Part shown: in pieces, positions 1 to 64,000 of the stretch
Layout of the letters: each line of letters starts with the position of its first letter
Numbering within the stretch: the first letter of the stretch is position 1
Source: a virus
Lineage: Duplodnaviria > Caudoviricetes
IMG/VR virus record: IMGVR_UViG_3300005805_000082
Span: 4,826-68,825 of that record
Direction: 5' to 3' (one strand)
Length of the DNA stretch: 64,000 nucleotides
The notes under the pieces: model-generated
What the model saw: only the letters and a program-made list of their open reading frames with translations
Told to the model about the DNA's origin: nothing
Databases searched by the model: none
Made by a program: the position numbers and the translations under genes

Positions 1-1
1 G

Positions 2-199
2 GAGGTTACCCTCAAGGGCGGAGAGGCTAAGCATCGTGGTAAGTGGGGAACCAAGGGAGGAAAGACTGAAGGTCAGGTGAAGAGCTACTTCGCTAGGCAT
101 GCAGGAAACAAAAGCCCCAAGGCTTACATAAATGACAAGAACTGGAGTAGCGGTTCGCAGATTGGAAAAACGGTTAACATACCTAACAATAGGTTCTAA
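2..199 (+). CDS. 5'-truncated small basic phage protein
   Basis: Open frame from position 2 (EVTLKGGEAK...SYFARHAG...NNRF); TAA at 197-199 overlaps the next ATG. Confidence 0.6.
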   Translation, partial: EVTLKGGEAKHRGKWGTKGGKTEGQVKSYFARHAGNKSPKAYINDKNWSSGSQIGKTVNIPNNRF

Positions 200-891
200 T
201 GGATATCAATGACGTACATCGGGTAATACTATTTGTTCTTGACAAGGAACAGAATGGTTATGTGTCTCACGAAGAGATTGATGACCAGCTTGACAGGGCT
301 CAGATGGTATTGTTCAATCAGTACTTCAACAACCCTAAACTGCCAGCTGCTGCACAGCCACAAGTATATTCAGAGAACCAAAGGATTCACGATAGTCTAG
401 CTCCATTCAAGGAGAAGTATACGTTCCTGACCACTGATACTCCATCTGGCGTACTCACCCTTCCTGCAGGATTCATGCATCTGTTGGGTCTGTACACGTC
501 TGTATACAATGCGACCTTATCCAGGAATGTATACTCAGGAGTTCAGGTACTGAACGAGGAGGAGCTGATTGAGCGCCTAGAGTCACAGGTAATCCCTGTG
601 AGTGTGGACGATCCGATCTGCATCATGAACAAGCAGAACAAGATTCAGCTGTTCCCTGAGACTGCACAGTCAGGTGCTGTGTATTATCTGAGAAAGCCTG
701 TGAAGCCTGTGTTTGGTTACACCTCCTCCGGCAGGGCAATTACTTACAGCTCGGGGGCATCTACTCAGCTAGAGTGGAAGGAGTCCGACATACAGAATAT
801 CATCGTGATCGCCTTATCATATTTGGGAATCAACCTTTCTAGTGCTGAAGTGATTCAGTACGCTGAAGGTAAAATAGCACAAGGACAGTAA
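199..891 (+). CDS. Putative tail ring/adaptor protein (crAss-like short tail)
   Basis: First of three coupled 200-250 aa ORFs upstream of the large muzzle-like gene; call is by position. Confidence 0.55.
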   Translation: MDINDVHRVILFVLDKEQNGYVSHEEIDDQLDRAQMVLFNQYFNNPKLPAAAQPQVYSENQRIHDSLAPFKEKYTFLTTDTPSGVLTLPAGFMHLLGLYTSVYNATLSRNVYSGVQVLNEEELIERLESQVIPVSVDDPICIMNKQNKIQLFPETAQSGAVYYLRKPVKPVFGYTSSGRAITYSSGASTQLEWKESDIQNIIVIALSYLGINLSSAEVIQYAEGKIAQGQ

Positions 892-1514
892 TGGCAACTA
901 CTAAATATAAAATTGCGGAACAGATACAGAGGCTGCTCAAGGGTGAGCCTACTATCTCTTCACGTCTGCACAGGAATGACATTATGTTGCTGATTGAACA
1001 GGTTGCCAATCAATTATTGAAGGCGGACTACTTCTCTGTCAATGTTCCTGAAGGAGATACCCTGCCATCTAACTGCATGGTATTTACCTACGACAATGTT
1101 CCTGTTACAACATATAAGACTACTAAGAGCAAGGCTACGCTTCCTGCTATACCAATCAGTTTGCCAAGGAATATGGGCGTACTCCATGTTTCTAAGACTG
1201 ATGCTATCGATGAACCTTTTGTTCCGATCCCTACGTCTATGTATGGGATTGTTAAACCGCAAGATCTTCTAGGAGATCTGTCGGGTTTGATCGGGTATGA
1301 GGTCGTGGGTAAAGATTTGATATTTACTGCAAACCTCCCAGGACTTAGTATCAACAGTGTGTACATCAGACTGGTTGGCGTTGACTTGTCTCAGCTGACT
1401 GATTATGACTTACTTCCTTTGTCGGCAGATATGGAGGCCCAGGTGGTGCAGCAAGTGTACGCCATCTTGGTGCAGACTCCTCCTGCTGACAGAGATCAAA
1501 ATATGAATGACTAA
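891..1514 (+). CDS. Putative tail ring/tubular protein
   Basis: Overlapping stop/start, size and position in tail module. Confidence 0.5.
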   Translation: MATTKYKIAEQIQRLLKGEPTISSRLHRNDIMLLIEQVANQLLKADYFSVNVPEGDTLPSNCMVFTYDNVPVTTYKTTKSKATLPAIPISLPRNMGVLHVSKTDAIDEPFVPIPTSMYGIVKPQDLLGDLSGLIGYEVVGKDLIFTANLPGLSINSVYIRLVGVDLSQLTDYDLLPLSADMEAQVVQQVYAILVQTPPADRDQNMND

Positions 1515-2272
1515 TGAAGCTCTATACTCTTGATAAGCTAGTAAGGGGTGCTCTCGCTTCGAGGGGCTATACCATGCATTGGTATCTTCAATTCCTTCAT
1601 TATGGCGTACAGGCGCTTCGTGAACTGAACTTTGATGTTCTGCAGAATGTCAAGAGTGTAAGACTGCCTGTCAATAGCTACGGGGCGGTAACACTGCCAT
1701 GTGACTTTGTTGACTACATCAGGGTGGGCAATGAGCTTGGACAATACATTCTGCCATGGGGTGAGCGTGATGATCTGAACAGGCTGAACAAATTTGATTC
1801 ACAAGGTAACAAGATTCCCTATGGAGACATCGAAGCTACTAACGGCCTACTTCCCAATAACTGGGAAGGTTTCTGGTATACTAATTATATCAACGACAAG
1901 GGAGAGCATCTTGGCAGAATCTTCAACAATAAACCTTCTTTTAGAAACTCTTTTGAAATCCTCAGAGAGCGTGGCGAAATGCAACTAGATACTAGTTACA
2001 CAGGAACTGAGATAGTTCTTGACTACATCACTGATGGCATATCTACTAGTGCAAGCAATGCGGTACATCCGTATGCTGCTGCAACTGTGGAGGCTTTTAT
2101 CATATATAAAATGAAAGAACACGGAAGGCAGTACGGACCAGGTGAAAGGCAAATGGCTCGGGAGGAATATTATAACCAGCTGAGAGTTCTTAGGGGTAGG
2201 ATGAATAGCATAGATGTTCAGGACATCCAAAGAAGCTTGGCTAGGAATTACGGACCTACTATCAGGAACTAA
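1514..2272 (+). CDS. Putative tail ring/tubular protein
   Basis: Overlapping stop/start, size and position in tail module. Confidence 0.5.
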   Translation: MKLYTLDKLVRGALASRGYTMHWYLQFLHYGVQALRELNFDVLQNVKSVRLPVNSYGAVTLPCDFVDYIRVGNELGQYILPWGERDDLNRLNKFDSQGNKIPYGDIEATNGLLPNNWEGFWYTNYINDKGEHLGRIFNNKPSFRNSFEILRERGEMQLDTSYTGTEIVLDYITDGISTSASNAVHPYAAATVEAFIIYKMKEHGRQYGPGERQMAREEYYNQLRVLRGRMNSIDVQDIQRSLARNYGPTIRN

Positions 2273-5200
2273 TGATTAGTAAAAAACTATTTACTGGCGG
2301 TATCAACTCTGACGATGCTGATATACTCGTTGACTCCAAGGAGTATCTGAATGCGTTGAATATCCGCTTTGCCACAACTGAAAGTGGTAAGGTAGGTCAG
2401 CTCTCTAATGTAGAGGGAAACACACTTAAGGCTACAACCCTAAATGGCTCGGGGGTTCAGGTTGCCTGGACATTGCCAGCAGGAACCAATACTACTATTG
2501 GCGCTATAGAGGATACACCCAACAAAAGAATCTTTTTCTTCAATAAGAACTCAAACGCAAGCGATGGCATCTATTGCTATGATGCGGACACTAATCTTGT
2601 GTATACCGTATTGCTAGCATCACAGGTTGAGGGTGGCCTTTCATTCAGCAGCAACATACACTCTGTTGCAATCATTGATAACTTATTGTACTGGACTGAT
2701 GGCATCAAGCCACAGCGCAGGATCAATGTAGAGGCTGGCATCAAGATGAACCATCCTTCCTACGCAACAGTAGTACCGCCATACGTTAGTACTGTACTTG
2801 CTCCCATTAAACAGTCTGTGATCAGTCTGATCAGGAATCAGCCATGGGCTCCGCCAACTATTCAGAAGTCAACCGATGCAACCTACCTGAATAACTTCAT
2901 CAAGAATGAGGCGTTTCAGTTTGCATATCGTTTTGTGTACAGGGACTATGAGATCAGTACGTTCTCGCCTCTGTCCGATCTTGCCAACTACAATACATCT
3001 ACAGATGGTTTCAACAGGATCCAAGTAACCATACCTACTACTCAAAAGATAGAGCAGGATGTTATTAGGATTGAGGTGGCGGTAAGGTTTGCGGTCGGGG
3101 GAAAGTATTCTGTCGTCAAGTCATTCTCAGATACCACAGCATTCTCATCCCACAATACGGGTACTGCATTAAACTTTTATTTTTATAATGACGCTGTAGG
3201 TATAGCTGTGGATGATGCAACAGCATTCAAGCAGTATGATTCAATACCGTTAAAATCTCAGACCCTTGAGATTGCCAAGAACAGATTGTTCCTTGGTAAT
3301 AACTATGATGGATACGAGACACCAAAGTCTACCTCTCTTTCTGTAGGTACTGCTAATGGTGGTGGTGCAACACTAACTGGTACATGGTGTAGTTTGGTAT
3401 ATGGAACTGCAGGAAGCCAGGCTACATTGTATCTTCTTGATGTTACGGGTATTGATCCTAACGCTGGATATTACGAGCCAAGCTCACCCCCGAACCCTAG
3501 TGCATTCCCAACAACTGTTGCCTGGAATACGCTGTCGTTTAGAGGCGCAGGCATCTCTAACGTATTATCATATTTGGGTATAACATATCAGGACATTATC
3601 AGCTTTACTGCTGGTCTTGGGTATGCTGATGTTACAGGATACTCTGGTGTTATCACAAGCATTGTAAACAAGAGGGCATTTAAGAGCGACTCTTCATACA
3701 GGCTTGGCGTAGTGTTCTTTGACGAGGCAGGCAGGAAGTGTGGTGTATCAACAAGGGAAGACCTGAAGGTAGTAACTGCTGACAGGGCTTATGCTACAGT
3801 TCAGTATACAACAGATGTTACCTGGGCATTGAGCAATAGCCCATCGACAGTGTTAAGTGAGATACCTGTTTGGGCTAAGTATTACTCAGTAGTAATGACC
3901 AAGTGTCTCAGGACATCGTTCTTCATGCAGCTCAAGGCGGATGGTATTAAGTGGGTTACTAAGAAAGATGACGGTACATATCAGGTAGAGAACTCATACA
4001 GTCAGAGTCACTACGGATTAGCGATAGACGTCAAGTCATTGTATGGTATCGGATATGGTTATTCATATCAAGAAGGAGATCTTGTGAAGCTTTATGGATC
4101 TAGCACACAAAAGACTACATTGTCTATAAGAGATACGTTTGGATCTTACATTGTGTGCGACAACTTCCATGCTACTGATGCCAACTTTCTATACGAAATT
4201 TATTCTCCATATACACAGAGTTTGAATGAGCCGTACTACGAAAGGTATCAGACTTATGTAGTAAATAATGCAGGCACAGATAACAGGGCATACTCTACAA
4301 TAACTGGATCGTTCCAGGGTGACATCACTATCATATCTCGTGGTACTTCTCCAACAGATTATCTAGTAGAGGCAATGTCTCCTGCAGATATCAACTGGAA
4401 GAACTGGAACACTGATGCTGGTAGGGCAAGTATTGTGCTAGACATCAAGCCTGCAGACAAGAAGACTAGCGTATACTTTAGTAACGTAATAGTCTTGGGT
4501 TCTCAGACCAATGGGTTAAGCACATTTGATGTACTTGATCAGACGCAGTTGCCTTATGAGCTATCTTCTATTCAGAAGCTGCAGCTTGTCAGCAAGGTGG
4601 AGTCTGAAGGTACAGTCATGCTAGCCATAGGTGAGCAGGAGACAGCATCTTTATACCTAGGCGAATCTCAGGTGTTTGACAATACAGGATCTTCCTTCCT
4701 TGCCAAGAGCTCGGGGGTAGTCGGTAATGTCAATGTTATGCGTGGTTCTTATGGCACTATCAATCCAGAGAGTGTTGTCAGATACATGGGAAATGTTTAT
4801 TGGTTTGACGCCAACAAAGGATCCGTAGTAAGCTACAGCGTAAACGGTCTGTTCCCGATCTCGGCTAACAAGATGCAGAAGTATTTCAGGAAGGTAGGAC
4901 AGGATGTGCTGAACAGGGGGCTGAAGTTCTATGGTGGTGTTGATCCTTACCATAATGAGATCCTCATGTATGCACCAAGAAAGTCTGCCATCCCTGAGGG
5001 GGCTAGACTGACTGACATGATCCTTGGTTCTAACACCTATAACTTTACAACGGTTGCAGCCGACTCAACTATCGTTGTTGTTGGCTTGGCAACCTATTCA
5101 TACAATGGCGCTCAGGTTGGTCCTAATCAGTCAACTGTTACAGGATCTACAGGTGCGGTTACATACTCATACTCCGGCACAGGGGCTACAGTCTACGGAC

Positions 5201-5880
5201 CTACCTCTGTAAGGCCTAGCCAGGTGGGCACATATCAGGTGGTTGCTTCTGTGGCCTCTGATGGTATTTATAATGCTGCAACTTCTGCACCATTTGCCTT
5301 CACCATTGCTACTGAGTTTGTGTTTGAGGCGGACTACATGTTGTTGACTTATCAGTTTACAGATGGTCTTGACCTTGATACTAGGACTAGGATAGTTACA
5401 CCTGACGTTGGACAGGATACACAGCCTGAATACGTGGGATGGGGTGTAGCAGGTTTCTGGCCGTCTATAGGTACGCCAATCTTAGATTGGGGTGGCGACA
5501 ATACAGGTACAGGTTTCGAGTCTGTACTAATCAACATTGCACAGCTTAAGGCATCCTATCCTGCAGCAACATCTTTGGTTGTTGACCTGAGGGCATTCTG
5601 GTATAACACTTTGGGTGTTCAGCCTGTGAATGTGGCAGCAACCCTTTGGAAGGGTGGAACGCCAATTGAGCAGGGACCAGGTGGAAGCCCTGCATACAGC
5701 TACACAAACCCCACTGCAACAGCAACCTTTAACATCAGTTCTGTAGGTAAGCAGATCTCCCTAGCACCAACAACCAATAAGGCTCAAAGCTCGGGTGAGA
5801 GGGTGGCCACACTGACATACAACCTGACTACTAATACAGGATCATTTAACTCTAACGACACCACAACTCCAAGCGTATGA
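2272..5880 (+). CDS. Tail muzzle/stabilisation protein, N-terminal part with Ig-like C-terminal addition
   Basis: N-terminus (GGINSDDADILV..EYLNALNIR..G.VG.LSNVEGN) and YWFDANKGSVV..GL.PIS..KM..YF segment typical of podovirus stabilisation proteins. Confidence 0.65.
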   Translation: MISKKLFTGGINSDDADILVDSKEYLNALNIRFATTESGKVGQLSNVEGNTLKATTLNGSGVQVAWTLPAGTNTTIGAIEDTPNKRIFFFNKNSNASDGIYCYDADTNLVYTVLLASQVEGGLSFSSNIHSVAIIDNLLYWTDGIKPQRRINVEAGIKMNHPSYATVVPPYVSTVLAPIKQSVISLIRNQPWAPPTIQKSTDATYLNNFIKNEAFQFAYRFVYRDYEISTFSPLSDLANYNTSTDGFNRIQVTIPTTQKIEQDVIRIEVAVRFAVGGKYSVVKSFSDTTAFSSHNTGTALNFYFYNDAVGIAVDDATAFKQYDSIPLKSQTLEIAKNRLFLGNNYDGYETPKSTSLSVGTANGGGATLTGTWCSLVYGTAGSQATLYLLDVTGIDPNAGYYEPSSPPNPSAFPTTVAWNTLSFRGAGISNVLSYLGITYQDIISFTAGLGYADVTGYSGVITSIVNKRAFKSDSSYRLGVVFFDEAGRKCGVSTREDLKVVTADRAYATVQYTTDVTWALSNSPSTVLSEIPVWAKYYSVVMTKCLRTSFFMQLKADGIKWVTKKDDGTYQVENSYSQSHYGLAIDVKSLYGIGYGYSYQEGDLVKLYGSSTQKTTLSIRDTFGSYIVCDNFHATDANFLYEIYSPYTQSLNEPYYERYQTYVVNNAGTDNRAYSTITGSFQGDITIISRGTSPTDYLVEAMSPADINWKNWNTDAGRASIVLDIKPADKKTSVYFSNVIVLGSQTNGLSTFDVLDQTQLPYELSSIQKLQLVSKVESEGTVMLAIGEQETASLYLGESQVFDNTGSSFLAKSSGVVGNVNVMRGSYGTINPESVVRYMGNVYWFDANKGSVVSYSVNGLFPISANKMQKYFRKVGQDVLNRGLKFYGGVDPYHNEILMYAPRKSAIPEGARLTDMILGSNTYNFTTVAADSTIVVVGLATYSYNGAQVGPNQSTVTGSTGAVTYSYSGTGATVYGPTSVRPSQVGTYQVVASVASDGIYNAATSAPFAFTIATEFVFEADYMLLTYQFTDGLDLDTRTRIVTPDVGQDTQPEYVGWGVAGFWPSIGTPILDWGGDNTGTGFESVLINIAQLKASYPAATSLVVDLRAFWYNTLGVQPVNVAATLWKGGTPIEQGPGGSPAYSYTNPTATATFNISSVGKQISLAPTTNKAQSSGERVATLTYNLTTNTGSFNSNDTTTPSV

Positions 5881-6062
5881 TAACAGAGAAGCAGGCTATG
5901 GGTTTGATATACTACAACCTTGGTAAGGTAGTAGTAGCCGAGAGGGATGGCAGTAGAAATATTTTCAGCTCGGGGGAGAGATTCATGGTAGCCATACTTA
6001 ATGGAGACGACAGTTCAGTGAGCCCTGTATTCCAAACCCTAGAAGAAGCACAAGCATGGTAG
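5877..6062 (+). CDS. Small hypothetical protein inside the muzzle locus
   Basis: 61-aa ORF coupled at both ends. Confidence 0.55.
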   Translation: MITEKQAMGLIYYNLGKVVVAERDGSRNIFSSGERFMVAILNGDDSSVSPVFQTLEEAQAW

Positions 6063-6817
6063 CAACAGTAAACATATCAGTCATTGAAGGCAGGGAGTAC
6101 CTGGTGACCGCCCCGTCAGGAGTAACGGTTCGTTACAATGGTGAGATCGTGACTAGTACTTTCATTGCAGTGTCTAGTGTCAACCAGGTATTACTGATCT
6201 CTCAGAATACTCTGTCTGGGCAGGTGACCATTACCGAAGTGGTTCGGGGGTACTACGATGCATATGACGGACAGGGGGGCGTATGGGCGTTTCAGCCAGG
6301 TGTAGATAAGTGGACAAGTCAGTACAGCTTCAGGCCTGAGTGGATGACCCTAGTAGGTAATAGGTTAGTAACCTTTCGTGACGGCAAGCCATACATCCAT
6401 GACAGTACCACACGCAATACATTCTATGGACAGACCTACGATTCAGTAGTGGCGTTCAATCACAATGAGGCAGGAAACATAACCAAGTCCTACCTGACAG
6501 TTTCTGTTGAGGGTTCTAAGCCAGACCTGGTTCATACAAGGACTGAGGTGCCGAATGTGCAGAGCAGTGATATAAGGCTTAATGAATTTGAAGTAAAGGA
6601 GGGCGTTAATTATGCGCCACTGTGGAGAGACAGACTTAGCCCTAATGTATCAGGAGATGCAGAGCAAAAGCTTAGGAAGGGGGACAGGATCCGTGGAGAG
6701 ATAGGTAAGTTCCAGGTGAACTATTCACTGCCTACTAATCCTAAGGATTTAAAACTTTTCAACATTGGATTCAATATAAGCAGGGGGCACAATACCATCC
6801 CTGAAAATGAAGGATAA
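6056..6817 (+). CDS. Tail muzzle/stabilisation protein, C-terminal part
   Basis: WAF...KWTSQYSF.PEW...RNTFYG..Y.S.V.F segment typical of the C-terminus of such proteins. Confidence 0.55.
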   Translation: MVATVNISVIEGREYLVTAPSGVTVRYNGEIVTSTFIAVSSVNQVLLISQNTLSGQVTITEVVRGYYDAYDGQGGVWAFQPGVDKWTSQYSFRPEWMTLVGNRLVTFRDGKPYIHDSTTRNTFYGQTYDSVVAFNHNEAGNITKSYLTVSVEGSKPDLVHTRTEVPNVQSSDIRLNEFEVKEGVNYAPLWRDRLSPNVSGDAEQKLRKGDRIRGEIGKFQVNYSLPTNPKDLKLFNIGFNISRGHNTIPENEG

Positions 6818-6833
6818 CTCACTAATTTAGAGA

Positions 6834-6841
6834 TAACTTTG
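6834..6841 (+). promoter_or_regulatory. Bacteroidota-type -7 promoter element (TAACTTTG)
   Basis: Exact TAnnTTTG 14 nt upstream of the ATG at 6855. Confidence 0.6.
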
Positions 6842-6854
6842 TAAATACTTTATT

Positions 6855-7517
6855 ATGGCAGGAGGATTAGCAAAATTGGCAAGTAAAGCAATTGGCTTAG
6901 CCCCAGGGGCAGGAGCCCTTATGTCTTTAGCCGGAGGCATATTCAACCTTGTCCAGGGTCGGAAGATGATGAAGGAGGCTAAGGGAATTAAACCTGACTA
7001 CTTTGGATTCAATGATAGTAGGCTCAACGGAATGGAGAGTCAATATGCCAAGGATATGCTTGGTCGTGCACAGACTCAGCTCAACGCAAGGATGACTGGT
7101 GCTGCAGCTCGGGAGAGACAAATACAGGCAGGCCTTGCAGGCACTCAAGCAAATATTGCTAGAGGAGCAGTAGATCCAACCATGGCCATGCAGGCTATGC
7201 TAGCATCCCAAGCACAGGCATCTGACCAAACCAATCAGCTGTTTGGCTTAGAGAATCAGATGCAACAGCAGAGAGACGCAAACCTCATGAATGCTCAGGG
7301 TGTGATGATCTCTGAAAGAGACAAGGCACTGCAGGAAAAGAACATGAAGTATCAGATGGATATGTCTCAGAAGAATGCTCTAGCAAATGCAGGACGCCAA
7401 TCTATATCTGGGGGATTAAGCTCTATGGCGGGTACTCTTATTGGCTTGGGCCAGCAGAAGCAACAAAAAGATTACAACAACCAATATCTGTCCATGATGC
7501 AGAAGATGTACGGATAA
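6855..7517 (+). CDS. Putative ejection (pilot/cargo) protein
   Basis: G/A-rich hydrophobic N- and C-termini, Q/M/A-rich coiled coil, position after tail genes. Confidence 0.55.
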   Translation: MAGGLAKLASKAIGLAPGAGALMSLAGGIFNLVQGRKMMKEAKGIKPDYFGFNDSRLNGMESQYAKDMLGRAQTQLNARMTGAAARERQIQAGLAGTQANIARGAVDPTMAMQAMLASQAQASDQTNQLFGLENQMQQQRDANLMNAQGVMISERDKALQEKNMKYQMDMSQKNALANAGRQSISGGLSSMAGTLIGLGQQKQQKDYNNQYLSMMQKMYG

Positions 7518-7544
7518 TCCCTACTTCTGGTAAACCTATATAAG

Positions 7545-9356
7545 ATGTTTGAATTACCTAGGCCTATACAGACACAAGATAATACGGGAGCCCTTCTTAT
7601 GAAGGCTGCTGAAGAGGCTCGTCTGCAACAACAGCAATTGTCACAGCTTGTTCAGAAGAATGAGCAGATAAGGCAGGAAGCGTTCGGGGGTGCTCAGAAA
7701 CAATTGTTTGATATATCTAGTGCACAGAATGTTCCAGCAGAGGTACAGCGCCAAATCCTATCACAGGGTATGGATAAGCTTACTAAGCTATACAAAGATA
7801 GGCAGAACGTAAGAAGCGGGGACATTGCTATGCTTGCCATGGATACTCTCGTCAAGGCAAAGAATGACGCTACAGCATATCAGCAATATCTTGGTAATAG
7901 TGAAAAGTTTATAGCGGATCTGAAAGAAAAAGGGTTTGATGAATTTAATCTCAAGACAGCAATATCCAACAGCATATTTGATGAGAAGGTAGTACAGACC
8001 CCCAATGGTCAGCAGCAGATGGTTCGTGTGCCTAAGGACCCAACAAAGCTTGGGGATCCTCTTCAGTTTTTAGCGAAAGAGGTGGATGGTAACCCACAGA
8101 AGTATTTGAACCGTGAGAAAAGTAGCCAGGCATTGACAAAGCTTGTTGGTGACTATAAGCCAGGAGAGCTGACATTCTCTGACACAAAAGACCTGACAGG
8201 CAAGAAGACTGTTAAGGTTTCATATACCGAGAAGTCTTACCCATGGACTAGAACTCAGGAGCAAAATCAAAATGGCATTCCTGTTAAGATAAACGTACTT
8301 GACACAGAGCCGGAAGATATAGGCGGACAACAAGTTCAGATATTGTCTAAGAAGGCGTATGACTACTTCGCCAATAATCCAAACCCAACTATCGTCAAAG
8401 AAGTTGACGCAATGGGTAGGGATTATATTGATGATCACAACAGAAACCTAGGTATTAATCCACAGCAGATAACGGCTGATAATTTTGATAAGGTTGCTGC
8501 TCAGTTTCCTGGCGCCATCAATCCTTTCGACAATGGCAACAGGATGATCTTCAGCAGGCTTGCTTTGACAAAAACATTGCAACCAACATTTGGTAGGTTC
8601 GGGAACCCTAGTGTTACTATTGATGCTGCTAAGCCTAATGTGACGAATGTATACAACAATGATCTATACACACGAACTGGCAATCTGAGGCCCGAGGCTA
8701 GATTCCCTACATCATGGGCACAGATAGTTAATCAGGATGCTGACGTAATGAGGGTGTCTGATGAGGTGTCTTTCCAATTTGATGGTAAGACTCTTTCTGG
8801 GAAGAAGACTGGTGACAGAGCCCAGGGTCAAATCATAAAAGACAATGGTAAGAGAGCAACGGTGTTGTCTAGACCCGAGGAGCCTGGTGTTATCTACGTA
8901 GCAGAGCTTGAGGATGGAGAGATTACTGATAATGTAATAAAGCTTTCTGGTAAAGAGGCCGTTGACTATGGCGCCAAGATATCAAGTGCAAACGGGTCTG
9001 ACATTAAGACATTTGGCAAGCTGTATCCAAACGCAACAAAGACTGTTGTCCCTATGAGTGATGCAGATAAAGCTACTGTTGCAGATAACCTTTCGCTTCA
9101 GAGTGAGAGGGAAGAGGGTAAGGCTCTTGTTGGTGCTGCATCTCAGATTAGAGCATTGAAAGACGGTGAGACCAAGAATGTTAATAATGCTCGAGTGAGT
9201 TTGAATGGTAAGGAAGTTGTGATAAAATCAATCACTAGAAAGAATACAGGTTGGTTTACTGACAGTCCTGTTGAAGTAACATTAAAGGATGGCAGTAAGG
9301 TAACGTTTGCTAACAAAGAGGAGTTCATAAAAACCTTAATCGACTCAAACAAGTAA
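7545..9356 (+). CDS. Putative internal virion/ejection protein
   Basis: Q-rich N-terminus; between pilot-like gene and giant polyvalent protein. Confidence 0.5.
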   Translation: MFELPRPIQTQDNTGALLMKAAEEARLQQQQLSQLVQKNEQIRQEAFGGAQKQLFDISSAQNVPAEVQRQILSQGMDKLTKLYKDRQNVRSGDIAMLAMDTLVKAKNDATAYQQYLGNSEKFIADLKEKGFDEFNLKTAISNSIFDEKVVQTPNGQQQMVRVPKDPTKLGDPLQFLAKEVDGNPQKYLNREKSSQALTKLVGDYKPGELTFSDTKDLTGKKTVKVSYTEKSYPWTRTQEQNQNGIPVKINVLDTEPEDIGGQQVQILSKKAYDYFANNPNPTIVKEVDAMGRDYIDDHNRNLGINPQQITADNFDKVAAQFPGAINPFDNGNRMIFSRLALTKTLQPTFGRFGNPSVTIDAAKPNVTNVYNNDLYTRTGNLRPEARFPTSWAQIVNQDADVMRVSDEVSFQFDGKTLSGKKTGDRAQGQIIKDNGKRATVLSRPEEPGVIYVAELEDGEITDNVIKLSGKEAVDYGAKISSANGSDIKTFGKLYPNATKTVVPMSDADKATVADNLSLQSEREEGKALVGAASQIRALKDGETKNVNNARVSLNGKEVVIKSITRKNTGWFTDSPVEVTLKDGSKVTFANKEEFIKTLIDSNK

Positions 9357-9359
9357 TTC

Positions 9360-12300
9360 ATGCCGGACCCTATACTGGATTTAATCTTAAGGCGTAAGTC
9401 TGCCAAGGGCAAACTAGATGCAAGCAGAAACTACCAGCCTATAACCATGGCATCCCCTGCCTTCAGTTACATTGGAACTGACGATGAGATGAATGCTAAG
9501 TTTGAGTTGGATGATATCAACGCTCAGATCTCTAGCCTGGGCCTTGATCCAGATTATGCAGAGGGTAAGATAGGAGATCTTCCTGACAATACTCCAGACT
9601 TCCTTGTTAGGGACGTATTGAATATAGAGAATCCTGTAGACCTTGCTAGAAAGAAGGCTGCCATCAAATGGCAAGCTCCTATTGCTAGGGCTATAGATAA
9701 TATTGCTGATCCCGAAGGGAAGCAAAAGGCAAAGGAAGAATTATCGTGGGTGTATAATGGCATTCGTGGTGATGAGAAAAGTAATTATGAGACTGCATAT
9801 AATGCAACCAAGGCAGCGGTTGATATAATCAGGAAGTACAATGGGTCAGGTGATATAGATGATATGCTGAAGAACCTTAGGGTTGATTCAGAGTACGGTC
9901 TTGCTAAAAGTATGCTTCGTGATCCAGCAGCACAAAAGCGTTGGGAGTCTTTGGGCCTAAATCCTGTACAGGGTATTGCCCTTGACTTCAAAGAATTATT
10001 TGACGATAACGGTAAAGAGTTTAAGAAACAAATAACTCAAAAGGTGGAGGCCCCTGATGCCCTCAGTGAGCAGAACATAAAGAAGGCAGAGCTTGAAAGA
10101 TACGGGTACAGCATCCTTGGCAATGAGATTGATTATCTCCTTGATAAGAATACTAGCGTAGTAAAGCAAGCTAACGAATACTACAGTCAGAATAAACCTA
10201 GGCTTGATGAGCTAGGCAAGCAGATTGGCAACGACTCAAAGCTTACCGATGAAATGAAGGTCAAGCTTTCTGGGTTTCAGAAAGAATACAATGATGCACT
10301 GATGGGAAGGGATGGAGAGGTGTTTACTAGTCCGTTTACATTTGATGGTCTCAAGGAAAAGGTAGAGTCAAAGACTGCATCTTCATATGAATTGAGGGAG
10401 TACAACAAGATGGCGGGAAAGTTGAATGCCATCGTAAATAAATACAAAGGCGATTTTGATACATACAACCAAACTGCTACAGAACAAAACGAATCAGTTC
10501 GGGAGTACAACAAGATTGTAAATAAAATCCAGGAGTCATACCAACAGTTGGGTGACTACAATAATCTTGGCGCTTGGGCTGAGTACTTAGCCAAGCAAAG
10601 GAATACACTTGGTGATCGCTACCCTGAGTACAAGCAACAAGAGCTTGAGGGATTGGTAAAGGATCTTGCAGGTGATAATGTAGGACTAGGTGAGAAGACA
10701 GCATTTAGATTGGCTCAGTCTATAGGTGGTGAAGCTGTTGATGGTGTGCGCAAGGTATGGAACAACCTGACTATATGGGATGGCGATAAGCTGCGTGAGA
10801 CCGAGATGGGTGATGCCTACAGGAGAAGAGTTGAAGACGTGATATTCAGCTACGAGACTGGTGACCAGATGCTGAAGGATGAACGTAGTGTTATACCTGT
10901 AGTTCCAAAGGAGGTACAGGAGCAGCTTAATGCTATCAAGAATAGCAACATGTCTGAGGAAGATAGGTACCAGGCAAACTATGACATTGTAAGTAAAGCT
11001 TTTGATGGAAAGAAAATACAGTATGTTGCTAATCCTAAGTACGGTAAGTACAATATAACTGCCGATTCGATACTCAATACTATATCAAGCGTTTCTTCAC
11101 AGTTCATTGGACAGATGGTCCAGTCTTATCTGACTGGGGGATTTGGTAATGTTTCTAAGTTGAGGAGGTTGACTACGCTATTTGGTACAACAGCAGCACA
11201 GACATTCTCAAGAGAGTATGACGCAGCTGTACAACGTGGTGACTCAAATCCATTTGAGCAGGCTGTAACCAAATCCTTTATTGAGGGCGTAAGTGAATTA
11301 CCATTTGATAATATTGAGTTTGTAAAGAAGCTGTCTCCTCAGTTTACTAGGTTGGCGGGAGATATGAGTCAGGCAGAATGGGCTGCACTCCGTTCCGGCA
11401 AGATGCCTGGAAACCTTGGAAGAGAGTTTGTTAATGCCGTAGAATCTGTGGCTAAAGAAGGCGTACTTGAAGAGGGGTTGGCTCAGGTCGGGGGTAATAT
11501 TGCAGACAAGTATCTGTTCGGTAAGGATAAGGATATCACAGAAGGACTTGACGTGGCCATGCTCGCAGGTACAATTGGTTTTGCGCCAATGTCACTGATC
11601 GGTCTACCCATGAAATACAGGTCCGCAAACATGGGTAACAAGCTCATGATGTACCAAGCTGGATACAAAGCAGACCAGGTGATCAATGCCATCAATCAGC
11701 AGTTGGCGGATGGTGGTATCACAGCAGAGGAAGCGAAGCAGAGGATTGAGTCAGTTAAGTTAATGAAGGAAGTGGTTGGCAAGATGAGTATGTACGATGC
11801 TAACGGCAAGCCACTTACAGATAATCAGAAGGCACAGTTTGCCTGGAACGAGTACACTAAACTCAAGGCAAAAGATATTGAAGGTCTACCTGAGCAGCAG
11901 AAGCAAGAGGTGGAGCAAGTAGTTAAAGAGGCGGATCAAAGTAGTAGTAACATATTAAACGGTACAGAAGATGCCACTTATGAAAGCCAAAGGCCCATGC
12001 AAGGAATGCCTGCAGAAGGCGATCTCCAACAACCTCAGGCAGTTGGACAAGGACAACAAGAAGCTAGCCAAGCCACGCAGTCGCAAACAAATATTGGCAA
12101 TAGCAATATCGGCAGCCAAGGGGGAGTAAGGGTATACACTGTTGACACAATCGATACCCTGCCTGCCGAGAACCTCGATGAGGTGCAGACCCAGGTGGTT
12201 ACTGATATCAAGTCCGCCACCAAAGCTGTAGCCAATCTTGCGATTGAGTCTACAGACAAGCCTGTATCTGTCCACATCCATGACACTCCTGAATCCTACG

Positions 12301-15300
12301 AGAAAGCTGTAATGATGGCGGGTGGTAGCAGGCAGGAGGCTAGCGGATCAAGGGGATTCTATTTGGCTAACGATGGCTCCATGCATTTCAACATGGACAA
12401 GGTAGCTAGGGATACAGGTAAACACGAGCCGTTCCATATTGTACTTGACTATGTGGCGCAGAAAGCACCTGAGAAGGTTAACGAGTTGTTCAATCAGCTT
12501 CAGTCTATCACAGGTGGTCAAGGTGCTGCATCGGATCTTATTGCTAGGAACCAGAGGTTGTACGAAGGCGACAACACTCAGAAGAAGGAAGCCATCACAG
12601 ACTTCTTTGCTAGGTTGAAGACGGGTCAGTTCAAGGTTGATCAGACAAACTTCGACAAGGTCAAGACATTTGTCGCCAATGTTTTGGATACACTTGGATT
12701 CAAGGATGTCGCAACCAAGGTAAGGAATGCAACCTCATCCCTGAATACTGAAGGGGCAACTGAACTGATGAGTCTGTTGGATATGGTAGGTCGTAAGTTT
12801 GAGACTGGAGAGAGCATCGAGGTTAAGGATCTTGAGACATACATACAGAAGGCTGAGACCTCTCAGACTAGCGATGGTGTAGATACCAACATCGACATCT
12901 CCGACATGCCTGAGTCAGGTCGGGGGATACAGTTTACCAAGGATGTTGCTGATGAAACGCTGAGAGCTGTGAAGACCGCCATTGTAAGTGCAAAGGATTT
13001 GGCGGGTACTAAGATATCTAGAACATTGTTCTATGACAATACAAGAGTAGGTAAGCTTCAGATAAAGAACAGGCTTACAGGATACACTCCTGACGTTGAC
13101 GGTAAGGGTGGGTTCTTCTACTCATACATGCCTGAAGCTATTAAGAACAAGGCGGTGCTTGCGTTCACAAGTGTGAACCAGGCTATCCAAACATTGCAGA
13201 GGCAGCTCATGTACCCTGATGCGGTACAGGCTATTGCTGCACAGAATGTACAGACTGCCCACCTCGGTAACAAGTCTACACTGAAGGCTTTGTTCGGTGA
13301 GGGTGATGTGATGGGAATATTCCAAGAGTCAGTAAAGGGTAACAAGGAAGGTGAGCAGGAGTTGCTGAAGGTGTTGCTTGATTCTGTAAATGAACTTGCA
13401 GGTAAGCGTAACCTGAAGACGGGCGAGATGACACCTGAGGCTGTGCTGATGACTAAGGTGTTGGAGAAGGCAGGTGAAGTAAACAGTATCGATGAGTTTA
13501 GGGATAAGGTATTGATTGGCGATGGTGACTCATTTGGTACAAGGAATACTCTATTCCAATACATGCTGCAGGAGAAGCCTACTAAGGTTACTAAGAATAC
13601 CCGTGACTCTCATAACATCCTCCACTACAAGTATGGTATCCCAACCATAGCTGAGATTGCTGAGGGTAATAACCAAAGCCAACTGAATAATGCTGAGACA
13701 GGGGATGTGGTCAAGATGGTTAAGCCATACACTGATCCTGTAATATATACAACCATCCCTGAGATATACGAGCAGTACAAGAGTAAGCCTACTCCTGAGA
13801 TGGTGAAGAACGGTATCAGCATTGAGCTGCTGCCTGAGTCTATGAACCATGAGTCTTACCCGTTTGTTTTGAGGGGTGAGAACGTAGGTGTTCTTGACAA
13901 CTACATTGCAGCTACAAGCTTGTATGAGCAGTTCAAAGATCTTCCAAAGAAGCAGGCGTTCTATAACGTAGGCAGGATGAAGAAGGATGCTGATGCGGGT
14001 ACAGTTCCACAAGAGGCAGTACCGCAGGGAGCTCCTGCGTTTTCAAAGATTGAAACTGAAGAGATCCTTAATGGTTTCTACTCTCCAATAGTAAAGAGGG
14101 TGAACGAGTTCAAGCAGCCTAAAGCCTCCGCCACTAAGTGGAAGGAGATTGTGGGTATGAAGTCTGATGAGGCTGTGTTCTCAGGCTTGGCAGACTGGCT
14201 CGGGGGCATGAAGCCTGATCAGCAGGTATCTAAGGAAGATGTCCTCAAGTTCATGAAGGATAATAGGATTGAGATCAGAGAGGTAGAGAAGAGTGACGAC
14301 ACAACAAGACTCGGAGAAATAATTGATAGGAAGAACGAGATTGAGGAAGAGGCTAACAAGATAGCTTATCAGACAGGAGTGTTTGATCAAAGGGCGTATA
14401 GAAAATACCTCATTGATAGTGATGAGTATTATAATCTTGAGAAGGAAGAGCAGGAACTTAAGAAAGCGTCTAGCGAAAGCCGTACTAAATTCTCAAGCTA
14501 CCAACTTCCAGGTGGAGAGAACTATAAGGAGGTGTTGATTACTTTGCCTAACAGAGATGTTGACCAAAAAAAGATTGAAGAGTTTAACACTAGACTGCAG
14601 AAAGCGTCTTCTGACGAATCTCAGAGGCTTGATGACTTTGAAAGAGATATGCAATCAAAGTGGGGTATGGGTTGGGAACAATTCTTATCTCCACAAGTTA
14701 ACGAAGCAGACTATAACAAATGGATGTCTTTAACAGAGGCTGCAGGAAAAAATAACAATACTGATGAGTATAATAAAATTCTAGAGGAGAAAAGTCAGTA
14801 CATAAATAGTGTTACTAATAAGTTTGTTACGTTTGTTTCATCTCACTTCTCAGATCCCAACATCATTACTCACCTTAGGATGAACACCCGTACAGATTCC
14901 GATGGTAAGAAGGTATTGTTCCTTGAGGAGGTGCAGTCAGACTGGGGTCAGAAGGGTAAGAGAGAAGGGTTTGCTAAACCATTTGTTGATAAGACTCTTG
15001 AAGATTGGTTAAACGGTGAGCGTTCTGAGGATAGTGTTTTAGATGGACTTATAGATAAATATAATGTTGACACAAGTGGTGAGTATGGAATTGAATCTAA
15101 ATTAGAAGAAATATTAAAGAATCAGAAGATAGGAGTATCTGCCGCTCCATACGTAACCAACACCAACGCTTGGGTAAAGCTTGGATTAAAGGTTGCATTG
15201 AAGGAGGCTGTCAAGCAGGGTGCAGATAGAATAGCTTGGACTACAGGTGATCAGCAGAATGAAAGGTATGACCTTAGCAAGCAGGTTGATGAGATTCAGT

Positions 15301-18300
15301 ATAACGATAACGGTGATGGAACATATAGCTATTCTGCTGTCAAAAGAAATACGGAGGTAGCTTCTAAGGAAGACGTTGACATTAAGACCATCGAGGCGGA
15401 TCTCGGTAAGGATATTGCAGATAAGATACTAAAGTCTGAAGGATCTAAAGTTCCATTTGCAGATATTGAAGGTGTAAGGTCCTTGAAAGGACAAGACCTT
15501 AAGGTTGGCGGTAAAGGAATGAAAGCCTTCTATGGTGACGTTCAGAATCCAGGTATTGTTGCTAACGTAGCTAAGGCCTTGGTTAAGGAGTTGACTGGCA
15601 AGGAAGGTCAGATTGTAAAATCGCAGATTGAGGTTGGTAAAGATGAAGATGCTCTACGCCAGGAGATGAGGGGACAAGAGGCCTTGAACGAGTTTGTAAA
15701 CATTTCAACAGAGGACATACCAAGTCTTAGGTCGGTCCAACCCGCCATTGACATCACCCCAGAACTTAAGGCTGCTGTCCAAGGTGGTATACCACAGTTC
15801 TCCAAGAAAGAAATCTACCACAACACAGATAAGGAGGGAGACCTTACTGAAGGTTCTGCCTGGTTTACATCTGCCAAAGGTTATGTACCTGGGAGAAGCA
15901 AGCCTAAGTATTCTATACCAAGAACAATTGATCTGACTCAGTTCAATCTTGGAAACAGAAAAGACTTCAATGAAGCAGGTGGCAAGAACAATGACGCTAC
16001 CAAGCAGGCTCTTATCGAAAAGGGGTTTGATGGAGTTAAGTATACTGTCGATGGCGATACCCACTATTGGATATTTGATGTAAGCAAGCTTGATGCACCA
16101 CAGTTCTCTAAGGTTGGAGACTTTGTCAAGCAATCTACAGGAGGTATAGTAGATAAGATATCTGACCTAGTTACTAGGATGGGATATGGATACCTGCCTG
16201 AGGATGTTCGGGAGAGACTGAAGAAGAAGCAGAGACTGATTGATGCGGATCTCAATGAGATGAACGTATTGTCTAAGAGACTCGGTGATGCAGTAAAGGA
16301 AGCCTACGGTAAGGAGTACAAGAAGCTAGACGATGCAACCATGACCCTTCTTGACAATGCGCTCAGGAACTTTGAGGGTCTGACCCTGAAGGAGAAGGCT
16401 GCAGAGGCAGCTAAGATTCCTGATAGGGTGCTCTCTATTATAGAGCAAATGCGTGCAAATATCGATGGTATGTCTATAAAACTTATAGACCTCGATATAC
16501 TTGACGATATGTTTGAGCCTGTGTTTGACGGAGAGAAGGGGTTCGGGGCTTACCTGACTAGGACATACAGAAAGTATGACGACCCTGAGTGGGTGAAGAA
16601 GATACCCGAAGAGGTACGCAATCGTGCGATCAAGTACCTGAAGGAAAACAATTTCGTAAGGCAGTTTGATGAGAATGGCAATGAGCTTGAAGAGAGAGAG
16701 CTTACAGACCAGGAGGTCGAAGGCTTGATTAATTATATAGCCACCAACATGCAGCCTGTTATGCAGGGTCTGTCTAGTGCTAACCTCGGTAAGACTAAGG
16801 TGGACATCCTGAAAGGAAGAAAGGAAATACCCCAAGAGATCAGGGACCTGATGGGTGAGTACAAAGACCCAATGGTAAACTTTGCTAAGTCATTCGCCAA
16901 GATGTCTAGCCTGATCCATACCCACCAAACTCTCAAGGCTATTGCTGACGCTAACAAGGGTACGCTGTTCTTTGACCGTCCTACTGGCGATAACTACGTA
17001 CCTGTAGCGGGTGAGGACTCAAACTTCCTGCAGCCTTTGTCAGGTCTGTATACCACCCCTGAAATTGCTGAAGCATTCAAGAAGGTGGAGGCTAGCCTAG
17101 ATGGTGATGATATTAACCTTCGATTACTCAGGATATTGGCAGGTATAAACGGTATAGTTAAGGTTGGTAAGACAGCCTTGTCCCCAGCATCGTGGGTACG
17201 TAACGTAATTGGTGGTCACATCATTATGATGAAGGATGGCCACCTGTTCGGGAACGGTTACACAGATGGATGGAAGAGTGCCATCGGATATTTTGCCAAC
17301 AAGAGCAAGGAGGATCCTGCCTTCCAGGCAAAGATGCGTGAGTACATTGAGCAGGGTATCCTTGGAGATGGCGTACAGTCTGGTGAGTTCCAAGCCATCA
17401 TCAAAGCAGCACAGAAGCACGATGACCCAATAGAATGGTTGAAGTCAGATAGTAAGCTTGGCAAGATGGTAAGTGGTGTGAAGGGATTCTATTCAGCTCA
17501 GGATGACATTTTCCGTGTGTGGACATATGAGAATGAAAAGGCAAGGCTAAAAAAGAGAAAGCCTAGCATGACTGAGGAGCAGCTCAATGCAGAGGCTTCA
17601 CGAAAAGCAAGGGCTGTCTACCCAACCTACTCTGAACTACCTGAGGTGGTACGCCAATTGGCTAAGTTCATCCCGATCTCATCCTTCCCTGCATTCTCTG
17701 CAGAACTTATAAGGACAACTAAGAACTCAGTTAAGATAGCTATCGAGGAAATCAGGGACCCTGACATGAGGGATGTTGGAATCAAGCGTCTTGCTGGGGT
17801 GATTAGTGCGATGAGTTTTGGTAGTGCATTAGCAGGCTTGAGTTCCATGTTGGTTGGTGTAGGGGATGATGAGGAGCAGGCAATCAGAAGATACTTCCCA
17901 GAATGGAGCAAGAATAGTCCGGTGATTTGGTTGGGACGTGATGACAATGGTTTGCCTAAGTACATAGATCTCGGATTCTCTGATCCATTCTCATACTTTA
18001 AGAAGCCTGTAGTTGCTCTGACCAATGATGACAATGAAATGTCTGACAGGATTAAGAGTGCTGTAGGTGAAGTAGCTGCTCCGTTTGTATCTCCAGAAAT
18101 TTTCCTTTCTGCCCTAGTCAAAGGAACTAAGAAGCTAAAAGAAAGCGATGATCTTGATCAGGTGATGGGTAAGTATGCAGGACCTGTATACGAAGCTCTT
18201 GAGCCTGGATTGGTGGCAAGCTTGAGAAGAATAGGCAAGGGAATGATGGGGGATGTTGATAGGTACGGTCAACAGTATGATGCAGGTCTTGAGCTCTTAG

Positions 18301-18665
18301 CATTCTTCTCTGGTCAGCGTATCAAGAAGATGGATGTGCCTGTAGGATTCAGTTTCAAGGGTAAGGAGTTTGTCAGCGCTAAGCGTGACATCATGGGAGA
18401 CTACTACATCGAGAAAGCTAAGACCGATGGCGATCCTGAGAAGCAGGCTGAGGAATTGGCGGATGCAAACGAGAAGGTTGAAAAGTATTTCAACGAGCTT
18501 AAGAAAGACTACGATGCTGCAATGATTCTTATGACTAGAACAATGCCAGCTGCACAGGCAAAGAAGATCCTGAAGAACACTATGAAGGACCGTAATGTAC
18601 CGAATGATTTTATAAAAGCTATAGAGAAAGGAACCGAATACCCTAAGATTGAAGATGATAAATGA
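9360..18665 (+). CDS. Giant polyvalent/ejection protein (HExxH metallopeptidase-like, ExQSDW domain, minimal ART-like domain)
   Basis: 3101 aa; HEPFH at 12423, EEVQSDW at 14925, YHNT..WFT..GFDGV at 15807-16094; modules separated by xQFSK-type linkers. Confidence 0.7.
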   Translation: MPDPILDLILRRKSAKGKLDASRNYQPITMASPAFSYIGTDDEMNAKFELDDINAQISSLGLDPDYAEGKIGDLPDNTPDFLVRDVLNIENPVDLARKKAAIKWQAPIARAIDNIADPEGKQKAKEELSWVYNGIRGDEKSNYETAYNATKAAVDIIRKYNGSGDIDDMLKNLRVDSEYGLAKSMLRDPAAQKRWESLGLNPVQGIALDFKELFDDNGKEFKKQITQKVEAPDALSEQNIKKAELERYGYSILGNEIDYLLDKNTSVVKQANEYYSQNKPRLDELGKQIGNDSKLTDEMKVKLSGFQKEYNDALMGRDGEVFTSPFTFDGLKEKVESKTASSYELREYNKMAGKLNAIVNKYKGDFDTYNQTATEQNESVREYNKIVNKIQESYQQLGDYNNLGAWAEYLAKQRNTLGDRYPEYKQQELEGLVKDLAGDNVGLGEKTAFRLAQSIGGEAVDGVRKVWNNLTIWDGDKLRETEMGDAYRRRVEDVIFSYETGDQMLKDERSVIPVVPKEVQEQLNAIKNSNMSEEDRYQANYDIVSKAFDGKKIQYVANPKYGKYNITADSILNTISSVSSQFIGQMVQSYLTGGFGNVSKLRRLTTLFGTTAAQTFSREYDAAVQRGDSNPFEQAVTKSFIEGVSELPFDNIEFVKKLSPQFTRLAGDMSQAEWAALRSGKMPGNLGREFVNAVESVAKEGVLEEGLAQVGGNIADKYLFGKDKDITEGLDVAMLAGTIGFAPMSLIGLPMKYRSANMGNKLMMYQAGYKADQVINAINQQLADGGITAEEAKQRIESVKLMKEVVGKMSMYDANGKPLTDNQKAQFAWNEYTKLKAKDIEGLPEQQKQEVEQVVKEADQSSSNILNGTEDATYESQRPMQGMPAEGDLQQPQAVGQGQQEASQATQSQTNIGNSNIGSQGGVRVYTVDTIDTLPAENLDEVQTQVVTDIKSATKAVANLAIESTDKPVSVHIHDTPESYEKAVMMAGGSRQEASGSRGFYLANDGSMHFNMDKVARDTGKHEPFHIVLDYVAQKAPEKVNELFNQLQSITGGQGAASDLIARNQRLYEGDNTQKKEAITDFFARLKTGQFKVDQTNFDKVKTFVANVLDTLGFKDVATKVRNATSSLNTEGATELMSLLDMVGRKFETGESIEVKDLETYIQKAETSQTSDGVDTNIDISDMPESGRGIQFTKDVADETLRAVKTAIVSAKDLAGTKISRTLFYDNTRVGKLQIKNRLTGYTPDVDGKGGFFYSYMPEAIKNKAVLAFTSVNQAIQTLQRQLMYPDAVQAIAAQNVQTAHLGNKSTLKALFGEGDVMGIFQESVKGNKEGEQELLKVLLDSVNELAGKRNLKTGEMTPEAVLMTKVLEKAGEVNSIDEFRDKVLIGDGDSFGTRNTLFQYMLQEKPTKVTKNTRDSHNILHYKYGIPTIAEIAEGNNQSQLNNAETGDVVKMVKPYTDPVIYTTIPEIYEQYKSKPTPEMVKNGISIELLPESMNHESYPFVLRGENVGVLDNYIAATSLYEQFKDLPKKQAFYNVGRMKKDADAGTVPQEAVPQGAPAFSKIETEEILNGFYSPIVKRVNEFKQPKASATKWKEIVGMKSDEAVFSGLADWLGGMKPDQQVSKEDVLKFMKDNRIEIREVEKSDDTTRLGEIIDRKNEIEEEANKIAYQTGVFDQRAYRKYLIDSDEYYNLEKEEQELKKASSESRTKFSSYQLPGGENYKEVLITLPNRDVDQKKIEEFNTRLQKASSDESQRLDDFERDMQSKWGMGWEQFLSPQVNEADYNKWMSLTEAAGKNNNTDEYNKILEEKSQYINSVTNKFVTFVSSHFSDPNIITHLRMNTRTDSDGKKVLFLEEVQSDWGQKGKREGFAKPFVDKTLEDWLNGERSEDSVLDGLIDKYNVDTSGEYGIESKLEEILKNQKIGVSAAPYVTNTNAWVKLGLKVALKEAVKQGADRIAWTTGDQQNERYDLSKQVDEIQYNDNGDGTYSYSAVKRNTEVASKEDVDIKTIEADLGKDIADKILKSEGSKVPFADIEGVRSLKGQDLKVGGKGMKAFYGDVQNPGIVANVAKALVKELTGKEGQIVKSQIEVGKDEDALRQEMRGQEALNEFVNISTEDIPSLRSVQPAIDITPELKAAVQGGIPQFSKKEIYHNTDKEGDLTEGSAWFTSAKGYVPGRSKPKYSIPRTIDLTQFNLGNRKDFNEAGGKNNDATKQALIEKGFDGVKYTVDGDTHYWIFDVSKLDAPQFSKVGDFVKQSTGGIVDKISDLVTRMGYGYLPEDVRERLKKKQRLIDADLNEMNVLSKRLGDAVKEAYGKEYKKLDDATMTLLDNALRNFEGLTLKEKAAEAAKIPDRVLSIIEQMRANIDGMSIKLIDLDILDDMFEPVFDGEKGFGAYLTRTYRKYDDPEWVKKIPEEVRNRAIKYLKENNFVRQFDENGNELEERELTDQEVEGLINYIATNMQPVMQGLSSANLGKTKVDILKGRKEIPQEIRDLMGEYKDPMVNFAKSFAKMSSLIHTHQTLKAIADANKGTLFFDRPTGDNYVPVAGEDSNFLQPLSGLYTTPEIAEAFKKVEASLDGDDINLRLLRILAGINGIVKVGKTALSPASWVRNVIGGHIIMMKDGHLFGNGYTDGWKSAIGYFANKSKEDPAFQAKMREYIEQGILGDGVQSGEFQAIIKAAQKHDDPIEWLKSDSKLGKMVSGVKGFYSAQDDIFRVWTYENEKARLKKRKPSMTEEQLNAEASRKARAVYPTYSELPEVVRQLAKFIPISSFPAFSAELIRTTKNSVKIAIEEIRDPDMRDVGIKRLAGVISAMSFGSALAGLSSMLVGVGDDEEQAIRRYFPEWSKNSPVIWLGRDDNGLPKYIDLGFSDPFSYFKKPVVALTNDDNEMSDRIKSAVGEVAAPFVSPEIFLSALVKGTKKLKESDDLDQVMGKYAGPVYEALEPGLVASLRRIGKGMMGDVDRYGQQYDAGLELLAFFSGQRIKKMDVPVGFSFKGKEFVSAKRDIMGDYYIEKAKTDGDPEKQAEELADANEKVEKYFNELKKDYDAAMILMTRTMPAAQAKKILKNTMKDRNVPNDFIKAIEKGTEYPKIEDDK

Positions 18666-19098
18666 AGCAGGAAAAGAACTGATTAAATCCTATGAAGGCC
18701 TCAGGCTGAAGAGTTATAAGTGCTCAGCCGGAAAGGACACCATCGGATTTGGCGTAACCTTCTACGAAGATGGGCGCCCCGTTAAGCCTGGAGATACCAT
18801 TACTCTGGAAAGGGCTCACAAGTTATTCGACTTCATTATATCCAAGTTCACTAACAAGGTTAAGAGTTTAGTCAAGACAGAGATCAATGACAATCAGCTG
18901 TCGGCACTGGTAAGCTTTGCCTACAACTGTGGCATAGCTAACCTAATGAACTCAACCTTACTTAAGAAAGTAAACGCAAATCCAAACGACCCAACCATAG
19001 AAGACGAGTTCAAGAAGTGGACCAAGGCAGGAGGGAAGCAGCTCGGGGGGTTGGTAAAAAGAAGAGAAGCAGAAGCAAAACTATACTTTAATGTTTAA
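18649..19098 (+). CDS. GH24 phage lysozyme (endolysin)
   Basis: EGLRLKSYKCSAGKDTIGFG, ALVSFAYNCG and C-terminal GLVKRREAE motifs. Confidence 0.92.
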   Translation: MKMINEAGKELIKSYEGLRLKSYKCSAGKDTIGFGVTFYEDGRPVKPGDTITLERAHKLFDFIISKFTNKVKSLVKTEINDNQLSALVSFAYNCGIANLMNSTLLKKVNANPNDPTIEDEFKKWTKAGGKQLGGLVKRREAEAKLYFNV

Positions 19099-20299
19099 TA
19101 CACTATTCTCAGAAGAACCAAAGGACAAAGTAAGTGTCCTGAATAAACAGAAGCAGATGACAATCGATGCTAAGAGCTTGTCATTTGATGAATGGAATAA
19201 GAAGTGGGGCAACATGGATGCAGAGGATACTAAAGCTTTCTTCCCAGGGCAGATCTATGAAGGCAAGGGGACATACAAGATGTTCAAAGAGTTTGATCCT
19301 GCTGTATACGACAAGCGTATATCTACTGAGACCAAGAGGTTAGAGACTGCAAAGAAGGAGGACGAGAGATTGACAAGTGAAGCTGCACAGAAGGCAGGGT
19401 TCCTGAAGACTTACATGCAGAACCAGTCAGATGTAGAGAGGATCTACAAAGAAGCTCCCTCTAAATTTGGATACGATCCAAATGAAGACCTAGATCCTGT
19501 TTCATATTTTAAGGCGGGCATGATGAAGGAAGCTGAGGAGAGGATAAAGAATAAGCAGGGTATAGGTCTTACGGGAGATCCCAAGAATGAGATGGTTTGT
19601 ATCAAAGGTATATGTACACTAGCTGCTAACCAAGGAGTAGACTTCTCAAAAGCGTTCAGCGATCCCAAGTACAAGGAGGGGGTAGACATTGATGAGAAGG
19701 GAAGAATGATACCGCAGTACAATCCATTCTTTGCAGAAGCTTATGAGAAGGCTGGGTTCCAAAAGCTACCCAAGGGGGAGAAGCCAAAGCCTGGTGACTT
19801 TGCTCAGTATTACACTGATGGGAAGCCCAAGCATATGGAGATGGTATTGGCGGATAAGGGAGACAGTATTGAGACTTTCAACAATTATGAACTTTACAAT
19901 ACATACGTAACCCATTTGGTAGAAGAAGAGGATGGCGCTGGTAGATCCATCAGACAATACCAGGGCAACACGCCTAACGTAGGCGCATACAGTCAAACGG
20001 ATTATTATAGAATAAGCCCCGAAACAGCAGCAGCTGCACTTGCTAAGAACCCTGAATACTCAAAGAAGGTAGAGGGTAAGAAAGCCTTTGAAACCTCAGA
20101 AGAGAAGAAGCGTTATGACGAGGCTACCAAATTTCTAGTAGATAACAAGAGTGTGAACGTATTTGGAGAAGACCAAGGTCTGATGCAGGATATTATCAAA
20201 GGCATCAGGTCGGGGGCTAAGAAGGAGGACCTTATCAAATCTCTAATACCTAAATCTAAAAACCCAAGACTGCTAGAAAGAACAATCAACAATCTATGA
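19091..20299 (+). CDS. Protein with NlpC/P60/CHAP-like Cys-His peptidase domain
   Basis: VCIKGIC...PKPGDF...HMEMV pattern of papain-fold amidases. Confidence 0.55.
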   Translation: MFNTLFSEEPKDKVSVLNKQKQMTIDAKSLSFDEWNKKWGNMDAEDTKAFFPGQIYEGKGTYKMFKEFDPAVYDKRISTETKRLETAKKEDERLTSEAAQKAGFLKTYMQNQSDVERIYKEAPSKFGYDPNEDLDPVSYFKAGMMKEAEERIKNKQGIGLTGDPKNEMVCIKGICTLAANQGVDFSKAFSDPKYKEGVDIDEKGRMIPQYNPFFAEAYEKAGFQKLPKGEKPKPGDFAQYYTDGKPKHMEMVLADKGDSIETFNNYELYNTYVTHLVEEEDGAGRSIRQYQGNTPNVGAYSQTDYYRISPETAAAALAKNPEYSKKVEGKKAFETSEEKKRYDEATKFLVDNKSVNVFGEDQGLMQDIIKGIRSGAKKEDLIKSLIPKSKNPRLLERTINNL

Positions 20300-20562
20300 A
20301 ACAATTCCTAAAGTCCCTGTTCAGCGATGAGAACAGCATCAATGAAAAGACTGTCATCGGCATTGCATCATTCCTGGTTATGCTTATCTATTCTATAGTA
20401 GACGTAGCCACAGGTGCATTCGGTAAAGACCTCGCCATCAATGAGAGGATCTACACTTCATTTGAGACAATCGTGCTTGGATCATTTGTGATTTCAGCAG
20501 GAGAAAAGATTACTAAAATTTTTAAAGGGAAAATAAATGGCGAAGAACCAAGAGTCAATTAA
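20296..20562 (+). CDS. Putative holin
   Basis: 88 aa, two hydrophobic segments, in lysis cluster. Confidence 0.55.
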   Translation: MKQFLKSLFSDENSINEKTVIGIASFLVMLIYSIVDVATGAFGKDLAINERIYTSFETIVLGSFVISAGEKITKIFKGKINGEEPRVN

Positions 20563-20656
20563 GATCAGCTTCGGTAAAAGAAGAAAGGGTAAAGCCCAGA
20601 AGAGAAGGGGACCGAAGGATAAGAAAATTTCTAAATATAAAGGACAGGGGAAATGA
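20537..20656 (+). CDS. 39-aa very basic protein (not in ORF track)
   Basis: MAKNQESIKISFGKRRKGKAQKRRGPKDKKISKYKGQGK; ATGA overlap with next gene. Confidence 0.65.
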   Translation: MAKNQESIKISFGKRRKGKAQKRRGPKDKKISKYKGQGK

Positions 20657-21120
20657 AACTATCAGAACACTTAGACTTATCGGAAGTAGTACGCAGTGAG
20701 TCTGCAAAGAGGAAAGGCATTAGTAATATGCCTACCCCCGAGCATATCGTCAACTTCAAACTGTTGGCGGAGAAAGTATTTGAACCAATCCGTAATCACT
20801 TCAGATGCCCAATACACATCTCATCAGGATACAGGAGCAAAGAATTAAACGCAGCAATCGGTGGTTCCGCCACAAGCCAGCACTGTTCGGGAGAAGCCAT
20901 CGACATCGACATGGACGGATCTCCAAACGGAGTGAGCAACGCTGACGTATTCAACTACATCAAGAACAACTTAGCATTCGACCAACTAATCTGGGAGTTC
21001 GGGAGTGACAGCAACCCTGACTGGGTGCATGTATCATACGAGTCTTCCGGCAAACAACGCAAACAAATTCTTAAGGCGAAGAGAGTGAATGGTAAAACAA
21101 CATACACTCCATATGAATAA
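20653..21120 (+). CDS. Peptidase M15 family zinc peptidase (second endolysin)
   Basis: SGYRS..LN..IGGS.TSQH..GEAIDI and WVHVS motifs. Confidence 0.88.
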   Translation: MKLSEHLDLSEVVRSESAKRKGISNMPTPEHIVNFKLLAEKVFEPIRNHFRCPIHISSGYRSKELNAAIGGSATSQHCSGEAIDIDMDGSPNGVSNADVFNYIKNNLAFDQLIWEFGSDSNPDWVHVSYESSGKQRKQILKAKRVNGKTTYTPYE

Positions 21121-21298
21121 CATCACAAGCTTTATCGGATCGCTGCTAGTCATGGCTATAGCTATAGTCATCTTCTTCATGCTCATGGAAAAGGAAATGC
21201 CACAGTCTAACAGGGAGCTTCTCATTGCATTTGTATCTGTACTGTTTGGTGCAATGGCCACATCAATCAAGAAAATAACTGGTGACGATGGCAAATAA
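21113..21298 (+). CDS. Small two-TM membrane protein (holin/antiholin-like)
   Basis: Two hydrophobic helices; ATG at 21113 in frame with track ORF 21089. Confidence 0.5.
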   Translation: MNNITSFIGSLLVMAIAIVIFFMLMEKEMPQSNRELLIAFVSVLFGAMATSIKKITGDDGK

Positions 21299-21485
21299 AA
21301 TCATTGCAGTCCTTGGGGCGATATGCCTGTTGGCGTTTACTATCTACATGTACAGCCGTACCCCCGAACCGATTCAACCTGAGATCAGGGCGATAGACAG
21401 TACCTTCATGAAGGCTGACTCTAGTATGCTCGTCAGGATCAAGCGGGTAGAACGCAGGGTAAAATCTCTAGAGAATGGAAAGTAA
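21288..21485 (+). CDS. Single-TM lysis accessory protein
   Basis: N-terminal hydrophobic helix, lysis cluster. Confidence 0.45.
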   Translation: MANKIIAVLGAICLLAFTIYMYSRTPEPIQPEIRAIDSTFMKADSSMLVRIKRVERRVKSLENGK

Positions 21486-21741
21486 GAAGTTCCTGTCTGA
21501 GAACTGGTCCGCCATTGTTGGTGTACTGACCGTAGCGTTTGTAGCCGGGGGAGTCCTGTCTGAGTTCAGACTGATGAGGGCGGAGATAGAGGAGTTGAAG
21601 AGGGATACCGCAATCAAGATTCAGCAGATAGAAGACAAGGATGTCAGAAAGAAAGACTGGCTAGAAGAACAGGAGCAGAGGATTGATGACCTCGAGGAGT
21701 GGAAAAGCTATGTAGAGGGCTCAAAGATCCTCGACAAGTAG
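21475..21741 (+). CDS. Single-TM coiled-coil protein (lysis accessory)
   Basis: N-terminal TM followed by charged coiled coil. Confidence 0.5.
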   Translation: MESKKFLSENWSAIVGVLTVAFVAGGVLSEFRLMRAEIEELKRDTAIKIQQIEDKDVRKKDWLEEQEQRIDDLEEWKSYVEGSKILDK

Positions 21742-22053
21742 CTTTATCTGCAGCAGAAGATCTACTATCTTGACAGCTCCATCAGTCAAACAATAGACAA
21801 CATGCTCGCCATCTATCTTTTTGATCAGTCTGTCCCTTTCTAATTCCCTTAAACTTTTGGTAAGCATATTACCGCTGACACCTGGAAGAAGCTGCTTGAT
21901 CTTATTAAATCTGGCGGGCTTATCTCTCAATATCATCAGGATAACAGGCTTCCACTTACCGCCTATCTTCTTCCTATTCAAGTCTATTATGTTTGGATCA
22001 ATCTTTCTGATGACAGAAATTAGAAAAACATGCTGCCTTATTCTACAAAACAA
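21721..22053 (-). CDS. HxlR-family winged-helix regulator
   Basis: IGGKWKPVILMIL...RFNKIK..LPGVS..MLTKSLRELE.D.LI signature. Confidence 0.85.
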   Translation of the reverse strand: MFCRIRQHVFLISVIRKIDPNIIDLNRKKIGGKWKPVILMILRDKPARFNKIKQLLPGVSGNMLTKSLRELERDRLIKKIDGEHVVYCLTDGAVKIVDLLLQIKLLVEDL

Positions 22054-22145
22054 TAAGAAACAGGTTAGATAAAGCTAACCTAAACAATGTCCATGGCTGC
22101 TTGTGTGTCTCTCTATAATAGATATTTGACACATAACTATTAGCT

Positions 22146-22460
22146 ATGGCAATTAAAAAAACAGTAAGTAAACTTCCAGTCGGAAGGTCCGTACGTGTTG
22201 AGTCGGGCGATGTATTTATCATTCAAAGAGACATACCACTGTCAGGGTTCAGGTCTATAGGCGCAAGCCTTAGGTATCCCTTTACTGAGATGGCATCAGG
22301 AGAGTCGTTTGAAATGAAAGTATCAAAGTCTGAGATCAGGAAGGCTGTATCCAGGGCAAGCGCAGCGTGTGTAAGTTTTGTAAAGAAAAACAACAAAGCT
22401 GCAAAGTTTACAGTCAGGCGTACAGGTCCTGATACACTAAGAGTATGGCGGATCAAGTAG
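22146..22460 (+). CDS. Small putative DNA-binding phage protein
   Basis: YPF..M..GESF...F.VR......RVWR pattern; divergent from HxlR gene. Confidence 0.55.
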   Translation: MAIKKTVSKLPVGRSVRVESGDVFIIQRDIPLSGFRSIGASLRYPFTEMASGESFEMKVSKSEIRKAVSRASAACVSFVKKNNKAAKFTVRRTGPDTLRVWRIK

Positions 22461-22674
22461 AGGGAGCCCCCAGTTCGGGGGCTTTGTATTTGCATTCAAA
22501 TTTGCCGTCATAAATTGTATATGGCTTGCCGATGATGTAGTTATACGGGAACATAAGTTCAGGAGTGTACCTCTGACATTTTAATGGGCAGTCAGAACAC
22601 CTACACAATAAGGGCGTCTGGAATGACTGCATGCTCGTCAAGTAGTCGTTGTAGTTCGTCATAGATAATGTCAA
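22453..22674 (-). CDS. Small Cys-rich hypothetical protein
   Basis: CRCSDCPLKC motif; end of leftward operon. Confidence 0.45.
   Translation of the reverse strand: MTLSMTNYNDYLTSMQSFQTPLLCRCSDCPLKCQRYTPELMFPYNYIIGKPYTIYDGKFECKYKAPELGAPST
22464..22486. terminator. Hairpin terminator between convergent genes
   Basis: GAGCCCCC-AGTTC-GGGGGCTT. Confidence 0.65.
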
Positions 22675-22858
22675 GTGAATCGTAAGGTGTAAAGTTCTTG
22701 TCTTGTTCTAAGGCTCTTTCAATCTTGCCCAACATCTCTTTCCTGGTGTTGTGCACCAATTCCCAAAGGACCAATGCCATGTCGAGGGATTTGACTGCCC
22801 GCTCATGGGCAAGGCGATCATCTAAATCGTTAAGGTCATACTCTAAAATTCCTTTCAT
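22601..22858 (-). CDS. Hypothetical phage protein
   Basis: ATG start, natural-looking composition. Confidence 0.6.
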   Translation of the reverse strand: MKGILEYDLNDLDDRLAHERAVKSLDMALVLWELVHNTRKEMLGKIERALEQDKNFTPYDSLDIIYDELQRLLDEHAVIPDALIV

Positions 22859-23075
22859 AGTAGTCGTTTATAAATTTAATCTTCCAATCTCCTGTATGCC
22901 CATCTTCATCGAGAGCATACATAATAGCTTCGGCAATATGATTCCTTTCTATTGCTTTTGCTTTATTAACTATGTCTATTAAATCCTCATGCTGTTTAAA
23001 TGCCCTTTCATCGTCATAAGAAATATAATTAACTAATTGTTCAAATAACCATTCAACTGCTGGTTGTTGTGCCAT
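22836..23075 (-). CDS. Hypothetical protein, xQ(T/P)AVEWL family
   Basis: MAQQPAVEWLFEQL N-terminus, paralog of 32267-32476. Confidence 0.65.
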   Translation of the reverse strand: MAQQPAVEWLFEQLVNYISYDDERAFKQHEDLIDIVNKAKAIERNHIAEAIMYALDEDGHTGDWKIKFINDYYERNFRV

Positions 23076-23078
23076 AGT

Positions 23079-23327
23079 TTATTTATTATAAGGTGATTTA
23101 TTGAGAATCTTTGATTTAACACCTTTGAAAAATGCATCATTGAACTGGTAGCTTTCAATTTCAAGAGCCTTATCTATTGCCTCCTGCATATCGCCACTGT
23201 GTTCTGTGACGTTATACATCATCCATTTTGCTAAAGTTTCCACTGCTGTTAAAGGATTATACAAACCATCCTTAGCATCTGCTTCCATGATTCCTGTTAG
23301 CAGTTTCTTTTGTTCATTCTTTTCCAT
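23079..23327 (-). CDS. Hypothetical protein (TAVE-type motif)
   Basis: LTAVETLAKW; coupled operon. Confidence 0.6.
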   Translation of the reverse strand: MEKNEQKKLLTGIMEADAKDGLYNPLTAVETLAKWMMYNVTEHSGDMQEAIDKALEIESYQFNDAFFKGVKSKILNKSPYNK

Positions 23328-23511
23328 CGACTATATTTTTTAATTGGTTCCAAATGCTTTCAGAATTTTCACCCCAGTAATGGTCGCACTTGTCATCTTT
23401 GATCGGGGGGTTGAGAAAGTAGGATTGTCTATAGCTAGGTTCTGCGGTGAACCTGTAGCATGATTCTTTTGCTGGGCATTCTTCACCCGAGCACATTGTT
23501 ATGTCTGGCAT
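23314..23511 (-). CDS. Small Cys-rich phage protein
   Basis: MPDITMCSGEECPAKESCYRF. Confidence 0.65.
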   Translation of the reverse strand: MPDITMCSGEECPAKESCYRFTAEPSYRQSYFLNPPIKDDKCDHYWGENSESIWNQLKNIVDGKE

Positions 23512-23810
23512 TAGAGTTTATTTATAAAGTCTTCTAATTTCTTTTTAGTCTTGTCGTCCATATGCGTAGCACACCTGAGCAGTTCGTCATAGAACAGGTG
23601 ATCCTTTGCCTTGGCTATTCCTCTCTTGTCGGCAGGTATCTTTAATTCTATGGCGGTCTTCAGCCACCTCAGCTTGGTGATTACGGGAGGCATGGTTTCT
23701 CTGAATGCAACGTGCCTGGTACTGAGCAGATCCTCTGCATACGTAAGTGCATTGCATATGTTGGCGTGCAATAATTCAAACGACTCTGTTTGCGATTCCG
23801 TCAACTTCAT
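23511..23810 (-). CDS. Hypothetical protein
   Basis: Likely start MKLTESQ at 23810 (track start 23840). Confidence 0.55.
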   Translation of the reverse strand: MKLTESQTESFELLHANICNALTYAEDLLSTRHVAFRETMPPVITKLRWLKTAIELKIPADKRGIAKAKDHLFYDELLRCATHMDDKTKKKLEDFINKL

Positions 23811-24798
23811 AAATTGCTTTAAATATTTGATAAACAACATTGGGTACTATCGCATTTCCTCCGGCCTTGATTGACTCTCTTCTCCATTTAGAAAAGGTAA
23901 TACCGTCCAGTCTGTCGGAAAGCCCATCATCTCCATAACAAATTGGGGAGACAGTTGGGAAGATTTCCCAGGAGGAGGGTCTGTCATATTGATAACCACC
24001 TCCGCCATGTAGAAACGATCCTTCCGGTGCTGGAATGAAGGCTGCTCCACCTTGGTTGAGTGGTTCATGTCGTTGGCTCTCGGGGTTGGGAGCATTTTCC
24101 AATTCATTAAATCCGTTAAGGTTACTCCGGGTTTGTATTTGCTGTTTGGATTTCGTTTCTCCCAGCTTGCAGAAGGGGCCTCCATTGCTTTTGGAGTCGG
24201 TAGCATCCCATTGAAAATCTGAGTCGCAAGATTTGGCATTGTTGTACCATTGGGATACTTCTCCATCCGTGCCTTGAACTTTTCTAGATCCATTACCTCC
24301 TCTCTTGTTGTTGGCGTGAGCAACAAACCAGATCCGGTCTCTCCTGTGGGGAGCGTTGACACCTGCAGCTGGAATAAGAAACGATTGGACTTCATATCCT
24401 TCCCTTTCCAAGTCATCGTACACCTCGTGGAAAACCATTCCCCCGTTCCAACTAACAAGTCCACGAACATTTTCGCCAACAATCCATCGGGGTTTGATTT
24501 CTTTAATTGCTCTAAGCATTTCTGGAAAGAGGTGTCTTTCGTCTTCTTTGCCGAGCCTTTTACCTGCGGTTGAGTAGGGCTGACAAGGGAATCCACCTGT
24601 GAGGATGTCAATGTTTCCTCTGTGAACGGAAAAGTCTGTTGTACAAATGTTCTCATATGAAATTGATTTAGGCCAATAATGTTTTAATACTTTTTGTCCG
24701 AATGGGTTCCACTCACAATGGAATACATTTTCCCATCCCATCCATTCTGCAGCAAGGTCAAAGCCACCGATGCCTGAAAATAAACTACCGTGTTTCAT
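23776..24798 (-). CDS. C5 cytosine DNA methyltransferase, alpha polypeptide (motifs I-VIII and X)
   Basis: LFSGIGG, GGFPCQ, ENV, HRRDRIW, GNAIVP present; motif IX absent from this frame. Confidence 0.92.
   Translation of the reverse strand: MKHGSLFSGIGGFDLAAEWMGWENVFHCEWNPFGQKVLKHYWPKSISYENICTTDFSVHRGNIDILTGGFPCQPYSTAGKRLGKEDERHLFPEMLRAIKEIKPRWIVGENVRGLVSWNGGMVFHEVYDDLEREGYEVQSFLIPAAGVNAPHRRDRIWFVAHANNKRGGNGSRKVQGTDGEVSQWYNNAKSCDSDFQWDATDSKSNGGPFCKLGETKSKQQIQTRSNLNGFNELENAPNPESQRHEPLNQGGAAFIPAPEGSFLHGGGGYQYDRPSSWEIFPTVSPICYGDDGLSDRLDGITFSKWRRESIKAGGNAIVPNVVYQIFKAIYEVDGIANRVV
23847..24656 (-). CDS. C5 methyltransferase beta polypeptide (motif IX) nested in alternative frame
   Basis: 269-aa ORF wholly inside the MTase gene, ending QLSPQFVMEMMGFPTDWT (motif IX-like). 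Confidence 0.78.
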   Translation of the reverse strand: MRTFVQQTFPFTEETLTSSQVDSLVSPTQPQVKGSAKKTKDTSFQKCLEQLKKSNPDGLLAKMFVDLLVGTGEWFSTRCTMTWKGKDMKSNRFLFQLQVSTLPTGETGSGLLLTPTTREEVMDLEKFKARMEKYPNGTTMPNLATQIFNGMLPTPKAMEAPSASWEKRNPNSKYKPGVTLTDLMNWKMLPTPRANDMNHSTKVEQPSFQHRKDRFYMAEVVINMTDPPPGKSSQLSPQFVMEMMGFPTDWTVLPFLNGEESQSRPEEMR

Positions 24799-24813
24799 GT
24801 ATAAATAACTATT

Positions 24814-24945
24814 TTAGAGAGTTTCGTTGATAAGAATTTCCAGCCTTGATAAGATCTGTCCGATTACAATTCCTAGGCGCAGGTCATCGCCTTCTTCCAC
24901 AGCTCGGGAGAGAGAGATGTACAGCTGTTTAAGTTCTTCCTTCAT
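24814..24945 (-). CDS. 43-aa hypothetical protein (not in ORF track)
   Basis: MKEELKQLYISLSRAVEEGDDLRLGIVIGQILSRLEILINETL; start overlaps upstream stop. Confidence 0.55.
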   Translation of the reverse strand: MKEELKQLYISLSRAVEEGDDLRLGIVIGQILSRLEILINETL

Positions 24946-25169
24946 GTTAATTTCTTTTTGAGTTCATCATATGTGAAGGGACAGACGAATGACATCCCGT
25001 TGGAGTGGATTAGCGAGCAGATGATACTGTCATCCTTGTAGTATCCGATGGCGTCAATCCGAAAGAACATCATCATTTTGGTCTCTGCGTTTTCAAGTGA
25101 TGTCTTTATCCCGAGCTGCTCCAATTCGTTTGAATGATCGTCATGGTGGTAGATGGGTAATTCAATCAT
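24942..25169 (-). CDS. Hypothetical protein
   Basis: Coupled operon. Confidence 0.6.
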   Translation of the reverse strand: MIELPIYHHDDHSNELEQLGIKTSLENAETKMMMFFRIDAIGYYKDDSIICSLIHSNGMSFVCPFTYDELKKKLT

Positions 25170-25690
25170 AGTTTAATTTGTATCAGCGCCTCCACGCTTT
25201 TGGTGAGATGATCAATGTCTTTATCGTTCTTGATGTAGAAGTCGAAGTCCCATCCATCAAGTGATGTCTCAGAGGGGTGGTCATTTACTGGCGCACCACG
25301 CTCTATACGAATGATGAGTCCATTGTACAGCTTGATCCTTTCCGCTTCATTAGGGAACCTGCAGTCAACAATCAGCCAGTTGTCTCCAACTCTGTAGTCA
25401 GCTAGGAGCGCATTCACCCATGCATCCTTGTGCAGTCCATTACGAATAGCATCAGTGCCTAGCTTTTGAAGAAAGGTTCTGACATCCATGTCCCATCCTG
25501 GGAGGTAGGACTGCTTGAATGATTGGCTCTCAAACATTCCTGTTGGAATGCCTGTGAGTACTGACGCCACATCCTTAAGTTTCTGTGAGTAGCCTTTGAT
25601 TTGCCATTTCTTTTCTGGCTGAAGCTTTTGTATGATCTCTGCCACGGTGTTCTTACCTGACAGAGCATATCCTGATATTCCTACAATCAT
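25166..25690 (-). CDS. Deoxynucleoside monophosphate kinase (T4 gp1-like)
   Basis: GISGYALSGKNT P-loop, R.FLQKLGTDAIR, IVDCRFPNE, H.SE. Confidence 0.85.
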   Translation of the reverse strand: MIVGISGYALSGKNTVAEIIQKLQPEKKWQIKGYSQKLKDVASVLTGIPTGMFESQSFKQSYLPGWDMDVRTFLQKLGTDAIRNGLHKDAWVNALLADYRVGDNWLIVDCRFPNEAERIKLYNGLIIRIERGAPVNDHPSETSLDGWDFDFYIKNDKDIDHLTKSVEALIQIKL

Positions 25691-26127
25691 ATTATCTTTT
25701 CTAAGTATTGGTTAATGAGATTGTCGCAAGTATGTTGATAGTCGGAGAGAGCATCCACGAAGGGGACATTGCATCCCTGCTCCCTGGCAAGTCTCATCTC
25801 TTCGGTGTTATCATCAAGGTGGAACACGAACTTGGTTCCGTTGAGGTAGTTGTACTTCCACTCCATACATGTGAAGCGGATGTGATGCTTGGGGATGCAA
25901 AGCTTTTCAGCTACGCCCCACACATGGAAGTTGGGATCGCCATCATGGTTGTCATATATGGCAGCCCATTCCTCTTTGGGGAACTTTGCACGCCATTTGT
26001 GGTCATGGTTTGAGTCATACCTAGTGGTAACAATCCATACCTCTATGCCTCTCTTGATCAGAGACTGGGCGTAATCTTGCACGTCTTGGAACTCAAGAGT
26101 GCCATCGAAATCAAATGATACTTTCAT
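25687..26127 (-). CDS. HAD-superfamily phosphatase
   Basis: SFDFDGTL motif I, VTTR motif II, FHLDDN motif IV. Confidence 0.8.
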   Translation of the reverse strand: MKVSFDFDGTLEFQDVQDYAQSLIKRGIEVWIVTTRYDSNHDHKWRAKFPKEEWAAIYDNHDGDPNFHVWGVAEKLCIPKHHIRFTCMEWKYNYLNGTKFVFHLDDNTEEMRLAREQGCNVPFVDALSDYQHTCDNLINQYLEKII

Positions 26128-26140
26128 AAGTAAGAATTAA

Positions 26141-26163
26141 AGAGGGAGCATTTGCTCCCCCTT
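26141..26163. terminator. Hairpin, likely terminator
   Basis: AGAGGGAGCA-TT-TGCTCCCCCTT. Confidence 0.5.
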
Positions 26164-26165
26164 GT

Positions 26166-26411
26166 TTAGAATGGTAGGTCACCTGCCTCCTGGCCTGCAA
26201 ACTTTGGTGCAGCAGCAGTAGGTTTCCATGTGTCAATCTCTAGGTACTGAGTACCCTTCTGTGAGTTCTTAAGGGTCAGGTTCACCCATCCCTTTTCGCT
26301 GAGGTGTTCAGACAACTTCTGCAGATCGTCCTTTGTAAGTCCAATCTTTGTCATGGTTCCGAACTTGGTCTCTTTGGCTTCGACCTTGCCGACAAACAGC
26401 TTCTCGCTCAT
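26166..26411 (-). CDS. Small putative ssDNA-binding protein
   Basis: Beta-rich, acidic DLPF C-terminal tip typical of SSBs. Confidence 0.55.
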   Translation of the reverse strand: MSEKLFVGKVEAKETKFGTMTKIGLTKDDLQKLSEHLSEKGWVNLTLKNSQKGTQYLEIDTWKPTAAAPKFAGQEAGDLPF

Positions 26412-26554
26412 TGTTTTTCGATTTTAATTGTTAGTGAATATTTAAGAAAGTAGAATCCTATCTCCAGTTGTTGTGGTCCAGGATCAAATACGATTGCTAG
26501 TGTTGGTAGGAGTATCCATACCTCCATCGGTTGTGCGTTGATTTCTATCTTCAT
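26408..26554 (-). CDS. 48-aa hydrophobic hypothetical protein (not in ORF track)
   Basis: MKIEINAQPMEVWILLPTLAIV...; coupled at both ends. Confidence 0.5.
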   Translation of the reverse strand: MKIEINAQPMEVWILLPTLAIVFDPGPQQLEIGFYFLKYSLTIKIEKQ

Positions 26555-26889
26555 GGTTTTATAATTTGATTTTGAATGAGCATCTCTAGTAACTCCTTAA
26601 AGTCTTCGATAGTCATGGCGACAATGGTTCCCTTCCTGTTCCGCTTGTGGAAGACTAGGTTGTAGTTTTCAGGTGGCATCCTAGCAAGGACATCATGTAT
26701 ACTCCCGAGCTTTTCTACTGCCTTAGCCTGGACATTGAATGGATCCGTGTAGCACAGGTCAATACCTTGGTCATCCTTGTTCTTGGATTCTGATCTTGAA
26801 CTGACTGCCTTCTCCCATCCTAATTCCCTAAACCAATCTCTGATGGTCAGCTCGTAGGCGTGTCCTTTCTTTCTTGGGTTGATTGCCAT
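26551..26889 (-). CDS. Holliday junction resolvase-like PD-(D/E)xK nuclease
   Basis: RKKGHAYE...D...VQAK pattern. Confidence 0.7.
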   Translation of the reverse strand: MAINPRKKGHAYELTIRDWFRELGWEKAVSSRSESKNKDDQGIDLCYTDPFNVQAKAVEKLGSIHDVLARMPPENYNLVFHKRNRKGTIVAMTIEDFKELLEMLIQNQIIKP

Positions 26890-27158
26890 ATCCTTCCTGT
26901 TTTGTGTAGTTCCTTAATGCTGTCCCATGTAACTGATGGGTGAAATGTGGTGGGGTGAAAGTGCTGTGGGTTGGTGACCTGCTGCATGTAGTATGGATGC
27001 TCAGGCTTGATGTCTTCTAACTTGGTAGGTTCAAGGAGTCCTTCGCCTACCGTGTCCTCGACATACTCCAACCACGCTCCGCCATTGTTGTACTTCCTCC
27101 AGTTCTCCTTAAAAAGGATCTGCAAGTGAGGCGAATTTTTGTACGTCTTCTTTGCCAT
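26847..27158 (-). CDS. Hypothetical protein
   Basis: Coupled operon. Confidence 0.5.
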   Translation of the reverse strand: MAKKTYKNSPHLQILFKENWRKYNNGGAWLEYVEDTVGEGLLEPTKLEDIKPEHPYYMQQVTNPQHFHPTTFHPSVTWDSIKELHKTGRIWQSTQERKDTPTS

Positions 27159-28875
27159 AGGGTTGCCTTACGAATTTGGTTTGGTCTGTGCCGTCATTTA
27201 TTTTTTCAGCGGGATCGAACCTGCTGTTGGCCAGATTAAAATGGAAGTAGCTCGTGCCAATCTCACCTGTGTACCTGAACCTGATCTTCCACCTGTGCAC
27301 CTCAGTCTGCCTAGTCTCGTAGTTTCTGTACACACTGAGTCCATTGTCAGTCAGGTTGTACCAATGTGATGAGTCACCCACACTGTACCCGTCAGGGACC
27401 TCATGCTTATTGCCTACCTTGGTCATCTTCTTGGGGTGCGCCACTATGAATACATGGATACCATTGTTCCTGGCGAACTTGGCTAGGTCATTCATCATGT
27501 TCTTAATCTGATGGTGACGCTGCTGCTCCTGGTTGCTGAGGCTCTTCTCAACTGTACTCATGTTATCAATCACCAGAGCATTGATCCCGTTGCGCCTTAC
27601 CATTTCCTTAGCCTTCATAAGAATACCATCGATGGTTAGGTCATTGTCACTGAGTCGGTAATACTTGAAGTGCTCGTTCATGAACGGGATCAGCCTCTCA
27701 ACCTCTTCCTTGGCGATACGCTCTGCATGTGGAGTCTTAAAGAAGCTCTTGCCTGTAGCTATTTGGTAGAGATCTGCAAGGGCAAAGGCAGTGTTGGCCT
27801 CCTCGGCTGAGTAGATGAAGAACCTCTGGTCGTGCATCTTGGCTAGGCGGTACATCAGGTTCTTGAGGAAGGTAGACTTACCATGCCCAGGTATACCCGT
27901 GATCAGGGTCACCTGTCCAGGGTGGATCGTATATCCATAACCCACATCAAAACCTACAGGCTCTCCCTCTTCATAGAGTCTGAGCAGGTCATCCTTAACA
28001 GAGGATGCATCGTCAACGCCTTCGATGGGGAAAGGGCTAGCAGAGTTGTAACACTCCACTAGCTTCTCTTGTCCACCATGAATCAACGTCTCATTTGCGT
28101 CCTTGTATGGGAGGGAAATTATATAGCAATTCTCCCGACCTAGCCGTCTTGCAAGCTCGTTCCTCAGAGCGATGCCTGCCTCGTCCATGTCGGTTGCTAT
28201 GTAAATTCTTTTGCCTTCAAACAGATCTATAAATTCATCGAGCCACTCCAGTTTCTGAGAGCCCTTACTCGCTCCATTAGGGACTGATACAGCGATCTTA
28301 ATACCCGCTTCATAGAACGACATAGCATCAATCTCTCCCTCGCAAATAATAATATCAGTGGTGCTATTATCACAAGCGATATCAATACCGAAAGGACCCA
28401 ACAGAGCGCCAGATACCAGCTTAAAATTCTTACTAGAATCCCTGTACTTAATGTTGAAAATTTTCCCATTCTTAAAATAGTTAAAGTGAATAGTGCGGAC
28501 CTCCTTGTTAACCTGTGGCATGTAGTCGATGCCTTCTGATACGCCAAACCTGATGAGTGTTTGGTTGGAGATCTTCCTGCTAGCAAACCAATCGAGGACA
28601 GGCTGTGACAATGTCTTCAGCTCTGTTGGCGGGGATACATATTCCTTCTCCGGCTTCTTCTGCACAGCTCCCTTCCATCCACAGTTATGGCAGTTCCATA
28701 TCCCTTCCTCAACATCCACAGACAGGCACGGGTCGTGTTTCTTTTTGCGGTCTTGACTACACTTAGGACAGGTGGTCTTGATGTTACCACGCTGCCCATA
28801 GCGTACGTTAATCCCCAGTGATTGTAGCTGTTGGATCATGAGCCTTTTGTTTAGTGTTCCAATACATGTTAGCAT
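27109..28875 (-). CDS. T7 gp4/Twinkle-type primase-helicase
   Basis: CPKC..CHNC zinc finger, TOPRIM EGEIDAMS and DMD, Walker A GIPGHGKS, VAHP; likely start ATG 28839. Confidence 0.92.
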   Translation of the reverse strand: MLTCIGTLNKRLMIQQLQSLGINVRYGQRGNIKTTCPKCSQDRKKKHDPCLSVDVEEGIWNCHNCGWKGAVQKKPEKEYVSPPTELKTLSQPVLDWFASRKISNQTLIRFGVSEGIDYMPQVNKEVRTIHFNYFKNGKIFNIKYRDSSKNFKLVSGALLGPFGIDIACDNSTTDIIICEGEIDAMSFYEAGIKIAVSVPNGASKGSQKLEWLDEFIDLFEGKRIYIATDMDEAGIALRNELARRLGRENCYIISLPYKDANETLIHGGQEKLVECYNSASPFPIEGVDDASSVKDDLLRLYEEGEPVGFDVGYGYTIHPGQVTLITGIPGHGKSTFLKNLMYRLAKMHDQRFFIYSAEEANTAFALADLYQIATGKSFFKTPHAERIAKEEVERLIPFMNEHFKYYRLSDNDLTIDGILMKAKEMVRRNGINALVIDNMSTVEKSLSNQEQQRHHQIKNMMNDLAKFARNNGIHVFIVAHPKKMTKVGNKHEVPDGYSVGDSSHWYNLTDNGLSVYRNYETRQTEVHRWKIRFRYTGEIGTSYFHFNLANSRFDPAEKINDGTDQTKFVRQPYGKEDVQKFASLADPF

Positions 28876-29407
28876 CGTCCAGGTAGCGCAGGAACTGCTT
28901 ACCTGATCTGAAGATTGTACCTGGTCTGTTGTACTCCTTCATCTTCTCATCATTGCCCCAGGTTTCTTTCTTGTGTACGATGACAGACTTGAAGTGATCT
29001 ATCGTCAGCCTTGGAGACACCTTTAGGATGGCCTTCACCAACTCCATATTGTTCGGGAGCAAGTACTTCGTTCCGTTTATATCGTTGAAGGCGGTGACTA
29101 CATCCTTGGCTAGGTCTGTGTCCTTGGTGCTGACCTTGACAGGCTCCTCGAAGAATGCCATGTACCAATTATTGGTGGGGTATACACTCCCGTTCTCTGC
29201 TATCTCTAGCAGGGGAGGGTTGGCTGTGCGCATTTCATCTATGGCCACTGATACTGCTCTAGTAGAAAGACCGAGGGCCCCGGCCAACGAATTAATCGAG
29301 GTCGGGAGCCACACGGACTTATGCTGTGCACATGCATCAGCAATCATATAGTGTACGGATGAAATGCCAAGCTTTACTCTTACGTTGTGGTCAATTGCAG
29401 TGATCAT
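28808..29407 (-). CDS. Phage replication initiator-like protein (HTH plus conserved C-terminal domain)
   Basis: N-terminal HTH; FN...G.KY...W..D.KM..Y.RP.TIF...F..YL C-terminal pattern. Confidence 0.65.
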   Translation of the reverse strand: MITAIDHNVRVKLGISSVHYMIADACAQHKSVWLPTSINSLAGALGLSTRAVSVAIDEMRTANPPLLEIAENGSVYPTNNWYMAFFEEPVKVSTKDTDLAKDVVTAFNDINGTKYLLPNNMELVKAILKVSPRLTIDHFKSVIVHKKETWGNDEKMKEYNRPGTIFRSGKQFLRYLDDANMYWNTKQKAHDPTATITGD

Positions 29408-29793
29408 ATGCTTATGTATTCTTCCATCTTGAGATAAGGGTTTCGTTTAGTGGCAGTCCTGATAGCGTTCAGACACATGCCCACCTTGATGTAGAACTTT
29501 CGGACATTGTCCTCCGATTCGTAGAGTGTACCCTCATTCAGTCTCCTGTGACCTTCTTTGTAATACTCCCTAAACTGCATCAGTTTGTTTCGGTATGAGT
29601 CGTAGCCCATATCCAAGTGGTTCATGACATCGCCACCATCGAAGCCATACATGTCGGCAAGGCCAACGAATATGGTTCTGGCTAGCTCCTTGTTACCCTC
29701 GATCTCCTCATAGACCTGCATATATTTCTGACCTTCTCTGTCCCACACGAACTGGGGCTTCATTACTTGTTCTATCTCTATAAGTTTGATCAT
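29404..29793 (-). CDS. Hypothetical protein
   Basis: Coupled operon. Confidence 0.6.
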   Translation of the reverse strand: MIKLIEIEQVMKPQFVWDREGQKYMQVYEEIEGNKELARTIFVGLADMYGFDGGDVMNHLDMGYDSYRNKLMQFREYYKEGHRRLNEGTLYESEDNVRKFYIKVGMCLNAIRTATKRNPYLKMEEYISI

Positions 29794-30773
29794 AGTTTCA
29801 CGTTGAATTGTTTACGCCAGGTTATCTTCCCGTTGGGCAGGATCATGGTGGTAGCGCCTTCCTTCTCCATTACTTGCTTGAGCTTGTTCTGGTAGAGCTG
29901 CTTGTCACTTTCGATTGCTTTTATCTCTGCATTCAACTTAGTGTAGCTGTATGCCCACTGCTCATGCTCATCTGATCCCTGCATGGAGATCTCTTCCTCC
30001 CGAGCTTTGTGCTTTTCAGATATGAAGGCATTGAATGCCTGGGAATTGTCGGCATCAGGTTCATATTGCGATGCAACTTGCAGTGCTTGATCAGGATCAA
30101 GACCTTCAGTCTCTTGCTTAGCGGTGAGTACACGCTGCTGAAACTCTACAGCCTCGTGTAGGATTCTATCCTGCAGTTCCTTGTCCTTCTCGAATGTTAC
30201 ACAGCCTAGCTGTCTCCCGTCTTTCAGATAACAGATCTCTGCATAGTTTAACTCCATCACCAACATGTAGTGCTGCACCTGGATGAGGTAGTTCGGGGGG
30301 ATGCCTGCCTCATAAGAGTCAGCAGAGTACCCAGAGATCGTTTTGATCTCTAGGATTCCCCGCTTCTTCCCGTAGTTTGGATGTTTGGTGATAATGCCGT
30401 CTACATTAGCAAACAGCACGGGATATTTTGGATTGATAACTATAGACCTGAGCTTCTTGAAACGCTTGATCTTGTTATCCTTCAAAGTATTTTCAACCCA
30501 TCCCTCATCTGTGCCATCGTAGTACTGCCAACACTTGGCAACGTAATCCTCTAGCTGCTTACCATGGAGCATGGCAGCATTCATAATGGATGGGAGTGAG
30601 CCTAGTCCGAGGCACTGGTAGAACATGTTAATGGGACTCTTGTATTGATTGAGTCCGAGTAGGGTTCCTGAGTCAGATCCCCCGACCATGCCCTTGTTTA
30701 CAAAGGTTTGGCGAAGGCTCTGCCATTCGGCCTCGCTTAGCTTGGCCGTGGGTATCAACGTTAAGTGCTTCAT
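29790..30773 (-). CDS. YqaJ-like (lambda-exo family) exonuclease
   Basis: W..LRQ..VGGSD, HGKQLE, ANVDG..LEIKT, Y.IQVQHYM. Confidence 0.9.
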   Translation of the reverse strand: MKHLTLIPTAKLSEAEWQSLRQTFVNKGMVGGSDSGTLLGLNQYKSPINMFYQCLGLGSLPSIMNAAMLHGKQLEDYVAKCWQYYDGTDEGWVENTLKDNKIKRFKKLRSIVINPKYPVLFANVDGIITKHPNYGKKRGILEIKTISGYSADSYEAGIPPNYLIQVQHYMLVMELNYAEICYLKDGRQLGCVTFEKDKELQDRILHEAVEFQQRVLTAKQETEGLDPDQALQVASQYEPDADNSQAFNAFISEKHKAREEEISMQGSDEHEQWAYSYTKLNAEIKAIESDKQLYQNKLKQVMEKEGATTMILPNGKITWRKQFNVKL

Positions 30774-31510
30774 TTTTTTGCTGCTTTGGTTACGGCCTCT
30801 GCTTTGGCCTGATTGATAAGTGATGTGAGTAGCTTCTTCTGTGAGTCGTTCAGCTTGTATTTCTTGAGGGCGGACTCAACCTCTTTGATCTTGCCATCAT
30901 TAATAAACTTGACCATGGCATCATACTTATCCTTGTCTAGAGCAGGGAGGTCAGAAGTGGATGTGCTCGGGGGCTTGGCTGTAGTTATAGAACTGTCTGT
31001 ACCTGTATTAATCAGGACATTGCCTGAGCCATTGATTACAATCTTAGCGGTAGCTGTACCTCTGTTGTTGATGTGGCTAGTCAGATCCCATACTCTGTTG
31101 CCATTGTTATCCACCACATTCCCGTACTGATCGCAGGGCATGGTAACCATGGATAGATCGTATAAGAACCTGCCAACACCCCACATAACTGCTGCCCTTT
31201 TAAAGGCATCTGAGGCTGCAGACTTTCCTGCCTGGTCATACATCTGATCCTGAGGGTTATCCTCTACACGGGTCCCGCAGTCCCATCTCCAATGGGTTTG
31301 GCCATCAACGGTGATGCCGATACCGCAGAAGATAAATCCTCCGATCTCTTTGTACTGCACCTCCCAGGTACAGTGCTCATCTAAAACTTTCATAACGTCT
31401 CGTGCATCTATATATGCACTGCACATTGCTTTGGTCTTGTCCTTATTCCTGGACTGTACCCGCCATTGGTAGGGGATCGGTTGGCGGAGCTTTTCTAGTA
31501 GGGTTTTCAT
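30770..31510 (-). CDS. Rad52/Rad22-like single-strand annealing protein (Sak)
   Basis: AYIDARDVM..LDE, KSAASDAFKRAAVMWGVGRFLY. Confidence 0.88.
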   Translation of the reverse strand: MKTLLEKLRQPIPYQWRVQSRNKDKTKAMCSAYIDARDVMKVLDEHCTWEVQYKEIGGFIFCGIGITVDGQTHWRWDCGTRVEDNPQDQMYDQAGKSAASDAFKRAAVMWGVGRFLYDLSMVTMPCDQYGNVVDNNGNRVWDLTSHINNRGTATAKIVINGSGNVLINTGTDSSITTAKPPSTSTSDLPALDKDKYDAMVKFINDGKIKEVESALKKYKLNDSQKKLLTSLINQAKAEAVTKAAKK

Positions 31511-31727
31511 TTATGTAATTTTTGGTGAACTCGTATTGCTCGGCAACGAAATAGATATGCTGCCAGTCGTATGTAAACTTGATCTTATCGCCAACCCTGA
31601 TAGACTTGATAAAGTGACCGTTGCACAACTGCTCATGATTGGCGAGCAGCCATTTTCTAAAGGGCGACAGGAGATAGTCCTCGCCATCAATTGTCATTAT
31701 ATCTTTAGAAAAGTTGTATTTTATCAC
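31443..31727 (-). CDS. Hypothetical protein divergent from repressor (possible Cro/Xis-like)
   Basis: Position only. Confidence 0.45.
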   Translation of the reverse strand: MIKYNFSKDIMTIDGEDYLLSPFRKWLLANHEQLCNGHFIKSIRVGDKIKFTYDWQHIYFVAEQYEFTKNYINENPTRKAPPTDPLPMAGTVQE

Positions 31728-31789
31728 TATTTAAAGGTATAACACAATAAATTAGAGAGTCTAGAGTTATCAACATAGTTATCCGAATC

Positions 31790-31799
31790 CTTATATTTG
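31790..31799 (+). promoter_or_regulatory. TAnnTTTG promoter for repressor gene
   Basis: TTATATTTGC upstream of ATG 31821. Confidence 0.55.
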
Positions 31800-31820
31800 C
31801 ATTTAAACACACCCTTAGAC

Positions 31821-32138
31821 ATGAGAATAAAGAAGACACAGACTAAAGACCAAATCGCTAAAAGATTGAGAGATATTCGTATCGATAATAGATTGACTCA
31901 AAAAGACATGGCTAAACTGATCAACATGACATCTGGATCGGTTGGTGCTTTAGAGAATGGATTGTACACACCAAACTTTGACGTTCTTCGTATACTCAAG
32001 AAGAAACTGAACGTATCTTATGACTTTATGCTAGATGGTGAAGTGGGGCCAGATTCAAGTAAACTTAAAGATGAAAATGCTAGGCTAAAGGAAGAGGTGG
32101 ATCGGCTCAAAAAAATGATTGACAAACTATTGAAATAG
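31821..32138 (+). CDS. XRE-family HTH repressor
   Basis: RLRDIRIDNRLTQKDMAKLI...VGALENGLYTPNFDVL...LNVSYDFML; ATG at 31821 preferred over TTG 31797. Confidence 0.88.
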   Translation: MRIKKTQTKDQIAKRLRDIRIDNRLTQKDMAKLINMTSGSVGALENGLYTPNFDVLRILKKKLNVSYDFMLDGEVGPDSSKLKDENARLKEEVDRLKKMIDKLLK

Positions 32139-32286
32139 GATCTCGCTTCCTGATCTTGTTCATCCTAGTCTTTGCTGCTCGACATGGCTTACAGTAGATG
32201 GCTAAGTTGTCCGTCATTCTGTAGTCTTTCCCGAACTGATCAGCAGGTTTAATCTCCTCGCAGATTTTACACTTTTTTACTTTCAT
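32107..32286 (-). CDS. 59-aa zinc-finger protein (not in ORF track)
   Basis: KCKICEEIKP..QF...YCKPC. Confidence 0.6.
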   Translation of the reverse strand: MKVKKCKICEEIKPADQFGKDYRMTDNLAIYCKPCRAAKTRMNKIRKRDPISIVCQSFF

Positions 32287-32476
32287 TGTTTACAAATTTT
32301 TGGTTGTAGTACTGCTCAGCATCTCCCTCAAACATATGGTGGAGGTCGTGCTTATAGGCATCTAGGATCTGCTGCTTCTCCATTGCTTTGGCTTGTTCAA
32401 TTTCCTTTCTATAACTAACTACTATTCTTGTAGGTAATAAATCTTCTAACCATTCCATTGCTGTTTGTTGTGCCAT
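32267..32476 (-). CDS. Hypothetical protein, xQTAVEWL family
   Basis: MAQQTAMEWLEDLL. Confidence 0.65.
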   Translation of the reverse strand: MAQQTAMEWLEDLLPTRIVVSYRKEIEQAKAMEKQQILDAYKHDLHHMFEGDAEQYYNQKFVNNESKKV

Positions 32477-32491
32477 AGTTTAATAATTAAG

Positions 32492-32520
32492 AAACCCCCG
32501 ATCTGGTTGACCGAGGGTTT
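32492..32520 (-). terminator. Hairpin downstream of integrase
   Basis: AAACCC-CCG...CGA-GGGTTT. Confidence 0.45.
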
Positions 32521-32542
32521 AGTTCTAAAAAAAGGGGGTGGT

Positions 32543-33847
32543 TTATTCTCCTAGGAAATCTTTGTAGTAGTTCTTCACCTCGCTATTGAAGTGCTTTTCC
32601 ACGAACGCCACATACCTCTCAAAGGACATGCTCCTATCACTATGGCCGGAGCAGAACTTGATGTGCCTCTCGGAGACCTTGTGGTAGATCATGGTTGTGA
32701 TGGCGGTCTTCCTGAGCATGTGCGGGTGGATGTGCTTGTACATCTCCGCCACCTCAGTAGTCTCTTCACCATATATCCCAAACTTTTTTACCGTGGCAAT
32801 CTGCTGCATCTCAGGGTAGAGGGAGAATACCGTCTTAATATCCCTGTATAAGTTAGAGTAGTGGCCATTCTCCTTGGTGAAGATCCTTCCATACCTAGTT
32901 AGGTTCTCCCGATAGACTTTCTCTAGAAACTTAGGGATGGGGACGTTGGTGTACTCCCTAGTTTTCCCGTTCATCTTGGAAAGGAACATGGCATCTTTGG
33001 TGATGTGCAGGTCATTCACGGACATGTTCATGGCATCGTTGATCCTCATGGTCGTGATCAGGATGGTGGCAGACACCTCCCAGGCATACCTCAGGTTCTC
33101 ATCTAGGGTGTTGTAGGTCTTCTCCTCAGTCAGGAAATGCTTGACAAAAGTTGGCTCTAGTACTACCACGGGATTCGGATCCGCCTTGTAGCTAATGATC
33201 TTGGGCAGCTGCAGGTAGAGGTGTTCCTTCCAGTAGTTGACCATGATGGCGATGTTGTGGAGGTAGACAGTTCGGGTGCTCATGAACATACCCTCATCAA
33301 TCATGTAGTCATCAAATCCCCTAAAGTATTTATTCCATTTATCAGTAATCTCCCGCTTTCTAGATGCCTCATCCCTAGGATTGATTGCCATCTCCATGAG
33401 ATCTAGGCTTCCAGCTATTTCACTAAATGTAGCAAGCCTTTTTACAGCAGATGCGTAAAGCATCAAGGTTTTTTCAGAATAGCTTCTGTTCCCCTTAGCT
33501 TTAATTTCTCCCCGAACCGCCATCTGAACATACCTCTTCAGCATATCCACCAAATCATAGGAATCCGTGTTGACTGGTTCTTCCTCCCTGACTTCTGGAC
33601 TGTATAGGGATTTGATTTTGGAGACATTGCCTCGATAAACCATGAACAGGTCTGTTAGCTTGACCTTCTGTCGGTCTATCTCATTGTTGAGACTGTCTAC
33701 AAGCGGATCTTTTCCTACAAACCTGCCCTTGACAAACTTTAGATAGGTTGGGACTTTTATGCCCGTAGAAAGTCTCAATGAGATGTCTGTTCCGTGTGTA
33801 ATCCTAGCCTGGATTGTGCTGCCTCTCTGTGTGAAAGAAACTGTCAT
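32543..33847 (-). CDS. int: Tyrosine recombinase/integrase
   Basis: TTMRIND (R), HPHMLRKT (HxxR), SGHS, FERY (Y); Bacteroidota-type N-terminal arm-binding region. Confidence 0.92.
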   Translation of the reverse strand: MTVSFTQRGSTIQARITHGTDISLRLSTGIKVPTYLKFVKGRFVGKDPLVDSLNNEIDRQKVKLTDLFMVYRGNVSKIKSLYSPEVREEEPVNTDSYDLVDMLKRYVQMAVRGEIKAKGNRSYSEKTLMLYASAVKRLATFSEIAGSLDLMEMAINPRDEASRKREITDKWNKYFRGFDDYMIDEGMFMSTRTVYLHNIAIMVNYWKEHLYLQLPKIISYKADPNPVVVLEPTFVKHFLTEEKTYNTLDENLRYAWEVSATILITTMRINDAMNMSVNDLHITKDAMFLSKMNGKTREYTNVPIPKFLEKVYRENLTRYGRIFTKENGHYSNLYRDIKTVFSLYPEMQQIATVKKFGIYGEETTEVAEMYKHIHPHMLRKTAITTMIYHKVSERHIKFCSGHSDRSMSFERYVAFVEKHFNSEVKNYYKDFLGE

Positions 33848-34193
33848 AGTGTTGATTTAAGTGTGGTGAACTATATATAACTCTCTAAAATATTGTCACA
33901 AATCTAGAAATAATTTGTGAATGTGACAGCATAAATGATGCACTCGTAATCAATTATTTGTGAAAATAAATTGCTGAGCCTGCACCGATTTTGCACACCT
34001 TTTTTGTCATATTTACTCATAAATTAATGATAGACAATGGTTTACATCATTAAGGGTTAAAAGTAAATCCCCCATCTCTATGGGGGATTTACATTTATAT
34101 GCTCTGTAAGACGCTCATTATCAATCAGTAGCAAATATACTAAAAAAAGTTATCCGAAAAGTTTTTAACAATTTGTCACACATTGTCACGCTT
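33848..34193. other. AT-rich intergenic region next to int, candidate attP/regulatory region
   Basis: Four TGTCAC copies, a 13-bp perfect inverted repeat at 34063-34092, minus-strand TAnnTTTG at about 33899 and 34133. Confidence 0.45.
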
Positions 34194-34544
34194 TTACACA
34201 GCAATACATGCACGTATTTTCTCGATGATTCCATCAACATCGATGGGAGAATTTTCATTCAGAGAGGTGAACTTAGTGAGTTCATCGTACAAATCCAGGT
34301 ATTCGTCTTCCATGCGGTAGCGGTCGCTATGTTTCCGCAGATGATGGATCACGGTGGAGTGATGCATACCTGCAAAGCTACCGATCAAGACCGTGGTCAT
34401 CCCGTAGTACCTAGATAGAATGTTGATGATACATGCCTTGATGAGAACTACTTCAAACCTCCTGGACCTAGCGTAGGTGATGTCCAGGTCTGTTACCTCC
34501 TTAGCTTTCTGCACTAGCCTCTTGTAGACTTCTTCTTGTTTCAT
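34194..34544 (-). CDS. DnaA C-terminal-like HTH protein
   Basis: RSR..V..K...YGMT...IG...GMHHSTVIH. Confidence 0.75.
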   Translation of the reverse strand: MKQEEVYKRLVQKAKEVTDLDITYARSRRFEVVLIKACIINILSRYYGMTTVLIGSFAGMHHSTVIHHLRKHSDRYRMEDEYLDLYDELTKFTSLNENSPIDVDGIIEKIRACIAV

Positions 34545-34728
34545 TGTACTTAAATTTTAGACGTTCATAGGATTTGAGGAGATCCACAACTTGGTCGCAC
34601 ATCTCTTCATTAATTGTTTTCAGCGACTGTAGAACCAACATAGCTTCGGGCGTGGGTGCGGTCTCTATTTTGATTAGACCATCGTTGATTGCTCGAAACA
34701 CTTGCCTGACCTCGGATACTTTGCTCAT
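34501..34728 (-). CDS. Hypothetical coiled-coil protein
   Basis: Operon context. Confidence 0.5.
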   Translation of the reverse strand: MSKVSEVRQVFRAINDGLIKIETAPTPEAMLVLQSLKTINEEMCDQVVDLLKSYERLKFKYNETRRSLQEASAES

Positions 34729-34787
34729 ACTGTTCTAATTTTTCTTTAGGGTAATTCAATTCTTGGCGGATGTAAAGCATCCACTCG

Positions 34788-34985
34788 TTAAATGATAATT
34801 GTTCCATCGTTTGAAATTTGAAAGGGTTCCAGTTCGGGGATAAGATACTTAACCCAATTGCCATCCGCTACCATCTTCTCCGCTATCCTTTTTGCATCTT
34901 CAATTGGGAGCTTCACCGAGGGGCAGTTCTCCCTTACTGATGGGGGATCGAGGGTCACATCGTTGTAGTAGACTGTTACGTACAT
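34788..34985 (-). CDS. Hypothetical protein
   Basis: Operon context. Confidence 0.55.
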   Translation of the reverse strand: MYVTVYYNDVTLDPPSVRENCPSVKLPIEDAKRIAEKMVADGNWVKYLIPELEPFQISNDGTIII

Positions 34986-34988
34986 AGT

Positions 34989-35690
34989 TTAAAATCTTAG
35001 GTTTACTTTTTCTCTACGCCTATAGTTGTAGATGTCTTCGAGGAGTTCCTTGTACTTTTCAGTACTTGTGCAGTCAACCAGGGAACTTGGCTGTAGTTTT
35101 ATTTTTGCCAATAGTTCGTCCAGGGTGAAGCCCTGCTTGTCCATGATGGACATGATGGCGTACACAAACGACCTTCTGCGGTAGCCATTGTAGTAAGGCT
35201 TGATCTGCATGAGGTAGTTGGCAACCCTTTCGGCTTTGCGGAGATTAACAATCTTAAATTTGCCCGTATTGAACTCGTTGTAGCCTCGCCCTTTATCTGA
35301 GTTGGTCAAGAGGACTAAATTTACCTGATGGTCGAAGCCATACTTGTCCTGGAAATCTTGGTAGATGATGTAATCCCGATAGCCATTCTTGACATAGCTT
35401 TGGAGATAGTCCTTTGGACCCCAATTTTTGGAGTTGGCATTCATAACCTGGACCTCACGAATGCCGTAGCCATCCACACTGATGTACCTCACGGGGAGAT
35501 TCAGTTGGCGACAAGCCTCAAGGCGGTGCTGCCCGTCAATGACCTCTAGGTTCTCATTGACAATGATGGGATTAAAGAGGTAGACATCCTGCATGGAATC
35601 CTTGAGCCTCTCTAGGTGGGTTTGGTTCAGTTCCCGATTGTCATCAAGATGCCTGAACTGATCGTAGTTCCGTGTCGTTAGAACTTTCAT
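34989..35690 (-). CDS. ParB/Srx-like N-terminal domain protein
   Basis: NREL...L..SM...PIIVN...VIDGQHRLEAC. Confidence 0.8.
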   Translation of the reverse strand: MKVLTTRNYDQFRHLDDNRELNQTHLERLKDSMQDVYLFNPIIVNENLEVIDGQHRLEACRQLNLPVRYISVDGYGIREVQVMNANSKNWGPKDYLQSYVKNGYRDYIIYQDFQDKYGFDHQVNLVLLTNSDKGRGYNEFNTGKFKIVNLRKAERVANYLMQIKPYYNGYRRRSFVYAIMSIMDKQGFTLDELLAKIKLQPSSLVDCTSTEKYKELLEDIYNYRRREKVNLRF

Positions 35691-35817
35691 GTTTCATGTG
35701 TTCAGCAACGCTGTCCCCCGCTTTGGTTTCATAATACATTTGGCGAACTATTTCCCCCAACATCATGTCGTTGGGAGTCTTGTAGATTAGATCTACGGGT
35801 ACTGCTATGTAATCCAT
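35644..35817 (-). CDS. 57-aa hypothetical protein (not in ORF track)
   Basis: MDYIAVPVDLIYKTPNDMMLGEIVR... Confidence 0.45.
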   Translation of the reverse strand: MDYIAVPVDLIYKTPNDMMLGEIVRQMYYETKAGDSVAEHMKHESSNDTELRSVQAS

Positions 35818-35835
35818 AAAAAAGTTTTAGAAATT

Positions 35836-35864
35836 AAAAACCCAGGTGTAGAAACACCCGGGGT
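35836..35864 (-). terminator. Intrinsic terminator after tRNA-Trp
   Basis: Minus strand ACCCCGGGTGT-TTCT-ACACCTGGG followed by TTTTT. Confidence 0.6.
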
Positions 35865-35884
35865 AATTTTTAAAAATGAGTCAG

Positions 35885-35956
35885 CACCCATGTGGGGACT
35901 CGAACCCCCATCTCTGCTTTTGGAGAGCAGCATTCTTCCAATTGAACTACACGGGC
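35885..35956 (-). tRNA. trnW: tRNA-Trp(CCA)
   Basis: Cloverleaf: GCCCGTG/CATGGGT acceptor, CTGCT-CTCCAAA-AGCAG anticodon arm, GGGG-TTCGAGT-CCCC T arm, G73; CCA end not encoded. Confidence 0.92.
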
Positions 35957-36001
35957 AAAACCCCTTCAACGTGGACACGTTCGGGGGTATAAACACACAC
36001 A

Positions 36002-36325
36002 TTAGTATAGCTTTTTCACTTCCTCTCTTCTCCATTCTTCCTTGATGTAGGGTTCAATGTCATCCCATAGGAAATCCTGGAGGAGGTCTTTAATTTTTTG
36101 TTCGGTTCGGTATCCTTCATCCCATCGCCTTTGCTCGTCTATAAATCGCCAAGAATAATCTTGGTTGTGGATGAGGTCAATCAGTTCAGTCAGTTGCTCA
36201 TTTGCCATAAGTGTGTAAAAAATTTCGGTTTGGTGATAGGTGAGGTGTAGTTTTCTAGCATGGTCTATGGCGAATCTGCCGACCACGATGCCCGTCCTCT
36301 CATAATGGTCAATTGCCTGATTCAT
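36002..36325 (-). CDS. Hypothetical early protein
   Basis: Coupled operon. Confidence 0.6.
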   Translation of the reverse strand: MNQAIDHYERTGIVVGRFAIDHARKLHLTYHQTEIFYTLMANEQLTELIDLIHNQDYSWRFIDEQRRWDEGYRTEQKIKDLLQDFLWDDIEPYIKEEWRREEVKKLY

Positions 36326-36504
36326 GAAATCAGGAGGGCTACCTTAACGATATTGGATAGGGTTTTGTCTTGCTCCATGCATTCCTTAAGCATGGTGACC
36401 AAGTCCTTGCCTTTGCCTTGTACCTTGAAGGTGTACTTGTCGCCATTTTCTTCTAGCAAAAGGAGGGCGGGTACTTTCTTGGGTGCTGCTTTCTTCGTTG
36501 CCAT
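36322..36504 (-). CDS. Hypothetical early protein
   Basis: Coupled operon. Confidence 0.6.
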   Translation of the reverse strand: MATKKAAPKKVPALLLLEENGDKYTFKVQGKGKDLVTMLKECMEQDKTLSNIVKVALLIS

Positions 36505-36505
36505 G

Positions 36506-36712
36506 TTATTTGATTTTGAGTGTTATCGGTTCAATAAGGTCATTTTGGAGCATCATCTCAACGATCTTGAGGTATAGTTGGTAGAATGCTTTCGGGTCGT
36601 TGTCCCAACGTGAGCCGTCACCATAGATGAGGTGATGGGGGACGATGTAATTGTTTCTCTCGAATGTAGCCACGATGGTATCGTAGCATTCGTTGAAGGT
36701 TTGCTTGGTCAT
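36506..36712 (-). CDS. Hypothetical early protein
   Basis: ATG 36712 preceded by ACAC-rich leader. Confidence 0.55.
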   Translation of the reverse strand: MTKQTFNECYDTIVATFERNNYIVPHHLIYGDGSRWDNDPKAFYQLYLKIVEMMLQNDLIEPITLKIK

Positions 36713-36722
36713 GTGTGTGGTT

Positions 36723-36950
36723 TTATTTGGTGATTTTATCTTCGATTGCGTAGTCAATTCCTAACCATATTTGCTCATAAGTAGCCTCATTTTTTAAGGC
36801 ATTTTCCAGTATCTCATATGCCTCCTCATCGGAGCATTCATGCTTGAACTTGACATCATCAATATGCCATAGGTTTGTTACATAGTAGCCATACTTTTTT
36901 AGAACTGCCCTTGCGTTGTCAATCTCTTGTTGCTGTGTTTCTAAATACAT
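36723..36950 (-). CDS. Hypothetical early protein
   Basis: LWHIDDVK...SDEEAYEILENAL; ACAC leader. Confidence 0.65.
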   Translation of the reverse strand: MYLETQQQEIDNARAVLKKYGYYVTNLWHIDDVKFKHECSDEEAYEILENALKNEATYEQIWLGIDYAIEDKITK

Positions 36951-36968
36951 GGTGTGTTTTTTATTTAG

Positions 36969-37220
36969 TTAAGAAAATTTTATCTCATCATATGCTCTCA
37001 TGTCAACCTCATCAAGATTATTCAGTAATAGCTCTTGACCATCCTCTACAACATCTTCGGGTAGATAGCCTACTTCTTGGAGAATGTCCTCAATAGAGAT
37101 TGAAAATGATCCGCTTTCTTTCAGTTTTGAAAGGATGCCATGTCGGTAGAAAAACTCCTTTTGGACTTCATGGTCAAAATACCAATCGATAAATCTTTTT
37201 TTGTTGATTAACAGTTTCAT
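36969..37220 (-). CDS. Hypothetical early protein
   Basis: ACAC leader, acidic. Confidence 0.6.
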   Translation of the reverse strand: MKLLINKKRFIDWYFDHEVQKEFFYRHGILSKLKESGSFSISIEDILQEVGYLPEDVVEDGQELLLNNLDEVDMRAYDEIKFS

Positions 37221-37238
37221 GGTGTGTGTTTTGATGAG

Positions 37239-37281
37239 GAACTGCCACGGGACTCGAACCCGTGTACAACCATTGCAGTTC
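37239..37281 (-). ncRNA. tRNA minihelix (acceptor stem plus T arm only)
   Basis: GAACTGC-10 nt-CACGGG-TTCGAGT-CCCGTG-GCAGTTC, intergenic. Confidence 0.65.
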
Positions 37282-37288
37282 GGGGGTA

Positions 37289-37438
37289 TTATTGGTTGTC
37301 CCTATAGTACTCCGCAATAGCAATCAGCCTATCAACCAATTGCTCTAGGGTTTCTTTACCTAAAGAGGCAACTTCCTCTTTAGTTTCAAACTCATCTCCC
37401 GATAAGTCTAAAATCGCATCAATCATTTTGTTTTTCAT
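37289..37438 (-). CDS. 49-aa acidic early protein (not in ORF track)
   Basis: MKNKMIDAILDLSGDEFETKEE...; ACAC leader. Confidence 0.6.
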   Translation of the reverse strand: MKNKMIDAILDLSGDEFETKEEVASLGKETLEQLVDRLIAIAEYYRDNQ

Positions 37439-37477
37439 TGTGTGTGGTTTTGAGGTTTAAAAATCTATTCTAGAGAG

Positions 37478-37561
37478 TTACTGACAAAAGGGGTCTTGGA
37501 GTTGACCGACAACATAGGCAGCGACTAGGAGTGCTGCAACTAGGCGAAGGATTGATTTCAT
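37478..37561 (-). CDS. 27-aa membrane peptide
   Basis: MKSILRLVAALLVAAYVVGQLQDPFCQ; ATGA overlap with upstream peptide. Confidence 0.5.
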   Translation of the reverse strand: MKSILRLVAALLVAAYVVGQLQDPFCQ

Positions 37562-37638
37562 TTTCTTCTTGGTTTGAGTGTTACAAAAAAGATGACGTTC
37601 GCTAGGATAAAACCTACAGAGGTGCTGAAGACTATCAT
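37558..37638 (-). CDS. 26-aa membrane peptide
   Basis: MIVFSTSVGFILANVIFFVTLKPRRK. Confidence 0.45.
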   Translation of the reverse strand: MIVFSTSVGFILANVIFFVTLKPRRK

Positions 37639-37644
37639 GCCGTA

Positions 37645-37980
37645 CTAGTTGAAGAGTGTTTTGGCTGTATCAAATGTGGCAAAACGTTGGTCATAGTTCG
37701 GGAGGTCATACTCAAAGCCGAATGCAGTGTCTATGTAGTCATCAACGCTAGAGAATGTATTGTATGAGTACTCAACATCTCCATGGTCATAATGGAAGGA
37801 AACTACATGACCGTTGGAAAGCCTCAAGAAGAGGTGATAGAACCCGCCTCCTGAACCATACCCTACAACCTCCTCTACATCGTTGTGAAGGTTGAGGTCA
37901 AGGATTTGAGGGTTGTACTCTGCCATAGTTTTGGTGAGTGACTGCTCATCTAGGAGAATAGAAAACTGATGCTTTGTCAT
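37645..37980 (-). CDS. Hypothetical acidic early protein
   Basis: ACAC leader; starts 19 nt after the hammerhead cut site. Confidence 0.65.
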   Translation of the reverse strand: MTKHQFSILLDEQSLTKTMAEYNPQILDLNLHNDVEEVVGYGSGGGFYHLFLRLSNGHVVSFHYDHGDVEYSYNTFSSVDDYIDTAFGFEYDLPNYDQRFATFDTAKTLFN

Positions 37981-37993
37981 TGTGTGTGTTATT

Positions 37994-38045
37994 GGTTAAG
38001 ACCTCCCGTAGGAGGTTTCGCCTAGTGAAGGCTCATCAGTTAACC
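37994..38045 (-). ncRNA. Type I hammerhead ribozyme
   Basis: GGUUAA-CUGAUGA-GCCU(UCACU)AGGC-GAAA-CCUCC(UACG)GGAGG-UC/UUAACC; complete core and three stems. Confidence 0.93.
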
Positions 38046-38239
38046 TTTGTGGACTCAATTAGGGAATAATACTTGTCATACAGTTCATTGAAAATATCTT
38101 GAGCCTCTTCGGTGTATTTTGCACCGCCATCGCATTCCTCCCAAATAACAATAGAGTCCTGCCATTTTTTTTGCAATTCGTAGTCTGCTAGTTCGGATGC
38201 CAATTCAACTGCGTTGATGGTTAGTTCATGTAAGTTCAT
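38036..38239 (-). CDS. 67-aa acidic early protein flanked by ribozymes
   Basis: MNLHELTINAVELASELADYEL...; ATG 38239 has an ACAC leader (track start 38272 lies in the twister). Confidence 0.7.
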   Translation of the reverse strand: MNLHELTINAVELASELADYELQKKWQDSIVIWEECDGGAKYTEEAQDIFNELYDKYYSLIESTKVN

Positions 38240-38259
38240 TGTGTGTGTGATTTGTGTGT

Positions 38260-38322
38260 AACCTCTCTGCATTCATAGAGACTTGAGACTCTCACCCCTG
38301 GACGGGCGTGGTTGCATTAGTT
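38260..38322 (-). ncRNA. Twister ribozyme (type P1, with P3)
   Basis: P1 AAC/GUU, UAA, P2 UGCA/UGCA, P3 CAC-CCC/GGG-GUG, P4 AGAG/CUCU with loop UCUCAAGU, pseudoknots AC:GU and CUC:GAG, catalytic GA. Confidence 0.88.
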
Positions 38323-38561
38323 TCTCACCCTTTAGCCTCACGACTACGCTGAAAACCTAAGTGATAGATCAAAGTAGGTTGCGAAGGGCGGGTTACTCGC
38401 ACATCCTAGAGGATGCCATGTCGTTTACTGATTGTGCCTACTCTCAAACGATTTACATCGTGTGCTTTTCTTCGTGTGTGGGTTGCCTGAGGGCAGAGCC
38501 GTTTATCACAAAGGTTCAACTAGACAATGTTGCTTTCACTCCGTATTTTCAAAGAACTGCA
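38323..38561 (-). ncRNA. Structured 5' leader RNA of early transcript with boxA-like element
   Basis: Nested stems; GTTCTTTGAAAA at 38546-38557. Confidence 0.55.
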
Positions 38562-38747
38562 ATAGCAATAACTAAAACAATAATATCGAGAGCTAAATTC
38601 TAGAGAAAATATTTAACCGCAAAATGTGGATTAAAATACAGCGACAAAAAACGGTAGACAAATCCTCTACAAACCAGTCATAACAACAACGAAAACGTTT
38701 TCGTGATTTTATGTAAAAATGTTTTTCAGTAGATATTGTGTAAATCT

Positions 38748-39017
38748 TTAAGATAGGGTTTTGAGATATTTATTCAACCTCAAATCATCTATGTAAAACA
38801 TATGACAAAGGGCAACAAACTGAGGATCTTCTTCGCCATTGTACTGCATCAGGAGACGGACAAAATCATCCTCATTTTTAGCTTCAATCTCAGTGATTAA
38901 TTTCTTCAGGTCTTTTACTACGTTTTGCTTTGCGGACTCAAAAATTGTGTTCATGTGGTCAGTTTTGGTGACGGGCAAAATATATGAAACCAAGTATTCT
39001 GGATTAGGGGTTTTCAC
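38748..39017 (-). CDS. Hypothetical protein
   Basis: Coupled to upstream HTH gene. Confidence 0.55.
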   Translation of the reverse strand: MKTPNPEYLVSYILPVTKTDHMNTIFESAKQNVVKDLKKLITEIEAKNEDDFVRLLMQYNGEEDPQFVALCHMFYIDDLRLNKYLKTLS

Positions 39018-39047
39018 GTACTTTCAAATGGGGCAGTTCGGGGGAAA

Positions 39048-39371
39048 CTACAGTCTTCTATTGAGCAGATATCTCCTAACACCTGAGAGATAGTCTCTAC
39101 CCTTATAGGTAAGAGAATACACAAGACCTTCACGCTTTATAAATTCAATATCACAGAGAAACTTCAGCGACCGATTCACATACACGTAGGAGACGGTATA
39201 AAAGCATGAGGCAGCGTGTGAGAGGATAGTGGTAACCCTAGGGGTATTCAAATAACGTATGGCATAAAGCACAAAGGTCTCACACTGATTGAGGGGACGG
39301 GATGACCCATACTTACGGGAGTAGAGATCATTGGCTTTGCCGTAGAGGAAAACGTACTTGTCTATCTTCAT
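39048..39371 (-). CDS. Winged-helix (MarR-like) DNA-binding protein
   Basis: LN..ETFVLYAI...VNRSLKFL....FIKRE...YSLT.KGR. Confidence 0.65.
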   Translation of the reverse strand: MKIDKYVFLYGKANDLYSRKYGSSRPLNQCETFVLYAIRYLNTPRVTTILSHAASCFYTVSYVYVNRSLKFLCDIEFIKREGLVYSLTYKGRDYLSGVRRYLLNRRL

Positions 39372-39804
39372 GGGTAAAGGGATATGCTTACTAATTGGGT
39401 TCAGTGGTCAACATATATATTGACAGAGGTTTGCATAGGTATTGAGGACGAAAGAGGGAAGGGGTGGCTGCTGTGGTTTAACACTCACACTCACGGAACT
39501 GCCCCGTTCCCCCGCATCCGATTGGCTCATAGGATTCCAATTTCCCGTTCATTGTCACATGGCTCAGTTCCCTTTTCGGTTGTCGGAATGATAAGTTGCT
39601 GTGGCTCAAGCGTTTTCGGTTTCTTGCTCATTTATGCTACATAAATTTTGTGTGACAATTATCGATTTTGGAATGGCCATTTTGACCCCCACCCACTCGC
39701 AAATCCGCAGTTCGCATCGGTCAGTCGCCCAGGGTCTTTCAGTATATTACCCCCACTTCTCGCCCACATACAACCCTCACAAATTTCCACGGCTTTCTGT
39801 GAGC

Positions 39805-40044
39805 TCATTGCGGGCTAACTTGGGCATTATCTGGCGCCTCGCCATTAGCTATCTTAATCCAGGATATCCTCTCTTCTAAGCACCTGTAATAGGTCACCAT
39901 GGCGCCATGCTGTATATTGATCATAGATATCTGGACTGTAGATATTTTAGATAATTGATCGCCATCTACTAATTGCTCTAGCTTTTTAATCTTCTTTAGT
40001 AGCTCATCTTTCTCCTTATGCAGTCTGTCGATGTACGTATCCAT
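39805..40044 (-). CDS. Small helical phage protein resembling the crAss001 gp48 family
   Basis: YIDRL..EKDEL..KI.KL...Q..M..Q..AM..Y...LEERI. Confidence 0.65.
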   Translation of the reverse strand: MDTYIDRLHKEKDELLKKIKKLEQLVDGDQLSKISTVQISMINIQHGAMVTYYRCLEERISWIKIANGEAPDNAQVSPQ

Positions 40045-40105
40045 AGTTTATCTCTTTTGGTTTTGGCGTAGTATATCACCGTTATTCTGGCGTTAATTAA
40101 ACTTG

Positions 40106-40248
40106 TAGAACAGGCAGGACTCGAACCTGCATGGTGGCTTTCCGAGAAGCGTCCTCCGATAACTCACGTTACCCCGACCACTATCCACCGCCTTGTTTAG
40201 CTGCGTCTACCACGACCGGGGACACCCCGATCCTTCCGCCACTGTTCT
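40106..40248 (-). ncRNA. Expanded tRNA-like RNA (Leu-type D arm, no canonical anticodon arm)
   Basis: AGAACAG/CTGTTCT acceptor, TGGCGGAA...TGGTAGACGC D arm with inserted hairpin, GCAGG-TTCGAGT-CCTGC T arm, A73; 143 nt. Confidence 0.7.
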
Positions 40249-40330
40249 ATGTGCCTGTCTTTCCAAGCTGTCAGATAAGTTCTCCAGCTTAATGGACTGG
40301 ATGCCATGTAGGGAGATTATCATTTCTCCG

Positions 40331-40414
40331 CAGAACAGAAGGGAGTCGAACCCTTGTAAGTAGTGCACTACCTATCTACATCGTAGACTGCGGACCACTT
40401 TCCGCAACTGTTCT
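40331..40414 (-). ncRNA. tRNA-like RNA with long variable arm and closed anticodon hairpin
   Basis: AGAACAG/CTGTTCT acceptor, GCGGA/TCCGC D stem, GTCTAC-GAT-GTAGAT, AGGTAG-TGCA-CTACTT, AAGGG-TTCGACT-CCCTT, G73; 84 nt. Confidence 0.7.
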
Positions 40415-40591
40415 ATGTCCCCACTTTCGTGGGCACTTCTGGATTTGCTCCTGAGTCTGCAAACTCACCTGTATAAGACCTACAAATGGGAGTCATACAG
40501 CGAAGATAAACGGCCAACTCTCTAAAATATTTTGTTATCATCAAATGTTCATAAGTTTCAAATCATAATAGATAGCTTCCTAAATTCGCCA

Positions 40592-40805
40592 TCCTGGTTC
40601 CACCTGCTAGGGTCGGGGTCCAGTCAAAACCCCAAGCTAGGTTTATCCGAGGACGGAATGTTTAAGCTGATAGCAGGAGCGACAGTGATCCACTCACTGA
40701 CCGAAAGGTAGCTGCGGTGACGGAGTACGAGGAACTCAGGAGCAGTTTAATCGAACAGGGCTTTCCTTTTAAGCGAAGCTGTGTTCTGAAATACTTCAGA
40801 ATCTT
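40592..40805 (+). ncRNA. Structured 5' leader RNA of late transcript
   Basis: Follows TAAATTCG (40581-40588); nested stems TCCTG.GTTCC/GGAAC.CAGGA, CCTGCTA/TAGCAGG, CAGTGA/TCACTG, ACC-GAAA-GGT. Confidence 0.55.
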
Positions 40806-41313
40806 GGAGCAGTTTAATCCTAGAAAGTTTAGAAGAGAGTCACACCAAGACTCAGACCTCATATGCAGGTTGGAAGCCATCAGGCTATTCTACCATCACC
40901 CCACCTACAAAGCTGTACTAGCAGAAGACTACTACCCTGAAGATGAAGAGGTGCAGTACAAAGCTGACATCGCCCTGGTCAATAGGGTGACTGGCGCACA
41001 CGAACACTGCCTGGAGGTGGAGATGAAACGGTCGTGGGTCGATGAGTTCCCCTACAAGGACATTCAGTTCCTGCCCAGGAAGAAGGAGAAGTGGGACGAC
41101 CCCAAGTTCACCTTTGGCAAGCCTACCCACTGGGTCCTGTTCAATCGGGATGCCTCCCAGCACCTTGTGATTTTTGATAGTGTAATTCGGAATATTTCCG
41201 ATGTACGCATGGTAAGTTGCCAGGTTCGGGGTCTTGAGGAGCTCTATACCATCCCTACCAAGTTTGCCTATCTCAACTACCTTAATGAAAAAACATACGA
41301 AGATTTACCTTGA
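40717..41313 (+). CDS. PD-(D/E)xK-like nuclease; true start probably downstream of 40717
   Basis: ADIAL...LEVEMK; the N-terminal ~30 codons overlap a structured RNA. Confidence 0.6.
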   Translation: MTEYEELRSSLIEQGFPFKRSCVLKYFRILEQFNPRKFRRESHQDSDLICRLEAIRLFYHHPTYKAVLAEDYYPEDEEVQYKADIALVNRVTGAHEHCLEVEMKRSWVDEFPYKDIQFLPRKKEKWDDPKFTFGKPTHWVLFNRDASQHLVIFDSVIRNISDVRMVSCQVRGLEELYTIPTKFAYLNYLNEKTYEDLP

Positions 41314-41539
41314 TTACTTTGGGTATGTGTTGGATGACTTTATTCCTTGTGAGGTTTGTTCCTCCCGAGCTGTTGACATTCATCATATTGATTGCCGGGG
41401 TATGGGTGGCGGAAAAACTAAAGACAAGATCGAGAACCTGATGGCTCTGTGCAGATCCTGCCACTTAGAGTATGGCGACAAGAAGCAGCACATGGACATG
41501 CTTGTTGATAAGCATGCGGACAAATTAGGCAGGAACTAA
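41285..41539 (+). CDS. HNH endonuclease
   Basis: CEVC...DIHHI...NLMALCRSCH. Confidence 0.88.
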   Translation: MKKHTKIYLDYFGYVLDDFIPCEVCSSRAVDIHHIDCRGMGGGKTKDKIENLMALCRSCHLEYGDKKQHMDMLVDKHADKLGRN

Positions 41540-41550
41540 ACAAACTTGTT

Positions 41551-41558
41551 TACCTTTG
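41551..41558 (+). promoter_or_regulatory. TAnnTTTG promoter element (TACCTTTG)
   Basis: Exact consensus in intergenic region. Confidence 0.5.
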
Positions 41559-41597
41559 CCTCGAACAAATCTTTCTTTACTTTCATGTATTCCGAAG

Positions 41598-41625
41598 ACC
41601 CTGGAGTGATCCAGGGTTTTTGTTT
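41598..41625 (+). terminator. Intrinsic terminator
   Basis: ACCCTGGA-GTGA-TCCAGGGT followed by TTTT. Confidence 0.7.
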
Positions 41626-41662
41626 AACATACCATTAGAATATAACTCTCTATTTTAGCGTC

Positions 41663-42331
41663 ATGATATTACTCCTCATCTCGCTATTCACCATCCAATC
41701 CATACCAACTCCTGCAGGATACACGAGAGTCCAGGCAGTAGGATTCGGAGAGTACCTCAGGAATGTTGCCCTGAAATCTGACAAGACCGTTTACCTGTAC
41801 AACGGAAAGAAGAAACAAAACCAAGAAGCTCAGTATGCAGTGCTAGATGTGTCTGTTGGTAACGAAGATCTGCAGCAGTGCGCTGATGCTGTAATGAGAC
41901 TCCGTGCCGAGTATCTATTCAGGTCCAAGCAGTACGACAAGATTGTATTCAACAGCGTCAGTGGTAAACCAATCAAGTTCAATCCGCCAAATGACTACGG
42001 CCATCTGCTCAAGCACATGGATATTGTCTACAGGGTCTGTAACAGCTGGAGCCTTGAGAGAGACATGAAACCTAAACGTATTCAGGATGTAGAGATCGGT
42101 GATGTCCTGATCAAGGGTGGGTTCCCTGGACATGTGGTGATTGTTGTTGATGTGGCGGTAAACAAGAAAGGAGAGAAGGTATTCATGCTAGCCCAATCTT
42201 ATATGCCAGCACAAGATATTCATATACTCAATGGTGAAGACGGGCCATGGTATCACGCCCGAGAGGGAGTCATCGATACCCCCGAGTATACGTTCTACTC
42301 TAACCAACTAAAAACATGGGCTCCTTTGTAG
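41663..42331 (+). CDS. DUF4846-like secreted protein (Cys-His papain-like fold)
   Basis: Signal peptide; P.GY.RV...F..YLR...K.NQ..QYAVLD..VG..DLQQCADAVMRLRAEYL, PGHVV. Confidence 0.8.
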   Translation: MILLLISLFTIQSIPTPAGYTRVQAVGFGEYLRNVALKSDKTVYLYNGKKKQNQEAQYAVLDVSVGNEDLQQCADAVMRLRAEYLFRSKQYDKIVFNSVSGKPIKFNPPNDYGHLLKHMDIVYRVCNSWSLERDMKPKRIQDVEIGDVLIKGGFPGHVVIVVDVAVNKKGEKVFMLAQSYMPAQDIHILNGEDGPWYHAREGVIDTPEYTFYSNQLKTWAPL

Positions 42332-42398
42332 GAGCCTTTTGTTTATATCTATGTGGACAACTACGAATGAAGTCGTAGTTCGTGTCTAACTTAGATGC

Positions 42399-42956
42399 AT
42401 GCAATCCCCAACCCGAATAATCGTATCTGTTGAGAAGAAGTTCAACGATGAAACCAAGTCAGGTTTCTACATTGACACGAGCTTCAAGCCGGAGCACCAT
42501 GTGGTTATTTCCGGCAAGGTAATCGCTACCGCCAAACGACTCCCCAAAGATTTTGACAAGCCAGGATTCTACGACACCGTAGAGATCGGAGACAAGCTGT
42601 ACTTCCACTACCTAGTTGTGTTAGATCCAGAATGCTCACTCGGTAACGACCTGTACATTGTGGATTACTTCCAGGCACTAGCCACTGTCAGAGGCGGTAA
42701 GACATACCCTGTTGGCGAGCATATTCTCATTGAGCCCATGGAGGAGGAGGTGACACACAGCACTCTTATTATCCCAGACATAGCCAAGAAGAAAGAACTA
42801 AACCGTGGACGTGTATATGCGTCTAATGATCCTGATATACCTGAAGGTTCTATTGTCGAATTTGACGAGCATGGAAAGTTTGAGAATGAGATTGAAGGCA
42901 AAAGGCTTTTTGTAATGTACAACTCAAACATCATGTATATCCATGAAAAAAAATAA
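42399..42956 (+). CDS. GroES-like co-chaperonin (tandem domain)
   Basis: PVGEHILIEP..EE..S.LIIPD..K...GRV.A; related N-terminal half. Confidence 0.7.
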   Translation: MQSPTRIIVSVEKKFNDETKSGFYIDTSFKPEHHVVISGKVIATAKRLPKDFDKPGFYDTVEIGDKLYFHYLVVLDPECSLGNDLYIVDYFQALATVRGGKTYPVGEHILIEPMEEEVTHSTLIIPDIAKKKELNRGRVYASNDPDIPEGSIVEFDEHGKFENEIEGKRLFVMYNSNIMYIHEKK

Positions 42957-43317
42957 ATATATAAAGGAGATAGCAAAGAACCTGCCCGTGGTAATGGACC
43001 AGACCGTTTCGGGTTTCTACATGGACTTTGACGAGAATGGAGAAGAGAAGATCTATCCCAACCTTGTGTCTCACCCCATCAACCATGAAAGGAGAATCCG
43101 TAAAGCCTACGAGACTCTCGGCATGGAAGGTGTCAAACAATATTTACATAAAATCTATACCCTACAAAATGAATATCTACAACACTTACAAAGAGTACAA
43201 CAGCAGGAACTACCAATGGATAATCAGACTGTGGACCCTGTCACTGGATCTGCTGATAGTCAACCTGAAGTTCAGGATCCCAACACAGATAACCAAGAAG
43301 TCTCTAGCGCAGATTGA
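42943..43317 (+). CDS. Hypothetical protein
   Basis: NH.RRIRKAY motif; coupled operon. Confidence 0.5.
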   Translation: MKKNKYIKEIAKNLPVVMDQTVSGFYMDFDENGEEKIYPNLVSHPINHERRIRKAYETLGMEGVKQYLHKIYTLQNEYLQHLQRVQQQELPMDNQTVDPVTGSADSQPEVQDPNTDNQEVSSAD

Positions 43318-43417
43318 AGCTGAGAACGAAGTTATCCGTAAGGCCCTTGACGAGTTCTTTAACAAGAGTAAAAAGAAAGCAGCCAAGAAGGCGACAAAGA
43401 AGAAGAGTGCCAATTAG
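43169..43417 (+). CDS. Small protein with Lys-rich C-terminus
   Basis: ATG 43169 in track ORF 43028. Confidence 0.45.
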   Translation: MNIYNTYKEYNSRNYQWIIRLWTLSLDLLIVNLKFRIPTQITKKSLAQIEAENEVIRKALDEFFNKSKKKAAKKATKKKSAN

Positions 43418-43772
43418 TGGATGTGCAGTAGAGTCCCTATTTGATTTCATGGCGATGAGTAAGGGATTTGTTGTTTCCGCCCCCCGAACTGAGAAGGCTC
43501 AGTACGACAGAATACTTGACACTTCCAAAAGGCTGTACCGAGTACAGATAAAAGCCAGAAGAGGTAATGGCGCCAAATCAATCGTGGTACGAGTGAAGAG
43601 GTCGCAGAACCAAGTGTATACCATCAAGGACGCAGACATCATTGCTCTCTATATTGAAGACATTGACTCCTGGTACTTTATCCCTGTTGCCAAGTGTAAA
43701 CACATCTTCAGGCTGAACATTGACAAGGACAAGCTAGATACCTACAAAAACAACTGGACTATATTCAAGTGA
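43314..43772 (+). CDS. PD-(D/E)xK endonuclease (PDDEXK_5-like); true start likely near 43410
   Basis: G..VE..F...G..VS.P....YD.I.D...LYRVQIK. Confidence 0.75.
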   Translation: MKLRTKLSVRPLTSSLTRVKRKQPRRRQRRRVPISGCAVESLFDFMAMSKGFVVSAPRTEKAQYDRILDTSKRLYRVQIKARRGNGAKSIVVRVKRSQNQVYTIKDADIIALYIEDIDSWYFIPVAKCKHIFRLNIDKDKLDTYKNNWTIFK

Positions 43773-44038
43773 AACGATACAAGGTCATATATAAAAACCT
43801 AAAGAAGGCCTGGGGATATGCTGACCTTGACAGGAAGGAAGTTGTTATGGACAAGTCCCTCCATGGGAAAAAGCACATGGAGATTCTCATCCACGAAGTG
43901 GCGCACCTGCTTCTGCCGGAGGCTACCGAAGATGAGATTGTCAGGATATCTATCTATATCACCAATACCCTGTGGCAGCAGAAGTACCGCAGGATCGATG
44001 ACAGAAATCATTTACCACTTCAAGACGGATCAAAATGA
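43769..44038 (+). CDS. Small HExxH zinc metallopeptidase-like protein
   Basis: AWGYAD...LIHEVAHLL. Confidence 0.7.
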   Translation: MKRYKVIYKNLKKAWGYADLDRKEVVMDKSLHGKKHMEILIHEVAHLLLPEATEDEIVRISIYITNTLWQQKYRRIDDRNHLPLQDGSK

Positions 44039-44268
44039 GCGACAGATTTATTACCCTACCCATGTGTTTTTTAGTTGAGGAAGAGCTGATGCAGTCAGAC
44101 CTTAAACTCAACCCATTCCAAATAGAAGGCTACGTTTCATCTAGTGTAACATACCAGGATGATGACAACATCCCTATAGAAGCTGAAGCCACCAAGATAT
44201 TTACAAAGAGTGGGTACGAGTACGACATCCTCCTTCCTATTGAGGAGTTCGAGAAGCTTATCAAATAA
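44035..44268 (+). CDS. Hypothetical protein
   Basis: Coupled operon. Confidence 0.55.
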   Translation: MSDRFITLPMCFLVEEELMQSDLKLNPFQIEGYVSSSVTYQDDDNIPIEAEATKIFTKSGYEYDILLPIEEFEKLIK

Positions 44269-44307
44269 TCACCCCCTGTTTTCCACATACCCTATAGGTG
44301 TCGCTGG

Positions 44308-44315
44308 TAAATTTG
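44308..44315 (+). promoter_or_regulatory. TAnnTTTG promoter element (TAAATTTG)
   Basis: Exact consensus upstream of packaging genes. Confidence 0.6.
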
Positions 44316-44337
44316 CAAGTGCGATAATCCGTACCAA

Positions 44338-44946
44338 ATGATACCAGACAAGGACTTCTCTATTATGGAGTTTAATCCTCTGATAAAGGGTAAAATCCTA
44401 GAGAAACACCCCAAACTCAAGGAAGTGGTGGGCGAGGCAGAAGACAAGGTGGTTCGATACATCCTGCTGATGTACGACCAAAACAGTCCCCTGCGCCATC
44501 ACTACCCAGACCTTTTCAAGCGGAAGCAGTTTGCTGCAGACTTGGCGGGGTTTGACCTGGACAAGGATGATGTTGTGGGGTTATTCGAGTTTAAGGTAAA
44601 GACGGATGATGGCTATGAACCTGACGAGGGTTTAATCAAGGTTGTGATGCGGTACTTGAAGTACCAGAACAATATGGTGTGGGTGATGATTGTGAGTAAT
44701 GAGCAGGCGTTCTTTGAATACAACAAACGGGTTATGATGCCCGTGGATGGGAACCGTGACAAGGATATCCTCCAGGCTGTGGAGATCAAGACCAAGATCA
44801 TGCAGTCCATGGATGACATCTATCAGCGGTTACAGAAATACAACAGAGACCTGACTGGCGGTGACGACAAGCTTGAAGAGGTGTTAACCAAAAAGAAAAG
44901 GCTTAGGCCTGAGGAGATAGCAGCCAATGTTCAAGCCAGTCGATAA
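44338..44946 (+). CDS. Possible terminase small subunit
   Basis: Helical 202-aa protein overlapping the terL start; call is by position. Confidence 0.45.
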   Translation: MIPDKDFSIMEFNPLIKGKILEKHPKLKEVVGEAEDKVVRYILLMYDQNSPLRHHYPDLFKRKQFAADLAGFDLDKDDVVGLFEFKVKTDDGYEPDEGLIKVVMRYLKYQNNMVWVMIVSNEQAFFEYNKRVMMPVDGNRDKDILQAVEIKTKIMQSMDDIYQRLQKYNRDLTGGDDKLEEVLTKKKRLRPEEIAANVQASR

Positions 44947-46927
44947 CGGGTCTGATGAAAATATTCAGGGGCTTGTGTGTCACCTGCCACCTGTCGGATA
45001 CGTGTATAATGTATTGACAGGTGAGGTCGAGAAACGAGGTGTGTATGCAAGATCCCCTAGAAAAACAGATCAGTACTGGGAGCCGACAAGGTTGCCGACT
45101 GACTACCATAAGCTTCGTGAGAAGGAACTGAGGAGACAGGAAGAAGACAAAGAGTTCTTTGACCCAGTGCTTGAGCAATTCAGGCAGCAGGAGTGGGACA
45201 GAAGGTTGAATGGATTTTGGTTCAAGTCAAATGGAATCGACATCTACATCACAGGTCTGCACTACTTCTACCTAACCTACTGGACCCTAGATACTGGACT
45301 ACCTAAGTATCGTGATACTGACCGCAAGTACTTCTACTTCTTACAATACTGTATAGAAGACCCTGAGTGCTTCGGGATGGTGGAGATTACCAAACGTAGA
45401 CAAGGTAAAACTTTTAGAGGTGGAGTATTTCTCTACGAATATACCTCCCGAACCAAGAATGCCCAGGCGGGCATACAGTCAAAGACGGGTTCGGATGCCA
45501 AGACGGTTTTTCGTAAAGCAGTAATCCAACCTTTCAAAAAGTTACCTGACTTCTTTGTGCCTGTGTTCGATGCGAGTAAAGGTCTTACACCTACATCCGA
45601 GCTGAGATTTTATAACACGGTAGTAAAGGGTAAGAACGCCAACACGATTCGTGGTGAGGATGAGCTTGAGTCAATGATTGACTGGAAGACATCTGAAGCC
45701 ATCTCCTATGATGGTCAAAAGATCCATAGGTATTTAGGTGATGAGGTTGGTAAGACGATGGAGGTGAATGTTTGGGAGCGATACCTGGTAACTAGGTACT
45801 GCCACCTGGATGACGAGGGAAGGATCATTGGTAAGTCGCTGCTCACCACGACTGTGGAAGATATGGAGCAGGGAGGGGAGTCATTTAAAAAGATATGGCT
45901 CAACTCTGATCATACCAATAAGCCAGGCAAGAGAACGCCATCGGGATTGTACCGATACTTTTGTCCTGCTGACGAGACACGTTACTATGACGACTATGGT
46001 TTTGCAGATAAGGATAGGGCGCTGAATGAAATACTAGAGGAGCGTAAGCTCTTAACGAATGACCCCCGAGCTCTCAGTTCGGTTATCCGCAAGGAGCCAC
46101 TCAGTTGGGAGGAGGCATTCAGAATAGATGGATCCAAGTGCTTGTACAACGCAATGAAGTTGAACGAGAGGTTGGATCGATTGAGTTGGAAAGACAACCT
46201 GACCACAAGAGGAAACTTTGTTTGGGAAGGTGGCGAGAAAGATACGAAGGTGATATGGGAGCCATCACAGAATGGCAGGTGGGAAGTGGTGAAGTTATTT
46301 GACACGGATGATGAGAGCAACAAGATTGTGAAACGAGGAGAGTCGTACACTCCGAACAACCATGGGTTTGTTATGGGTGTTGACCCAGTGGATCACAATC
46401 AGACGCAGGATGGCAGGAGATCAAACGGTGCGGGAGTGGTACTGCAGAAGTACAACTCAGCTCGGGAGAATGACCCATACAACTTTGCGTTTGTTTGCAA
46501 ATACATATACCGTCCTGAGTCTGTTCAGATCTTCTACGAGGACATGCTCAAGACAGCAGTATACTACGGATGCAGAATACTGTTCGAGAATCAGAAGGTC
46601 GGGATGATGCATTACTTCAATGACAGGGGGTACGGAGACTTCCTTATGTGGCTACCAGAGAGAACTCAACCAGGTATAGCTGCATCTCCGAAGACACACC
46701 AGCACATAGCCGAACTAACAGAAGCCTACATCAACGACTACTGCGACAGGGTCTTCTTTAAAGACATCGTCAAGGAGTGGTTGGAGTTCGACATATCAAA
46801 CACTACCGCATACGATGGAGCTATGGCAGCAGGTTATGCATTAATCGCAGACCAAGCCAAAACAGTAAAACAAGATTTGTCAGCAGTACGAGACGTCTCT
46901 GACTTTTTTAAAGCACATAAAATATGA
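44927..46927 (+). CDS. terL: Terminase large subunit
   Basis: KRRQGKT Walker A, YLGDEVGK Walker B, GVDPVD nuclease, YDGAMA. Confidence 0.93.
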   Translation: MFKPVDNGSDENIQGLVCHLPPVGYVYNVLTGEVEKRGVYARSPRKTDQYWEPTRLPTDYHKLREKELRRQEEDKEFFDPVLEQFRQQEWDRRLNGFWFKSNGIDIYITGLHYFYLTYWTLDTGLPKYRDTDRKYFYFLQYCIEDPECFGMVEITKRRQGKTFRGGVFLYEYTSRTKNAQAGIQSKTGSDAKTVFRKAVIQPFKKLPDFFVPVFDASKGLTPTSELRFYNTVVKGKNANTIRGEDELESMIDWKTSEAISYDGQKIHRYLGDEVGKTMEVNVWERYLVTRYCHLDDEGRIIGKSLLTTTVEDMEQGGESFKKIWLNSDHTNKPGKRTPSGLYRYFCPADETRYYDDYGFADKDRALNEILEERKLLTNDPRALSSVIRKEPLSWEEAFRIDGSKCLYNAMKLNERLDRLSWKDNLTTRGNFVWEGGEKDTKVIWEPSQNGRWEVVKLFDTDDESNKIVKRGESYTPNNHGFVMGVDPVDHNQTQDGRRSNGAGVVLQKYNSARENDPYNFAFVCKYIYRPESVQIFYEDMLKTAVYYGCRILFENQKVGMMHYFNDRGYGDFLMWLPERTQPGIAASPKTHQHIAELTEAYINDYCDRVFFKDIVKEWLEFDISNTTAYDGAMAAGYALIADQAKTVKQDLSAVRDVSDFFKAHKI

Positions 46928-49311
46928 ATGCTGGTTTTCCCTCACACCTGATTAGTCCATCCGAGAAGGGTAAAGATTGGGTGTTACAATTCTGCAAAGC
47001 AGCCTGGTCAAGTTTTGAAAACGACAACCCCAGGGAGATGTTCTACCACGCCCGCTACCGCTACGAAGTTATCAAGTCGTACGCCATGGGCAACCAAAGT
47101 ATAAATAAGTACAGACCTCTATTGGGGGTAGCCGAGGAGTCCAAGGAAGATTGGTTGGCGATTGACTGGAGTATTATTCCAATCGTTCCAAAGTTCAGGA
47201 GGATTGCCTTGGGTAAACTCAATAAGATCGGATACAATATAGATGCAACGCCTGTCGATGCATTGGCGAATGATGAGGTTGAAGATTACTTCGCCCAATC
47301 CAAAGCTAAGCTCTTGATGAGAGACCAAGCCATGAAGGTTGATCCGGCACTGCTTGAAGATCCCATTCTTCAGTTGGAGCCAGGTGAAGCCAAGGATATG
47401 GAGGAGCTTGAGATTCAGATGAACTATACATTCAAGCATCAGATGGCGCTTGAAGCTGAGCAGGGAATCAAACTGATCCTTGAGCAGAATGAAATAGAGA
47501 AGCTGAGAGAGAGAGTAAAGGAAGACATATTTGACTACGGGGTCGGGGGATACAAAGAGTATATAGACTCAAACGGTGCTGTCAAGATCAGAAGCATCAA
47601 CCCAAGAAACATCCTCATCAATCAGTGCAAGAATAATGACTTCAGTGATGCAGCCTATGTAGGTGAGATCATTGAGATGACCATTGCAGATCTGAAGCAG
47701 ATGGCGGGTAATGAGTTTACTCCTGAGCAGTACGAGGATATCGCCAAGAATGTAATTGGTAAGTACGGCAATCCTAAGGAATGGCCTTCTTCATTGTCTA
47801 TATATAACAAAGGATATGACAAATTCAGGATACGTCTACTCGACATTGAGTTCTTCTCCGTTAATGAAATGGTGTACGAACAACGTATTGACAGACGTGG
47901 AAATAAAATATACGCTCGTGCTAGATACGAAGACAAAAACAAGCGTAAGGATAAGTTTGATCGAGTTGCCTACAAAGTAGTATACAAGGGCAAGTGGATT
48001 ATTGACACCCCGTACATATTTGACTACGGACTGTGCACAAACATGAAGCGTGCCAAGTCTAGTCTGATGGATACCAAGCTCAGCTACCATTTGATTGCTC
48101 CTGAGTTTTGGGACATGAAGGCTTACGGCCTGATGGAGCAGCTGATCCCAATTGCCGATGCTATTCAGATAGCCTGGTACAGGATGCAGAACGCCATCAA
48201 CCAGGCAAGGCCTAAGGGCATCATCATTGAGATGGGCGCCCTTGAGGATATCCCACTTGGTGCCGGAGGCAAGAAGCTGTCGCCAATGAAGGTGCTTGAT
48301 CTTTATAACAAGACAGGTACGTTGGTGTACAGAAAGGCTGATGCCCAGGGTAGGATGACCAACTACAAGCCTATCGAGGAACTTGAGAACGGATTGGGCA
48401 GGGATGTGATGAACTACTATCAGATCATTCAGAATCATATTCAGATGTTGAGAGACATCACGGGTATGAACGAGATGACTGACGGATCCACTCCTGATCC
48501 AAGGACTTTGACTACAGTTGCCAAGCTTGCATACGAAGGAACAAACAACTCTCTTGCCCACATCATCAGTGGCGAGAAGAAGCTGTTGGAATCATTAGCC
48601 AACGCAGTTATCCTGAGACTTCAGGATGTAGCTGCTGTGGGTGGTGTAAAGGGTTACATCAGATCTCTTGGCGCAAACACCATGAAGTTCTTCCAAGTAT
48701 CTCCAAACATCGCATTGTACGAGTTTGGAATATTCATCGAAGACAAACCAACTGATGAGCAGCGTGCCATGCTAATGCAGCAGATACAGGCGGGACAGGC
48801 TAACGGTATGCTAGATATTGAAGACGCCATCGTCATTCAGAATACAGACAACCTTAAGGTAGCTCAGCAGCTATTGGCGTACAAGATCAAGAAGCGCAGG
48901 GAGCAGGCACAGCAGGAAGCCATGCAACAGCAGCAGATGAATGCTGAGGTGCAGATGCAGTCAGCTCAAGCTGCAGAGCAGGCGAAGCAGCAGACACTTC
49001 AGGTGGAAGCCCAGGTTAAGTCACAGCTGATCCAGGTGGAGAAGGAGATGGAAGCTAAGCTTCTCGAGATGAAGTATCAGTACGAACTGATGCTCGAAGA
49101 GATGCGCCAAACAGGGAAGCTTAAATCTAAGAAGCTTGAGAACAGGGGTAAGAAATCTGTACAGCGTCTGAAGAACGGAGAGCCTATAACCGAAGATGAT
49201 GAGGATGATGCATTACCAGCTCCGCAAATGATGCAACAGATGCAGCAGCAAATGCCGGAACAAGAGGAACCTAGTGAAGAGATGGAAGGACAAATGGAAG
49301 AGGAGGCGTAA
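46924..49311 (+). CDS. Portal protein
   Basis: 795 aa after terL; IDWSIIPIVPKF, GMNEMTDGSTPDP; Q-rich tail. Confidence 0.85.
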   Translation: MNAGFPSHLISPSEKGKDWVLQFCKAAWSSFENDNPREMFYHARYRYEVIKSYAMGNQSINKYRPLLGVAEESKEDWLAIDWSIIPIVPKFRRIALGKLNKIGYNIDATPVDALANDEVEDYFAQSKAKLLMRDQAMKVDPALLEDPILQLEPGEAKDMEELEIQMNYTFKHQMALEAEQGIKLILEQNEIEKLRERVKEDIFDYGVGGYKEYIDSNGAVKIRSINPRNILINQCKNNDFSDAAYVGEIIEMTIADLKQMAGNEFTPEQYEDIAKNVIGKYGNPKEWPSSLSIYNKGYDKFRIRLLDIEFFSVNEMVYEQRIDRRGNKIYARARYEDKNKRKDKFDRVAYKVVYKGKWIIDTPYIFDYGLCTNMKRAKSSLMDTKLSYHLIAPEFWDMKAYGLMEQLIPIADAIQIAWYRMQNAINQARPKGIIIEMGALEDIPLGAGGKKLSPMKVLDLYNKTGTLVYRKADAQGRMTNYKPIEELENGLGRDVMNYYQIIQNHIQMLRDITGMNEMTDGSTPDPRTLTTVAKLAYEGTNNSLAHIISGEKKLLESLANAVILRLQDVAAVGGVKGYIRSLGANTMKFFQVSPNIALYEFGIFIEDKPTDEQRAMLMQQIQAGQANGMLDIEDAIVIQNTDNLKVAQQLLAYKIKKRREQAQQEAMQQQQMNAEVQMQSAQAAEQAKQQTLQVEAQVKSQLIQVEKEMEAKLLEMKYQYELMLEEMRQTGKLKSKKLENRGKKSVQRLKNGEPITEDDEDDALPAPQMMQQMQQQMPEQEEPSEEMEGQMEEEA

Positions 49312-49380
49312 CTATCACCCCCCAAATTCCATGGTTTATCCACATTATAGAAAAAACTTTGCATAATCAAACTAAACCCT

Positions 49381-50325
49381 ATGAACGAGTTCGACTTTTC
49401 AAATGCAACTCCTGATGATTTTAAATTACCAGGGGAAGCAAAGACGGAAGTAGCTACTGAGGTAGCACAACCTGAAACAACTACTCAAGCAGAACCTCAG
49501 CCACTAGCAACGGAGACCGTAGCTGAAACAAAGGCAGAGCCTGTAAAATCTGAGTACAATTTTAAAGACGACTTCATTAAGGGAGTTGTTGAGTTCTATG
49601 AAAAAACTGGTGATATCACACCGTATCTGCAAGCCAAGTCAACTGACTTCACAAAGATGTCTGACGAGGAGATCATGAGACGTGAACTCCGTGAGCAGTA
49701 TTCTGAGCTTTCTGATAAAGCCTTCGACAAGTTTTTCAAGCAGGAAGTCCTTGACAAATACAAACTAGATGCAGACGAATGGGGAGAGGATGAATCCGAA
49801 CTGGGCAGAGAATTGCTCAAGGTACAAGCATCCAAAGCCCGTGAGAAGTATTTAGAGTGGCAAAAGAACTTCCAGGCCCCGGAACCTGCGCAAGTTGACG
49901 ACAACACGCAAGAGCTGTTAAAGCAATTCGAGGAGTCGGTACGCAGCAATGAAGTTACTCGTCAGATCCTCAATGCTAAAAAAATTAGCATTAAGAGTGG
50001 AGAGGATGAGTTTCATTATGAGCTGCCTAATGCAGATGCGATGATTGATATGACTGTTGATAATGATAAGTTCTTTAGTCAGTTCGCACAGGGCGAGGGT
50101 CAGTTGGACTATAACAAATGGTATAAGACCGTAGCGTATAGTCAGAATCCAGAGGTGTTCGAGAAAGCCTTGATCAACTTTGGCAAAACCCTTGGCAGGT
50201 CCGAAATAACTAAAGAGATCAAAAACCCAAGTACATCCCCAGTGGGTGATGTGCCTACTGAGAGTTCGGGAGATTTTGCTTCAGGACTTCTGCAGGCCTT
50301 CCTCTCTAGGGGCGTTTCTAAATAA
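49381..50325 (+). CDS. Putative scaffolding protein
   Basis: Acidic helical protein between portal and capsid. Confidence 0.6.
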   Translation: MNEFDFSNATPDDFKLPGEAKTEVATEVAQPETTTQAEPQPLATETVAETKAEPVKSEYNFKDDFIKGVVEFYEKTGDITPYLQAKSTDFTKMSDEEIMRRELREQYSELSDKAFDKFFKQEVLDKYKLDADEWGEDESELGRELLKVQASKAREKYLEWQKNFQAPEPAQVDDNTQELLKQFEESVRSNEVTRQILNAKKISIKSGEDEFHYELPNADAMIDMTVDNDKFFSQFAQGEGQLDYNKWYKTVAYSQNPEVFEKALINFGKTLGRSEITKEIKNPSTSPVGDVPTESSGDFASGLLQAFLSRGVSK

Positions 50326-50346
50326 CCCTATTTAAACTTTTAAAAA

Positions 50347-51672
50347 ATGCCTGGACAAATTGGTGGGATTCAAAAATCCTACGTTTCTTCTGTAAGCTTC
50401 CTTGATCAAAGGGAGATCCTCAACAAGATTCTCGACATCACTAATGAAGAATCTTCTTTCTTGGACATCATGGAATTGACTGGTCGCTCTGTAGTGAGTG
50501 CAGTTCCTGAGTATCATCACTTCGTAAACGATGAGTTGTATGTATTGGCTACTGTCACCTCTGGTGGTTCTGTTGCTGCTGATACCCTGACTCTCGTTAT
50601 CGATGCTACTGCGTTTGATTATGTTAACATTGGTGAGCAGGTTCTGTTCCCAAGTGGTAAGGTTGGTATTGTAACTGCTAAGAACAGCGGTACTAGCGCA
50701 ATCACTGTTAAGAATGTTGACGCTGCTGATGGTGACTTGAGTGTTGCTGACGGTGGTAAGATCTCTTTCTTCTCTAACGCAGCTGCTGAAGGTTCTCTTT
50801 CTCCTGACGCCAAGAGGTGGAAGCCAGCCTACTATTCTAACCAAGTTCAGATCTTCAAAGGTAAGTTCTCTATCACTGATATTGAGAAGGCCTCTAAGGT
50901 TGAGACTGAGTTCAATGGTAAGCCTTTCTACATGTACAAAGGTCAGCATGAATCTCTGATGAAGTTCCGTAGCGACATTTCTGCTGCTATGATCTTCGGA
51001 CGTAAGAGTGCTACTAAGTTCTCTTCAACTTCTCCTGCTTTGGCAGATGCCGATGGTAAGCCTATCCAAACTACCATGGGTATGGATCAGTATGTAACCT
51101 CTATGGGTAAGGATCTGAGCACTGATGTAACTGGTGTTCTTGACCTGGACGATTGGGGTAAGCTGACTCAGAACCTGAATAAGGATCGTGCTCCATTGAC
51201 TTACTTCCTCTTCTTGGGAACCTCTTCCAATATTCTGTTTGACAACCTGTTCAACAACCTCGGTAACAGCCAGCTCCTTTCTCAAGGTGCTCGTTTCCAA
51301 ATCGCAGGTAAAGAGTTGGATCTCGGTATCGACAGCGTGAAGATCTACGGACGTACCTTCTACAAGAAGTACTTGCCAATCCTTGACCACAAGAATATCG
51401 TAAACTTCACTGGCGGTTATAACGCTAAGGATAGCATCTACGGTGTTCCTGCTGATAAGATCAAGACCAATGACGGTCAGATGGTTGACCGCATGAGAGT
51501 TCGTTATCTGGCTGGTGACGGAACCGACCTGAAGTATCGTGAGATCCTTCTCGGTGGCCTGGCTCCTGTTCCAACTAACGAGCGTTCTGTACTTGAGATT
51601 CACTACGAATCTGTACAAGGTCTCGAGATCCTCGGAGCTCAGCAGTGCTTCAAACTGAAGACTGTATTCTAA
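50347..51672 (+). CDS. Major capsid protein (crAss-like type)
   Basis: 441 aa after scaffold, followed by terminator; NQVQIFK..FSITD, AMIFG patterns. Confidence 0.85.
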   Translation: MPGQIGGIQKSYVSSVSFLDQREILNKILDITNEESSFLDIMELTGRSVVSAVPEYHHFVNDELYVLATVTSGGSVAADTLTLVIDATAFDYVNIGEQVLFPSGKVGIVTAKNSGTSAITVKNVDAADGDLSVADGGKISFFSNAAAEGSLSPDAKRWKPAYYSNQVQIFKGKFSITDIEKASKVETEFNGKPFYMYKGQHESLMKFRSDISAAMIFGRKSATKFSSTSPALADADGKPIQTTMGMDQYVTSMGKDLSTDVTGVLDLDDWGKLTQNLNKDRAPLTYFLFLGTSSNILFDNLFNNLGNSQLLSQGARFQIAGKELDLGIDSVKIYGRTFYKKYLPILDHKNIVNFTGGYNAKDSIYGVPADKIKTNDGQMVDRMRVRYLAGDGTDLKYREILLGGLAPVPTNERSVLEIHYESVQGLEILGAQQCFKLKTVF

Positions 51673-51679
51673 TCTATCA

Positions 51680-51711
51680 GGGGGTAGGGTAATGCCTGCC
51701 CCCTTCTTTTA
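51680..51711 (+). terminator. Intrinsic terminator after capsid gene
   Basis: GGGGTAGG-GTAATG-CCTGCCCC followed by T-tract. Confidence 0.75.
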
Positions 51712-51731
51712 TTAAACCAAACCCCAAACAA

Positions 51732-52565
51732 ATGAAGAAGACAAAACTGTTTAACAATGTATCCCCTGAGCTTATTGAATCCACTAAGCTTAAGAAAGGG
51801 GAAAAAGTTGTTTATAGGATTCATAACATTCAAAGGAATCCTATGGACCCTACAAAGTGGGCACTACCATCTGTTAGGTCTGTGCCTCCTGTAGATCAGA
51901 TCTACGATGAGAAGAAGCAGGAGTACGTTGACATTGCTGCTGTAAGGTCTGTAACCGCAGATGGCGATCACAGTTTTCATGAGCTTTATTTCTACGGAAG
52001 CCAGGGAGGAATGCTTGTCTTATCTGGCGGTATTGCTGCCCACCAAGAGATGCACAGCTACCTGAGCTTGTGCAACTACAATGCATCAAACCCAAACCGA
52101 GATACCACCAAAGAACCATTATTTGAGCTTGTTGACGAAAGCGCAAGGAGTGAGAAGGAGCGTAAGAATCGCAACCTGAAGAGGGAAGCGCTGAATGCTG
52201 CTTATGACTTGAGTGCTGACGATGTAAAGAACTACATAGCTGCCCTTGGCCAGGATGACACCAGGCCTATGGAGGTTATGAGGAATGAGCTCGAGACGCT
52301 TGCTGATACAGATCCTAAGGGATTCCTTGATCTGATCAACAACAAACAGGCTTCCATGAAGGCTGTAATCAATAGAGCACTTGTCAAGGGTGTACTCATC
52401 TTTGACCATGAGAGCTCTCGTTACACTTGGCCAAATGGAGAAGCAATCCTCACTGTTGCCAGGACAACTGGCAGTGAACCAGTTGAGGAGCTTATTAGCT
52501 TCTGCGTAAGTGGCGCCAAAGGTGAGAAGGTCTTCCAGACCATTCAATCCAAGGCGAAAAAATAG
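51732..52565 (+). CDS. Conserved head-module protein, function unknown
   Basis: Directly after capsid gene. Confidence 0.65.
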   Translation: MKKTKLFNNVSPELIESTKLKKGEKVVYRIHNIQRNPMDPTKWALPSVRSVPPVDQIYDEKKQEYVDIAAVRSVTADGDHSFHELYFYGSQGGMLVLSGGIAAHQEMHSYLSLCNYNASNPNRDTTKEPLFELVDESARSEKERKNRNLKREALNAAYDLSADDVKNYIAALGQDDTRPMEVMRNELETLADTDPKGFLDLINNKQASMKAVINRALVKGVLIFDHESSRYTWPNGEAILTVARTTGSEPVEELISFCVSGAKGEKVFQTIQSKAKK

Positions 52566-52598
52566 TCTCTCTCGTTTGGTTTTTGTTTGGTGAACTAC

Positions 52599-52628
52599 GC
52601 CCTGGGTTTTCTAGCCTAGGGCTTTTTC
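52599..52628 (+). terminator. Intrinsic terminator
   Basis: GCCCTGGG...CCTAGGGC followed by TTTTT. Confidence 0.65.
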
Positions 52629-52680
52629 ATATCCTGTTTTTCGGGGTATTCTACTCATCGTTTAGGAATTTTGCATTACG

Positions 52681-53853
52681 ATGCCGTCCATCAACAACAT
52701 AAGTTTTTCTGTACAGTTTGATCTTACAGGTGTTCCAACTTTGAGGATTACAGACACGAGTACACATGGCCTTTCAAGGGTCGCTTCATTTGATGTTACT
52801 CAGCCTGACCTGTACACCAGGGTTGGCAATATCCTGGCTCCTGACATGGGTGTTGGTGTGACTACATTTTCCCTTCCGCTTCGACTCGATAGTAATGGCA
52901 TGCCACAGTGTGGTACATATACAATCGTAATGACGGTAAGGTCTGCAGGATATGATGACACTACGTTTACAAGAACATGGGTATCTCAATATAAACCCGT
53001 CAATCTAAACATTGGCGAAGATTTTGATGTATTCACACCTAACTTGAGCGTAAGGGATAACACGTCCTACTCTGTATCAAACTATAACTATGGCTCTCTT
53101 ACAAGGGCTTGGAGTATTACAAGCACTCCAACAGGAACTCTGACTGGTTCGGGGGTAACTAGAAGTTTCCTGTATAATGGCAGCTACTATGCAGCCGTCT
53201 ACTCTATATCCCTTACCTCAAGTCTTTTGTACACCCATCAGGTTTACTCATGGTTTACGGTAAATGAGACGCTAAGCAAATCATACAGTGCATGTATCCA
53301 AACTCCTCCAGACTACGAGGGGTTTGTTAATCTTATAAGTGAACTGAAGGCGCAGCTAGATGCAGCGATCAATACTTGCCAAAAGTATGACAACCTGCAG
53401 GCTGACTTTGAGTTTGCGCAAACCTTATTCAATCATATCATAGATAAGATAAAGGTTGGGGATACTGCCAACATATATACAGACCTGAAGGATCTAATGA
53501 AGGTCCTTTCTAACAACCAGGTTCCGGCTTGTAATCCTGACAACCTACCTATACCTGCATTTAACTTAGGTATACTTGATGGTGTTGCATGGGGCACGAT
53601 TACTGGAGACATCCAAAATCAGACCGACCTGTGGAATATTATCACAGACTTGTATGTTAGAGACCATTATATACATACTCAGGCAGTGGCCAATACTACG
53701 TGGACAGTCACGCATAATATGGGGAAAAACCCAAGCGTGTCGATCATCGATAGTTCGGGGGATGAGGTGCTCGGAGAAGTAAATCACATTTCCAATAATC
53801 AATTAATAATAACCTTCAGCGCAGCCTTCAGTGGCGTAGCCTATTTAAACTAA
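52681..53853 (+). CDS. Structural (collar/fibre-base) protein
   Basis: WGTITGDIQNQTDL and HTQ...TW.VTHNMGK.PSV fibre-associated motifs. Confidence 0.6.
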   Translation: MPSINNISFSVQFDLTGVPTLRITDTSTHGLSRVASFDVTQPDLYTRVGNILAPDMGVGVTTFSLPLRLDSNGMPQCGTYTIVMTVRSAGYDDTTFTRTWVSQYKPVNLNIGEDFDVFTPNLSVRDNTSYSVSNYNYGSLTRAWSITSTPTGTLTGSGVTRSFLYNGSYYAAVYSISLTSSLLYTHQVYSWFTVNETLSKSYSACIQTPPDYEGFVNLISELKAQLDAAINTCQKYDNLQADFEFAQTLFNHIIDKIKVGDTANIYTDLKDLMKVLSNNQVPACNPDNLPIPAFNLGILDGVAWGTITGDIQNQTDLWNIITDLYVRDHYIHTQAVANTTWTVTHNMGKNPSVSIIDSSGDEVLGEVNHISNNQLIITFSAAFSGVAYLN

Positions 53854-53857
53854 AGTC

Positions 53858-54982
53858 ATGGCAAAGAAAGTCCTGGTCAACTTAGACCTTACCAAAAATC
53901 AGGTGCTTAACATAGCACTTCACAACTTGGCATCGGCTCCAAGTTCACCTGTCCAAGGACAGATCTACTACAACACCACTGATAAGGTGATCTACTACTG
54001 GGATGGTACAGCATGGATTTCTGCATCAGGAGATATTACTGCAGTTACTGCAGGATCAGGTCTTACTGGTGGCGGAACCTCAGGTGCTGTAACTCTTGAT
54101 GTCAACATTGACAACTCCACATTGGAGGTTAACTCTGACATTGTAAGGATTAAAGACCTAGGAGTCACCACAGGAAAGATTGCTGATTCAGCCGTAACCA
54201 CAGCCAAGATTGCTGACGCTAATGTTACGACAATTAAGATCGCTGATAACAATGTAACCTTTGCCAAGATACAGGACATCGCAACGATGACTGTGATAGG
54301 TCGTGTGACTGCTGGTACAGGAGATCCTGAGGCTATCACTCTGATCAACGACAATACGATGGCAACAGCTTCAGCTACAAATATATCTACAGCTGGATCT
54401 ATCAAAACCTATGTTGATAACAGGGTAGCATCTCTCGGTAACCTTGAGGGTGGCTTTGCTGCAGGTTCTAGCACTAACTTCCCTACAGGATCTGGCGGAA
54501 CAAAGAAGGGTGACTACTGGTATGTTACTACAGCTGGTACTGTTCAGGGAGTTATCCTGAATGTTGGTGATGTTCTTGTTGCTACAATAGATAACGCATC
54601 TACAACACTTGCTTCTGACTGGATCTTCTTGGAGTCTAACAGGGATCAGGCTACAGAAACCGTAAAGGGTGTTGCTGAGATTGCTACTCAGACTGAGGTA
54701 AATACGGGAACAGACGATGAAAGAATTGTAACTCCTCTTAAGCTTAAGACATATCTCGATAATCGGGTTGGTGGATTTGCTTCCAATATAGGCAATGCAT
54801 CTGCTACATCTTTTGCTGTTACTCATAACTTGGGAACAGTTGATGTAATTGTCTCTGTTAAAGATAACACAACACTTGACACAGTGATTACAGATGTCGT
54901 TATTACAGATGCAAATACTGTAACAATATCATTTGCTTCTGCTCCTGCGCTTAATGCTTACAGGGTTATTGTAAAGAAATAA
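53858..54982 (+). CDS. Fibre protein
   Basis: VTTAKIAD repeats, ATETVKGVAEIATQTEV. Confidence 0.65.
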   Translation: MAKKVLVNLDLTKNQVLNIALHNLASAPSSPVQGQIYYNTTDKVIYYWDGTAWISASGDITAVTAGSGLTGGGTSGAVTLDVNIDNSTLEVNSDIVRIKDLGVTTGKIADSAVTTAKIADANVTTIKIADNNVTFAKIQDIATMTVIGRVTAGTGDPEAITLINDNTMATASATNISTAGSIKTYVDNRVASLGNLEGGFAAGSSTNFPTGSGGTKKGDYWYVTTAGTVQGVILNVGDVLVATIDNASTTLASDWIFLESNRDQATETVKGVAEIATQTEVNTGTDDERIVTPLKLKTYLDNRVGGFASNIGNASATSFAVTHNLGTVDVIVSVKDNTTLDTVITDVVITDANTVTISFASAPALNAYRVIVKK

Positions 54983-54985
54983 TGA

Positions 54986-57334
54986 ATGAGGTTTCTCTCT
55001 GATATACTAGCCAAAGCTGGGTTAATTGTTGATGGTACAACCACATTAAATGGTGCTGGTGCTGCAACTGTTGACACGGATAAGTTTGTTGTTCTCGATG
55101 GTGCTGTTGTAAAATACAGGACAGGCGCACAAGTGTTGTCTGATATTGGTGCAGTATCTACTAACATTTACACAAGTAATGGAACCTTAACAGGCAATCG
55201 TACACTAACCTTGTCTACCAACTACTTAGATATAGTAGGTACAACTACAACTCGATTTTCCTCAGCTGGTAATCTTATAATTGGAGGTACTGTAGATAGC
55301 GGATGGAAGCTAGATGTAAATGGCAACATTCGTGCTACTTTGCCTGGACAATCTGGTGAACTTGGTGGAGTTTTTTATGTTGCAACTGGAGCCACTGTAA
55401 GACCATACGCTGTCGATATGGTTGTTGGTAATTATTTGATACGAGCCAACGATAGTGATTTGCACCTTGGTGCGTATTATGGCACATGGCTTAGTGGTCC
55501 ACAGATGTATATTCAAGGCGTACCTACTTTAATTTGGGGTACAACGACTGGGCCTGCGAATGTGTCTAGATTGAATATGGGTGTAAGTAATACTAATGAA
55601 TACTTACAAGGTGGAAGCTACCCTAATACAACAGATAATTACTTCTATATTTCAACTGAAATTGTTTCTTCTTCATTTGACAGAAGAAGGTTTCAGATAA
55701 GTGCAAAGGATATAAGGTTCCTTACTGGAGCAAGTGAAAGTCTTGCCATGACTATTGGTAATACTGGCACTGTTACCGTTAATAACCTTTCCGGCACAGG
55801 AACAAGAATGGTTGTTGCTGATGCTACAGGCTTGTTATCTACCCAGGCAATACCGACAGGCGGTGGTGGTGGATCAACCTCTAGGTCAACTCAGACATTT
55901 ACTGCCACATCCAACCAAACAGCGTTTACTGTATCGGGCACTCTAACTGCAGGATACTTTGATGTGTATCTTAATGGCGTAAGATTAAACTCTAGCTCTT
56001 ATTCAAATACATCCTCGGTACTTACACTTGTTGATGGTGCTGCTACAGGGGACATCATTGACGTTATTAACTACGATACACTTAGTATAACCACCCTACT
56101 TCCTGATCAGACAGGTAATGCAGGTAAGTATCTAACTACTGACGGTACAAATTTATCCTGGGCTGCAGTTTCAGGATCTGGAACTGTTACGTCTGTATCT
56201 GTAGTATCCGCTAATGGATTTGCAGGTACGGTTGCAACGGCAACAACAACCCCAGCAATCACCATCAGCACAACTATCACAGGTCTGCTGAAGGGAAATG
56301 GAACTGCAATATCTGCAGCTGTAGCTGGAACAGATTATCAATCTCCTATATCACTTACAACAACAGGCAGTTCGGGAGCAGCGACATTCAGCTCAAACTC
56401 CCTGAACATACCTAACTATACTTTAGCAGGTTTGGGCGGTCAGCCACTTGCTACGAACCTTACATCTCTAGCTGGTTTGTCTTATGTGTCTGCTTCATTT
56501 GTAAAGATGACAGCAGCTGGCACATTCTCTCTTGATACAAATACTTATTACCTGTCATCCAATCCTAACGGATATACTTCTAACACAGGAACAGTAACAA
56601 CCGTTTCTGTAGTATCTGCTAATGGGTTTGCAGGATCTGTAGCAACCGCATCGACAACTCCTGCAATAACTATATCAACTAGTGTAACAGGTATATTGAA
56701 AGGAAACGGTACAGCTATAAGTGCAGCTGTTGCAGGAACTGATTACTTGGTATCCAACCAGACAATCACCTTATCTGGAGATGTATCAGGATCTGGATCT
56801 ACAGCAATCACCACAGCCATTGGCGCAAACAAAGTTACAAACGCCATGCTTGCTCAGGTGTCTACTGCGACATTCAAGGGTAGGACAACAGCAGGTACAG
56901 GTAATGTTGAGGATCTTACAGGTACTCAGGCTACTGCCTTGCTTGATCTTTTTTCTTCTAGTGTTAAAGGTCTTGTACCTGCAAGTGGTGGAGGAACTAC
57001 AAACTTTTTAAGGGCAGACGGCACATGGGCTGCACCTCCTGCAGGTGGCGGTGCATATTCAGTTATAACTGTAACAACAACCCATTCAGAAACTGCAACT
57101 TCAGGAACTAAGATAATTAAAGCGGATACATCAGGTGGAGCATTTACAATTAACCTACCTACTGCTGTGGGTAATACAGCAACAATCATCATCAAAAAAA
57201 TAGCTGGTTCGGGGGCATTGACAGTTGATGGTAACGGAACACAGACAATAGATGGTGGAACAACAGCAATTTTAAATAAAGTATATGAGTCTATAACACT
57301 CATATCAGATAACTCAAACTGGCAAATAGTATAA
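54986..57334 (+). CDS. Tail fibre protein
   Basis: T/G/S-rich with internal 50-aa duplication. Confidence 0.7.
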   Translation: MRFLSDILAKAGLIVDGTTTLNGAGAATVDTDKFVVLDGAVVKYRTGAQVLSDIGAVSTNIYTSNGTLTGNRTLTLSTNYLDIVGTTTTRFSSAGNLIIGGTVDSGWKLDVNGNIRATLPGQSGELGGVFYVATGATVRPYAVDMVVGNYLIRANDSDLHLGAYYGTWLSGPQMYIQGVPTLIWGTTTGPANVSRLNMGVSNTNEYLQGGSYPNTTDNYFYISTEIVSSSFDRRRFQISAKDIRFLTGASESLAMTIGNTGTVTVNNLSGTGTRMVVADATGLLSTQAIPTGGGGGSTSRSTQTFTATSNQTAFTVSGTLTAGYFDVYLNGVRLNSSSYSNTSSVLTLVDGAATGDIIDVINYDTLSITTLLPDQTGNAGKYLTTDGTNLSWAAVSGSGTVTSVSVVSANGFAGTVATATTTPAITISTTITGLLKGNGTAISAAVAGTDYQSPISLTTTGSSGAATFSSNSLNIPNYTLAGLGGQPLATNLTSLAGLSYVSASFVKMTAAGTFSLDTNTYYLSSNPNGYTSNTGTVTTVSVVSANGFAGSVATASTTPAITISTSVTGILKGNGTAISAAVAGTDYLVSNQTITLSGDVSGSGSTAITTAIGANKVTNAMLAQVSTATFKGRTTAGTGNVEDLTGTQATALLDLFSSSVKGLVPASGGGTTNFLRADGTWAAPPAGGGAYSVITVTTTHSETATSGTKIIKADTSGGAFTINLPTAVGNTATIIIKKIAGSGALTVDGNGTQTIDGGTTAILNKVYESITLISDNSNWQIV

Positions 57335-57335
57335 G

Positions 57336-58421
57336 ATGGCATATCAACCTTCACCAGATTTAGGGCAGGCTACATCGGCCAACAGTTTGCCCGTAGTAAT
57401 ATCTTCAGACCAAACATCAGTGCCTATATCTGATGGCGGTAATACATTGACCGTTGATGGAACGGTAGGCGTTAGCGGTACGGTAACTGTATCGGGAACT
57501 GTTGATACAGAACTTCCTACTGCTGCAGCTCTTGCCGACTCTACAGCTAACCCAACAACACCTATTGTTGGTACAGCATTGCAAGGCTTCAACGGATCTA
57601 CTTGGGACAGGTTAAAGACCGACACCTCTCTTGCTGGTAATGCAGCAAACGATAGTGCTGTAGGTATTCTTGCAGCTGGTATTGGTCCCGGTTTTTCGAT
57701 AAGGATGAACCCTGCCAACTTAGGTACAGCTGCCAACTCTGCTTCGACAATGAATGTTGACGGAGCCAACTCAATTACTGTAGGTATAGCAACAACTACC
57801 ACGGGTACTTTCATATTTGAAGGAACTGTAGATAACACCAACTGGATTACAGTTGAGGCCTTTGACGGTAGCCAGGATATTTGGGTGAGTGCTCAGAATA
57901 TTACTCCGACAGCAGGCAGGGTATATCAGCTTTTGACTCAAGGTTACAGGCAGGTTAGACTAAGGACTGTAACTACTCTAGGAGCAACTGTATCTCACTT
58001 TGTAACTCTCAGCTCTGCTCAGCAGTTCTTGGGGGGAATAGATACTGGAGCCGCTCCTCACAACTTTGGATACGTACTAGTACATAAAGATGGCGAATAT
58101 TCAACAGCTCAGACAGGCGCTGCTCTGTGGACTCCTGCATCAGGAAAGAAGTTTGCTGTAACGGACATCACAATCACAACAGGTGGTACTACTGCTGGTA
58201 TCGTAACGCTATGGCAGGGTGCATCTGGCGACACTGCATATACGGTGGGTACAGACCCTGTTGTTTTCAGGGGTGAATTTGCGCCATCAGCAAACTCGAA
58301 GCCGGGTGTTGTAAAGTCATTCAATGTACCATATGTTTCCACAACTGCTGATCATGTGCTTAGGGTTACTACTTCAGCTGCAATGACTGTTTATGTACAA
58401 GTAAATGGATATGAATTATGA
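57336..58421 (+). CDS. Structural/fibre-associated protein
   Basis: A/T/G-rich beta composition. Confidence 0.55.
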   Translation: MAYQPSPDLGQATSANSLPVVISSDQTSVPISDGGNTLTVDGTVGVSGTVTVSGTVDTELPTAAALADSTANPTTPIVGTALQGFNGSTWDRLKTDTSLAGNAANDSAVGILAAGIGPGFSIRMNPANLGTAANSASTMNVDGANSITVGIATTTTGTFIFEGTVDNTNWITVEAFDGSQDIWVSAQNITPTAGRVYQLLTQGYRQVRLRTVTTLGATVSHFVTLSSAQQFLGGIDTGAAPHNFGYVLVHKDGEYSTAQTGAALWTPASGKKFAVTDITITTGGTTAGIVTLWQGASGDTAYTVGTDPVVFRGEFAPSANSKPGVVKSFNVPYVSTTADHVLRVTTSAAMTVYVQVNGYEL

Positions 58422-58618
58422 TGACTCAAGAAATACATTTAGTTGAAAAGGTTGTCAATGGTGATGGGACAGTTAGTATGATTGCTGAACTGTGTGTTTA
58501 TAAGGATGGTGTATTCAGTCACCATGATTCCAGAAGTCCGTTCACGTTCCCTGATACTATGACCGATCAGGAGATCATTGACTCTTTAATACTTAACGAA
58601 TACTCAAGGTATTACTAA
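58418..58618 (+). CDS. Small fibre accessory protein
   Basis: Coupled operon. Confidence 0.5.
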   Translation: MMTQEIHLVEKVVNGDGTVSMIAELCVYKDGVFSHHDSRSPFTFPDTMTDQEIIDSLILNEYSRYY

Positions 58619-59340
58619 TGGCTACATTCTTTGGAGTATCTGCTGTTCCTGTTGATGGTGCTGCTGCAACAAATGCAACCACCACAATAACCATTACGCC
58701 TCCAACATCTATGGTTGCAGGGGACTTGGTAGTGGTCTATGGTCAACAGAGGGGTAGTACTGCATGGACTGTTGGTTTAGATGGAGGACAGTCATGGACA
58801 AACGTAGGTAACTCAACGGCTACTACCAACGTATCTATGAATACATTTTGGTGCACGTTCAACGGAACTTGGTCGGTGAACCCAAGGTTTGATAACTCTG
58901 GCGGTACTTGTACGAGTGCAGTTATGCTTGTATTTAGACCAGCTGATAATACCAAGGTTTGGGCGACAGAACAGATAGCCACTACTGCTGCAGCAGCTGC
59001 AGCCACAATCACTGTAACAGGTGTAACTCCAGCCAATGGTGAGAATGTAACAATAGCATCATGGCACACAGCAGATGATAATACTTGGGGTACACTGAGT
59101 GGTACGAACTGGACGAAGGGAACTCTGTCTGCTCAGTACAGAAATACTTCAGGTCAGGACCAATCAATGACGCTAGCGTATCAACTGCAAGCTACAGCAG
59201 CACCAACTAATAACGTGTCGCAGACTCAGTTGACTTTGGGTAACGATGCTACTACTTGGAGAAGGATAACTTTCTATGAGAGTGCACCTGTTTTAGGAGG
59301 GTTTGATCCAATGGGAACTATGGGATTTTTTGGACTATGA
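58618..59340 (+). CDS. Beta-sandwich structural protein
   Basis: TITITPP....GDLVVV pattern, T/A-rich. Confidence 0.55.
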
Positions 59341-60218
59341 GATACCTATTTATTATACTACTGTTTGTTTCCTGTGTTAAGGAGAAACCTATGGAAAAGA
59401 AGCCAGAGGTATGCAACCTTGGCGGTCTTGCTGTTCACTCCACCCGTGAAGAGTTCGAGATGGCCCGTTCGGGGGGAACTAGAACAAAGGATGGTGACAG
59501 AGACGGTATAGCTGATAATATAGACAACTGTCCAAGGAAAGCTAACCCTGATCAGAAGGATAGTGATGGTGATGGGATAGGTGACGTGTGTGACAGCACT
59601 CCATTCTCTGTGCCGAATACAACCTATGGTGTTATCCTGCTAGACTTTGATGGCCATGTGCTTCCTGCATATAATGTGTGGAATAGCTCGGGGGCTTTGT
59701 ATACAGCTCAGCCTAGCGGATTATATCCAGCAGAGGTTCAACAGATCACTGACCTAGTAGCTTCTGACTACAGTAAGTTTAAAGTAATTGTAACAACAGA
59801 CGAGAATATATACAAGTCAGCAAACCAGTACAAAAGAATCAGGGTGATAGTAACTACATCTAGTGAATTGTATCCGGGTGCTGGAGGTGTTGCGTATGTA
59901 GGCAGTATGTTTTGGGGTGGGGAGGCGACATGCCTAGTATTCTCAGACAGGCTTTCTTATAACCCACTAAGAGTTAGGCTGGCAGCAACTCACGAGTCAG
60001 GTCATACTGTAGGTCTGTATCATCAGTCATTGTGGGATGCCAACTGTGTTCAGATATATACTTACAGACCGTGTGATGCTGCAACCAATACAGGCCCTTT
60101 CATGGGTTCTGTTGGTACTAGCTGTGTGGCGCAGTGGTGGGTTGGTCCCACAAACAGAAGCTGTACTGACATTCAGGATGATGTGGCGATAATAACTAAA
60201 AACGTAGGATTAAAATAA
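59337..60218 (+). CDS. Lipoprotein with thrombospondin type-3 repeat and metzincin-type protease
   Basis: [13 protein letters not shown] signal; [32 protein letters not shown]; [11 protein letters not shown] at 59991. Confidence 0.8.
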
Positions 60219-60224
60219 TTATCT

Positions 60225-63200
60225 ATGGCTTTCAATAGACAAAGGAGAACAAGCGACATAGCCAATGTAGTTGTAGCTGATGCTAGTAGGAACGTAACGC
60301 TTCCTGCTGATCTGACTGTCACTGCCTTGGTTAATGCAGGTTTGCTCAAGGGTAATGCTGCAGGTAAGCTTGTTGCTGCTGTAGCAGGCACAGACTTCCA
60401 ATCTCCTATAAGCCTAACTACTACAGGCACATCAGGAGCGGCAACCTTTGTTGGGGGAACTCTAAATATCCCACAATATCAAGCTCAAGGAAGCTATATA
60501 ACTTCTTTGACTGGCGAGGCAACCGCTTCTGGTCCGGGAGCTGCTTCTGTAACTCTGTCTAATGCAGCTGTTATTGGCAAGGTGCTTACAGGTCTTAACA
60601 TAACAGGAGGAAGTGTTGTTGCTACAGATACAATACTGACAGCCTTTGGAAAGCTTCAGAATCAGGTAAACGGTTTAACTGGTGGTGTAACTTATCAGGG
60701 TACATGGAACGCATCAACCAACACTCCAACTTTAACTAGCTCTACAGGAACAAAGGGATACTACTATGTAGTTTCTGTTGCCGGATCTACAAACTTAAAT
60801 GGCGTAACCGACTGGAAGCTTGGGGACTGGGCAATATATAACGGAACGTCATGGGAGAAGGTAGACAATACGGATGCTGTTGTTTCGGTAAATGGCTTTA
60901 CTGGCGCTGTAAGTTTAACCAGCGATAACGTATCAGAAGGTTCCACAAACTTATACTTTACTAATACAAGAGCTAGGTCCGCTATCTCATTGACAACTAC
61001 AGGCAGCTCGGGGGCATCAACTTACAACAGTTCTACAGGCGCACTGAATATTCCAAACTATACACTTGCAGGATTAGGCGGTCAGGCACAGCTGAACGGA
61101 ACAGGCTTTGTGAGGATGTCTGGTACTACGGTTTCATATATAAGTGGAACCAGTGCTCAGTTTGTAAAAGCTGACGGATCGTTGGACTCTACTGCCTACA
61201 CAGCCAACACGGGTACTGTAACTTCTGTGGCTTTGGCTACGGGTACAAGTGGAACTGATGTTAACGTATCAGGATCTCCGATTACTACTTCTGGTACTAT
61301 TACTCTTAATATCCCTGACGCATCGTCAACTGCAAGGGGTTTGATTACTACGGGAACACAGACTATCGTAGGTCAGAAGACCTTATACTCCGGCACAACC
61401 GTATTTGATTCCAATCAGGTTTCTACTTTAATTGAGGGAAGGGCAGGAGGTACATTGTATGGAGGGATCTTCTTTGGGTCTTTTATTCAGTTCAATGCAT
61501 ATACTTCTGCTTCAAGTGGATTTCTTTGGAAGAACGGAGCCAGTACAAACATAATGACTCTTGACCAGTCTGGAAACCTAGGGGTTAACACACTGGCAGG
61601 TACTGGGACTAGGATGGTGGTTGCCAGCAGTACGGGGGTATTAAGCACCCAAGCTATAACTACTGGTACAGTAACAAGTGTAGCTTTGGCCACAGGTTCT
61701 ACAGGTACTGACATCAACGTATCAGGATCTCCCATCACATCTTCAGGAACTATCACCTTAAACATACCTACAGCTTCAGGGTCAGCTCGGGGGCTTTTGA
61801 GTTCTGCTGACTGGACTACATTCAACAATAAACAAGCTGCCTTAACCAACCCAGTTACAGGTACAGGTGCATCGGGTCAGGTAGCCTACTTCAATGGTAC
61901 TACTACAGTTACAGGAAACAATAACTTCTTCTGGGATATAACAAATAGTAGGCTTGGTATAGGTATAAATACTCCTGTTCAAAAACTTCATGTATACGGA
62001 ACAACTAATTCAAGAGTTGGTGTAGAGGGAACAACAAACTATTCAGCGTTTCAAAATATAAATACTTCTGGTAATATCTACTGGGGAATTGATAATAGTA
62101 CGGGGTCTGATTTTACAGGAGTTGCTTATGCAAGGTTTATTTATAGTGAGGGAGCATATCCATTAATAACATATGTTAATGGTGCTGAACGTATGCGTAT
62201 TGCATCTACAGGTGCAGCTACTTTTAGCTCTACAATAGCTTCAGGAGGTGATATTACGGCTCCATATGATACTACTGATAAGCTAATCGGTATCAGATTC
62301 TCTGCTACATATTACAATGGATTTGTTTTAAATGGAACTACTCGTAGCACTGGTATTGTGTCAAGAAGTGGAGATGCAAGTGATTACATTTGGTTTGGCA
62401 CGAATGCTGCTACTGAGCGTATGCGCATTACTAATGGCGGAAACCTATTGGTGGGAACTACAAATGATCAGGGTTATAAATTAGATGTCAATGGGAAAAG
62501 TGCATTCAGAGGTGCTATGGCACTTACATCAGGAGCAACAGGTTTACCTGCAACTGCTGGTGGTGATTTGATTATTGGTGGTGGTTACTTATCTCCAACA
62601 TCAGGTAGGATTTATTTTGGTGATGGAACAGGATGGAAGCTTTATATATCAAAAAGACTTAGCTCAGTTGATACTGATCTTTTCACCTTCCAAGATAATG
62701 GTAATTTTGGTATAGGCACGAATAGTCCTGCAACACAGCTTCACTTATCTGGTTCTTCAGTACTGCGGACTACAAACACAGCAAACACTTCTGGCTTTGA
62801 CTTCGGTCTTATTGGTGGTGTATCAGATGCGACAGGATATATATACAATAGGGCAAATGCAGCATTAGTATTTGGTGTTAATAATGCCGAGCAAATGCGT
62901 ATTACTACTACTGGTCTTGGTATTGGTACTGCAAGTCCATCTTATAAACTTGATGTTGTCAGTGGAAATGGAGATGGTATTGTTTATAGAACTTCAACAA
63001 GGTCTATAGGCATAGGTCAAATATCCAGCGAACCATCATTGTTCTGGGGAAGCGGAACCCCACTAACATTCTTTAGCGGTTCTGAGTTAATGCGTATCAC
63101 ATCTGACGGTAATGTTGGTATAGGTACTACAAGCCCAAATTACCCATTACAAGTAAGAAGAGCAGGAGGTGCTGGTTCTTTAGGAATAAGTATAGATGGT

Positions 63201-64000
63201 GTTGGTAGTACTGATAGAGCCGTTCAGTATTTTGCTATTCAAGATAGTGCAGCTGGAGTAGGTGCAGGTCATGCTTTTTATTATAGGGGACCAAGTAGTA
63301 CAACAGATACTTTTGGTTATATTTTAGATGAAAATGGCCGTGTTGGTATTGGTACTACACTTCCAGCAGCAAGACTAAACGTATCAGGAAACATACTATC
63401 GTACGTTGAATCTGCAAATACAGCTGCTCTATTTATTGCAGCCAATGGTTCAAATAACTTCCAGTTCGGTATAAACAACGGAACAAGCTTTGTTATTACA
63501 GAAGGCGGCGGTGGTGATGCAATTGGAACCACAAGACTAACAATGTTAGCAAGTAGCGGTTTTGTAGGTATAGGTACTACAACTCCTGATGCAAAATTAA
63601 GAGTGGCTGGTACTTATAACGGTGCTCAAGCCGTATTTGGATTTACAGACGGAAGAGGATTAGCTATTTCATCATCTATAGTAGCAGGAACAAATGAAGC
63701 TGGAAGTGTATTAAATGCAAGAGGTGCTGGTGCTGGAACTGTAATATTCCAAACGGATGATACTGAAAGGATGCGTGTTAACTATGACGGTAATGTCGGT
63801 ATAGGTGTTACAACCCCTGGATATAGACTAGACGTATCAGGAAGTGCAGGCTCAGGTGCAGTTAGAGTAACAGACGCTACCTCTCCTGCTTACTTCATAA
63901 ATAATGTAGCTGTTCAATGGAAAAACTATATAGCTGCAAGCAGCAATGATTATAGGATTAATGACGGTATAGGTGATTATGTTACTATAAAGTATAACAG
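60225..64000 (+). CDS. Long tail fibre, 3'-truncated (not in ORF track)
   Basis: ATG at 60225; frame open at points checked and at the window end; repeated E.MRI...GN.GIGTT.P units. Confidence 0.8.
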   Translation, partial: MAFNRQRRTSDIANVVVADASRNVTLPADLTVTALVNAGLLKGNAAGKLVAAVAGTDFQSPISLTTTGTSGAATFVGGTLNIPQYQAQGSYITSLTGEATASGPGAASVTLSNAAVIGKVLTGLNITGGSVVATDTILTAFGKLQNQVNGLTGGVTYQGTWNASTNTPTLTSSTGTKGYYYVVSVAGSTNLNGVTDWKLGDWAIYNGTSWEKVDNTDAVVSVNGFTGAVSLTSDNVSEGSTNLYFTNTRARSAISLTTTGSSGASTYNSSTGALNIPNYTLAGLGGQAQLNGTGFVRMSGTTVSYISGTSAQFVKADGSLDSTAYTANTGTVTSVALATGTSGTDVNVSGSPITTSGTITLNIPDASSTARGLITTGTQTIVGQKTLYSGTTVFDSNQVSTLIEGRAGGTLYGGIFFGSFIQFNAYTSASSGFLWKNGASTNIMTLDQSGNLGVNTLAGTGTRMVVASSTGVLSTQAITTGTVTSVALATGSTGTDINVSGSPITSSGTITLNIPTASGSARGLLSSADWTTFNNKQAALTNPVTGTGASGQVAYFNGTTTVTGNNNFFWDITNSRLGIGINTPVQKLHVYGTTNSRVGVEGTTNYSAFQNINTSGNIYWGIDNSTGSDFTGVAYARFIYSEGAYPLITYVNGAERMRIASTGAATFSSTIASGGDITAPYDTTDKLIGIRFSATYYNGFVLNGTTRSTGIVSRSGDASDYIWFGTNAATERMRITNGGNLLVGTTNDQGYKLDVNGKSAFRGAMALTSGATGLPATAGGDLIIGGGYLSPTSGRIYFGDGTGWKLYISKRLSSVDTDLFTFQDNGNFGIGTNSPATQLHLSGSSVLRTTNTANTSGFDFGLIGGVSDATGYIYNRANAALVFGVNNAEQMRITTTGLGIGTASPSYKLDVVSGNGDGIVYRTSTRSIGIGQISSEPSLFWGSGTPLTFFSGSELMRITSDGNVGIGTTSPNYPLQVRRAGGAGSLGISIDGVGSTDRAVQYFAIQDSAAGVGAGHAFYYRGPSSTTDTFGYILDENGRVGIGTTLPAARLNVSGNILSYVESANTAALFIAANGSNNFQFGINNGTSFVITEGGGGDAIGTTRLTMLASSGFVGIGTTTPDAKLRVAGTYNGAQAVFGFTDGRGLAISSSIVAGTNEAGSVLNARGAGAGTVIFQTDDTERMRVNYDGNVGIGVTTPGYRLDVSGSAGSGAVRVTDATSPAYFINNVAVQWKNYIAASSNDYRINDGIGDYVTIKYN

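Follow-up and report, generated by a model that had tools for sequence, protein, structure and literature searches.

Distribution of the TCGGGGG word

The stretch of DNA analysed here, referred to as the window, comprises 64,000 nucleotides (positions 4,826 to 68,825) of the virus record IMGVR_UViG_3300005805_000082. Within it the heptamer TCGGGGG occurs 27 times on the + strand and 8 times on the − strand; over the whole 68,825-bp record the count is 30 on + and 8 on −, a density of one copy per 1.8 kb. The first-pass annotation had placed all 27 + copies and seven − copies exactly, overlooking one at 46063..46069 (−), which lies antisense within TerL. Its rule that the base two positions 5' of the T is G is borne out, with the count now standing at 34 of 35 window copies rather than 33 of 34. 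The sole exception, at 42279..42285 (−), is antisense in the DUF4846 gene.

Sense copies on the + strand lie in phase 0 at 751..757 (read as S-G), 2449..2455, 4711..4717, 5970..5976, 20210..20216, 53149..53155, 53755..53761, 57209..57215, 59469..59475, 59688..59694 and 61008..61014. Phase 1 is occupied at 3095..3101 (V-G-G), 7684..7690, 11488..11494 (within the 3101-aa gene), 14200..14206, 19043..19049 and 47543..47549, and phase 2 at 6244..6250 (R-G), 12920..12926 and 61787..61793. The copy at 47543..47549 lies in the portal gene and belongs to this genome only, relatives having V-A-G there. A further sense copy, 30679..30685 (−), is found in the leftward YqaJ gene. Antisense copies on the − strand also lie within gene 2272-5880 (3487..3493), within the M15 peptidase gene (20735..20741), at 21361..21367, and within the PD-(D/E)XK gene (43481..43487). 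On the + strand, antisense copies are found within a leftward ORF (23403..23409), in the YqaJ exonuclease gene (30293..30299) and within the Rad52-like gene (30967..30973).

The remaining copies lie in intergenic DNA or in potential RNA structures. Those at 32495..32501 (−) and 39038..39044 (+) are intergenic, the latter directly past the end of gene 39048-39371. At 22475..22481 (+) the word forms the 3' arm of a terminator-like hairpin (AGCCCCC..GGGGGCT, T-rich tail) directly after gene 22146-22460. On the − strand, the + copy at 35981..35987 makes up the 5' arm of a hairpin; a U-run comes next, and a tRNA-Trp lies 25 nt downstream. Finally, the + copy at 37280..37286 supplies, on the − strand, the C5 leader and the first closing-stem bases of an intercistronic tRNA-like minihelix (37239..37286, −; C5 leader, stem GAACUGC/GCAGUUC, T-arm). 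This minihelix is one of a family in which the motif is embedded in the constant stem.

Enrichment and independence from coding

Dinucleotide shuffles of the window give 2.87 expected copies, compared with 35 observed. Markov models of orders 1-3 predict 1.3-3.2 copies on + and 0.6-1.1 on −, and the excess persists after this correction, with 30 and 8 copies found. Shuffling of synonymous codons yields 1.1 sense and 1.55 antisense copies (2.7 in total), compared with 24 and 11 observed. The enrichment is genuine and amounts to about 10-20-fold for the 7-mer; the value of about 30-fold given in the first-pass annotation was too high. The conserved sequence is wider than the heptamer, and the consensus of 211 sites in six genomes is c-A-G-Y-TCGGGGG. 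Pooled over these six genomes, the word is 10-27-fold enriched whichever strands the gene and the motif lie on, in all four combinations. It occupies 11-34% of the synonymously permitted positions. It is used although it costs the rare codons TCG, GGG and CGG. As had been noted earlier, all three codon phases are occupied, in the proportion 14/7/3 among the sense sites.

The sites recur in contigs of two further data sets, a second run of the same study and an independent 2024 study, the copies at 53149..53155 and 53755..53761 being present in a contig of the latter. No indels at the G-runs were observed in either set of contigs. The TCGGGGG sites are not an assembly artefact, a possibility that had been raised for the G-runs. 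Collectively, these findings support the assignment of cAGyTCGGGGG as a DNA-level signal that reflects neither codon usage nor an RNA signal; with respect to codon usage, the synonymous-codon shuffles agree with what had been proposed from the window.

Strand preference

The raw 4:1 strand ratio arises mostly because 75% of the genes lie on the + strand and Gly-rich sense readings outnumber Pro-rich antisense ones. Expressed as the share of synonymous opportunities used, the values are 18.0% for the + strand and 12.3% for the − strand; the + bias described earlier exists, but it is weaker than the raw ratio. In leftward genes, where the previously reported count of 7 versus 2 copies is right, the word uses 34% of the opportunities on + and 15% on − (Fisher p=0.002), and in rightward genes 15.9% and 11.1%, respectively (p=0.08). 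Copies on the − strand are likewise enriched, about 9-fold. The data support a + strand preference that is real but modest, about 1.5-fold after correction, and independent of gene direction. The spacing of the + sites is no more regular than chance, the biggest gap being 8.5 kb where about 9 kb is expected.

Sense and antisense opportunities are used equally (15.7% and 16.8%), and therefore the signal does not reside in RNA or in transcription. This bears on the alternative of an RNA-level signal, already disfavoured and here considered highly improbable, in which early transcripts carrying CCCCCGAACUG would pair with late CAGYUCGGGGG mRNAs or the word would act as a processing signal. Such a role would suit the copies at the 5' edge of early-operon intercistronic tRNA-like hairpins (22 of 211 in the six genomes, about 10%), where the complement of the word provides the C5 leader and the stem strand GAACUG of the hairpin RNA. 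It does not account for the other 90% of the copies, which have no hairpin, nor for the 13-fold enrichment of the "wrong" orientations.

Relatives and sister clades

All 13 relatives whose TerL is at least 74% identical carry TCGGGGG, with 12-44 copies each. Orthologous sites appear and vanish among them while the overall copy number is maintained: the copy at 4711..4717 is retained in G001 and G005 and lost from G002-G004, and that at 30293..30299 is retained in G002, G003 and G005 and lost from G001 and G004. The relatives sharing this one word span 37-51% GC and probably infect different hosts. Selection maintains the word, which is confined to a single clade of podophages, uncultured freshwater viruses of Bacteroidota. 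The source phage, an uncultured lake virus, has about 40 copies of the word, which is also found in its close relatives.

A sister clade of six genomes, with a primase-helicase 43-45% identical, carries 5-13 copies of a different word, GGGTGACC, for which the reversed control gives 0. Its strand ratios reach 12:1, and TCGGGGG is present at no more than 4 copies per genome. In a third clade of five genomes, which have no gp4-like primase-helicase, neither TCGGGGG nor GGGTGACC is carried. In two further genomes, G316 and G318, the primase-helicase is 38% identical and a dispersed word was not found.

Likely hosts

The host-derived DUF4846 gene points to Chitinophagaceae as the likely host family. 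In 5 + 151 genomes of this inferred family TCGGGGG is generally not above its reversed control; most of them hold it once per 25-75 kb, and the ratio to the control is at most 2.7. Similarly, GNTCGGGGG comes nowhere near the phage density in 301 Bacteroidota genomes, the highest ratio of word to reversed control across the phylum being about 4, and the word of the sister clade was not found at Chi-like density in 201 Bacteroidota genomes. The absence of the word from genomes of the likely hosts makes a phage enzyme its probable reader.

A host Chi-like site, at which the word would halt or reprogram host AddAB/RecBCD entering a free packaging or rolling-circle DNA end, is unlikely on these grounds, even though several features resemble those of known cases. 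The density of one copy per 1.8 kb is nearly that of phage LLS (1 per 1.86 kb), the 30:8 strand ratio compares with 20:3 in LLS, and the word, like the active Chi of LLS, sits on the sense strand of the late genes (PMC12315714). Site turnover and independence from codon usage also fit. The family genomes, however, stand mostly at or below the reversed control, none of the 301 Bacteroidota genomes matches the phage density, the sister word is likewise not Chi-dense, and relatives of 37-51% GC with probably different hosts use one word. Furthermore, this phage encodes a YqaJ exonuclease, a Rad52-family annealing protein and RusA, whereas the Chi-saturated phages LLS, MD8 and P1, which carry the host Chi word, are missing phage recombination modules (PMC12315714). 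Regarding KOPS/SRS-type sites, no enrichment was found in genomes of the likely host family, and on the one chromosome covered in full the strands are interleaved with ordinary skew only. The first-pass suggestion of a host Chi or KOPS is not supported, the word showing no enrichment in some 450 Bacteroidota genomes, of which about 155 are Chitinophagaceae.

Candidate readers

Taken as a general idea, the targeting of the word by a phage protein stays the best reading, and we assign a probability of about 0.7 to recognition of cAGyTCGGGGG by a phage-encoded enzyme rather than a host enzyme. The identity of this reader and the effect of its reading are what we infer below. Three proteins suggested earlier do not follow the distribution of the word, which is kept in all six other clade genomes compared. 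The C5-methyltransferase (23776-24798), the split methyltransferase of the first-pass annotation, has no homologue in any of these six, the ParB-like gene is present in one and the 22146 gene in three. For ParB, parS sites are moreover few and palindromic, whereas this word is asymmetric, with about 38 copies.

The preferred candidate, which is advanced tentatively, is the phage T7 gp4-like primase-helicase (27109..28875, −), whose template recognition site the word would be. The protein matches PHROG 239 (E=6e-97) and contains an N-terminal CxxC...CxxC Cys4 zinc ribbon followed by Toprim and DnaB-like (DnaB_C) domains. It is 60-70% identical in 11 of the 13 motif-rich relatives, the other two being fragments that do not cover the gene. 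Word type co-varies with primase-helicase type, in a manner wholly confounded with phylogeny, about a dozen further genes being clade-specific. The specificity of T7 primase is set beside the second Cys pair of its zinc ribbon, and the T7-type ribbon here varies from one clade to the next beside this pair, while inside each clade it is conserved.

In the proposed mechanism, the helicase would travel 5'→3' along the sense strand of the late genes; for forks co-directional with late transcription, this strand would serve as the lagging-strand template. The Cys4 zinc finger would recognise the word. Priming would begin opposite the T, giving a predicted primer pppA-R-C-U-G, and CGGGGG would form an extended ("cryptic") 3' part that is not copied. 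The length of such a site would limit priming to phage DNA and would oblige the genome to hold a copy every few kilobases; − strand copies would serve oppositely running forks. The T-C of the word, comparable to the G-T-C of T7, the pyrimidine at −1, which would template a purine as second primer base, and the GGGT within the sister word, equal to the copied part of the GGGTC site of T7, may be counted in favour of the primase. In the consensus T-C is invariant, and 8-10 bases are specified, far beyond any known gp4-type site.

Several observations count against it. The DnaG/gp4-type primases known so far recognise trinucleotides, sites that do not have to be enriched. The TCGGGGG core is the strictest part, yet it would be mostly uncopied. 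The chance-like + spacing, the occurrence of the enzyme in G316 and G318 without the word, the phylogenetic confounding and the modest strand preference of about 1.5-fold weigh in the same direction.

Quite unlikely, in our estimate, is a set of dispersed duplex sites serving regulation, titration or genome organisation through a clade-specific DNA-binding protein. The two candidates are a small DnaA-domain-IV-like protein (34194..34544, −) and a clade-specific winged helix-turn-helix-like protein (39048..39371, −), both below the Pfam threshold. A DnaA domain IV fold recognises its asymmetric 9-bp box in monomeric form, and the 34194-34544 protein has DnaA-like ..SRRxEIV.. and ..HHSTVIHH.. 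motifs. Its match to Pfam Bac_DnaA_C (E=6.5e-4) is sub-threshold, with no PDB sequence match. Of the 13 other motif-rich genomes, 11 encode a strong homologue and the remaining two are fragments, but the complete genome G313 has the sister word and no homologue, and G316 and G318 have homologues and no word. Word use that is almost orientation-independent once corrected would suit a duplex reader; the strand preference left after correction would not, nor would the 11:1 polarity of the sister clade. Helix-turn-helix operators, in addition, do not usually have a strict 7-bp core.

A nuclease site appears improbable. It could be a private Chi-like pause limiting resection by the lambda-Exo-type YqaJ exonuclease (29790..30773, −), encoded beside the clade-specific Rad52-family protein (30770..31510, −). 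Alternatively, it could mark T5-type programmed single-strand nicks made by the clade-specific PD-(D/E)XK nuclease (43314..43772, +), which is related to the homing endonuclease I-Ssp6803I (PDB 2OST, E=1.8e-7). Both nucleases are conserved throughout the clade, and the strict asymmetric core is typical of enzyme recognition sites. A specific G-rich word is known to make lambda exonuclease pause, and the nicks of T5 fall at fixed words on one strand. This homing-endonuclease family, however, cuts single long sites, and we know of no report of selection-driven enrichment of nick sites.

Significance

DNA motors tell direction and ownership from short polar words, among them Chi, KOPS and primase sites, and to our knowledge the well-understood phage cases all borrow the word of the host. 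Here, selection maintains a Chi-like density, overriding codon usage at 11-34% of the possible positions, in a phage whose likely hosts do not have the word and whose sister clade has substituted a different one. It is possible, though doubtful, that these are lineage-private dialects (TCGGGGG, GGGTGACC in the sister clade, none in the third) of a long strand-read address word required by the phage's own replication/recombination motor. Since this motor would require the word, the genome would mark itself as the only valid substrate. In effect the phage would encode its own equivalent of Chi or of primase sites, serving to distinguish self from non-self. If the reader is phage-encoded, the word would represent a new way for a virus to confine an enzyme to its own DNA, as well as a marker, readable from sequence alone, by which uncultured phages could be grouped and their replication modules predicted.

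Comparison with known systems

The KOPS/SRS sites of FtsK and SpoIIIE are likewise G-rich and polar, 8-mers read by a translocase, but they are words of host chromosomes, on which they are skewed toward dif. DNA uptake sequences (DUS/USS) are 9-12-mers that lie inside genes, in every frame and on either strand; some copies are inverted pairs that form terminators, and related lineages differ in dialect. They are read by bacterial competence machinery, whereas the present word belongs to a phage genome and involves no uptake step. The fixed single-strand nick sites of T5-like and some Pseudomonas phages share an asymmetric, phage-set word lying mostly on one strand, although nick words are not reported as selected for number.

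The Chi-saturated phages (coliphage LLS, Pseudomonas phage MD8 and P1) are similar in having a short, strict, G-rich asymmetric word about once per 1.8 kb, chiefly on the sense strand of the late genes (here 30:8, or 18% versus 12% once corrected for coding opportunity), independent of codon usage and with transient sites (PMC12315714). Their word is the Chi of the host and abundant in it, whereas the likely hosts here stand at background; they lack recombination genes, whereas this phage has its own exonuclease/annealing module, and here a sister clade employs another word. The T7 gp4 sites (GGGTC, TGGTC, GTGTC) are served by a Cys4 zinc-finger primase-helicase homologous to the one encoded here, the word lies on the would-be lagging-strand template, and it contains T-C, with GGGT in the sister word. 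In contrast to T7, where three bases are specified and the sites are unenriched, this word comprises 8-10 specified bases and is enriched 10-27-fold on both strands.

Enrichment and form of the word

The window contains 35 copies of TCGGGGG, 27 on the + strand and 8 on the − strand (30 and 8 in the whole record); the site list of the first-pass annotation is correct apart from one overlooked minus-strand copy at 46063. Dinucleotide shuffles of the window predict 2.87 copies on both strands together. The excess stands under Markov models of order 1-3, which predict 1.3-3.2 copies on the + strand against 30 observed and 0.56-1.08 on the − strand against 8. The maximal-order test (order 5) expects 24 copies versus 30 observed and is uninformative, because the model absorbs TCGGGGG itself.

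The word is made up of the rare codons TCG, GGG and CGG. Synonymous-codon shuffles, which preserve every protein and the codon usage of each gene, yield 1.1 sense and 1.55 antisense copies, against 24 and 11 observed, and the sense copies occupy all three codon phases (14/7/3). Together with the occupancy of both strands, these results rule out codon usage, as the first-pass annotation had done, and also protein motifs as the source of the word. An assembly artefact is ruled out by the presence of TCGGGGG in 13 related assemblies (other IMG/VR records) and by contigs from a second run and from an unrelated 2024 study, which match the covered sites with no indels in the G-runs.

The G two bases 5' of the T, already noted at first pass, is present in 34 of the 35 window copies, and the 211 copies of six genomes give the consensus c-A-G-Y-TCGGGGG. 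The T is strict, as is every one of the five G's: within the record, other bases at the T occur in 0-2 copies each and single substitutions of the last G in 2-7, compared with 38 exact copies. Nothing relevant to the word emerged from a search of the literature.

Strand preference

With six genomes pooled under an order-2 Markov model, both strands are enriched. Rightward genes carry 103 sense copies versus 3.8 expected (27-fold) and 29 antisense copies versus 2.25 (13-fold); the corresponding values for leftward genes are 18 versus 1.4 (13-fold) and 29 versus 2.7 (11-fold). Opportunity was measured as all peptide positions able to spell TCGGGGG through synonymous codons, and use as the share actually spelling it. 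In rightward genes, 103 of 648 possible positions are used with the motif on + (15.9%) and 29 of 261 with the motif on − (11.1%); in leftward genes, 18 of 121 are used on − (14.9%) and 29 of 85 on + (34%). Use is equal in sense and antisense (15.7% vs 16.8%, p=0.66), which indicates that transcription plays no role. By strand, it amounts to 18.0% on + versus 12.3% on −, a preference with Fisher p=0.002 in leftward and p=0.08 in rightward genes; both values rest on treating copies from related genomes as independent, although they are only partly so. As these opportunity-corrected shares indicate, the raw 4:1 ratio is mostly the product of how the genes are oriented and of an excess of Gly-rich over Pro-rich readings. 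What persists of the polarity described at first pass is a real preference for the + strand, the late-gene sense strand, of only about 1.5-fold.

Early-region elements and hairpins

Intergenic copies number 27 on + versus 5 on −; the excess on + is due to early-region elements, many of the copies coming from one family with a GAACUGN/NCAGUUC stem. About 10% of all TCGGGGG copies form the 5' edge of such small intercistronic elements of the early transcript, which consist of a stop codon, a few bases, C5, the GAACUGN stem strand, a variable core, NCAGUUC and then CUCAUCAAAAC..AUG. The window element, a minihelix, lies at 37239-37286 (−) between cistrons of the early operon, and its relatives include L030:13290-13350, L033:16400-16460 and L035:2060-2120 (approximate coordinates, converted from genome positions). 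One closing stem is shared across the family, and the cores vary, being often a T-arm or else two small hairpins. A constant stem with differing cores is what one would expect of a stem constrained by the DNA word. The elements look tRNA-like or like three-way junctions, and resemble RNA-processing punctuation.

An upstream complementary arm accompanies only 22 of the 211 copies, so that 90% are hairpin-free and dependence of the word on a hairpin is ruled out. The same proportion, with the equal use of sense and antisense, makes an RNA-level role highly improbable. A promoter reading of the early-region copies was also rejected: their upstream A/T-rich bases turned out to be stop codons that end the preceding genes, and no -35 element is conserved. 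A terminator-like hairpin at 22463-22490 (+) follows the gene at 22146-22460, with inverted G5/C5 cores (AGCCCCC-agttc-GGGGGCT) and then a T-rich run. On the early strand of relatives, some other copies supply the 5' arm of hairpins that precede a U-run.

Turnover among relatives and the sister-clade word

In the IMG/VR clade around the phage (TerL 74-92% identical, 37-51% GC), TCGGGGG is the top 7-mer of most 20-kb loci, and whole records hold 12-44 copies versus 0-6 of the reversed control. Orthologous positions frequently carry the word in some genomes and miss it in others, lost sites being replaced by synonymous or near-synonymous alternatives; where TCGGGGG is retained, the -1 base is variable. 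Selection thus acts on copy number rather than on individual sites.

Enlarging the comparison to 30 genomes resolved three groups. Group A (primase-helicase 60-70% identical, TerL at least 74%) has 12-44 copies of TCGGGGG and at most 3 of a second word, GGGTGACC. Group B1 (primase-helicase 43-45%, TerL 54-56%) has at most 4 copies of TCGGGGG, and its six genomes G313, G314, G315, G317, G319 and G327 carry 13, 12, 12, 5, 12 and 7 copies of GGGTGACC, with strand ratios of 12:1, 9:3, 11:1, 5:0, 11:1 and 6:1, against 0 for the control. Group B2 (G321-G325; TerL 47-50%) has no primase-helicase, 0-2 copies of TCGGGGG and none of GGGTGACC.

The 5-13 copies of GGGTGACC per B1 genome compare with about 0.3 expected (four genomes modelled). 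Almost all lie on the late-gene sense strand, and they keep to it in the early genes, which are transcribed the other way. The extended form is GGTTGGGGTGACC (sister-clade loci L200-L203 and L221-L232). Three copies fall inside conserved W-G-D-H tail-fibre repeats; the others are dispersed, antisense ones in early genes included. A more distant GenBank relative (L118, MW202828.1) has about 12 copies of a 16-bp palindrome, GTGTCGTTAACGACAC, a repeat of another kind than the asymmetric TCGGGGG.

Genome and host

The window covers bases 4826-68825 of a 68,825-bp record. The genome is podophage-like, belongs to the Bacteroidota phage type and has a TerL 29-31% identical to those of Flavobacterium Elemovirus and Cellulophaga phages. 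Its long rightward late block continues around the record ends, and the leftward early block encodes a T7 gp4-like primase-helicase, a YqaJ exonuclease, a Rad52-family annealing protein and RusA, together with a dNMP kinase, an integrase, a ParB-like protein and a C5-methyltransferase. The sole Rfam match at the gathering threshold is tRNA-Trp. CheckV rates the record 62% complete and its closest relative, G001, 64%; terminal repeats in G001 at 67.5 kb and a rating of 100% for genome G312 at 68 kb suggest that the record is probably near-complete. The sequencing runs containing the window sequence are lake and freshwater metagenomes; all of them contain it as contigs, and no RNA run was listed among them. 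A DNA-level search for a matching phage record and a TerL search of the genome collection for prophage relatives found none.

The sole clue to the host is a DUF4846 gene (41663-42331, +; Pfam E=2e-72), present among the relatives only in G001. It is devoid of the signal-peptide extension seen in bacterial homologues, the closest of which belong to freshwater Chitinophagaceae and Ferruginibacter MAGs (62-67% identity). If TCGGGGG were a host Chi or KOPS word, as proposed at first pass, the host genome should contain it often, yet it is infrequent in this putative host family: five Chitinophagaceae MAG genomes contain 1 copy per 30-86 kb, about as many as of the reversed control, and among 151 Chitinophagaceae genomes the top ratio to control is 2.7, with most below 1. 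None of 301 Bacteroidota genomes carries GNTCGGGGG at phage density (the densest has 1 per 6 kb at a ratio of 1.8; the highest ratio, about 4, goes with 1 per 15 kb), and none of 201 carries GGGTGACC at that density. Two host-family chromosomes seemed to show strand runs of 26:0, but these came from an abbreviated listing; the full listing for one such chromosome interleaves both strands. A Chi word belonging to some unsampled host, for which phages LLS, MD8 and P1 offer a precedent close in density and orientation (PMC12315714), is consequently unlikely.

Candidate readers

The proteins put forward at first pass are excluded by their patchy distribution. The C5-methyltransferase (23776-24798, −), whose Pfam match covers the N-terminal half only (profile positions 1-169 of 324), lacks a homologue in every one of the six relatives compared and is therefore a recent acquisition unrelated to TCGGGGG; the ParB-like gene is present in one of the six and the 22146 protein in three.

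About a dozen clade-specific genes were found, including those for a Rad52-like protein, a 130-aa protein (29404-29793), a DnaA-domain-IV-like protein (34194-34544), a winged-helix-like protein (39048-39371) and a PD-(D/E)XK nuclease (43314-43772, +) related to the homing endonuclease I-Ssp6803I (PDB 2OST, E=1.8e-7). Across the six relatives compared, the nuclease gene keeps a fixed place directly upstream of the terminase genes. A role for the word as a duplex binding site of either the DnaA-like or the winged-helix-like protein is rather unlikely: the DnaA-like protein fits the distribution of the words less well than the primase-helicase, since G313 has a word without a homologue and G316 and G318 have homologues without a word. 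A pause or nick site for a phage nuclease is quite unlikely.

Taken together, the observations call for a reader that would be clade-specific, not provided by the host, DNA-acting, indifferent to transcription and partly strand-aware. The best fit is a phage-encoded strand-tracking enzyme, with a probability of roughly 0.7. Among the candidates, our tentative pick, possible rather than probable, is the primase-helicase (27109-28875, −). It represents the sole enzyme class known to read short single-stranded DNA words through a zinc finger; the enzyme also follows the three-group pattern, and the words have T7-like features. Its zinc ribbon is constant inside each group and, next to the second Cys pair, diverges from one group to another. 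The match is confounded, as the groups are phylogenetic clades and any clade-linked gene fits. Counting against the primase-helicase are a site length without precedent, a spacing of + strand sites no more even than chance, and the exceptions G316 and G318, which have a 38%-identical primase-helicase and no dispersed word. The enriched word in G318 is a collagen-like repeat inside one gene.

If the primase-helicase is the reader, the -1 pyrimidine of the word would place a purine at the second position of the primer. Compared with the T7 primase site, TCGGGGG shares its T-C, and the sister word GGGTGACC contains its GGGT.

What the first reader, a model, noticed from the sequence alone, without database searches (positions are those of the whole stretch)
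35836..38561. Early operon punctuated by four different RNA-processing elements
In transcription order: boxA-bearing leader, twister, one gene, hammerhead, four genes, tRNA minihelix, six genes, tRNA-Trp, terminator. All are on the coding strand and at gene boundaries. Inference: one antiterminated transcript is cut by self-cleavage and by host RNase P/Z into sub-messages with defined ends, a phage version of tRNA punctuation. The minihelix and tRNA-Trp regions also share an upstream TACCCCCGAAC (37278-37288 and 35979-35989).
Basis: partly seen in the sequence, partly recalled or inferred. Interest (0 to 1): 0.75.

Follow-up and report, generated by a model that had tools for sequence, protein, structure and literature searches.

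The report
Phage operon punctuated by RNA-cutting elements
A run of small genes in an uncultivated phage (probably of Bacteroidota) is separated by a twister ribozyme, a hammerhead ribozyme and a stripped-down tRNA look-alike; related phages swap these elements at the same junctions, so all of them most likely just cut the long message into short ones, a layout known for hammerheads since 2011 and extended here to tRNA mimics.

Summary
The twister and type I hammerhead score below Rfam's cut-offs, but compensatory changes in relatives show they are genuine. The 43-nt minihelix belongs to an uncatalogued family: 82 unique copies in about 25 viral contigs, 11 of 13 pairs covarying. Copies sit 5-9 nt after a stop codon and about 19 nt before the next ATG. 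In relatives the operon head carries a type III hammerhead (11 operons), a twister (2) or a minihelix (1). Two gene families follow a hammerhead in one phage and a minihelix in another. This supports "punctuation by RNA cleavage", though no RNA data exist and RNase P/Z cleavage is inferred.

Three points need correcting:
- The shared TACCCCCGAAC is an instance of a genome-wide 9-mer (30 copies against 1.4 expected).
- tRNA-Trp lies after a conserved operon-end terminator hairpin and is optional in relatives.
- The boxA label rests on resemblance and conservation only.

Clustered ribozymes in prophage operons were published in 2011. I found no paper describing the exchange with minihelices, but this scan has already reported it on other phage DNA.

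The parts
38689..38704 (-). 16-bp perfect palindrome (operator-like) at the start of the conserved leader or promoter region
   Evidence: Conserved in the window, L002, L013, L025 and L032. Its function was not tested.
38547..38557 (-). boxA-like motif GTTCTTTGAAA in the leader
   Evidence: An AGTTCTT(T) core is present in all 10 leaders examined, 186-402 nt upstream of the first element. The resemblance to rrn/lambda boxA is from textbook knowledge. Binding of NusB/E was not tested.
38328..38392 (-). Conserved 3' domain of the leader, including the block GTAGTCNTGAGGCT at 38347-38334, directly upstream of the head ribozyme
   Evidence: Alignments. RNAalifold finds compensatory change in 10 of 28 predicted pairs among 5 leaders. 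Role unknown.
38259..38323 (-). Twister-P1 ribozyme; predicted cleavage between 38319 (U) and 38318 (A)
   Evidence: Rfam RF03160 at 47.5 bits, E 2e-7. P2, P3 and one loop pseudoknot pair covary with the L017 twister, and a second pseudoknot pair differs from the consensus on both sides in both copies.
38036..38239 (-). Gene 1 (67 aa, no known family); its TGA stop lies inside the hammerhead core
   Evidence: ORF list. No PHROG hit.
37994..38045 (-). Type I hammerhead ribozyme; cleavage between 38000 and 37999 leaves a 19-nt leader before the next ATG
   Evidence: Complete core. Six homologous copies are 100% paired, with compensatory change in 7 of 16 pairs. Chance rate is 0.02 per window.
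37289..37980 (-). Four genes (111, 26, 27 and 49 aa)
   Evidence: The micro-ORFs and the 49-aa gene have homologues in L002 and L013.
37239..37281 (-). tRNA-like minihelix: 7-bp acceptor-like stem, 10-nt connector, 6-bp stem with the 7-nt loop TTCGAGT. Predicted RNase P site is 37282/37281; predicted RNase Z-type site is about 37238/37237.
   Evidence: Family alignment A3 is 96.6% paired, with 11 of 13 pairs covarying. Model R1 scores it 77 bits. There are 104 further hits in viral contigs.
36002..37220 (-). Five ORFs (83, 75, 68, 60 and 107 aa); the C-terminal 68 aa of the last is a separate conserved gene in relatives
35957..35987 (-). Operon-end hairpin followed by UUUU, abutting the tRNA 5' end
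   Evidence: -12.3 kcal/mol in the window. The homologous hairpins in L013 (-19.3, z -4.9) and L002 (-16.8, z -3.95) are clear terminators.
35884..35956 (-). tRNA-Trp (CCA); no encoded 3' CCA
35841..35862 (-). Intrinsic terminator after the tRNA
   Evidence: 9-bp stem with 6 G-C pairs, followed by TTTTT.

Best explanation
This is a modular RNA-punctuation system of a clade of crAss-like phages, about 55-70 kb and probably infecting Bacteroidota.

A long conserved leader is transcribed first and is cut off by a self-cleaving ribozyme at the operon head. That ribozyme is a twister here and a type III hammerhead in most relatives. Both cut at their own 5' edge, so the first message begins with a folded 5'-OH ribozyme.

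Between the small genes, either a type I hammerhead or a tRNA top-half mimic provides a cut. The hammerhead cuts at its own 3' edge. The mimic (minihelix) would be cut by the host's tRNA-maturation enzymes, RNase P at its 5' side and/or an RNase Z-type enzyme at its 3' side. Either way the upstream message ends in a stable structure and the downstream gene keeps a short CA-rich leader of about 19 nt.

The operon ends at a terminator hairpin. tRNA-Trp is optional cargo placed just behind a weakened copy of that hairpin, is made by read-through, and is released by RNase P.

Shown here: the elements, their structures, their covariation, their placement and their exchange between relatives. Inferred: every cleavage event in vivo and the enzymes that act on the minihelix.
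For: - **Real ribozymes.** The twister has E 2e-7. Against the L017 twister, P2, P3 and one loop pseudoknot pair change on both sides: that pair is C-G in the Rfam consensus, U-A here and A-U in L017. This fits the L4-L1/L2 double pseudoknot described in PMC6154101. The type I hammerhead has a full core, and stems II and III covary across 6 copies.
- **Minihelix family.** 96.6% of cells are paired, 11 of 13 pairs show compensatory change, and the covariation score is 0.71 against about 0.1 for slid controls. There are 82 unique copies. The loop is always 7 nt with an invariant central CG in 71 of 71 parsed copies, and 31 of 71 have a tRNA-type TTCGANT loop. The stacked helix is 12-13 bp in 63 of 71.
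- **Placement.** The stop codon lies 5-9 nt before the stem in 55 of 71. The stem end lies 18-21 nt before the ATG in 57 of 71, with the mode at 19. The type I hammerhead cleavage site lies 19-20 nt before the ATG.
- **Shared grammar in 14 mapped operons**. The head element is a type III hammerhead in 11 distinct operons, a twister in 2 and a minihelix in 1.
- **Exchange at orthologous places.** The conserved leader block is followed by a twister (window), a type III hammerhead (L002) or a minihelix (L013). A 59-aa gene follows a type I hammerhead in L032 and a minihelix in L047 (79% identity). A 253-aa gene follows a type III hammerhead in L014 and a minihelix in L035 (92% identity).
- **Orientation.** All family hits in a locus lie on one strand, co-oriented with the genes.
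- **Published precedent.** Clustered hammerheads flanking prophage genes cleave in vitro and in vivo (PMC3088659). tRNA-like t-elements direct RNase P/Z cuts at plant mitochondrial mRNA ends (PMC1920247).
Against: - No transcript data exist for this phage.
- RNase P/Z action on the minihelix is untested.
- The stacked helix is mostly 13 bp, not the 12 bp of tRNA.
- More than half of the loops (for example the AGCGAWA type) are not canonical T-loops.
- The stems are 94% Watson-Crick, so the G.U against A.C test cannot show that selection acts on the RNA strand.
- The conserved C-rich 5' flank is part of a genome-wide DNA motif, so some flank conservation may have a DNA-level cause.
- The twister and both hammerhead types score below Rfam gathering scores. 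The L002 head hammerhead has a C at core position U4.
- Only two orthologous gene swaps plus the head slot were found, because the small genes turn over quickly.
- The window has only one minihelix, and several of its junctions carry no element at all.
Confidence: 0.6

Rival explanations
1. Only the ribozymes cut. The minihelices are not cleaved but act as structural insulators or stabilisers, either as a 3'-exonuclease block for the upstream cistron or as a fixed platform that keeps the downstream 19-nt leader unstructured for ribosome loading without a Shine-Dalgarno sequence.
For: The distances to the stop codon and the ATG are very regular. Many loops are not T-loops and the helix is 13 bp. 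Several junctions in the window work without any element.
Against: Minihelices occupy the same slots as self-cleaving ribozymes, including in front of orthologous genes and at the operon head. The acceptor/T-arm geometry, the G-C closing pair (13 of 14 copies in A3) and the invariant loop CG are features that tRNA enzymes read.
Confidence: 0.15
2. The conserved junctions are mainly DNA-level features: recombination joints that let small gene cassettes shuffle between phages (as proposed for promoter-stem-loop cassettes of T4-type phages, or integron attC hairpins). The fold is selected in single-stranded DNA, or is not selected at all.
For: Gene content between junctions is highly mosaic while the flanks are conserved. 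The 5' flank is a genome-wide strand-biased DNA 9-mer. In L032 a hammerhead sits behind the 5' flank and first bases of a minihelix, as if the interior had been exchanged. The wobble test does not exclude DNA.
Against: The interior shows strong compensatory change with an invariant loop CG and tRNA-type loops, which homology-driven recombination does not need. The elements are exchangeable with ribozymes, which act only as RNA. All copies are in sense orientation with fixed spacing to start codons. The two roles are not mutually exclusive.
Confidence: 0.1
3. The elements are selfish or decaying passengers (degenerate tRNA genes, ribozyme-bearing mobile sequences) with no role in phage gene expression.
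For: Presence or absence at a given junction varies between relatives. The window's 49-aa gene lacks the upstream minihelix that its orthologues have. tRNA-like relics occur elsewhere in the genome.
Against: Structure is maintained by compensatory change in 82 unique copies. Ribozyme cores are intact. The placement grammar is precise. Head ribozymes are present in nearly every operon.
Confidence: 0.05
4. The twister and hammerhead pair serves to excise a 319-nt RNA (38318-38000) with 5'-OH and 2',3'-cyclic phosphate ends, which an RtcB-type ligase circularises into a circular mRNA for gene 1.
For: The head ribozyme, one gene, type I hammerhead arrangement recurs in L032.
Against: Most relatives have a minihelix or nothing after the first gene, so the bracket is not conserved. 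No ligase gene was seen in the window. Perreault et al. looked for spliced or circular products from clustered hammerheads and found none (PMC3088659).
Confidence: 0.05

Closest known systems
Clustered hammerhead ribozymes flanking single genes or short gene blocks in prophages (Perreault et al. 2011, PMC3088659)
   Same: Several self-cleaving ribozymes lie on the coding strand between small, variable phage genes near an integrase. The proposed role is processing of a long phage transcript into gene-length mRNAs, and cleavage was shown in vitro and in E. coli.
   Different: This operon mixes classes (twister-P1, type I and type III hammerheads) with tRNA-like minihelices that outnumber the ribozymes. 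The operon head has a dedicated ribozyme behind a long conserved leader. The hosts are probably Bacteroidota. Every copy scores below Rfam's cut-offs.
Association of twister with hammerhead ribozymes near phage genes (reviewed in PMC6765202; RAGATH motifs)
   Same: A twister and a hammerhead lie a few hundred bases apart in a phage gene block. The review states that polycistronic processing has been suggested but not established.
   Different: Comparative exchange with a presumed RNase P/Z substrate gives an argument that plain cleavage is the selected function. No RAGATH family reached its gathering score: RAGATH-1-hammerhead scored 24.5 bits against 56.3.
Plant mitochondrial t-elements (Forner et al. 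2007, PMC1920247) and the tRNA punctuation model of animal mitochondria (review PMC3790967)
   Same: tRNA-like structures without decoding function sit at mRNA borders and direct RNase P and RNase Z to create mRNA 5' and 3' ends.
   Different: Those are organellar, with ends mapped experimentally. Here it is a bacteriophage, with a multi-copy family of minimal acceptor/T-arm helices (13 bp, 7-nt NNCGNNN loop), a C-rich 5' flank and a CTCA 3' flank. Ends are not mapped.
Theta (HDV-like) ribozymes next to phage tRNAs (PMC10879173)
   Same: Phage-encoded small ribozymes are functionally coupled to tRNA-type processing.
   Different: Theta ribozymes trim tRNA 3' trailers. Here ribozymes and tRNA mimics alternate as mRNA punctuation, and no HDV-like hit was found.
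RNase III processing sites of the phage T7 early polycistronic mRNA (textbook knowledge)
   Same: Conserved intercistronic hairpins cut an early phage transcript into hairpin-capped single-gene messages.
   Different: A different enzyme logic: a double-strand-specific nuclease against tRNA mimicry and self-cleavage.
boxA of rrn operons and lambda nut sites (textbook knowledge; not tested here)
   Same: A U-rich GYTCTTT motif lies early in a long leader and is conserved across relatives.
   Different: The 3' half of the motif varies. The host and its own boxA are unknown. The polymerase that reads this operon is unknown. The head ribozyme would detach the motif from the message.

Membership tests
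Twister ribozyme, type P1 (Rfam RF03160) | Score at or above the curated gathering score | tested here: not met
   47.5 bits against 67.2, with E 2e-7 for the window. The L017 copy scores 47.9 bits.
Twister ribozyme, type P1 (Rfam RF03160) | P1-P2-P4 stems with a U-A cleavage step after P1 | tested here: met
   The full-length model alignment places UAA at 38319-38317. P2 is UGCA/UGCA. P2 and the 3-bp stem change on both sides in L017.
Twister ribozyme, type P1 (Rfam RF03160) | Double pseudoknot between the terminal loop and the two internal loops | tested here: met
   Both positions that deviate from the consensus are matched by their partners (A-U for G-C; U-A for C-G). L017 has A-U at the second pair. 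The pairing scheme follows PMC6154101. The exact partners are my inference from complementarity.
Twister ribozyme, type P1 (Rfam RF03160) | Self-cleavage | not testable with these tools
   Needs in vitro transcription.
Hammerhead ribozyme, type I | Core CUGANGA, GAAA and UH at the three-way junction | tested here: met
   The core is CUGAUGA, GAAA, A15.1-U16.1 and C17 at 38000.
Hammerhead ribozyme, type I | Three stems, with stem I open and stems II and III capped | tested here: met
   The MFE fold gives exactly this. Six copies are 100% paired, with compensatory change in 7 of 16 pairs.
Hammerhead ribozyme, type I | Rfam gathering score for a hammerhead model | tested here: not met
   RAGATH-1-hammerhead scores 24.5 against 56.3; HH9 scores 15.2 against 52.
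Hammerhead ribozyme, type I | Self-cleavage, and tertiary contact between stems I and II | not testable with these tools
   Stem I is a plain 6-bp helix, and no loop-loop contact was identified.
tRNA (tRNA-Trp) | Cloverleaf with anticodon, above the curated score | tested here: met
   56.5 bits against 29; ARAGORN calls Trp(CCA).
tRNA-like processing signal (minihelix / t-element type) | Acceptor-like stem stacked coaxially on a T-arm-like stem-loop, maintained by covariation | tested here: met
   The window copy has 7 + 6 bp.
tRNA-like processing signal (minihelix / t-element type) | Canonical T-loop (TTCRANN) closed by G-C | tested here: inconclusive
   Met in the window copy (TTCGAGT). In the family only 31 of 71 loops are of that type. 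The central CG is invariant, and the closing pair is G-C in 13 of 14 copies of A3.
tRNA-like processing signal (minihelix / t-element type) | Cleavage by RNase P and/or RNase Z at its borders | not testable with these tools
   No RNA run was listed. Enzyme assays are needed.
boxA antitermination site | Match to the host's own rrn-leader boxA | not tested
   The host is unknown. No prophage copy was found in named genomes. The control genomes were not fetchable.
boxA antitermination site | Conserved position in the leader of related operons | tested here: met
   AGTTCTT(T) is present in 10 of 10 leaders.
boxA antitermination site | NusB/NusE binding and terminator read-through | not testable with these tools
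   -
Intrinsic terminator | G+C-rich hairpin followed by a U-run | tested here: met
   35862-35841. The operon-end hairpin 35987-35957 is weaker, at -12.3 kcal/mol with 4 U.

The most novel reading that the evidence does not exclude
The minihelices are genuine RNase P/Z substrates. This phage clade then uses self-cleaving ribozymes of three kinds and anticodon-less tRNA mimics as fully interchangeable punctuation marks. That would make simple mRNA punctuation the long-sought biological role of phage hammerhead and twister ribozymes. It would also be the first tRNA-punctuation system outside organelles, with the conserved junctions serving in addition as joints for shuffling small early-gene cassettes.
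Probability: 0.45. Interest if true: 0.8.

Novelty: new variant of a known kind. Interest (0 to 1): 0.62.

Why it matters
The biological role of the many hammerhead and twister ribozymes found near phage genes has been an open question since 2011-2014; the review PMC6765202 says "additional work is needed". Here ribozymes that differ in fold and chemistry, and a tRNA mimic that can only work through host tRNA enzymes, replace one another at the same junctions and leave the same length of leader. The only property they share is that they create an RNA end, which is a direct and testable argument for punctuation as the selected function.

The work also defines a large RNA family with no Rfam hit (alignments A3 and A4, model R1). 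It further shows that a whole clade of ribozymes falls just under Rfam's thresholds, so routine annotation misses it.

Tried and rejected
- **Cultured phages, DNA.** blastn of the operon against 50,697 cultured-phage records gave no match.
- **Small proteins.** PHROG search of the small proteins gave no family.
- **Leader pattern.** An exact leader pattern in viral contigs returned only the L002 contig.
- **RNA evidence.** No RNA holder was listed for the operon.
- **Host.** A scan of genome contigs with the minihelix flanks gave 120 or more stretches. None of the 100 that I ran through model R1 was a convincing family member: the only hit was one weak 27-bit match. So no prophage and no host were found.
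- **Real boxA for comparison.** The control genomes were not fetchable. A literature search for the motif together with "boxA" found nothing.
- **Wobble test (G.U against A.C).** Uninformative: the stems are 94% Watson-Crick, and 19 of 25 A.C cells sit at one junction column.
- **Gene clustering, first pass.** This found no mixed families because the longest-ORF rule started genes inside the elements. It was corrected.
- **Purely structural minihelix descriptor.** It gives many chance hits, so only the covariance model was used for counts.
- **Cultured relative.** Flavobacterium phage NC_055853.1, the nearest cultured relative by terminase (29% identity), has no minihelix. No experimental system was found.
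- **3101-aa virion protein.** Pfam gave nothing. PHROGs says only "virion structural protein", so whether the phage carries its own early RNA polymerase stays open.
- **Other ribozyme classes.** Hatchet, pistol, twister-sister and HDV-like were sought in about 260 kb of window and relatives. Nothing was found at E up to 0.05 in the relatives, or up to 1 in the window.

Full report
**What the window is.** The window is most of a 68.8-kb IMG/VR viral contig, about 62% complete. It encodes a crAss-type muzzle protein, a P22-like portal and a large terminase. A minus-strand arm carries an integrase, ParB, a primase-helicase, a YqaJ-type exonuclease and a C5 methylase. The nearest cultured relatives by terminase (29-31% identity) all infect Bacteroidota: Flavobacterium, Cellulophaga, Bacteroides and Tenacibaculum. 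That fits the absence of Shine-Dalgarno sequences and the CA-rich leaders before every ATG. The finding lies in the minus-strand arm, upstream of ParB.

**Checking the observation.**
- tRNA-Trp (35956-35884) and the terminator behind it (35862-35841) are unambiguous.
- The twister (38323-38259) aligns end to end with Rfam twister-P1 at 47.5 bits and E 2e-7 for the whole window, below the curated 67.2 bits.
- The hammerhead (38045-37994) scores poorly in Rfam. It nevertheless has the complete core, a 6-bp open stem I and capped stems II and III, and the upstream gene's TGA lies inside CUGAUGA. A descriptor of my own finds it once in the window against 0.02 hits per shuffled window. The MFE fold is exactly the three-stem junction.
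- The minihelix (37281-37239) folds as proposed with ensemble frequency 0.83.
- The gene counts are right, apart from the last block: five ORFs, or six only if an internal start is counted.

**Relatives.** A close relative (L002; ParB 83% identical) and a more distant one (L013) were found through neighbouring proteins. Both have the same long leader.
- In L002 the place of the twister is taken by a type III hammerhead. Four intergenic hairpins share the window minihelix's flanks.
- L013 has nine such hairpins, one of them at the operon head, and no Rfam ribozyme hit at E up to 5.

Fourteen elements from the three genomes align cleanly. On the proposed structure 96.6% of cells pair and 11 of 13 pairs show changes on both sides. 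The covariation score is 0.71 against about 0.1 when the partners are slid, and no shuffle reaches it.

A covariance model (R1) finds only the one copy in the window. The flank pattern retrieved 53 viral contigs and more than 120 metagenome stretches. In these R1 finds 104 and 46 further copies, usually 3-9 per operon.

**Anatomy of the family (82 unique copies, 71 parsed strictly).**
- The acceptor-like stem has 6-8 bp and the connector 10-17 nt, usually containing GG.
- A second stem of 5-6 bp is stacked on the 3' strand of the first, giving 13 stacked pairs in 47 copies and 12 in 16.
- The loop is always 7 nt with an invariant central CG. It is a tRNA-type TTCGANT in 31 copies and AGCGAWA or YTCGNNA in most others.
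- The closing pair is G-C in 13 of 14 copies of A3.
- The stem starts 5-9 nt after a stop codon in 55 of 71 copies. It ends 18-21 nt before the next ATG in 57 of 71, with the mode at 19.
- The type I hammerheads leave 19-20 nt between their cleavage site and the next ATG.

**The ribozymes are genuine.**
- *Type I hammerheads.* Homologues in L032, L058 and L061 (three copies) keep stem I and the core, while stems II and III change with compensation: 100% paired, 7 of 16 pairs.
- *Twister.* A second twister in L017 (47.9 bits) differs from the window's on both sides of P2 and of the 3-bp stem. The loop position that pairs with the 3' internal loop is C-G in the Rfam consensus, U-A in the window and A-U in L017. 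The second pseudoknot pair is A-U in both against G-C in the consensus. This matches the double pseudoknot between L4 and L1/L2 described for twister (PMC6154101), and it explains the sub-threshold score, because covariance models do not score pseudoknots.

**Grammar and exchange.** Ordered maps of 14 operons give the following sequence:
1. A conserved leader.
2. A head element.
3. Small genes separated by minihelices or type I hammerheads, with one to five genes per interval.
4. An operon-end hairpin with a U-run.
5. Sometimes a tRNA.

The head element is a type III hammerhead in 11 distinct operons, a twister in 2 and a minihelix in 1. The leaders are alignable up to a conserved block immediately 5' of the head element, whichever it is.

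After correcting gene starts, two gene families are preceded by different elements in different phages. A 59-aa gene follows a type I hammerhead in L032 and a minihelix in L047 (79% identity). A 253-aa gene follows a type III hammerhead in L014 and a minihelix in L035 (92% identity). The window's 49-aa gene has orthologues that carry a minihelix in front where the window has none.

**What this implies.** The property common to a twister, two hammerhead topologies and a tRNA top-half mimic is the creation of an RNA end.
- The head ribozymes cut at their 5' edge. The leader is discarded and the first message starts with a folded 5'-OH RNA.
- The type I hammerhead cuts at its 3' edge. The structure stays on the upstream fragment and the next gene gets a 19-nt leader.
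- A cut by an RNase Z-type enzyme just 3' of the minihelix would give the same two products, which is why I favour that side as the equivalent event. RNase P at the 5' side is equally plausible chemically.

The phage's own tRNA-Trp has no encoded CCA, so its host must have an endonucleolytic or exonucleolytic 3' pathway for CCA-less precursors. All of this is inference: no RNA run was listed.

1. *The shared motif.* CCCCGARC occurs 30 times in the window against 1.4 expected. 26 copies extend to CCCCCGARC, and 24 lie on the minus strand whatever the gene orientation, including inside plus-strand genes. So the motif shared by the minihelix and the tRNA regions is not a processing signal peculiar to them, although it does form the 5' flank of most minihelices.
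2. *tRNA-Trp.* Upstream of tRNA-Trp the motif is the 5' arm of a hairpin followed by UUUU that abuts the tRNA. The homologous hairpins in L013 and L002 are strong terminators (z -4.9 and -3.95). L013, L025 and L047 have no tRNA after theirs. The window's copy is weaker, at -12.3 kcal/mol with 4 U, so read-through into the tRNA is plausible. The tRNA is optional cargo: Trp also in L032, a CUA-anticodon tRNA in L040, and a tRNA-like RNA with a 64-nt insert in L002.
3. *boxA.* The boxA-like core is conserved in 10 of 10 leaders, which supports a function. Its identity as a Nus-factor site is untested. The polymerase that reads this operon is unknown, and crAss-like phages of Cellulophaga use a virion polymerase for early genes (my own knowledge). 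The head ribozyme would also detach the motif from the transcript.

**Comparison with what is known.** Perreault et al. 2011 described multiple hammerheads flanking single genes or short blocks in prophages near integrases. They showed cleavage in vitro and in E. coli and proposed processing of long phage transcripts (PMC3088659). A 2019 review still calls the purpose unsettled (PMC6765202). tRNA-like t-elements that direct RNase P/Z to mRNA ends are established in plant mitochondria (PMC1920247). I found no paper describing tRNA mimics exchanging with ribozymes in phage operons. This scan, however, has already reported that exchange on other phage DNA. I therefore file the finding as a new variant of a known kind: the principle is known, while this minihelix family, the dedicated head ribozyme behind a conserved leader, and the documented exchanges are new details.

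**Verdict.** Confidence in the processing model as a whole is 0.6. It is higher for the ribozymes and lower for the enzymes that act on the minihelix.

Noticed in passing
window, whole length (for example 749-756, 19041-19048, 39036-39043, 61785-61792): The 9-mer CCCCCGARC is about 20-fold over-represented: 30 copies of the 8-mer core against 1.4 expected. It is strongly strand-biased, with 24 of 30 on the minus strand, including inside plus-strand genes. It is also frequent in L002 and L013. This looks like a DNA-level motif of unknown role.
   Followed up: partly
window 40105-40415, minus strand: Two further tRNA-like RNAs lie in the non-coding head of the minus-strand arm. They have identical acceptor ends and T-arm motifs at 40352-40342 and 40127-40117. 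Neither is called as a tRNA by ARAGORN or Rfam.
   Followed up: no
window 39020-39048, minus strand: A truncated element follows the stop of ORF 39371-39048. It has the 5' flank and first bases of a minihelix but no 3' half. Similar half-elements occur at L013:1362 and L002:4052.
   Followed up: no
window 38328-38392 and 38420-38545, minus strand: The leader of about 230 nt between the boxA-like motif and the twister has conserved blocks and a partly covarying 3' domain (10 of 28 predicted pairs compensated among 5 leaders). It has no Rfam match and may be a structured leader RNA released by the head ribozyme.
   Followed up: partly
window 38689-38704: A 16-bp perfect palindrome is conserved in five relatives upstream of the leader. 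It resembles an operator.
   Followed up: no
window 37478-37638, minus strand: Two overlapping micro-ORFs (26 and 27 aa, hydrophobic) are conserved in L002 and L013, so they are probably real membrane peptides.
   Followed up: partly
L002:7634-7762: At the position of tRNA-Trp, the close relative has a tRNA-Leu-like gene (acceptor, D and T arms intact) with about 64 nt in place of the anticodon region. ARAGORN does not call it.
   Followed up: no
L040:13574-13652: A relative carries a tRNA with a CUA anticodon (a possible amber suppressor) downstream of its operon's last minihelix.
   Followed up: no
L002:5127-5182, L014:2846-2902, L020, L025, L032, L039, L040, L041, L058, L113, L164: All head type III hammerheads of the clade score 31-45 bits, just under Rfam's 48.5-bit cut-off, so standard annotation would miss them. 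The L002 copy has C in place of core U4.
   Followed up: partly
L032:4262-4285, minus strand: The type I hammerhead of L032 is preceded by the 5' flank and first bases of a minihelix, as if a ribozyme had replaced a minihelix interior by recombination within the flank.
   Followed up: no

Follow-up and report, generated by a model that had tools for sequence, protein, structure and literature searches.

The stretch of DNA analyzed here (hereafter, the window) comprises 64 kb out of a 68.8-kb viral record of IMG/VR, the completeness of which is estimated at 62%. The record encodes a terminase, a portal protein and virion proteins, which identify it as the genome of a tailed dsDNA phage, along with a primase-helicase, an integrase and a ParB-like protein. 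A blastn search with this phage against the phage collection yielded no match. A search for sequencing runs that contain the locus turned up three DNA runs from a single lake-water metagenome study and no RNA run, and mapping of the DNA runs revealed zero variants or joints. A small protein of the crAss001_48 family and CA-rich leaders without a Shine-Dalgarno sequence hint at a host among Bacteroidota.

A 67-aa ORF (38239-38036), located at the head of a small-gene operon on the minus strand of this phage, is preceded by a twister ribozyme motif (38323-38259) and overlapped at its 3' end by a hammerhead ribozyme motif (38045-37994). The relevant features of the operon, with the predicted cleavage sites, are the following:

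38324-38747, minus strand: untranslated leader upstream of the twister
38259-38323, minus strand: type-P1 twister ribozyme (match to RF03160), predicted cut at U38319/A38318, after which the ribozyme body would remain part of the downstream product
38240-38258, minus strand: CA-rich leader of 19 nt that separates the twister from the ATG
38036-38239, minus strand: 67-aa ORF, with the ATG at 38239 and the UGA stop at 38038-38036, inside the CUGAUGA core of the hammerhead; a second in-frame UGA follows directly (tandem UGA UGA)
37994-38045, minus strand: type-I hammerhead ribozyme, predicted to cut after C38000 and to leave its ribozyme body attached to the upstream product
37981-37999, minus strand: leader of 19 nt (UUAACCAAUAACACACACA) in front of the ATG of the next gene, predicted to carry a 5'-OH after the hammerhead cut
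37645-37980, minus strand: the following ORF (111 aa), which would come first in the predicted downstream cleavage product
35956-35884, minus strand: tRNA-Trp (CCA), the last element of the small-gene operon
35841-35862, minus strand: terminator-like hairpin, 3' of the tRNA-Trp

Re-reading of the sequence confirmed, on the minus strand, all the coordinates given in a previous examination of this DNA that relied on the letters alone (hereafter, the sequence-only reading). Cleavage at the two predicted sites, U38319/A38318 and C38000/U37999, would yield an RNA that spans positions 38318-38000 and is 319 nt long. That this product would hold the 67-aa ORF, as the sequence-only reading had proposed, follows from the geometry of the two predicted ribozymes, and so does the proposed chemistry of its ends, a 5'-OH and a 2',3'-cyclic phosphate. 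P1-type twisters cut at their own 5' edge and type-I hammerheads at their own 3' edge, so that both ribozyme bodies would be kept on the 319-nt RNA. The twister cut would also free the leader 38324-38747, the minus strand of which contains no ORF of 40 aa or longer, as a fragment of its own, with the end ...AAACU carrying a 2',3'-cyclic phosphate. Leaders of the form ACACAC...ATG are found also in front of other genes of the operon. For the 111-aa ORF (37645-37980), no match to a Pfam or PHROG family was detected.

The sequence GGUUA is common to twister P1, in its 3' strand (GGUUAC, 38259-38264), and hammerhead stem I, in its 5' strand (GGUUAA, 38040-38045); both strands would be left unpaired after cleavage. 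Juxtaposition of the RNA ends via this common element was considered and ruled out: the two copies are identical rather than complementary and hence would not pair with each other.

The protein encoded by the 67-aa ORF has homologs in 74 clusters besides its own; the homologs are mostly 64-68 aa long, in agreement with the length and the start of this ORF, and 14 columns of the alignment are invariant. The AlphaFold2 model of the protein (pLDDT 89) consists of a helix, a beta-hairpin and another helix. Searches with this protein produced no Pfam or PHROG match and no PDB fold match below an E-value of 0.3, and there was no Atlas lead on its function above 0.82.

Several other elements are located in and around the operon. 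Between two of its genes lies a tRNA-like minihelix (37239-37281, minus strand), which combines a 7-bp acceptor-like stem, GAACUGC/GCAGUUC, with a T arm that has the loop GUUCGAGU. This minihelix could be a processing signal for RNase P or RNase Z and, together with the terminal tRNA-Trp, fits processing of the operon at multiple sites. A perfect 14-bp palindrome, CGAAAACGTTTTCG, is located at 38690-38703, at the start of the long leader and just downstream of an 89-aa ORF; it may be an operator or a part of a terminator, and the gene for a winged-helix protein (39371-39048) is found nearby. The adjacent segment of about 1.3 kb (39372-40716) contains a single convincing small gene, the crAss001_48-like ORF 40044-39805; within this segment, at 40100-40530, neither ARAGORN nor Rfam made any call. 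Scans for sigma-70 and Bacteroidota-type promoters gave matches at chance level only, such that the promoter was not located, and the frequency of the CTCTAGAAT motif was no better than chance.

The two ribozyme motifs

The twister was identified as a match to the type-P1 model RF03160 (38323-38259; 47.5 bits, E-value of 2e-7 for the whole window), which is below the gathering score of 67.2; with gathering thresholds, Rfam detects neither the twister nor the hammerhead in the window. The helices come in the P1-type order, with a P2 of 4 bp (UGCA/UGCA), a P4 of 3 bp (AGA/UCU) and a P3 of 6 bp with one bulged G, and the U|AA cleavage step sits at 38319|38318, next to P1. Both pseudoknots differ from the consensus in a compensatory manner: T1 is CUC:GAG vs the consensus CCC:GGG, and T2 is AC:GU vs the consensus GC:GC, so that the double pseudoknot formed by L4 with L1 and L2 is kept through double changes. 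A covariance model is unable to score pseudoknots and counts such compensated positions as mismatches. The low score of the window twister is accounted for by four deviations that make up two compensatory pseudoknot pairs and are invisible to the model as such.

Both these core deviations were seen again in other viral twisters. A pattern with the U:A variant of T1, run on viral contigs, matched 108 stretches; in the 34 distinct P1-type viral twisters with this variant, the T2 pair 12:46 is G:C in 19 cases, A:U in 14 and G:U in one, and is never unpaired. The 5' half of a twister is found upstream of 37 of the 74 distinct matches to the pattern with the paired T1 U:A, compared with one of the 39 distinct matches to the pattern with a mismatched T1 C:A. 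This covariation of T1 and T2 indicates that the window twister belongs to a natural variant subclass.

The hammerhead at the opposite end of the unit consists of stem I, GGUUAA (38045-38040) paired with UUAACC (37999-37994); the CUGAUGA box (38039-38033); stem II, GCCU/AGGC, followed by GAAA; and stem III, CCUCC/GGAGG, followed by U-C17 (38001-38000). The core elements CUGAUGA and GAAA as well as the cleavage triplet GUC are all exact. In both the minimum-energy and the centroid folds, the hammerhead is predicted to form exactly this three-way junction, closed at stems II and III and open at stem I (z-score of -3.2). A custom descriptor that covers all three hammerhead topologies, applied to both strands of the window, found one hammerhead only. 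The specificity of this descriptor was gauged with 100 shuffled windows, which produced two calls (about 0.02 false positives per window), and with 2.4 Mb of reversed control sequence, which produced none, compared with 200 calls in the real sequence. The Rfam scores of the window hammerhead are 24.5 for RAGATH-1-hammerhead (gathering score 56.3) and 15.2 for HH9 (gathering score 52), in both cases below the threshold. A 214-nt contig from the same lake sample matches positions 37992-38047, that is, the hammerhead only, with nine differences and unrelated flanks, which points to another member of the hammerhead family in the same community.

The sub-threshold scores of both motifs bring up the alternative that in vivo activity is absent or marginal for at least one of the two ribozymes, in which case no discrete 319-nt RNA would accumulate and the motifs would be decaying relics. 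The twister P1 is weak, with three contiguous pairs only, and the P4-P2 junction reads UGAA instead of the consensus UAAA; among the 34 surveyed viral twisters, this junction ends in GAA, as a result of the A-to-G change, in one only, and nearly all the others end in AAA. In the hammerhead, stem I is only 6 bp long and is open in the predicted folds, and the ribozyme overlaps translated sequence. Loop II is a 5-nt U-N-A-N-U sequence in the seven copies inspected, which also have the conserved 3' flank AAUAA, and no pairing partner or tertiary contact of loop II was identified in these copies. However, P1 is dispensable for cleavage by twister (PMC5408937), so that its short length in the window matters little; the two twister deviations that fall within highly conserved loops are exactly compensated; and the catalytic-core positions of the hammerhead are all intact. 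To judge from these motifs, the twister and the hammerhead are both very probably genuine, and comparison with the relatives of the hammerhead and of the flanked gene bears further on this alternative.

The hammerhead family and the orthologs of the flanked gene

A search of viral stretches with a pattern that combines stem I (GGUUWA/UWAACC) with the hammerhead core matched at least 119 loci. Rfam, run at E-values up to 1 over eight related viral loci, found no ribozymes, and it misses most of the hammerheads of this family, hence the use of the custom descriptor. When scored against RF03152, their best Rfam match, the relatives reach about 30-35 bits (24.5-34.9 with the window included, all below 56.3), which shows that this lineage of hammerheads is covered poorly by Rfam. 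The RAGATH-1 hammerheads of RF03152 resemble the window hammerhead in being of type I and in coming from phage-like contexts, but differ in stem I, which is ucuua/uaaga as opposed to GGUUAA/UUAACC, and their upstream hairpin is poorly matched.

Among the matches listed, the descriptor recognized 155 type-I copies in the 119 family loci, and in none of these loci were copies found on both strands. A single hammerhead is present in 66 of the family loci, and 37 contain two or more copies that delimit 63 hammerhead-hammerhead units, the median length of which is 426 nt (again, among the matches listed). The position of the hammerhead relative to the genes is stereotyped. Among the matches listed, 118 copies have an upstream ORF; its stop codon is a TAA within stem I for 37 copies and, as in the window, a UGA within CUGAUGA for 32, and for another 34 it precedes the hammerhead by 8-9 nt; altogether, it is located inside the hammerhead or within 9 nt from it in 104. 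The distance from the cut to the next ATG is 19-27 nt in the listed copies (median 23) and 19 nt in the window.

Two loci that encode homologs of the 67-aa protein, L123 and L124, contain two and three type-I hammerheads, respectively, at other gene boundaries, with stem I being either GGUUAA/UUAACC or the covarying GGUUUA/UAAACC. In the copies from L123, L124 and a third such locus, L270, stem I is the same, and pairing in stems II and III is maintained despite different sequences; this covariation of the stems among relatives supports the hammerhead predicted in the window. By its sequence features, the window hammerhead is a member of a stereotyped intercistronic phage module. It retains the stop position, the leader length and the stem I that are typical of the family, a stereotype that drift would erase, which argues against decay.

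The family is widespread among phages, with members in the window and at the loci L123, L124, L130-L248 and L250-L322, and is characterized by a nearly invariant stem I, the 5-nt U-N-A-N-U loop II and a conserved 3' flank, CCAAUAA, whereas stems II and III vary freely. Stem I might be conserved because it supplies stop codons in several reading frames, belongs to a conserved leader, or engages in a tertiary contact.

The overlap between stop codons and hammerheads invites a different interpretation, under which cleavage is regulatory or destabilizing: folding of the hammerhead would compete with terminating ribosomes, such that the cut reports translation of the first gene, and the 5'-OH products may be targets for decay. 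The stop codon placement in 104 of the 118 listed family copies is compatible with such a role, and glmS is a known case in which a 5'-OH product is degraded (PMC6765202). The tight packing of phage genes, however, explains the overlap of the stop codon with the hammerhead equally well, and we consider a regulatory or destabilizing function unlikely.

Orthologs of the 67-aa protein were found in 134 confirmed metagenome stretches, 80 of which were kept as loci that had been selected irrespective of ribozymes. The closest ortholog outside the protein's own cluster is 73% identical, and the closer homologs (67-73% identity) are located in tightly packed small-gene operons. The sequence-only reading had suggested that related phages be searched for ribozyme pairs around the ortholog; in this comparison, family hammerheads were present in 10 of the 80 loci, in every case on the strand of the gene, and a twister in none of the 80. 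Most orthologs lack a flanking ribozyme, so the bracket is not essential to the gene. The missing ribozymes are also what one would expect if the motifs were relics; considering this together with the intact hammerhead core, the compensated twister pseudoknots and the retained family stereotype, we regard inactivity or marginal activity of the ribozymes as improbable.

In L270, the hammerhead is located directly at the 3' end of the ortholog, as in the window. Upstream of this ortholog (L270:1740-1775), there is a sequence starting with UCUUAACCAAUAAAA that usually follows the cut in family hammerheads, with no intact hammerhead upstream; it may be the remnant of a hammerhead or, alternatively, a leader motif conserved in its own right.

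Ribozyme-flanked genes in other phages

The sequence-only reading considered two ribozyme classes around one phage gene to be unusual; published observations (PMC3088659, PMC6765202) and further instances found here contradict this view. Perreault et al. (2011; PMC3088659) described multiple prophage hammerheads that often flank single genes or short gene blocks, and such clustered hammerheads cleave both in vitro and in E. coli. These authors proposed that hammerheads convert long transcripts into single-gene mRNAs; they also raised the possibility of spliced or circular products but “were unable to detect either” (PMC3088659). Twister was recognized as a ribozyme through gene neighborhoods common with hammerheads, and the function of the thousands of twister and hammerhead ribozymes in bacteria and phages is described as still elusive (PMC6765202).

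In the 108 twister-bearing viral loci surveyed here, 15 hammerheads were found, all 15 on the strand of the twister. The succession of a twister, one gene and a hammerhead is present in two unrelated viral contigs, L085 and L038, where the flanked ORFs encode 97 aa and 306 aa, respectively. The combination of a twister with the hammerhead family described above was found, besides the window, in none of the 119 listed family loci. What is particular to the window is therefore narrower than the bracket as such, namely, the joint occurrence of a twister and this hammerhead family, the very small size of the unit, and the placement of both ribozyme bodies on the retained side of the cuts.

The window and the prophage clusters of Perreault et al. 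both feature several same-strand ribozymes that flank single genes or short blocks in phage DNA; in the window, unlike those clusters, the upstream ribozyme is a twister, the unit is only 319 nt long and both ribozyme bodies would be retained. Furthermore, the 2011 examples come from other bacteria and from hammerhead lineages other than that of the window. In the neighborhoods reported by Roth (2014) and Weinberg (2015), as related in PMC6765202, the two classes likewise occur close together and near phage genes; compared with those, the window presents an explicit one-gene bracket with defined ends and adds no functional evidence. The window locus is a further instance of the arrangement described in 2011, with no new mechanism.

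Fate of the predicted 319-nt RNA

We favor, with a probability of roughly 60%, the interpretation that the early polycistronic transcript is processed linearly by two genuine ribozymes to give a message for the first gene. From the sequence, we infer cleavage in vivo, along with the chemistry of the ends and effects on stability and expression. Cleavage would take place during or soon after transcription; the twister would remove the leader of about 420 nt, and the hammerhead cut would part the first gene from the downstream genes. The 319-nt RNA would then be a linear single-gene message, with the 5'-OH held in the compact twister fold and the 2',3'-cyclic phosphate in the hammerhead fold. 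Such folded and chemically non-standard ends should shield the RNA from end-dependent decay, and the protected ends should uncouple the RNA level of the first gene from that of the rest of the operon. The downstream RNA would begin with a 5'-OH and a short, unstructured leader of 19 nt.

Several features count against linear processing, namely, the twister score below the gathering threshold, the UGAA junction, and the hammerhead, with a 6-bp open stem I for which no contact with loop II was identified; in addition, ribosomes that terminate at the UGA in the core would unfold the hammerhead. The sequence-only reading had offered an excised and end-protected message as its fallback. This message is, in our assessment, the best reading of the locus. 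The protective effect of its ends is inferred, and certain bacteria degrade 5'-OH products preferentially, an example being the glmS product and RNase J1 (cited in PMC6765202).

The principal proposal of the sequence-only reading was a natural circular mRNA, in which a host RtcB-type ligase would join C38000 to A38318, and the circle would be translated. The predicted ends, a 5'-OH and a 2',3'-cyclic phosphate, are indeed those of an RtcB substrate. Native RtcB in E. coli circularizes engineered ribozyme-flanked mRNAs, which are then translated (PMC12628768), and, of 14 control genomes, 10 encode RtcB, among them that of Bacteroides thetaiotaomicron. As read from the sequence, a circle, once formed, would be re-cleaved poorly because the pairing partners of twister P1 and hammerhead stem I would not be restored. 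The phage itself, however, does not appear to provide the ligase: the absence of RtcB from the window, which the sequence-only reading had pointed out, extends to the entire 68.8-kb record (about 62% complete), where the RtcB, RNA_ligase and 2_5_RNA_ligase2 families are all missing.

The predicted structure of the 319-nt RNA does not favor ligation either. In both the minimum-energy and the centroid folds, the energy of which is ordinary (z-score of 0.30), the ends are unpaired with each other: pairing at the 5' end is local, hammerhead stem III takes up the 3' end, and no terminal helix is formed. Each end would be buried in the active site of its own ribozyme. The window resembles the Tornado RNAs (PMC12628768) in the flanking self-cleaving ribozymes, the 5'-OH and 2',3'-cyclic phosphate ends, and the complete ORF; the Tornado designs, however, discard the ribozymes, and the ends that are left are complementary and provide the ligase with a stem, whereas in the window, the reverse is the case, with the ribozymes kept on the product and the ends non-complementary. 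The clustered prophage hammerheads, furthermore, gave no detectable circular or spliced products (Perreault et al., PMC3088659). The tandem in-frame stops preclude rolling-circle translation, and the single hammerhead in 66 of the family loci (among the matches listed) suggests that the general role of the family is cutting rather than circle formation.

Circles of the retrozyme and viroid-like type, in which type-I hammerheads stay on the excised unit, resemble the phage family in this respect. Pairing of the 5' end with the hammerhead at the unit's own 3' end is the geometry of these circles. In the hammerhead-hammerhead units of the phage family, the shared stem I (GGUUWA/UWAACC) would allow a hammerhead to be re-formed from the two ends of the same unit, and by this analogy, such units may circularize. 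The unit in the window is led by a twister, so that this type of end pairing would be unavailable to it. The phage family also differs from retrozymes and viroid-like RNAs in that it resides in operons of DNA phages, with no reverse transcriptase or RNA replication. With its ends unpaired, lodged in separate ribozyme folds, and the ribozymes retained, the proposed circular mRNA lacks support in the sequence of the locus, and we consider it very unlikely.

The locus is a compact and well-defined example, in which a promoter-proximal leader, a single 67-aa gene and ribozymes of two classes come together, with a 319-nt product predicted. It is a convenient test case for asking whether phage ribozymes of this kind stabilize a message, insulate or uncouple parts of an operon, or yield a product that is ligated. 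At the level of the family, the regularities described here, namely, the stop codon in the hammerhead, the 5'-OH leader of 19-27 nt and the invariant stem I, translate into concrete hypotheses on the role of these hammerheads in phages.

Follow-up and report, generated by a model that had tools for sequence, protein, structure and literature searches.

Organization of the locus

The window, i.e., the whole 64,000-nt stretch of DNA that was analysed, belongs to a 68.8-kb phage contig from IMG/VR with an estimated completeness of 62%, on which genes for a terminase, portal, primase-helicase, integrase and giant virion proteins were recognized. The closest cultured relatives of its terminase, at identities of 31% or less, are all phages of Bacteroidota, i.e., phages of Flavobacterium, Cellulophaga and Bacteroides as well as one Crassvirales genus. 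The phage is related to the crAss-like phages and, given that its nearest cultured terminase relatives all infect Bacteroidota, we infer that its host is also a member of this group.

The RNA described here, which we call element B, is encoded on the minus strand at 40106..40248, within a 1.3-kb gap that divides the leftward from the rightward gene blocks. Read along the minus strand from approximately 40520, this gap contains a conserved leader, a GAAA hairpin, a second tRNA-like RNA (element A), an 82-nt spacer, element B and, beginning 61 nt 3' of the latter, a 79-aa gene related to crAss001_48 (39805..40044, minus strand; Pfam PF21825, E = 2.5e-15). A search of the minus strand for terminator-like sites found none, including between element B and the 79-aa gene. 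Because the 61-nt interval has no terminator, the two are probably co-transcribed, and the leftward operon headed by element B is probably an early one.

Other RNA features lie further along the minus strand. The sole canonical tRNA of the window is a tRNA-Trp called by ARAGORN at 35884-35956, and a tyrosine-type integrase gene (32543-33847, minus strand) is located 2 kb from it, which may point to a temperate phage or to an attachment site linked to the tRNA. A match to the type-P1 twister ribozyme at 38259-38323 (47.5 bits, E = 1.3e-8; under the Rfam gathering score of 67.2) lies within the same leftward operon as element B. At 37239-37281, preceded by CCCCCGAACUG, is a mini tRNA-like element made up of an acceptor stem and a T arm only. 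Such elements are also repeated in seven other loci (L002, L004, L005, L010, L012, L018 and L019); they sit after the stop codons of many leftward genes of this phage group, at up to 6 copies per 20 kb, and are probably punctuation sites for RNase P/Z.

Anatomy of element B

The initial annotation had described a 143-nt tRNA-Leu-like RNA with an intact acceptor stem, Leu-type D-arm sequence, T arm and A73, a hairpin in the D loop and a branched central domain; each of these parts was found at 40248..40106 on the minus strand. Numbering the RNA from its 5' end (nt n = window coordinate 40249-n, so that nt 1 is 40248 and nt 143 is 40106), the 5' strand of the acceptor stem, AGAACAG (nt 1-7, 40242..40248), forms 7/7 pairs with 40107-40113. 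Next come U8-G9 and the Leu-type D arm GCGG..GGUAGACGC, including its inserted hairpin (nt 8-46, 40203..40241). The D arm matches the bacterial tRNA-Leu type, and the hairpin, GAUCGGGG-UGU-CCCCGGUC (19 nt, 8 bp; nt 17-35, 40214..40232), enters the D loop between nt 16 and the G18G19 block. An A-rich linker of 13 nt, AGCUAAACAAGGC (nt 47-59, 40190..40202), is single-stranded, i.e., unpaired in the consensus fold. It leads into a 57-nt cargo module, termed module X (nt 60-116, 40133..40189), which consists of a stem P (GGUGG/CCACC), an irregular helix and a tip hairpin with a GNRA loop (GUGA; 40158-40173). An A-U dinucleotide (nt 117-118, 40131..40132), the U of which is a candidate U48 and partner of A15 in a Levitt pair, then precedes the T stem. 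The T arm, GCAGG-UUCGAGU-CCUGC (nt 119-135, 40114..40130), is followed by the acceptor 3' strand CUGUUCU (nt 136-142) and the discriminator A73 (nt 143), which together occupy 40106..40113. The gene does not encode CCA, the bases after A73 being CAA.

The 72-nt central domain, with its stems GGUGG/CCACC and GGUAAC-GUGA-GUUAUC, had been proposed to replace the anticodon and variable arms. Both arms are indeed replaced, but the stems take the place of only one of them: GGUGG/CCACC occupies the class II variable-arm position, 2 nt 5' of the T stem, while the anticodon-arm position is held by the A-rich linker, which is 8-13 nt long in relatives carrying module X. A 5-bp/7-nt anticodon hairpin was sought throughout the central domain and is absent. 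Compared with a canonical class II tRNA-Leu, element B thus has the 7-bp acceptor stem, a T loop of the UUCRANY type and A73, but neither the 5-bp/7-nt anticodon arm with U33 and a leucine anticodon nor a D loop of 8-11 nt, given the 19-nt hairpin inserted there.

As had been anticipated, tRNA finders made no call at this site: ARAGORN and Rfam at its gathering score report only the tRNA-Trp in the window, and Rfam searches at relaxed E-value thresholds gave no family for element B. The folding energy of the single sequence is, on its own, not significant (z = -1.6). With folding energy alone not significant and the finders silent, the case for element B rests on the comparison of homologues.

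Structural constraint among homologues with a D-loop hairpin

IMG/VR was scanned with a pattern in which the Leu-type D arm is split by 12-30 unspecified bases, no pairing being demanded within them. Of the 74 loci obtained, approximately 17 are GC-rich coding chance matches, and the remainder represent 45 distinct RNAs. The unspecified stretch always folds as a hairpin, although it exists as 29 distinct sequences among the 45 members, and 94% of the hairpin cells are paired as compared with 69% (sd 2.7) in shuffles. Aligned over their acceptor and T stems and the D-loop hairpin, 35 homologues have 97.8% of cells paired, versus 76.4% after shuffling and 35-44% in controls in which the partner was slid by 1-3 columns. 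Seventeen of the 23 pairs change on both sides, and the observed values were reached by none of 500 shuffles. Within this alignment all 7 acceptor pairs covary (with 19 distinct acceptor sequences in the 45 members), 6 of the 8 D-loop hairpin pairs change on both sides, and 4 of the 5 T-stem pairs covary with 100% of cells paired; since parsing of the 45 members had already selected for pairing in the acceptor and T stems, the D-loop hairpin and stem P statistics alone are free of this bias. Covariation in these 35 homologues, and in 15 for stem P (see below), takes the annotated structure beyond what chance would give.

Invariant in the 35 homologues are U8, A14, A15, G18G19, the UAGA/A20a block and T118 (the U two bases 5' of the T stem), together with the stretches from T8 to G17 and from G36 to C46. 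The T loop reads UUCGANU in 39/45 members and the discriminator is A in 32/45; the next base is C in almost all, and CCA is encoded in none. On this comparative evidence element B is not a decaying tRNA and is best read as a functional RNA gene, its D-loop hairpin being an optional accessory of one subfamily.

The same set of homologues bears on whether the gene is an interrupted tRNA-Leu, with introns or mobile insertions whose removal would give a decoding tRNA. Group I introns classically reside in tRNA-Leu genes, and the Rfam tRNA model spans certain relatives with the cargo treated as an insertion (40.9 bits for L128 and 40.1 bits for the Bacteroides phage BS-TP2). Yet a 5-bp/7-nt anticodon arm cannot be obtained in element B by any contiguous deletion, and the D-loop hairpin would need to be removed as well. 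Across the family, hairpins resembling an anticodon arm occur in 6/45 members versus 2.9 expected from shuffles, i.e., without enrichment, and the cargoes of the D-hairpin members, at 33-138 nt, are too short for group I/II introns; nor was there a match to an intron or ribozyme. We therefore regard this explanation as highly improbable. These observations bear out the earlier proposal that the RNA is unable to decode, and excision to a normal tRNA, which had been named as the result that would overturn it, finds no basis in the sequence. A tRNA bearing a group I/II intron or an HDV-like/theta ribozyme was likewise considered and rejected, there being no Rfam match at E values up to 10 and no anticodon arm that could be rebuilt.

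The surroundings of the homologues were also surveyed. Eleven D-hairpin members are followed at a short distance by a gene for a MazG-like all-alpha NTP pyrophosphohydrolase (L066:3458-3886, L104:1054-1506, L044:4030-4425 and eight more); a homologue was sought in the window and not found. When ORFs within 4 kb of 111 sites were clustered in search of a conserved partner protein, only lineage-specific neighbours emerged besides the MazG-like one. Over-long 'tRNA' matches (121-137 nt, 35-39 bits) were observed at L044:3617-3753, L048:2376-2496 and L091:10520-10641; as these adjoin family members, tandem arrays of tRNA-like RNAs are common.

Conservation of module X

Scanning IMG/VR with two core blocks of module X yielded 70 loci, approximately 45 of them non-coding, and 15 representative RNAs from unrelated phage backbones were aligned. 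All 15 carry module X within a Leu-type acceptor/D/T body. RNAs of this type mostly have no D-loop hairpin but share the same D arm, and several lie within phage tRNA clusters. Stem P, which encloses the module, shows two-sided changes at 4 of its 5 pairs across the 15 RNAs. Each lineage has its own tip-hairpin sequence, with the pairing kept. The core, GAUAGUGGUCGGG ... CGGAGGACGCU ... GGAA.GC, forms a purine-rich irregular helix and is invariant, an invariance partly imposed by the search pattern except at ACGCU and GGAA.GC, which the pattern did not specify. Irregular helices of invariant sequence typically serve as sites at which a conserved protein or RNA partner binds, and the conservation pattern of module X suggests that it, too, may bind such a partner. 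In L077 the cargo X of the window is found on another acceptor stem, with compensatory changes in both stems.

Module X matched no family, intron or ribozyme in Rfam at E values up to 10. In 185,579 representative prokaryote genomes its pattern gave 5 matches only, all of them chance occurrences in coding sequence (acetyltransferase-like). A pseudoknot pairing the 10-nt internal loop of module X with the A-rich linker was considered and set aside, inspection by eye having revealed no consistent complementarity across lineages. We also noted an Rfam freshwater-1 RNA (79 bits) at L077:6380-6441 on the minus strand, in the same tRNA cluster as the closest homologue of element B.

Family members in cultured phages

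A covariance search of phage genomes, as the initial annotation had proposed, extended the family to cultured phages. The family covariance model, R1, scores element B at 102.4 bits (E = 6e-24), element B being one of its training sequences. It matches an unannotated gap between two genes of the cultured Bacteroides phage BS-TP2 (19551-19658; 55.7 bits), the full length of T5 RNA1 (33.7 bits, E = 6e-6) and positions 6647-6756 (plus strand) of the Bacillus phage SPP1 (X97918; 33 bits), which are unannotated as RNA. BS-TP2 grows on B. salyersiae BG8 and SPP1 on B. subtilis. Element A scores 27.8 bits (E = 2e-4), and T4 rnaC gives a weak and partial match (21.6 bits). As the T4 tRNA-Leu, a true tRNA, scores about as high (31.3 bits), the T5 RNA1 and SPP1 matches signify a Leu-type body in common and not necessarily a common function. 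R1 recognizes that body, and the absence of an anticodon arm needs to be checked case by case.

No tRNA was called by ARAGORN on SPP1. The SPP1 member overlaps the minus-strand 'gene 10' (6525-6734), for which the record flags a conflict with the conceptual translation, and what has been annotated there as a protein is probably an RNA gene.

Measured against T5 RNA1 and its kind, the present RNAs have the Leu D arm, the G18G19/T-loop contacts and A15-U48, a structured variable insert in place of the anticodon arm, and compensatory changes; they are phage-borne, occurring in IMG/VR loci with no true prokaryote match. Within this kind, accumulation as a discrete stable RNA is known from the annotation of T5 RNA1. 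BLAST comparison of the locus, element B and an X-type relative with 50,697 phage records gave nothing or matches the size of a T arm. Neither the literature nor Rfam, when searched, gave a description of the wider family; a 2026 preprint on bacterial tRNA mimics covers other Rfam motifs. The combination of D-loop hairpin and cargo X is new; phage tRNA-like stable RNAs are an already known, unexplained kind.

The family spans Bacteroidota crAss-related phages through to T5 and SPP1, and the tRNA-like stable RNAs annotated in T4 and T5 can be seen as one aspect of a family that is large, modular and under structural constraint. Its genes are missed by tRNA finders and Rfam, and may pass as proteins, as with SPP1 'gene 10'. 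Because cultured members exist (BS-TP2, SPP1 and T5), a bench test is now possible.

Modularity and turnover of the locus

Among the 45 D-hairpin members, 39 cargo clusters were distinguished on a tRNA body that is nearly constant. An identical acceptor stem, AGTCAGG/CCTGACT, is common to 20 members with differing cargoes; L029 and L045 have the flanks and acceptor of the window but unrelated cargo; and cargo X is found on bodies with and without the D-loop hairpin. Chassis and cargo thus behave as separate, exchangeable modules, which lends support to the scaffold role that had been suggested at the outset.

The locus as a whole also turns over quickly. The closest relative, L014 (92% terminase identity), has approximately 200 nt of other sequence where the window has a 700-nt cassette, and its family member sits 4 kb away from the cassette site (49 bits); in L003 the positional homologue is 93 nt long and its acceptor stem is identical. 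The region exchanged (39799-40496, versus L014:5321-5523 and L003:3557-4038) corresponds to the first ~700 nt after the conserved early leader; close relatives hold unrelated non-coding modules there, between flanks that are approximately 80% identical. A motif, AAUUGCCUUGAGAUAGUAUCGA, is common to the L003 and L014 regions.

A pseudo-tRNA decaying from a duplicated phage tRNA-Leu gene might be expected to vary in this way among close relatives, and to be missing from the site in some, as the cassette is in L014. We nonetheless find such decay scarcely credible, since every helix shows compensatory changes, the nucleotides of the tertiary contacts are invariant, and a single design is maintained in over 55 distinct homologues from diverse phages. 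The unconstrained decay of homologues that would have spoken against a functional RNA is accordingly not what the family displays.

Leucine identity

The published identity set of E. coli LeuRS comprises A73, A15-U48, G18G19, A20a, U8-A14 and the T-loop contacts, and E. coli tRNA-Leu variants without anticodon and variable arms are still leucylated (PMC9976931). Every one of these elements is present in element B. It is therefore plausible, as judged from its nucleotides, that element B can be charged with leucine and yet not decode. The D-loop hairpin lies in a region whose geometry LeuRS reads, so that charging may have been lost in the hairpin subfamily. Across the family acceptor sequences drift freely with Leu identity kept, a pattern that fits a LeuRS that does not read acceptor sequence. 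The retention of the nucleotides read by LeuRS, with the anticodon discarded, suggests that the machinery of translation or tRNA maturation is used here for something other than decoding.

Conservation of the Leu D arm, elbow and A73 amid drifting acceptor sequences could also mean that the tRNA body is itself the effector, i.e., a decoy or sponge for a factor that recognizes the upper half of tRNA-Leu (for example LeuRS, EF-Tu, RNase P, an enzyme of tRNA modification or a defence nuclease directed at tRNAs), with the cargo doing no more than abolish decoding. Counter-defence loci typically lead an early operon and show fast cassette turnover among close relatives, and both features of the present locus are in keeping with this idea. 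Anticodon nucleases, however, require the anticodon loop, which is missing here, and we know of no tRNA-Leu-specific defence that acts on the upper body. Moreover, deletion of the arm alone would stop decoding, yet the sequence of module X is conserved across unrelated phages. We consider a decoy function unlikely.

Element A, the spacer and possible transcript punctuation

Upstream of element B, at 40331..40414 on the minus strand, element A (84 nt) is likewise tRNA-like but non-canonical, with the acceptor stem of element B and G73. It has a long variable arm and an anticodon arm closed by a GAU triloop, and is non-decoding; neither ARAGORN nor Rfam called it. A candidate for upstream structure, RAGATH-12, was rejected, as its match upstream of element A reaches 15.9 bits versus a gathering score of 75 and covers the GAAA hairpin only; a search of the literature on RAGATH-12 found no paper.

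The two elements are separated by a conserved 82-nt 'tRNA-trailer' spacer (40249..40330, minus strand) with three covarying hairpins. The terminal one, GCUUG-GAAAGA-CAGGC (40253-40268, minus strand), is followed by ACAU directly before nt 1 of element B. The spacer motif occurs in 18 IMG/VR loci, where it begins directly after a tRNA-like discriminator in 15/16 distinct cases and often ends 3-5 nt ahead of another tRNA or tRNA-like RNA; its terminal hairpin alone also precedes family members in BS-TP2 and the L128 group. No match to the 82-nt spacer was found in Rfam. We regard it as a candidate for a new 3'-trailer processing element or ribozyme. An HDV-like/theta ribozyme (PMC10879173) was tried as a model for it and rejected, as the fold fails and the 5' helix is a local hairpin. 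The GAAAGA hairpin resembles a protein-binding hairpin of the boxB type.

An alternative is that the function of element B lies entirely in cis. Its tRNA shape would then recruit RNase P/RNase Z to cut an early polycistronic transcript, leaving upstream RNAs with a hairpin-protected 3' end and the downstream gene with a short AU-rich leader, and the released RNA would be functionless. Members do sit at gene boundaries, the next start codon being often 15-40 nt downstream (61 nt here); several lineages have a covarying hairpin 3-5 nt upstream of the 5' end; and the same operon harbours the twister ribozyme match and the tRNA minihelices. The minihelix in that operon, however, suffices for this purpose at 43 nt, so that an RNA of 143 nt is unneeded. 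The core and covarying stems of module X, the D-loop hairpin and the LeuRS determinants would all be superfluous for cleavage, and many members lie inside tRNA clusters where there is no gene to release. That punctuation is the sole function thus seems improbable to us, if worth keeping in mind.

A proposed chassis RNA with exchangeable cargo

The constant body, the interchangeable cargo and the invariant irregular helix are, taken together, best accommodated if element B is a stable chassis RNA, processed as a tRNA and carrying an exchangeable structured cargo that acts on a conserved partner; we put this reading at about an even chance. Element B would be transcribed as part of the leader of the leftward, probably early operon. 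RNase P would cleave at nt 1 and the 3' tRNA-processing nuclease after A73, and the CCA-adding enzyme would add CCA to give a stable RNA of approximately 146 nt. Processing of the tRNA type fits the genomic context, in that relatives lie in phage tRNA clusters and the BS-TP2 member between two genes, while in the window no terminator precedes the next gene and the twister match and minihelices punctuate the operon of element B. The tRNA body would serve as a chassis that provides processing, folding and stability and, given the retained LeuRS elements, might also be leucylated and bound by EF-Tu. The working part would be cargo X, held at the variable-arm position and acting in trans.

A broader proposal, which we offer tentatively and with more doubt than conviction, is that phages may use the Leu-tRNA body as a universal chassis, with the host tRNA machinery (RNase P, the CCA-adding enzyme and perhaps LeuRS and EF-Tu) maturing, protecting and perhaps delivering varied cargo RNAs, each of which would neutralize or hijack a different host factor. 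If so, such a system would count module X and the D-loop hairpin among its parts, and the early-leader cassettes would be a fast-evolving arsenal of RNAs for host takeover or counter-defence.

Comparison with known systems

The closest counterpart described is T5 RNA1 (AY543070, 30501-30644), annotated as a 'tRNA-like stable RNA with unknown functions'. It is phage-encoded, lies among tRNA genes and, at approximately 144 nt, combines a Leu-type D arm (GCCGGAAUUGGUAGACGGG) and a T arm with a large structured insert in place of the anticodon arm. It differs in having no D-loop hairpin, another cargo, two U-U mismatches in its acceptor stem and E. coli as host. The comparison names the kind of RNA without explaining it. 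The species 1 and 2 RNAs of T4 (rnaC, 139 nt, and rnaD, 119 nt) are similarly small and stable and are encoded in tandem in the tRNA region of a phage, and rnaC has a canonical T arm, but they have no evident Leu-type D arm and no sequence similarity to element B. With class II tRNA-Leu (RF00005) element B shares the acceptor stem, D arm, T arm, A73, A15-U48 and G18G19; unlike it, element B is without an anticodon arm and has a 19-nt hairpin in the D loop and a 57-nt module at the variable-arm place.

The tRNA-like domain of tmRNA, which is processed and charged like a tRNA (PMC3985003), resembles element B in being a tRNA upper half without an anticodon. In keeping with a miniature RNA of this type, most X-type RNAs have a frame of 3-8 codons that runs through the A-rich linker from the D stem to the conserved UAG of GAUAG, or to UGA UAG, at the start of module X. 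In tmRNA, however, G3-U70 confers alanine identity, and there are pseudoknots and a conserved tag frame. Element B possesses none of these: it has A3-U70 in place of G3-U70, and its identity elements specify leucine. The putative peptides show no conservation, stem P, which covaries, dictates their 3' codons, and the length of the linker varies by non-multiples of 3. tmRNA searches with ARAGORN and Rfam, moreover, matched the T arm only (7.7-13.7 bits versus a gathering score of 47), and we attach very little probability to such a function.

In YrlA and the bacterial Y RNAs, D- and T-arm contacts likewise shape a tRNA mimic that does not decode. YrlA differs in ending in a Ro-binding stem, whereas the ends of element B form an acceptor stem; a TROVE/Ro gene was sought in the phage record and not found, and Rfam gave no Y RNA match. 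A man-made system also shows a likeness of design. In the engineered tRNA scaffold, the anticodon arm is swapped for an RNA of interest, which the cell then processes and stabilizes. The logic of chassis and cargo is the same and, were the broader proposal above correct, the phage family would be the natural counterpart of this scaffold.
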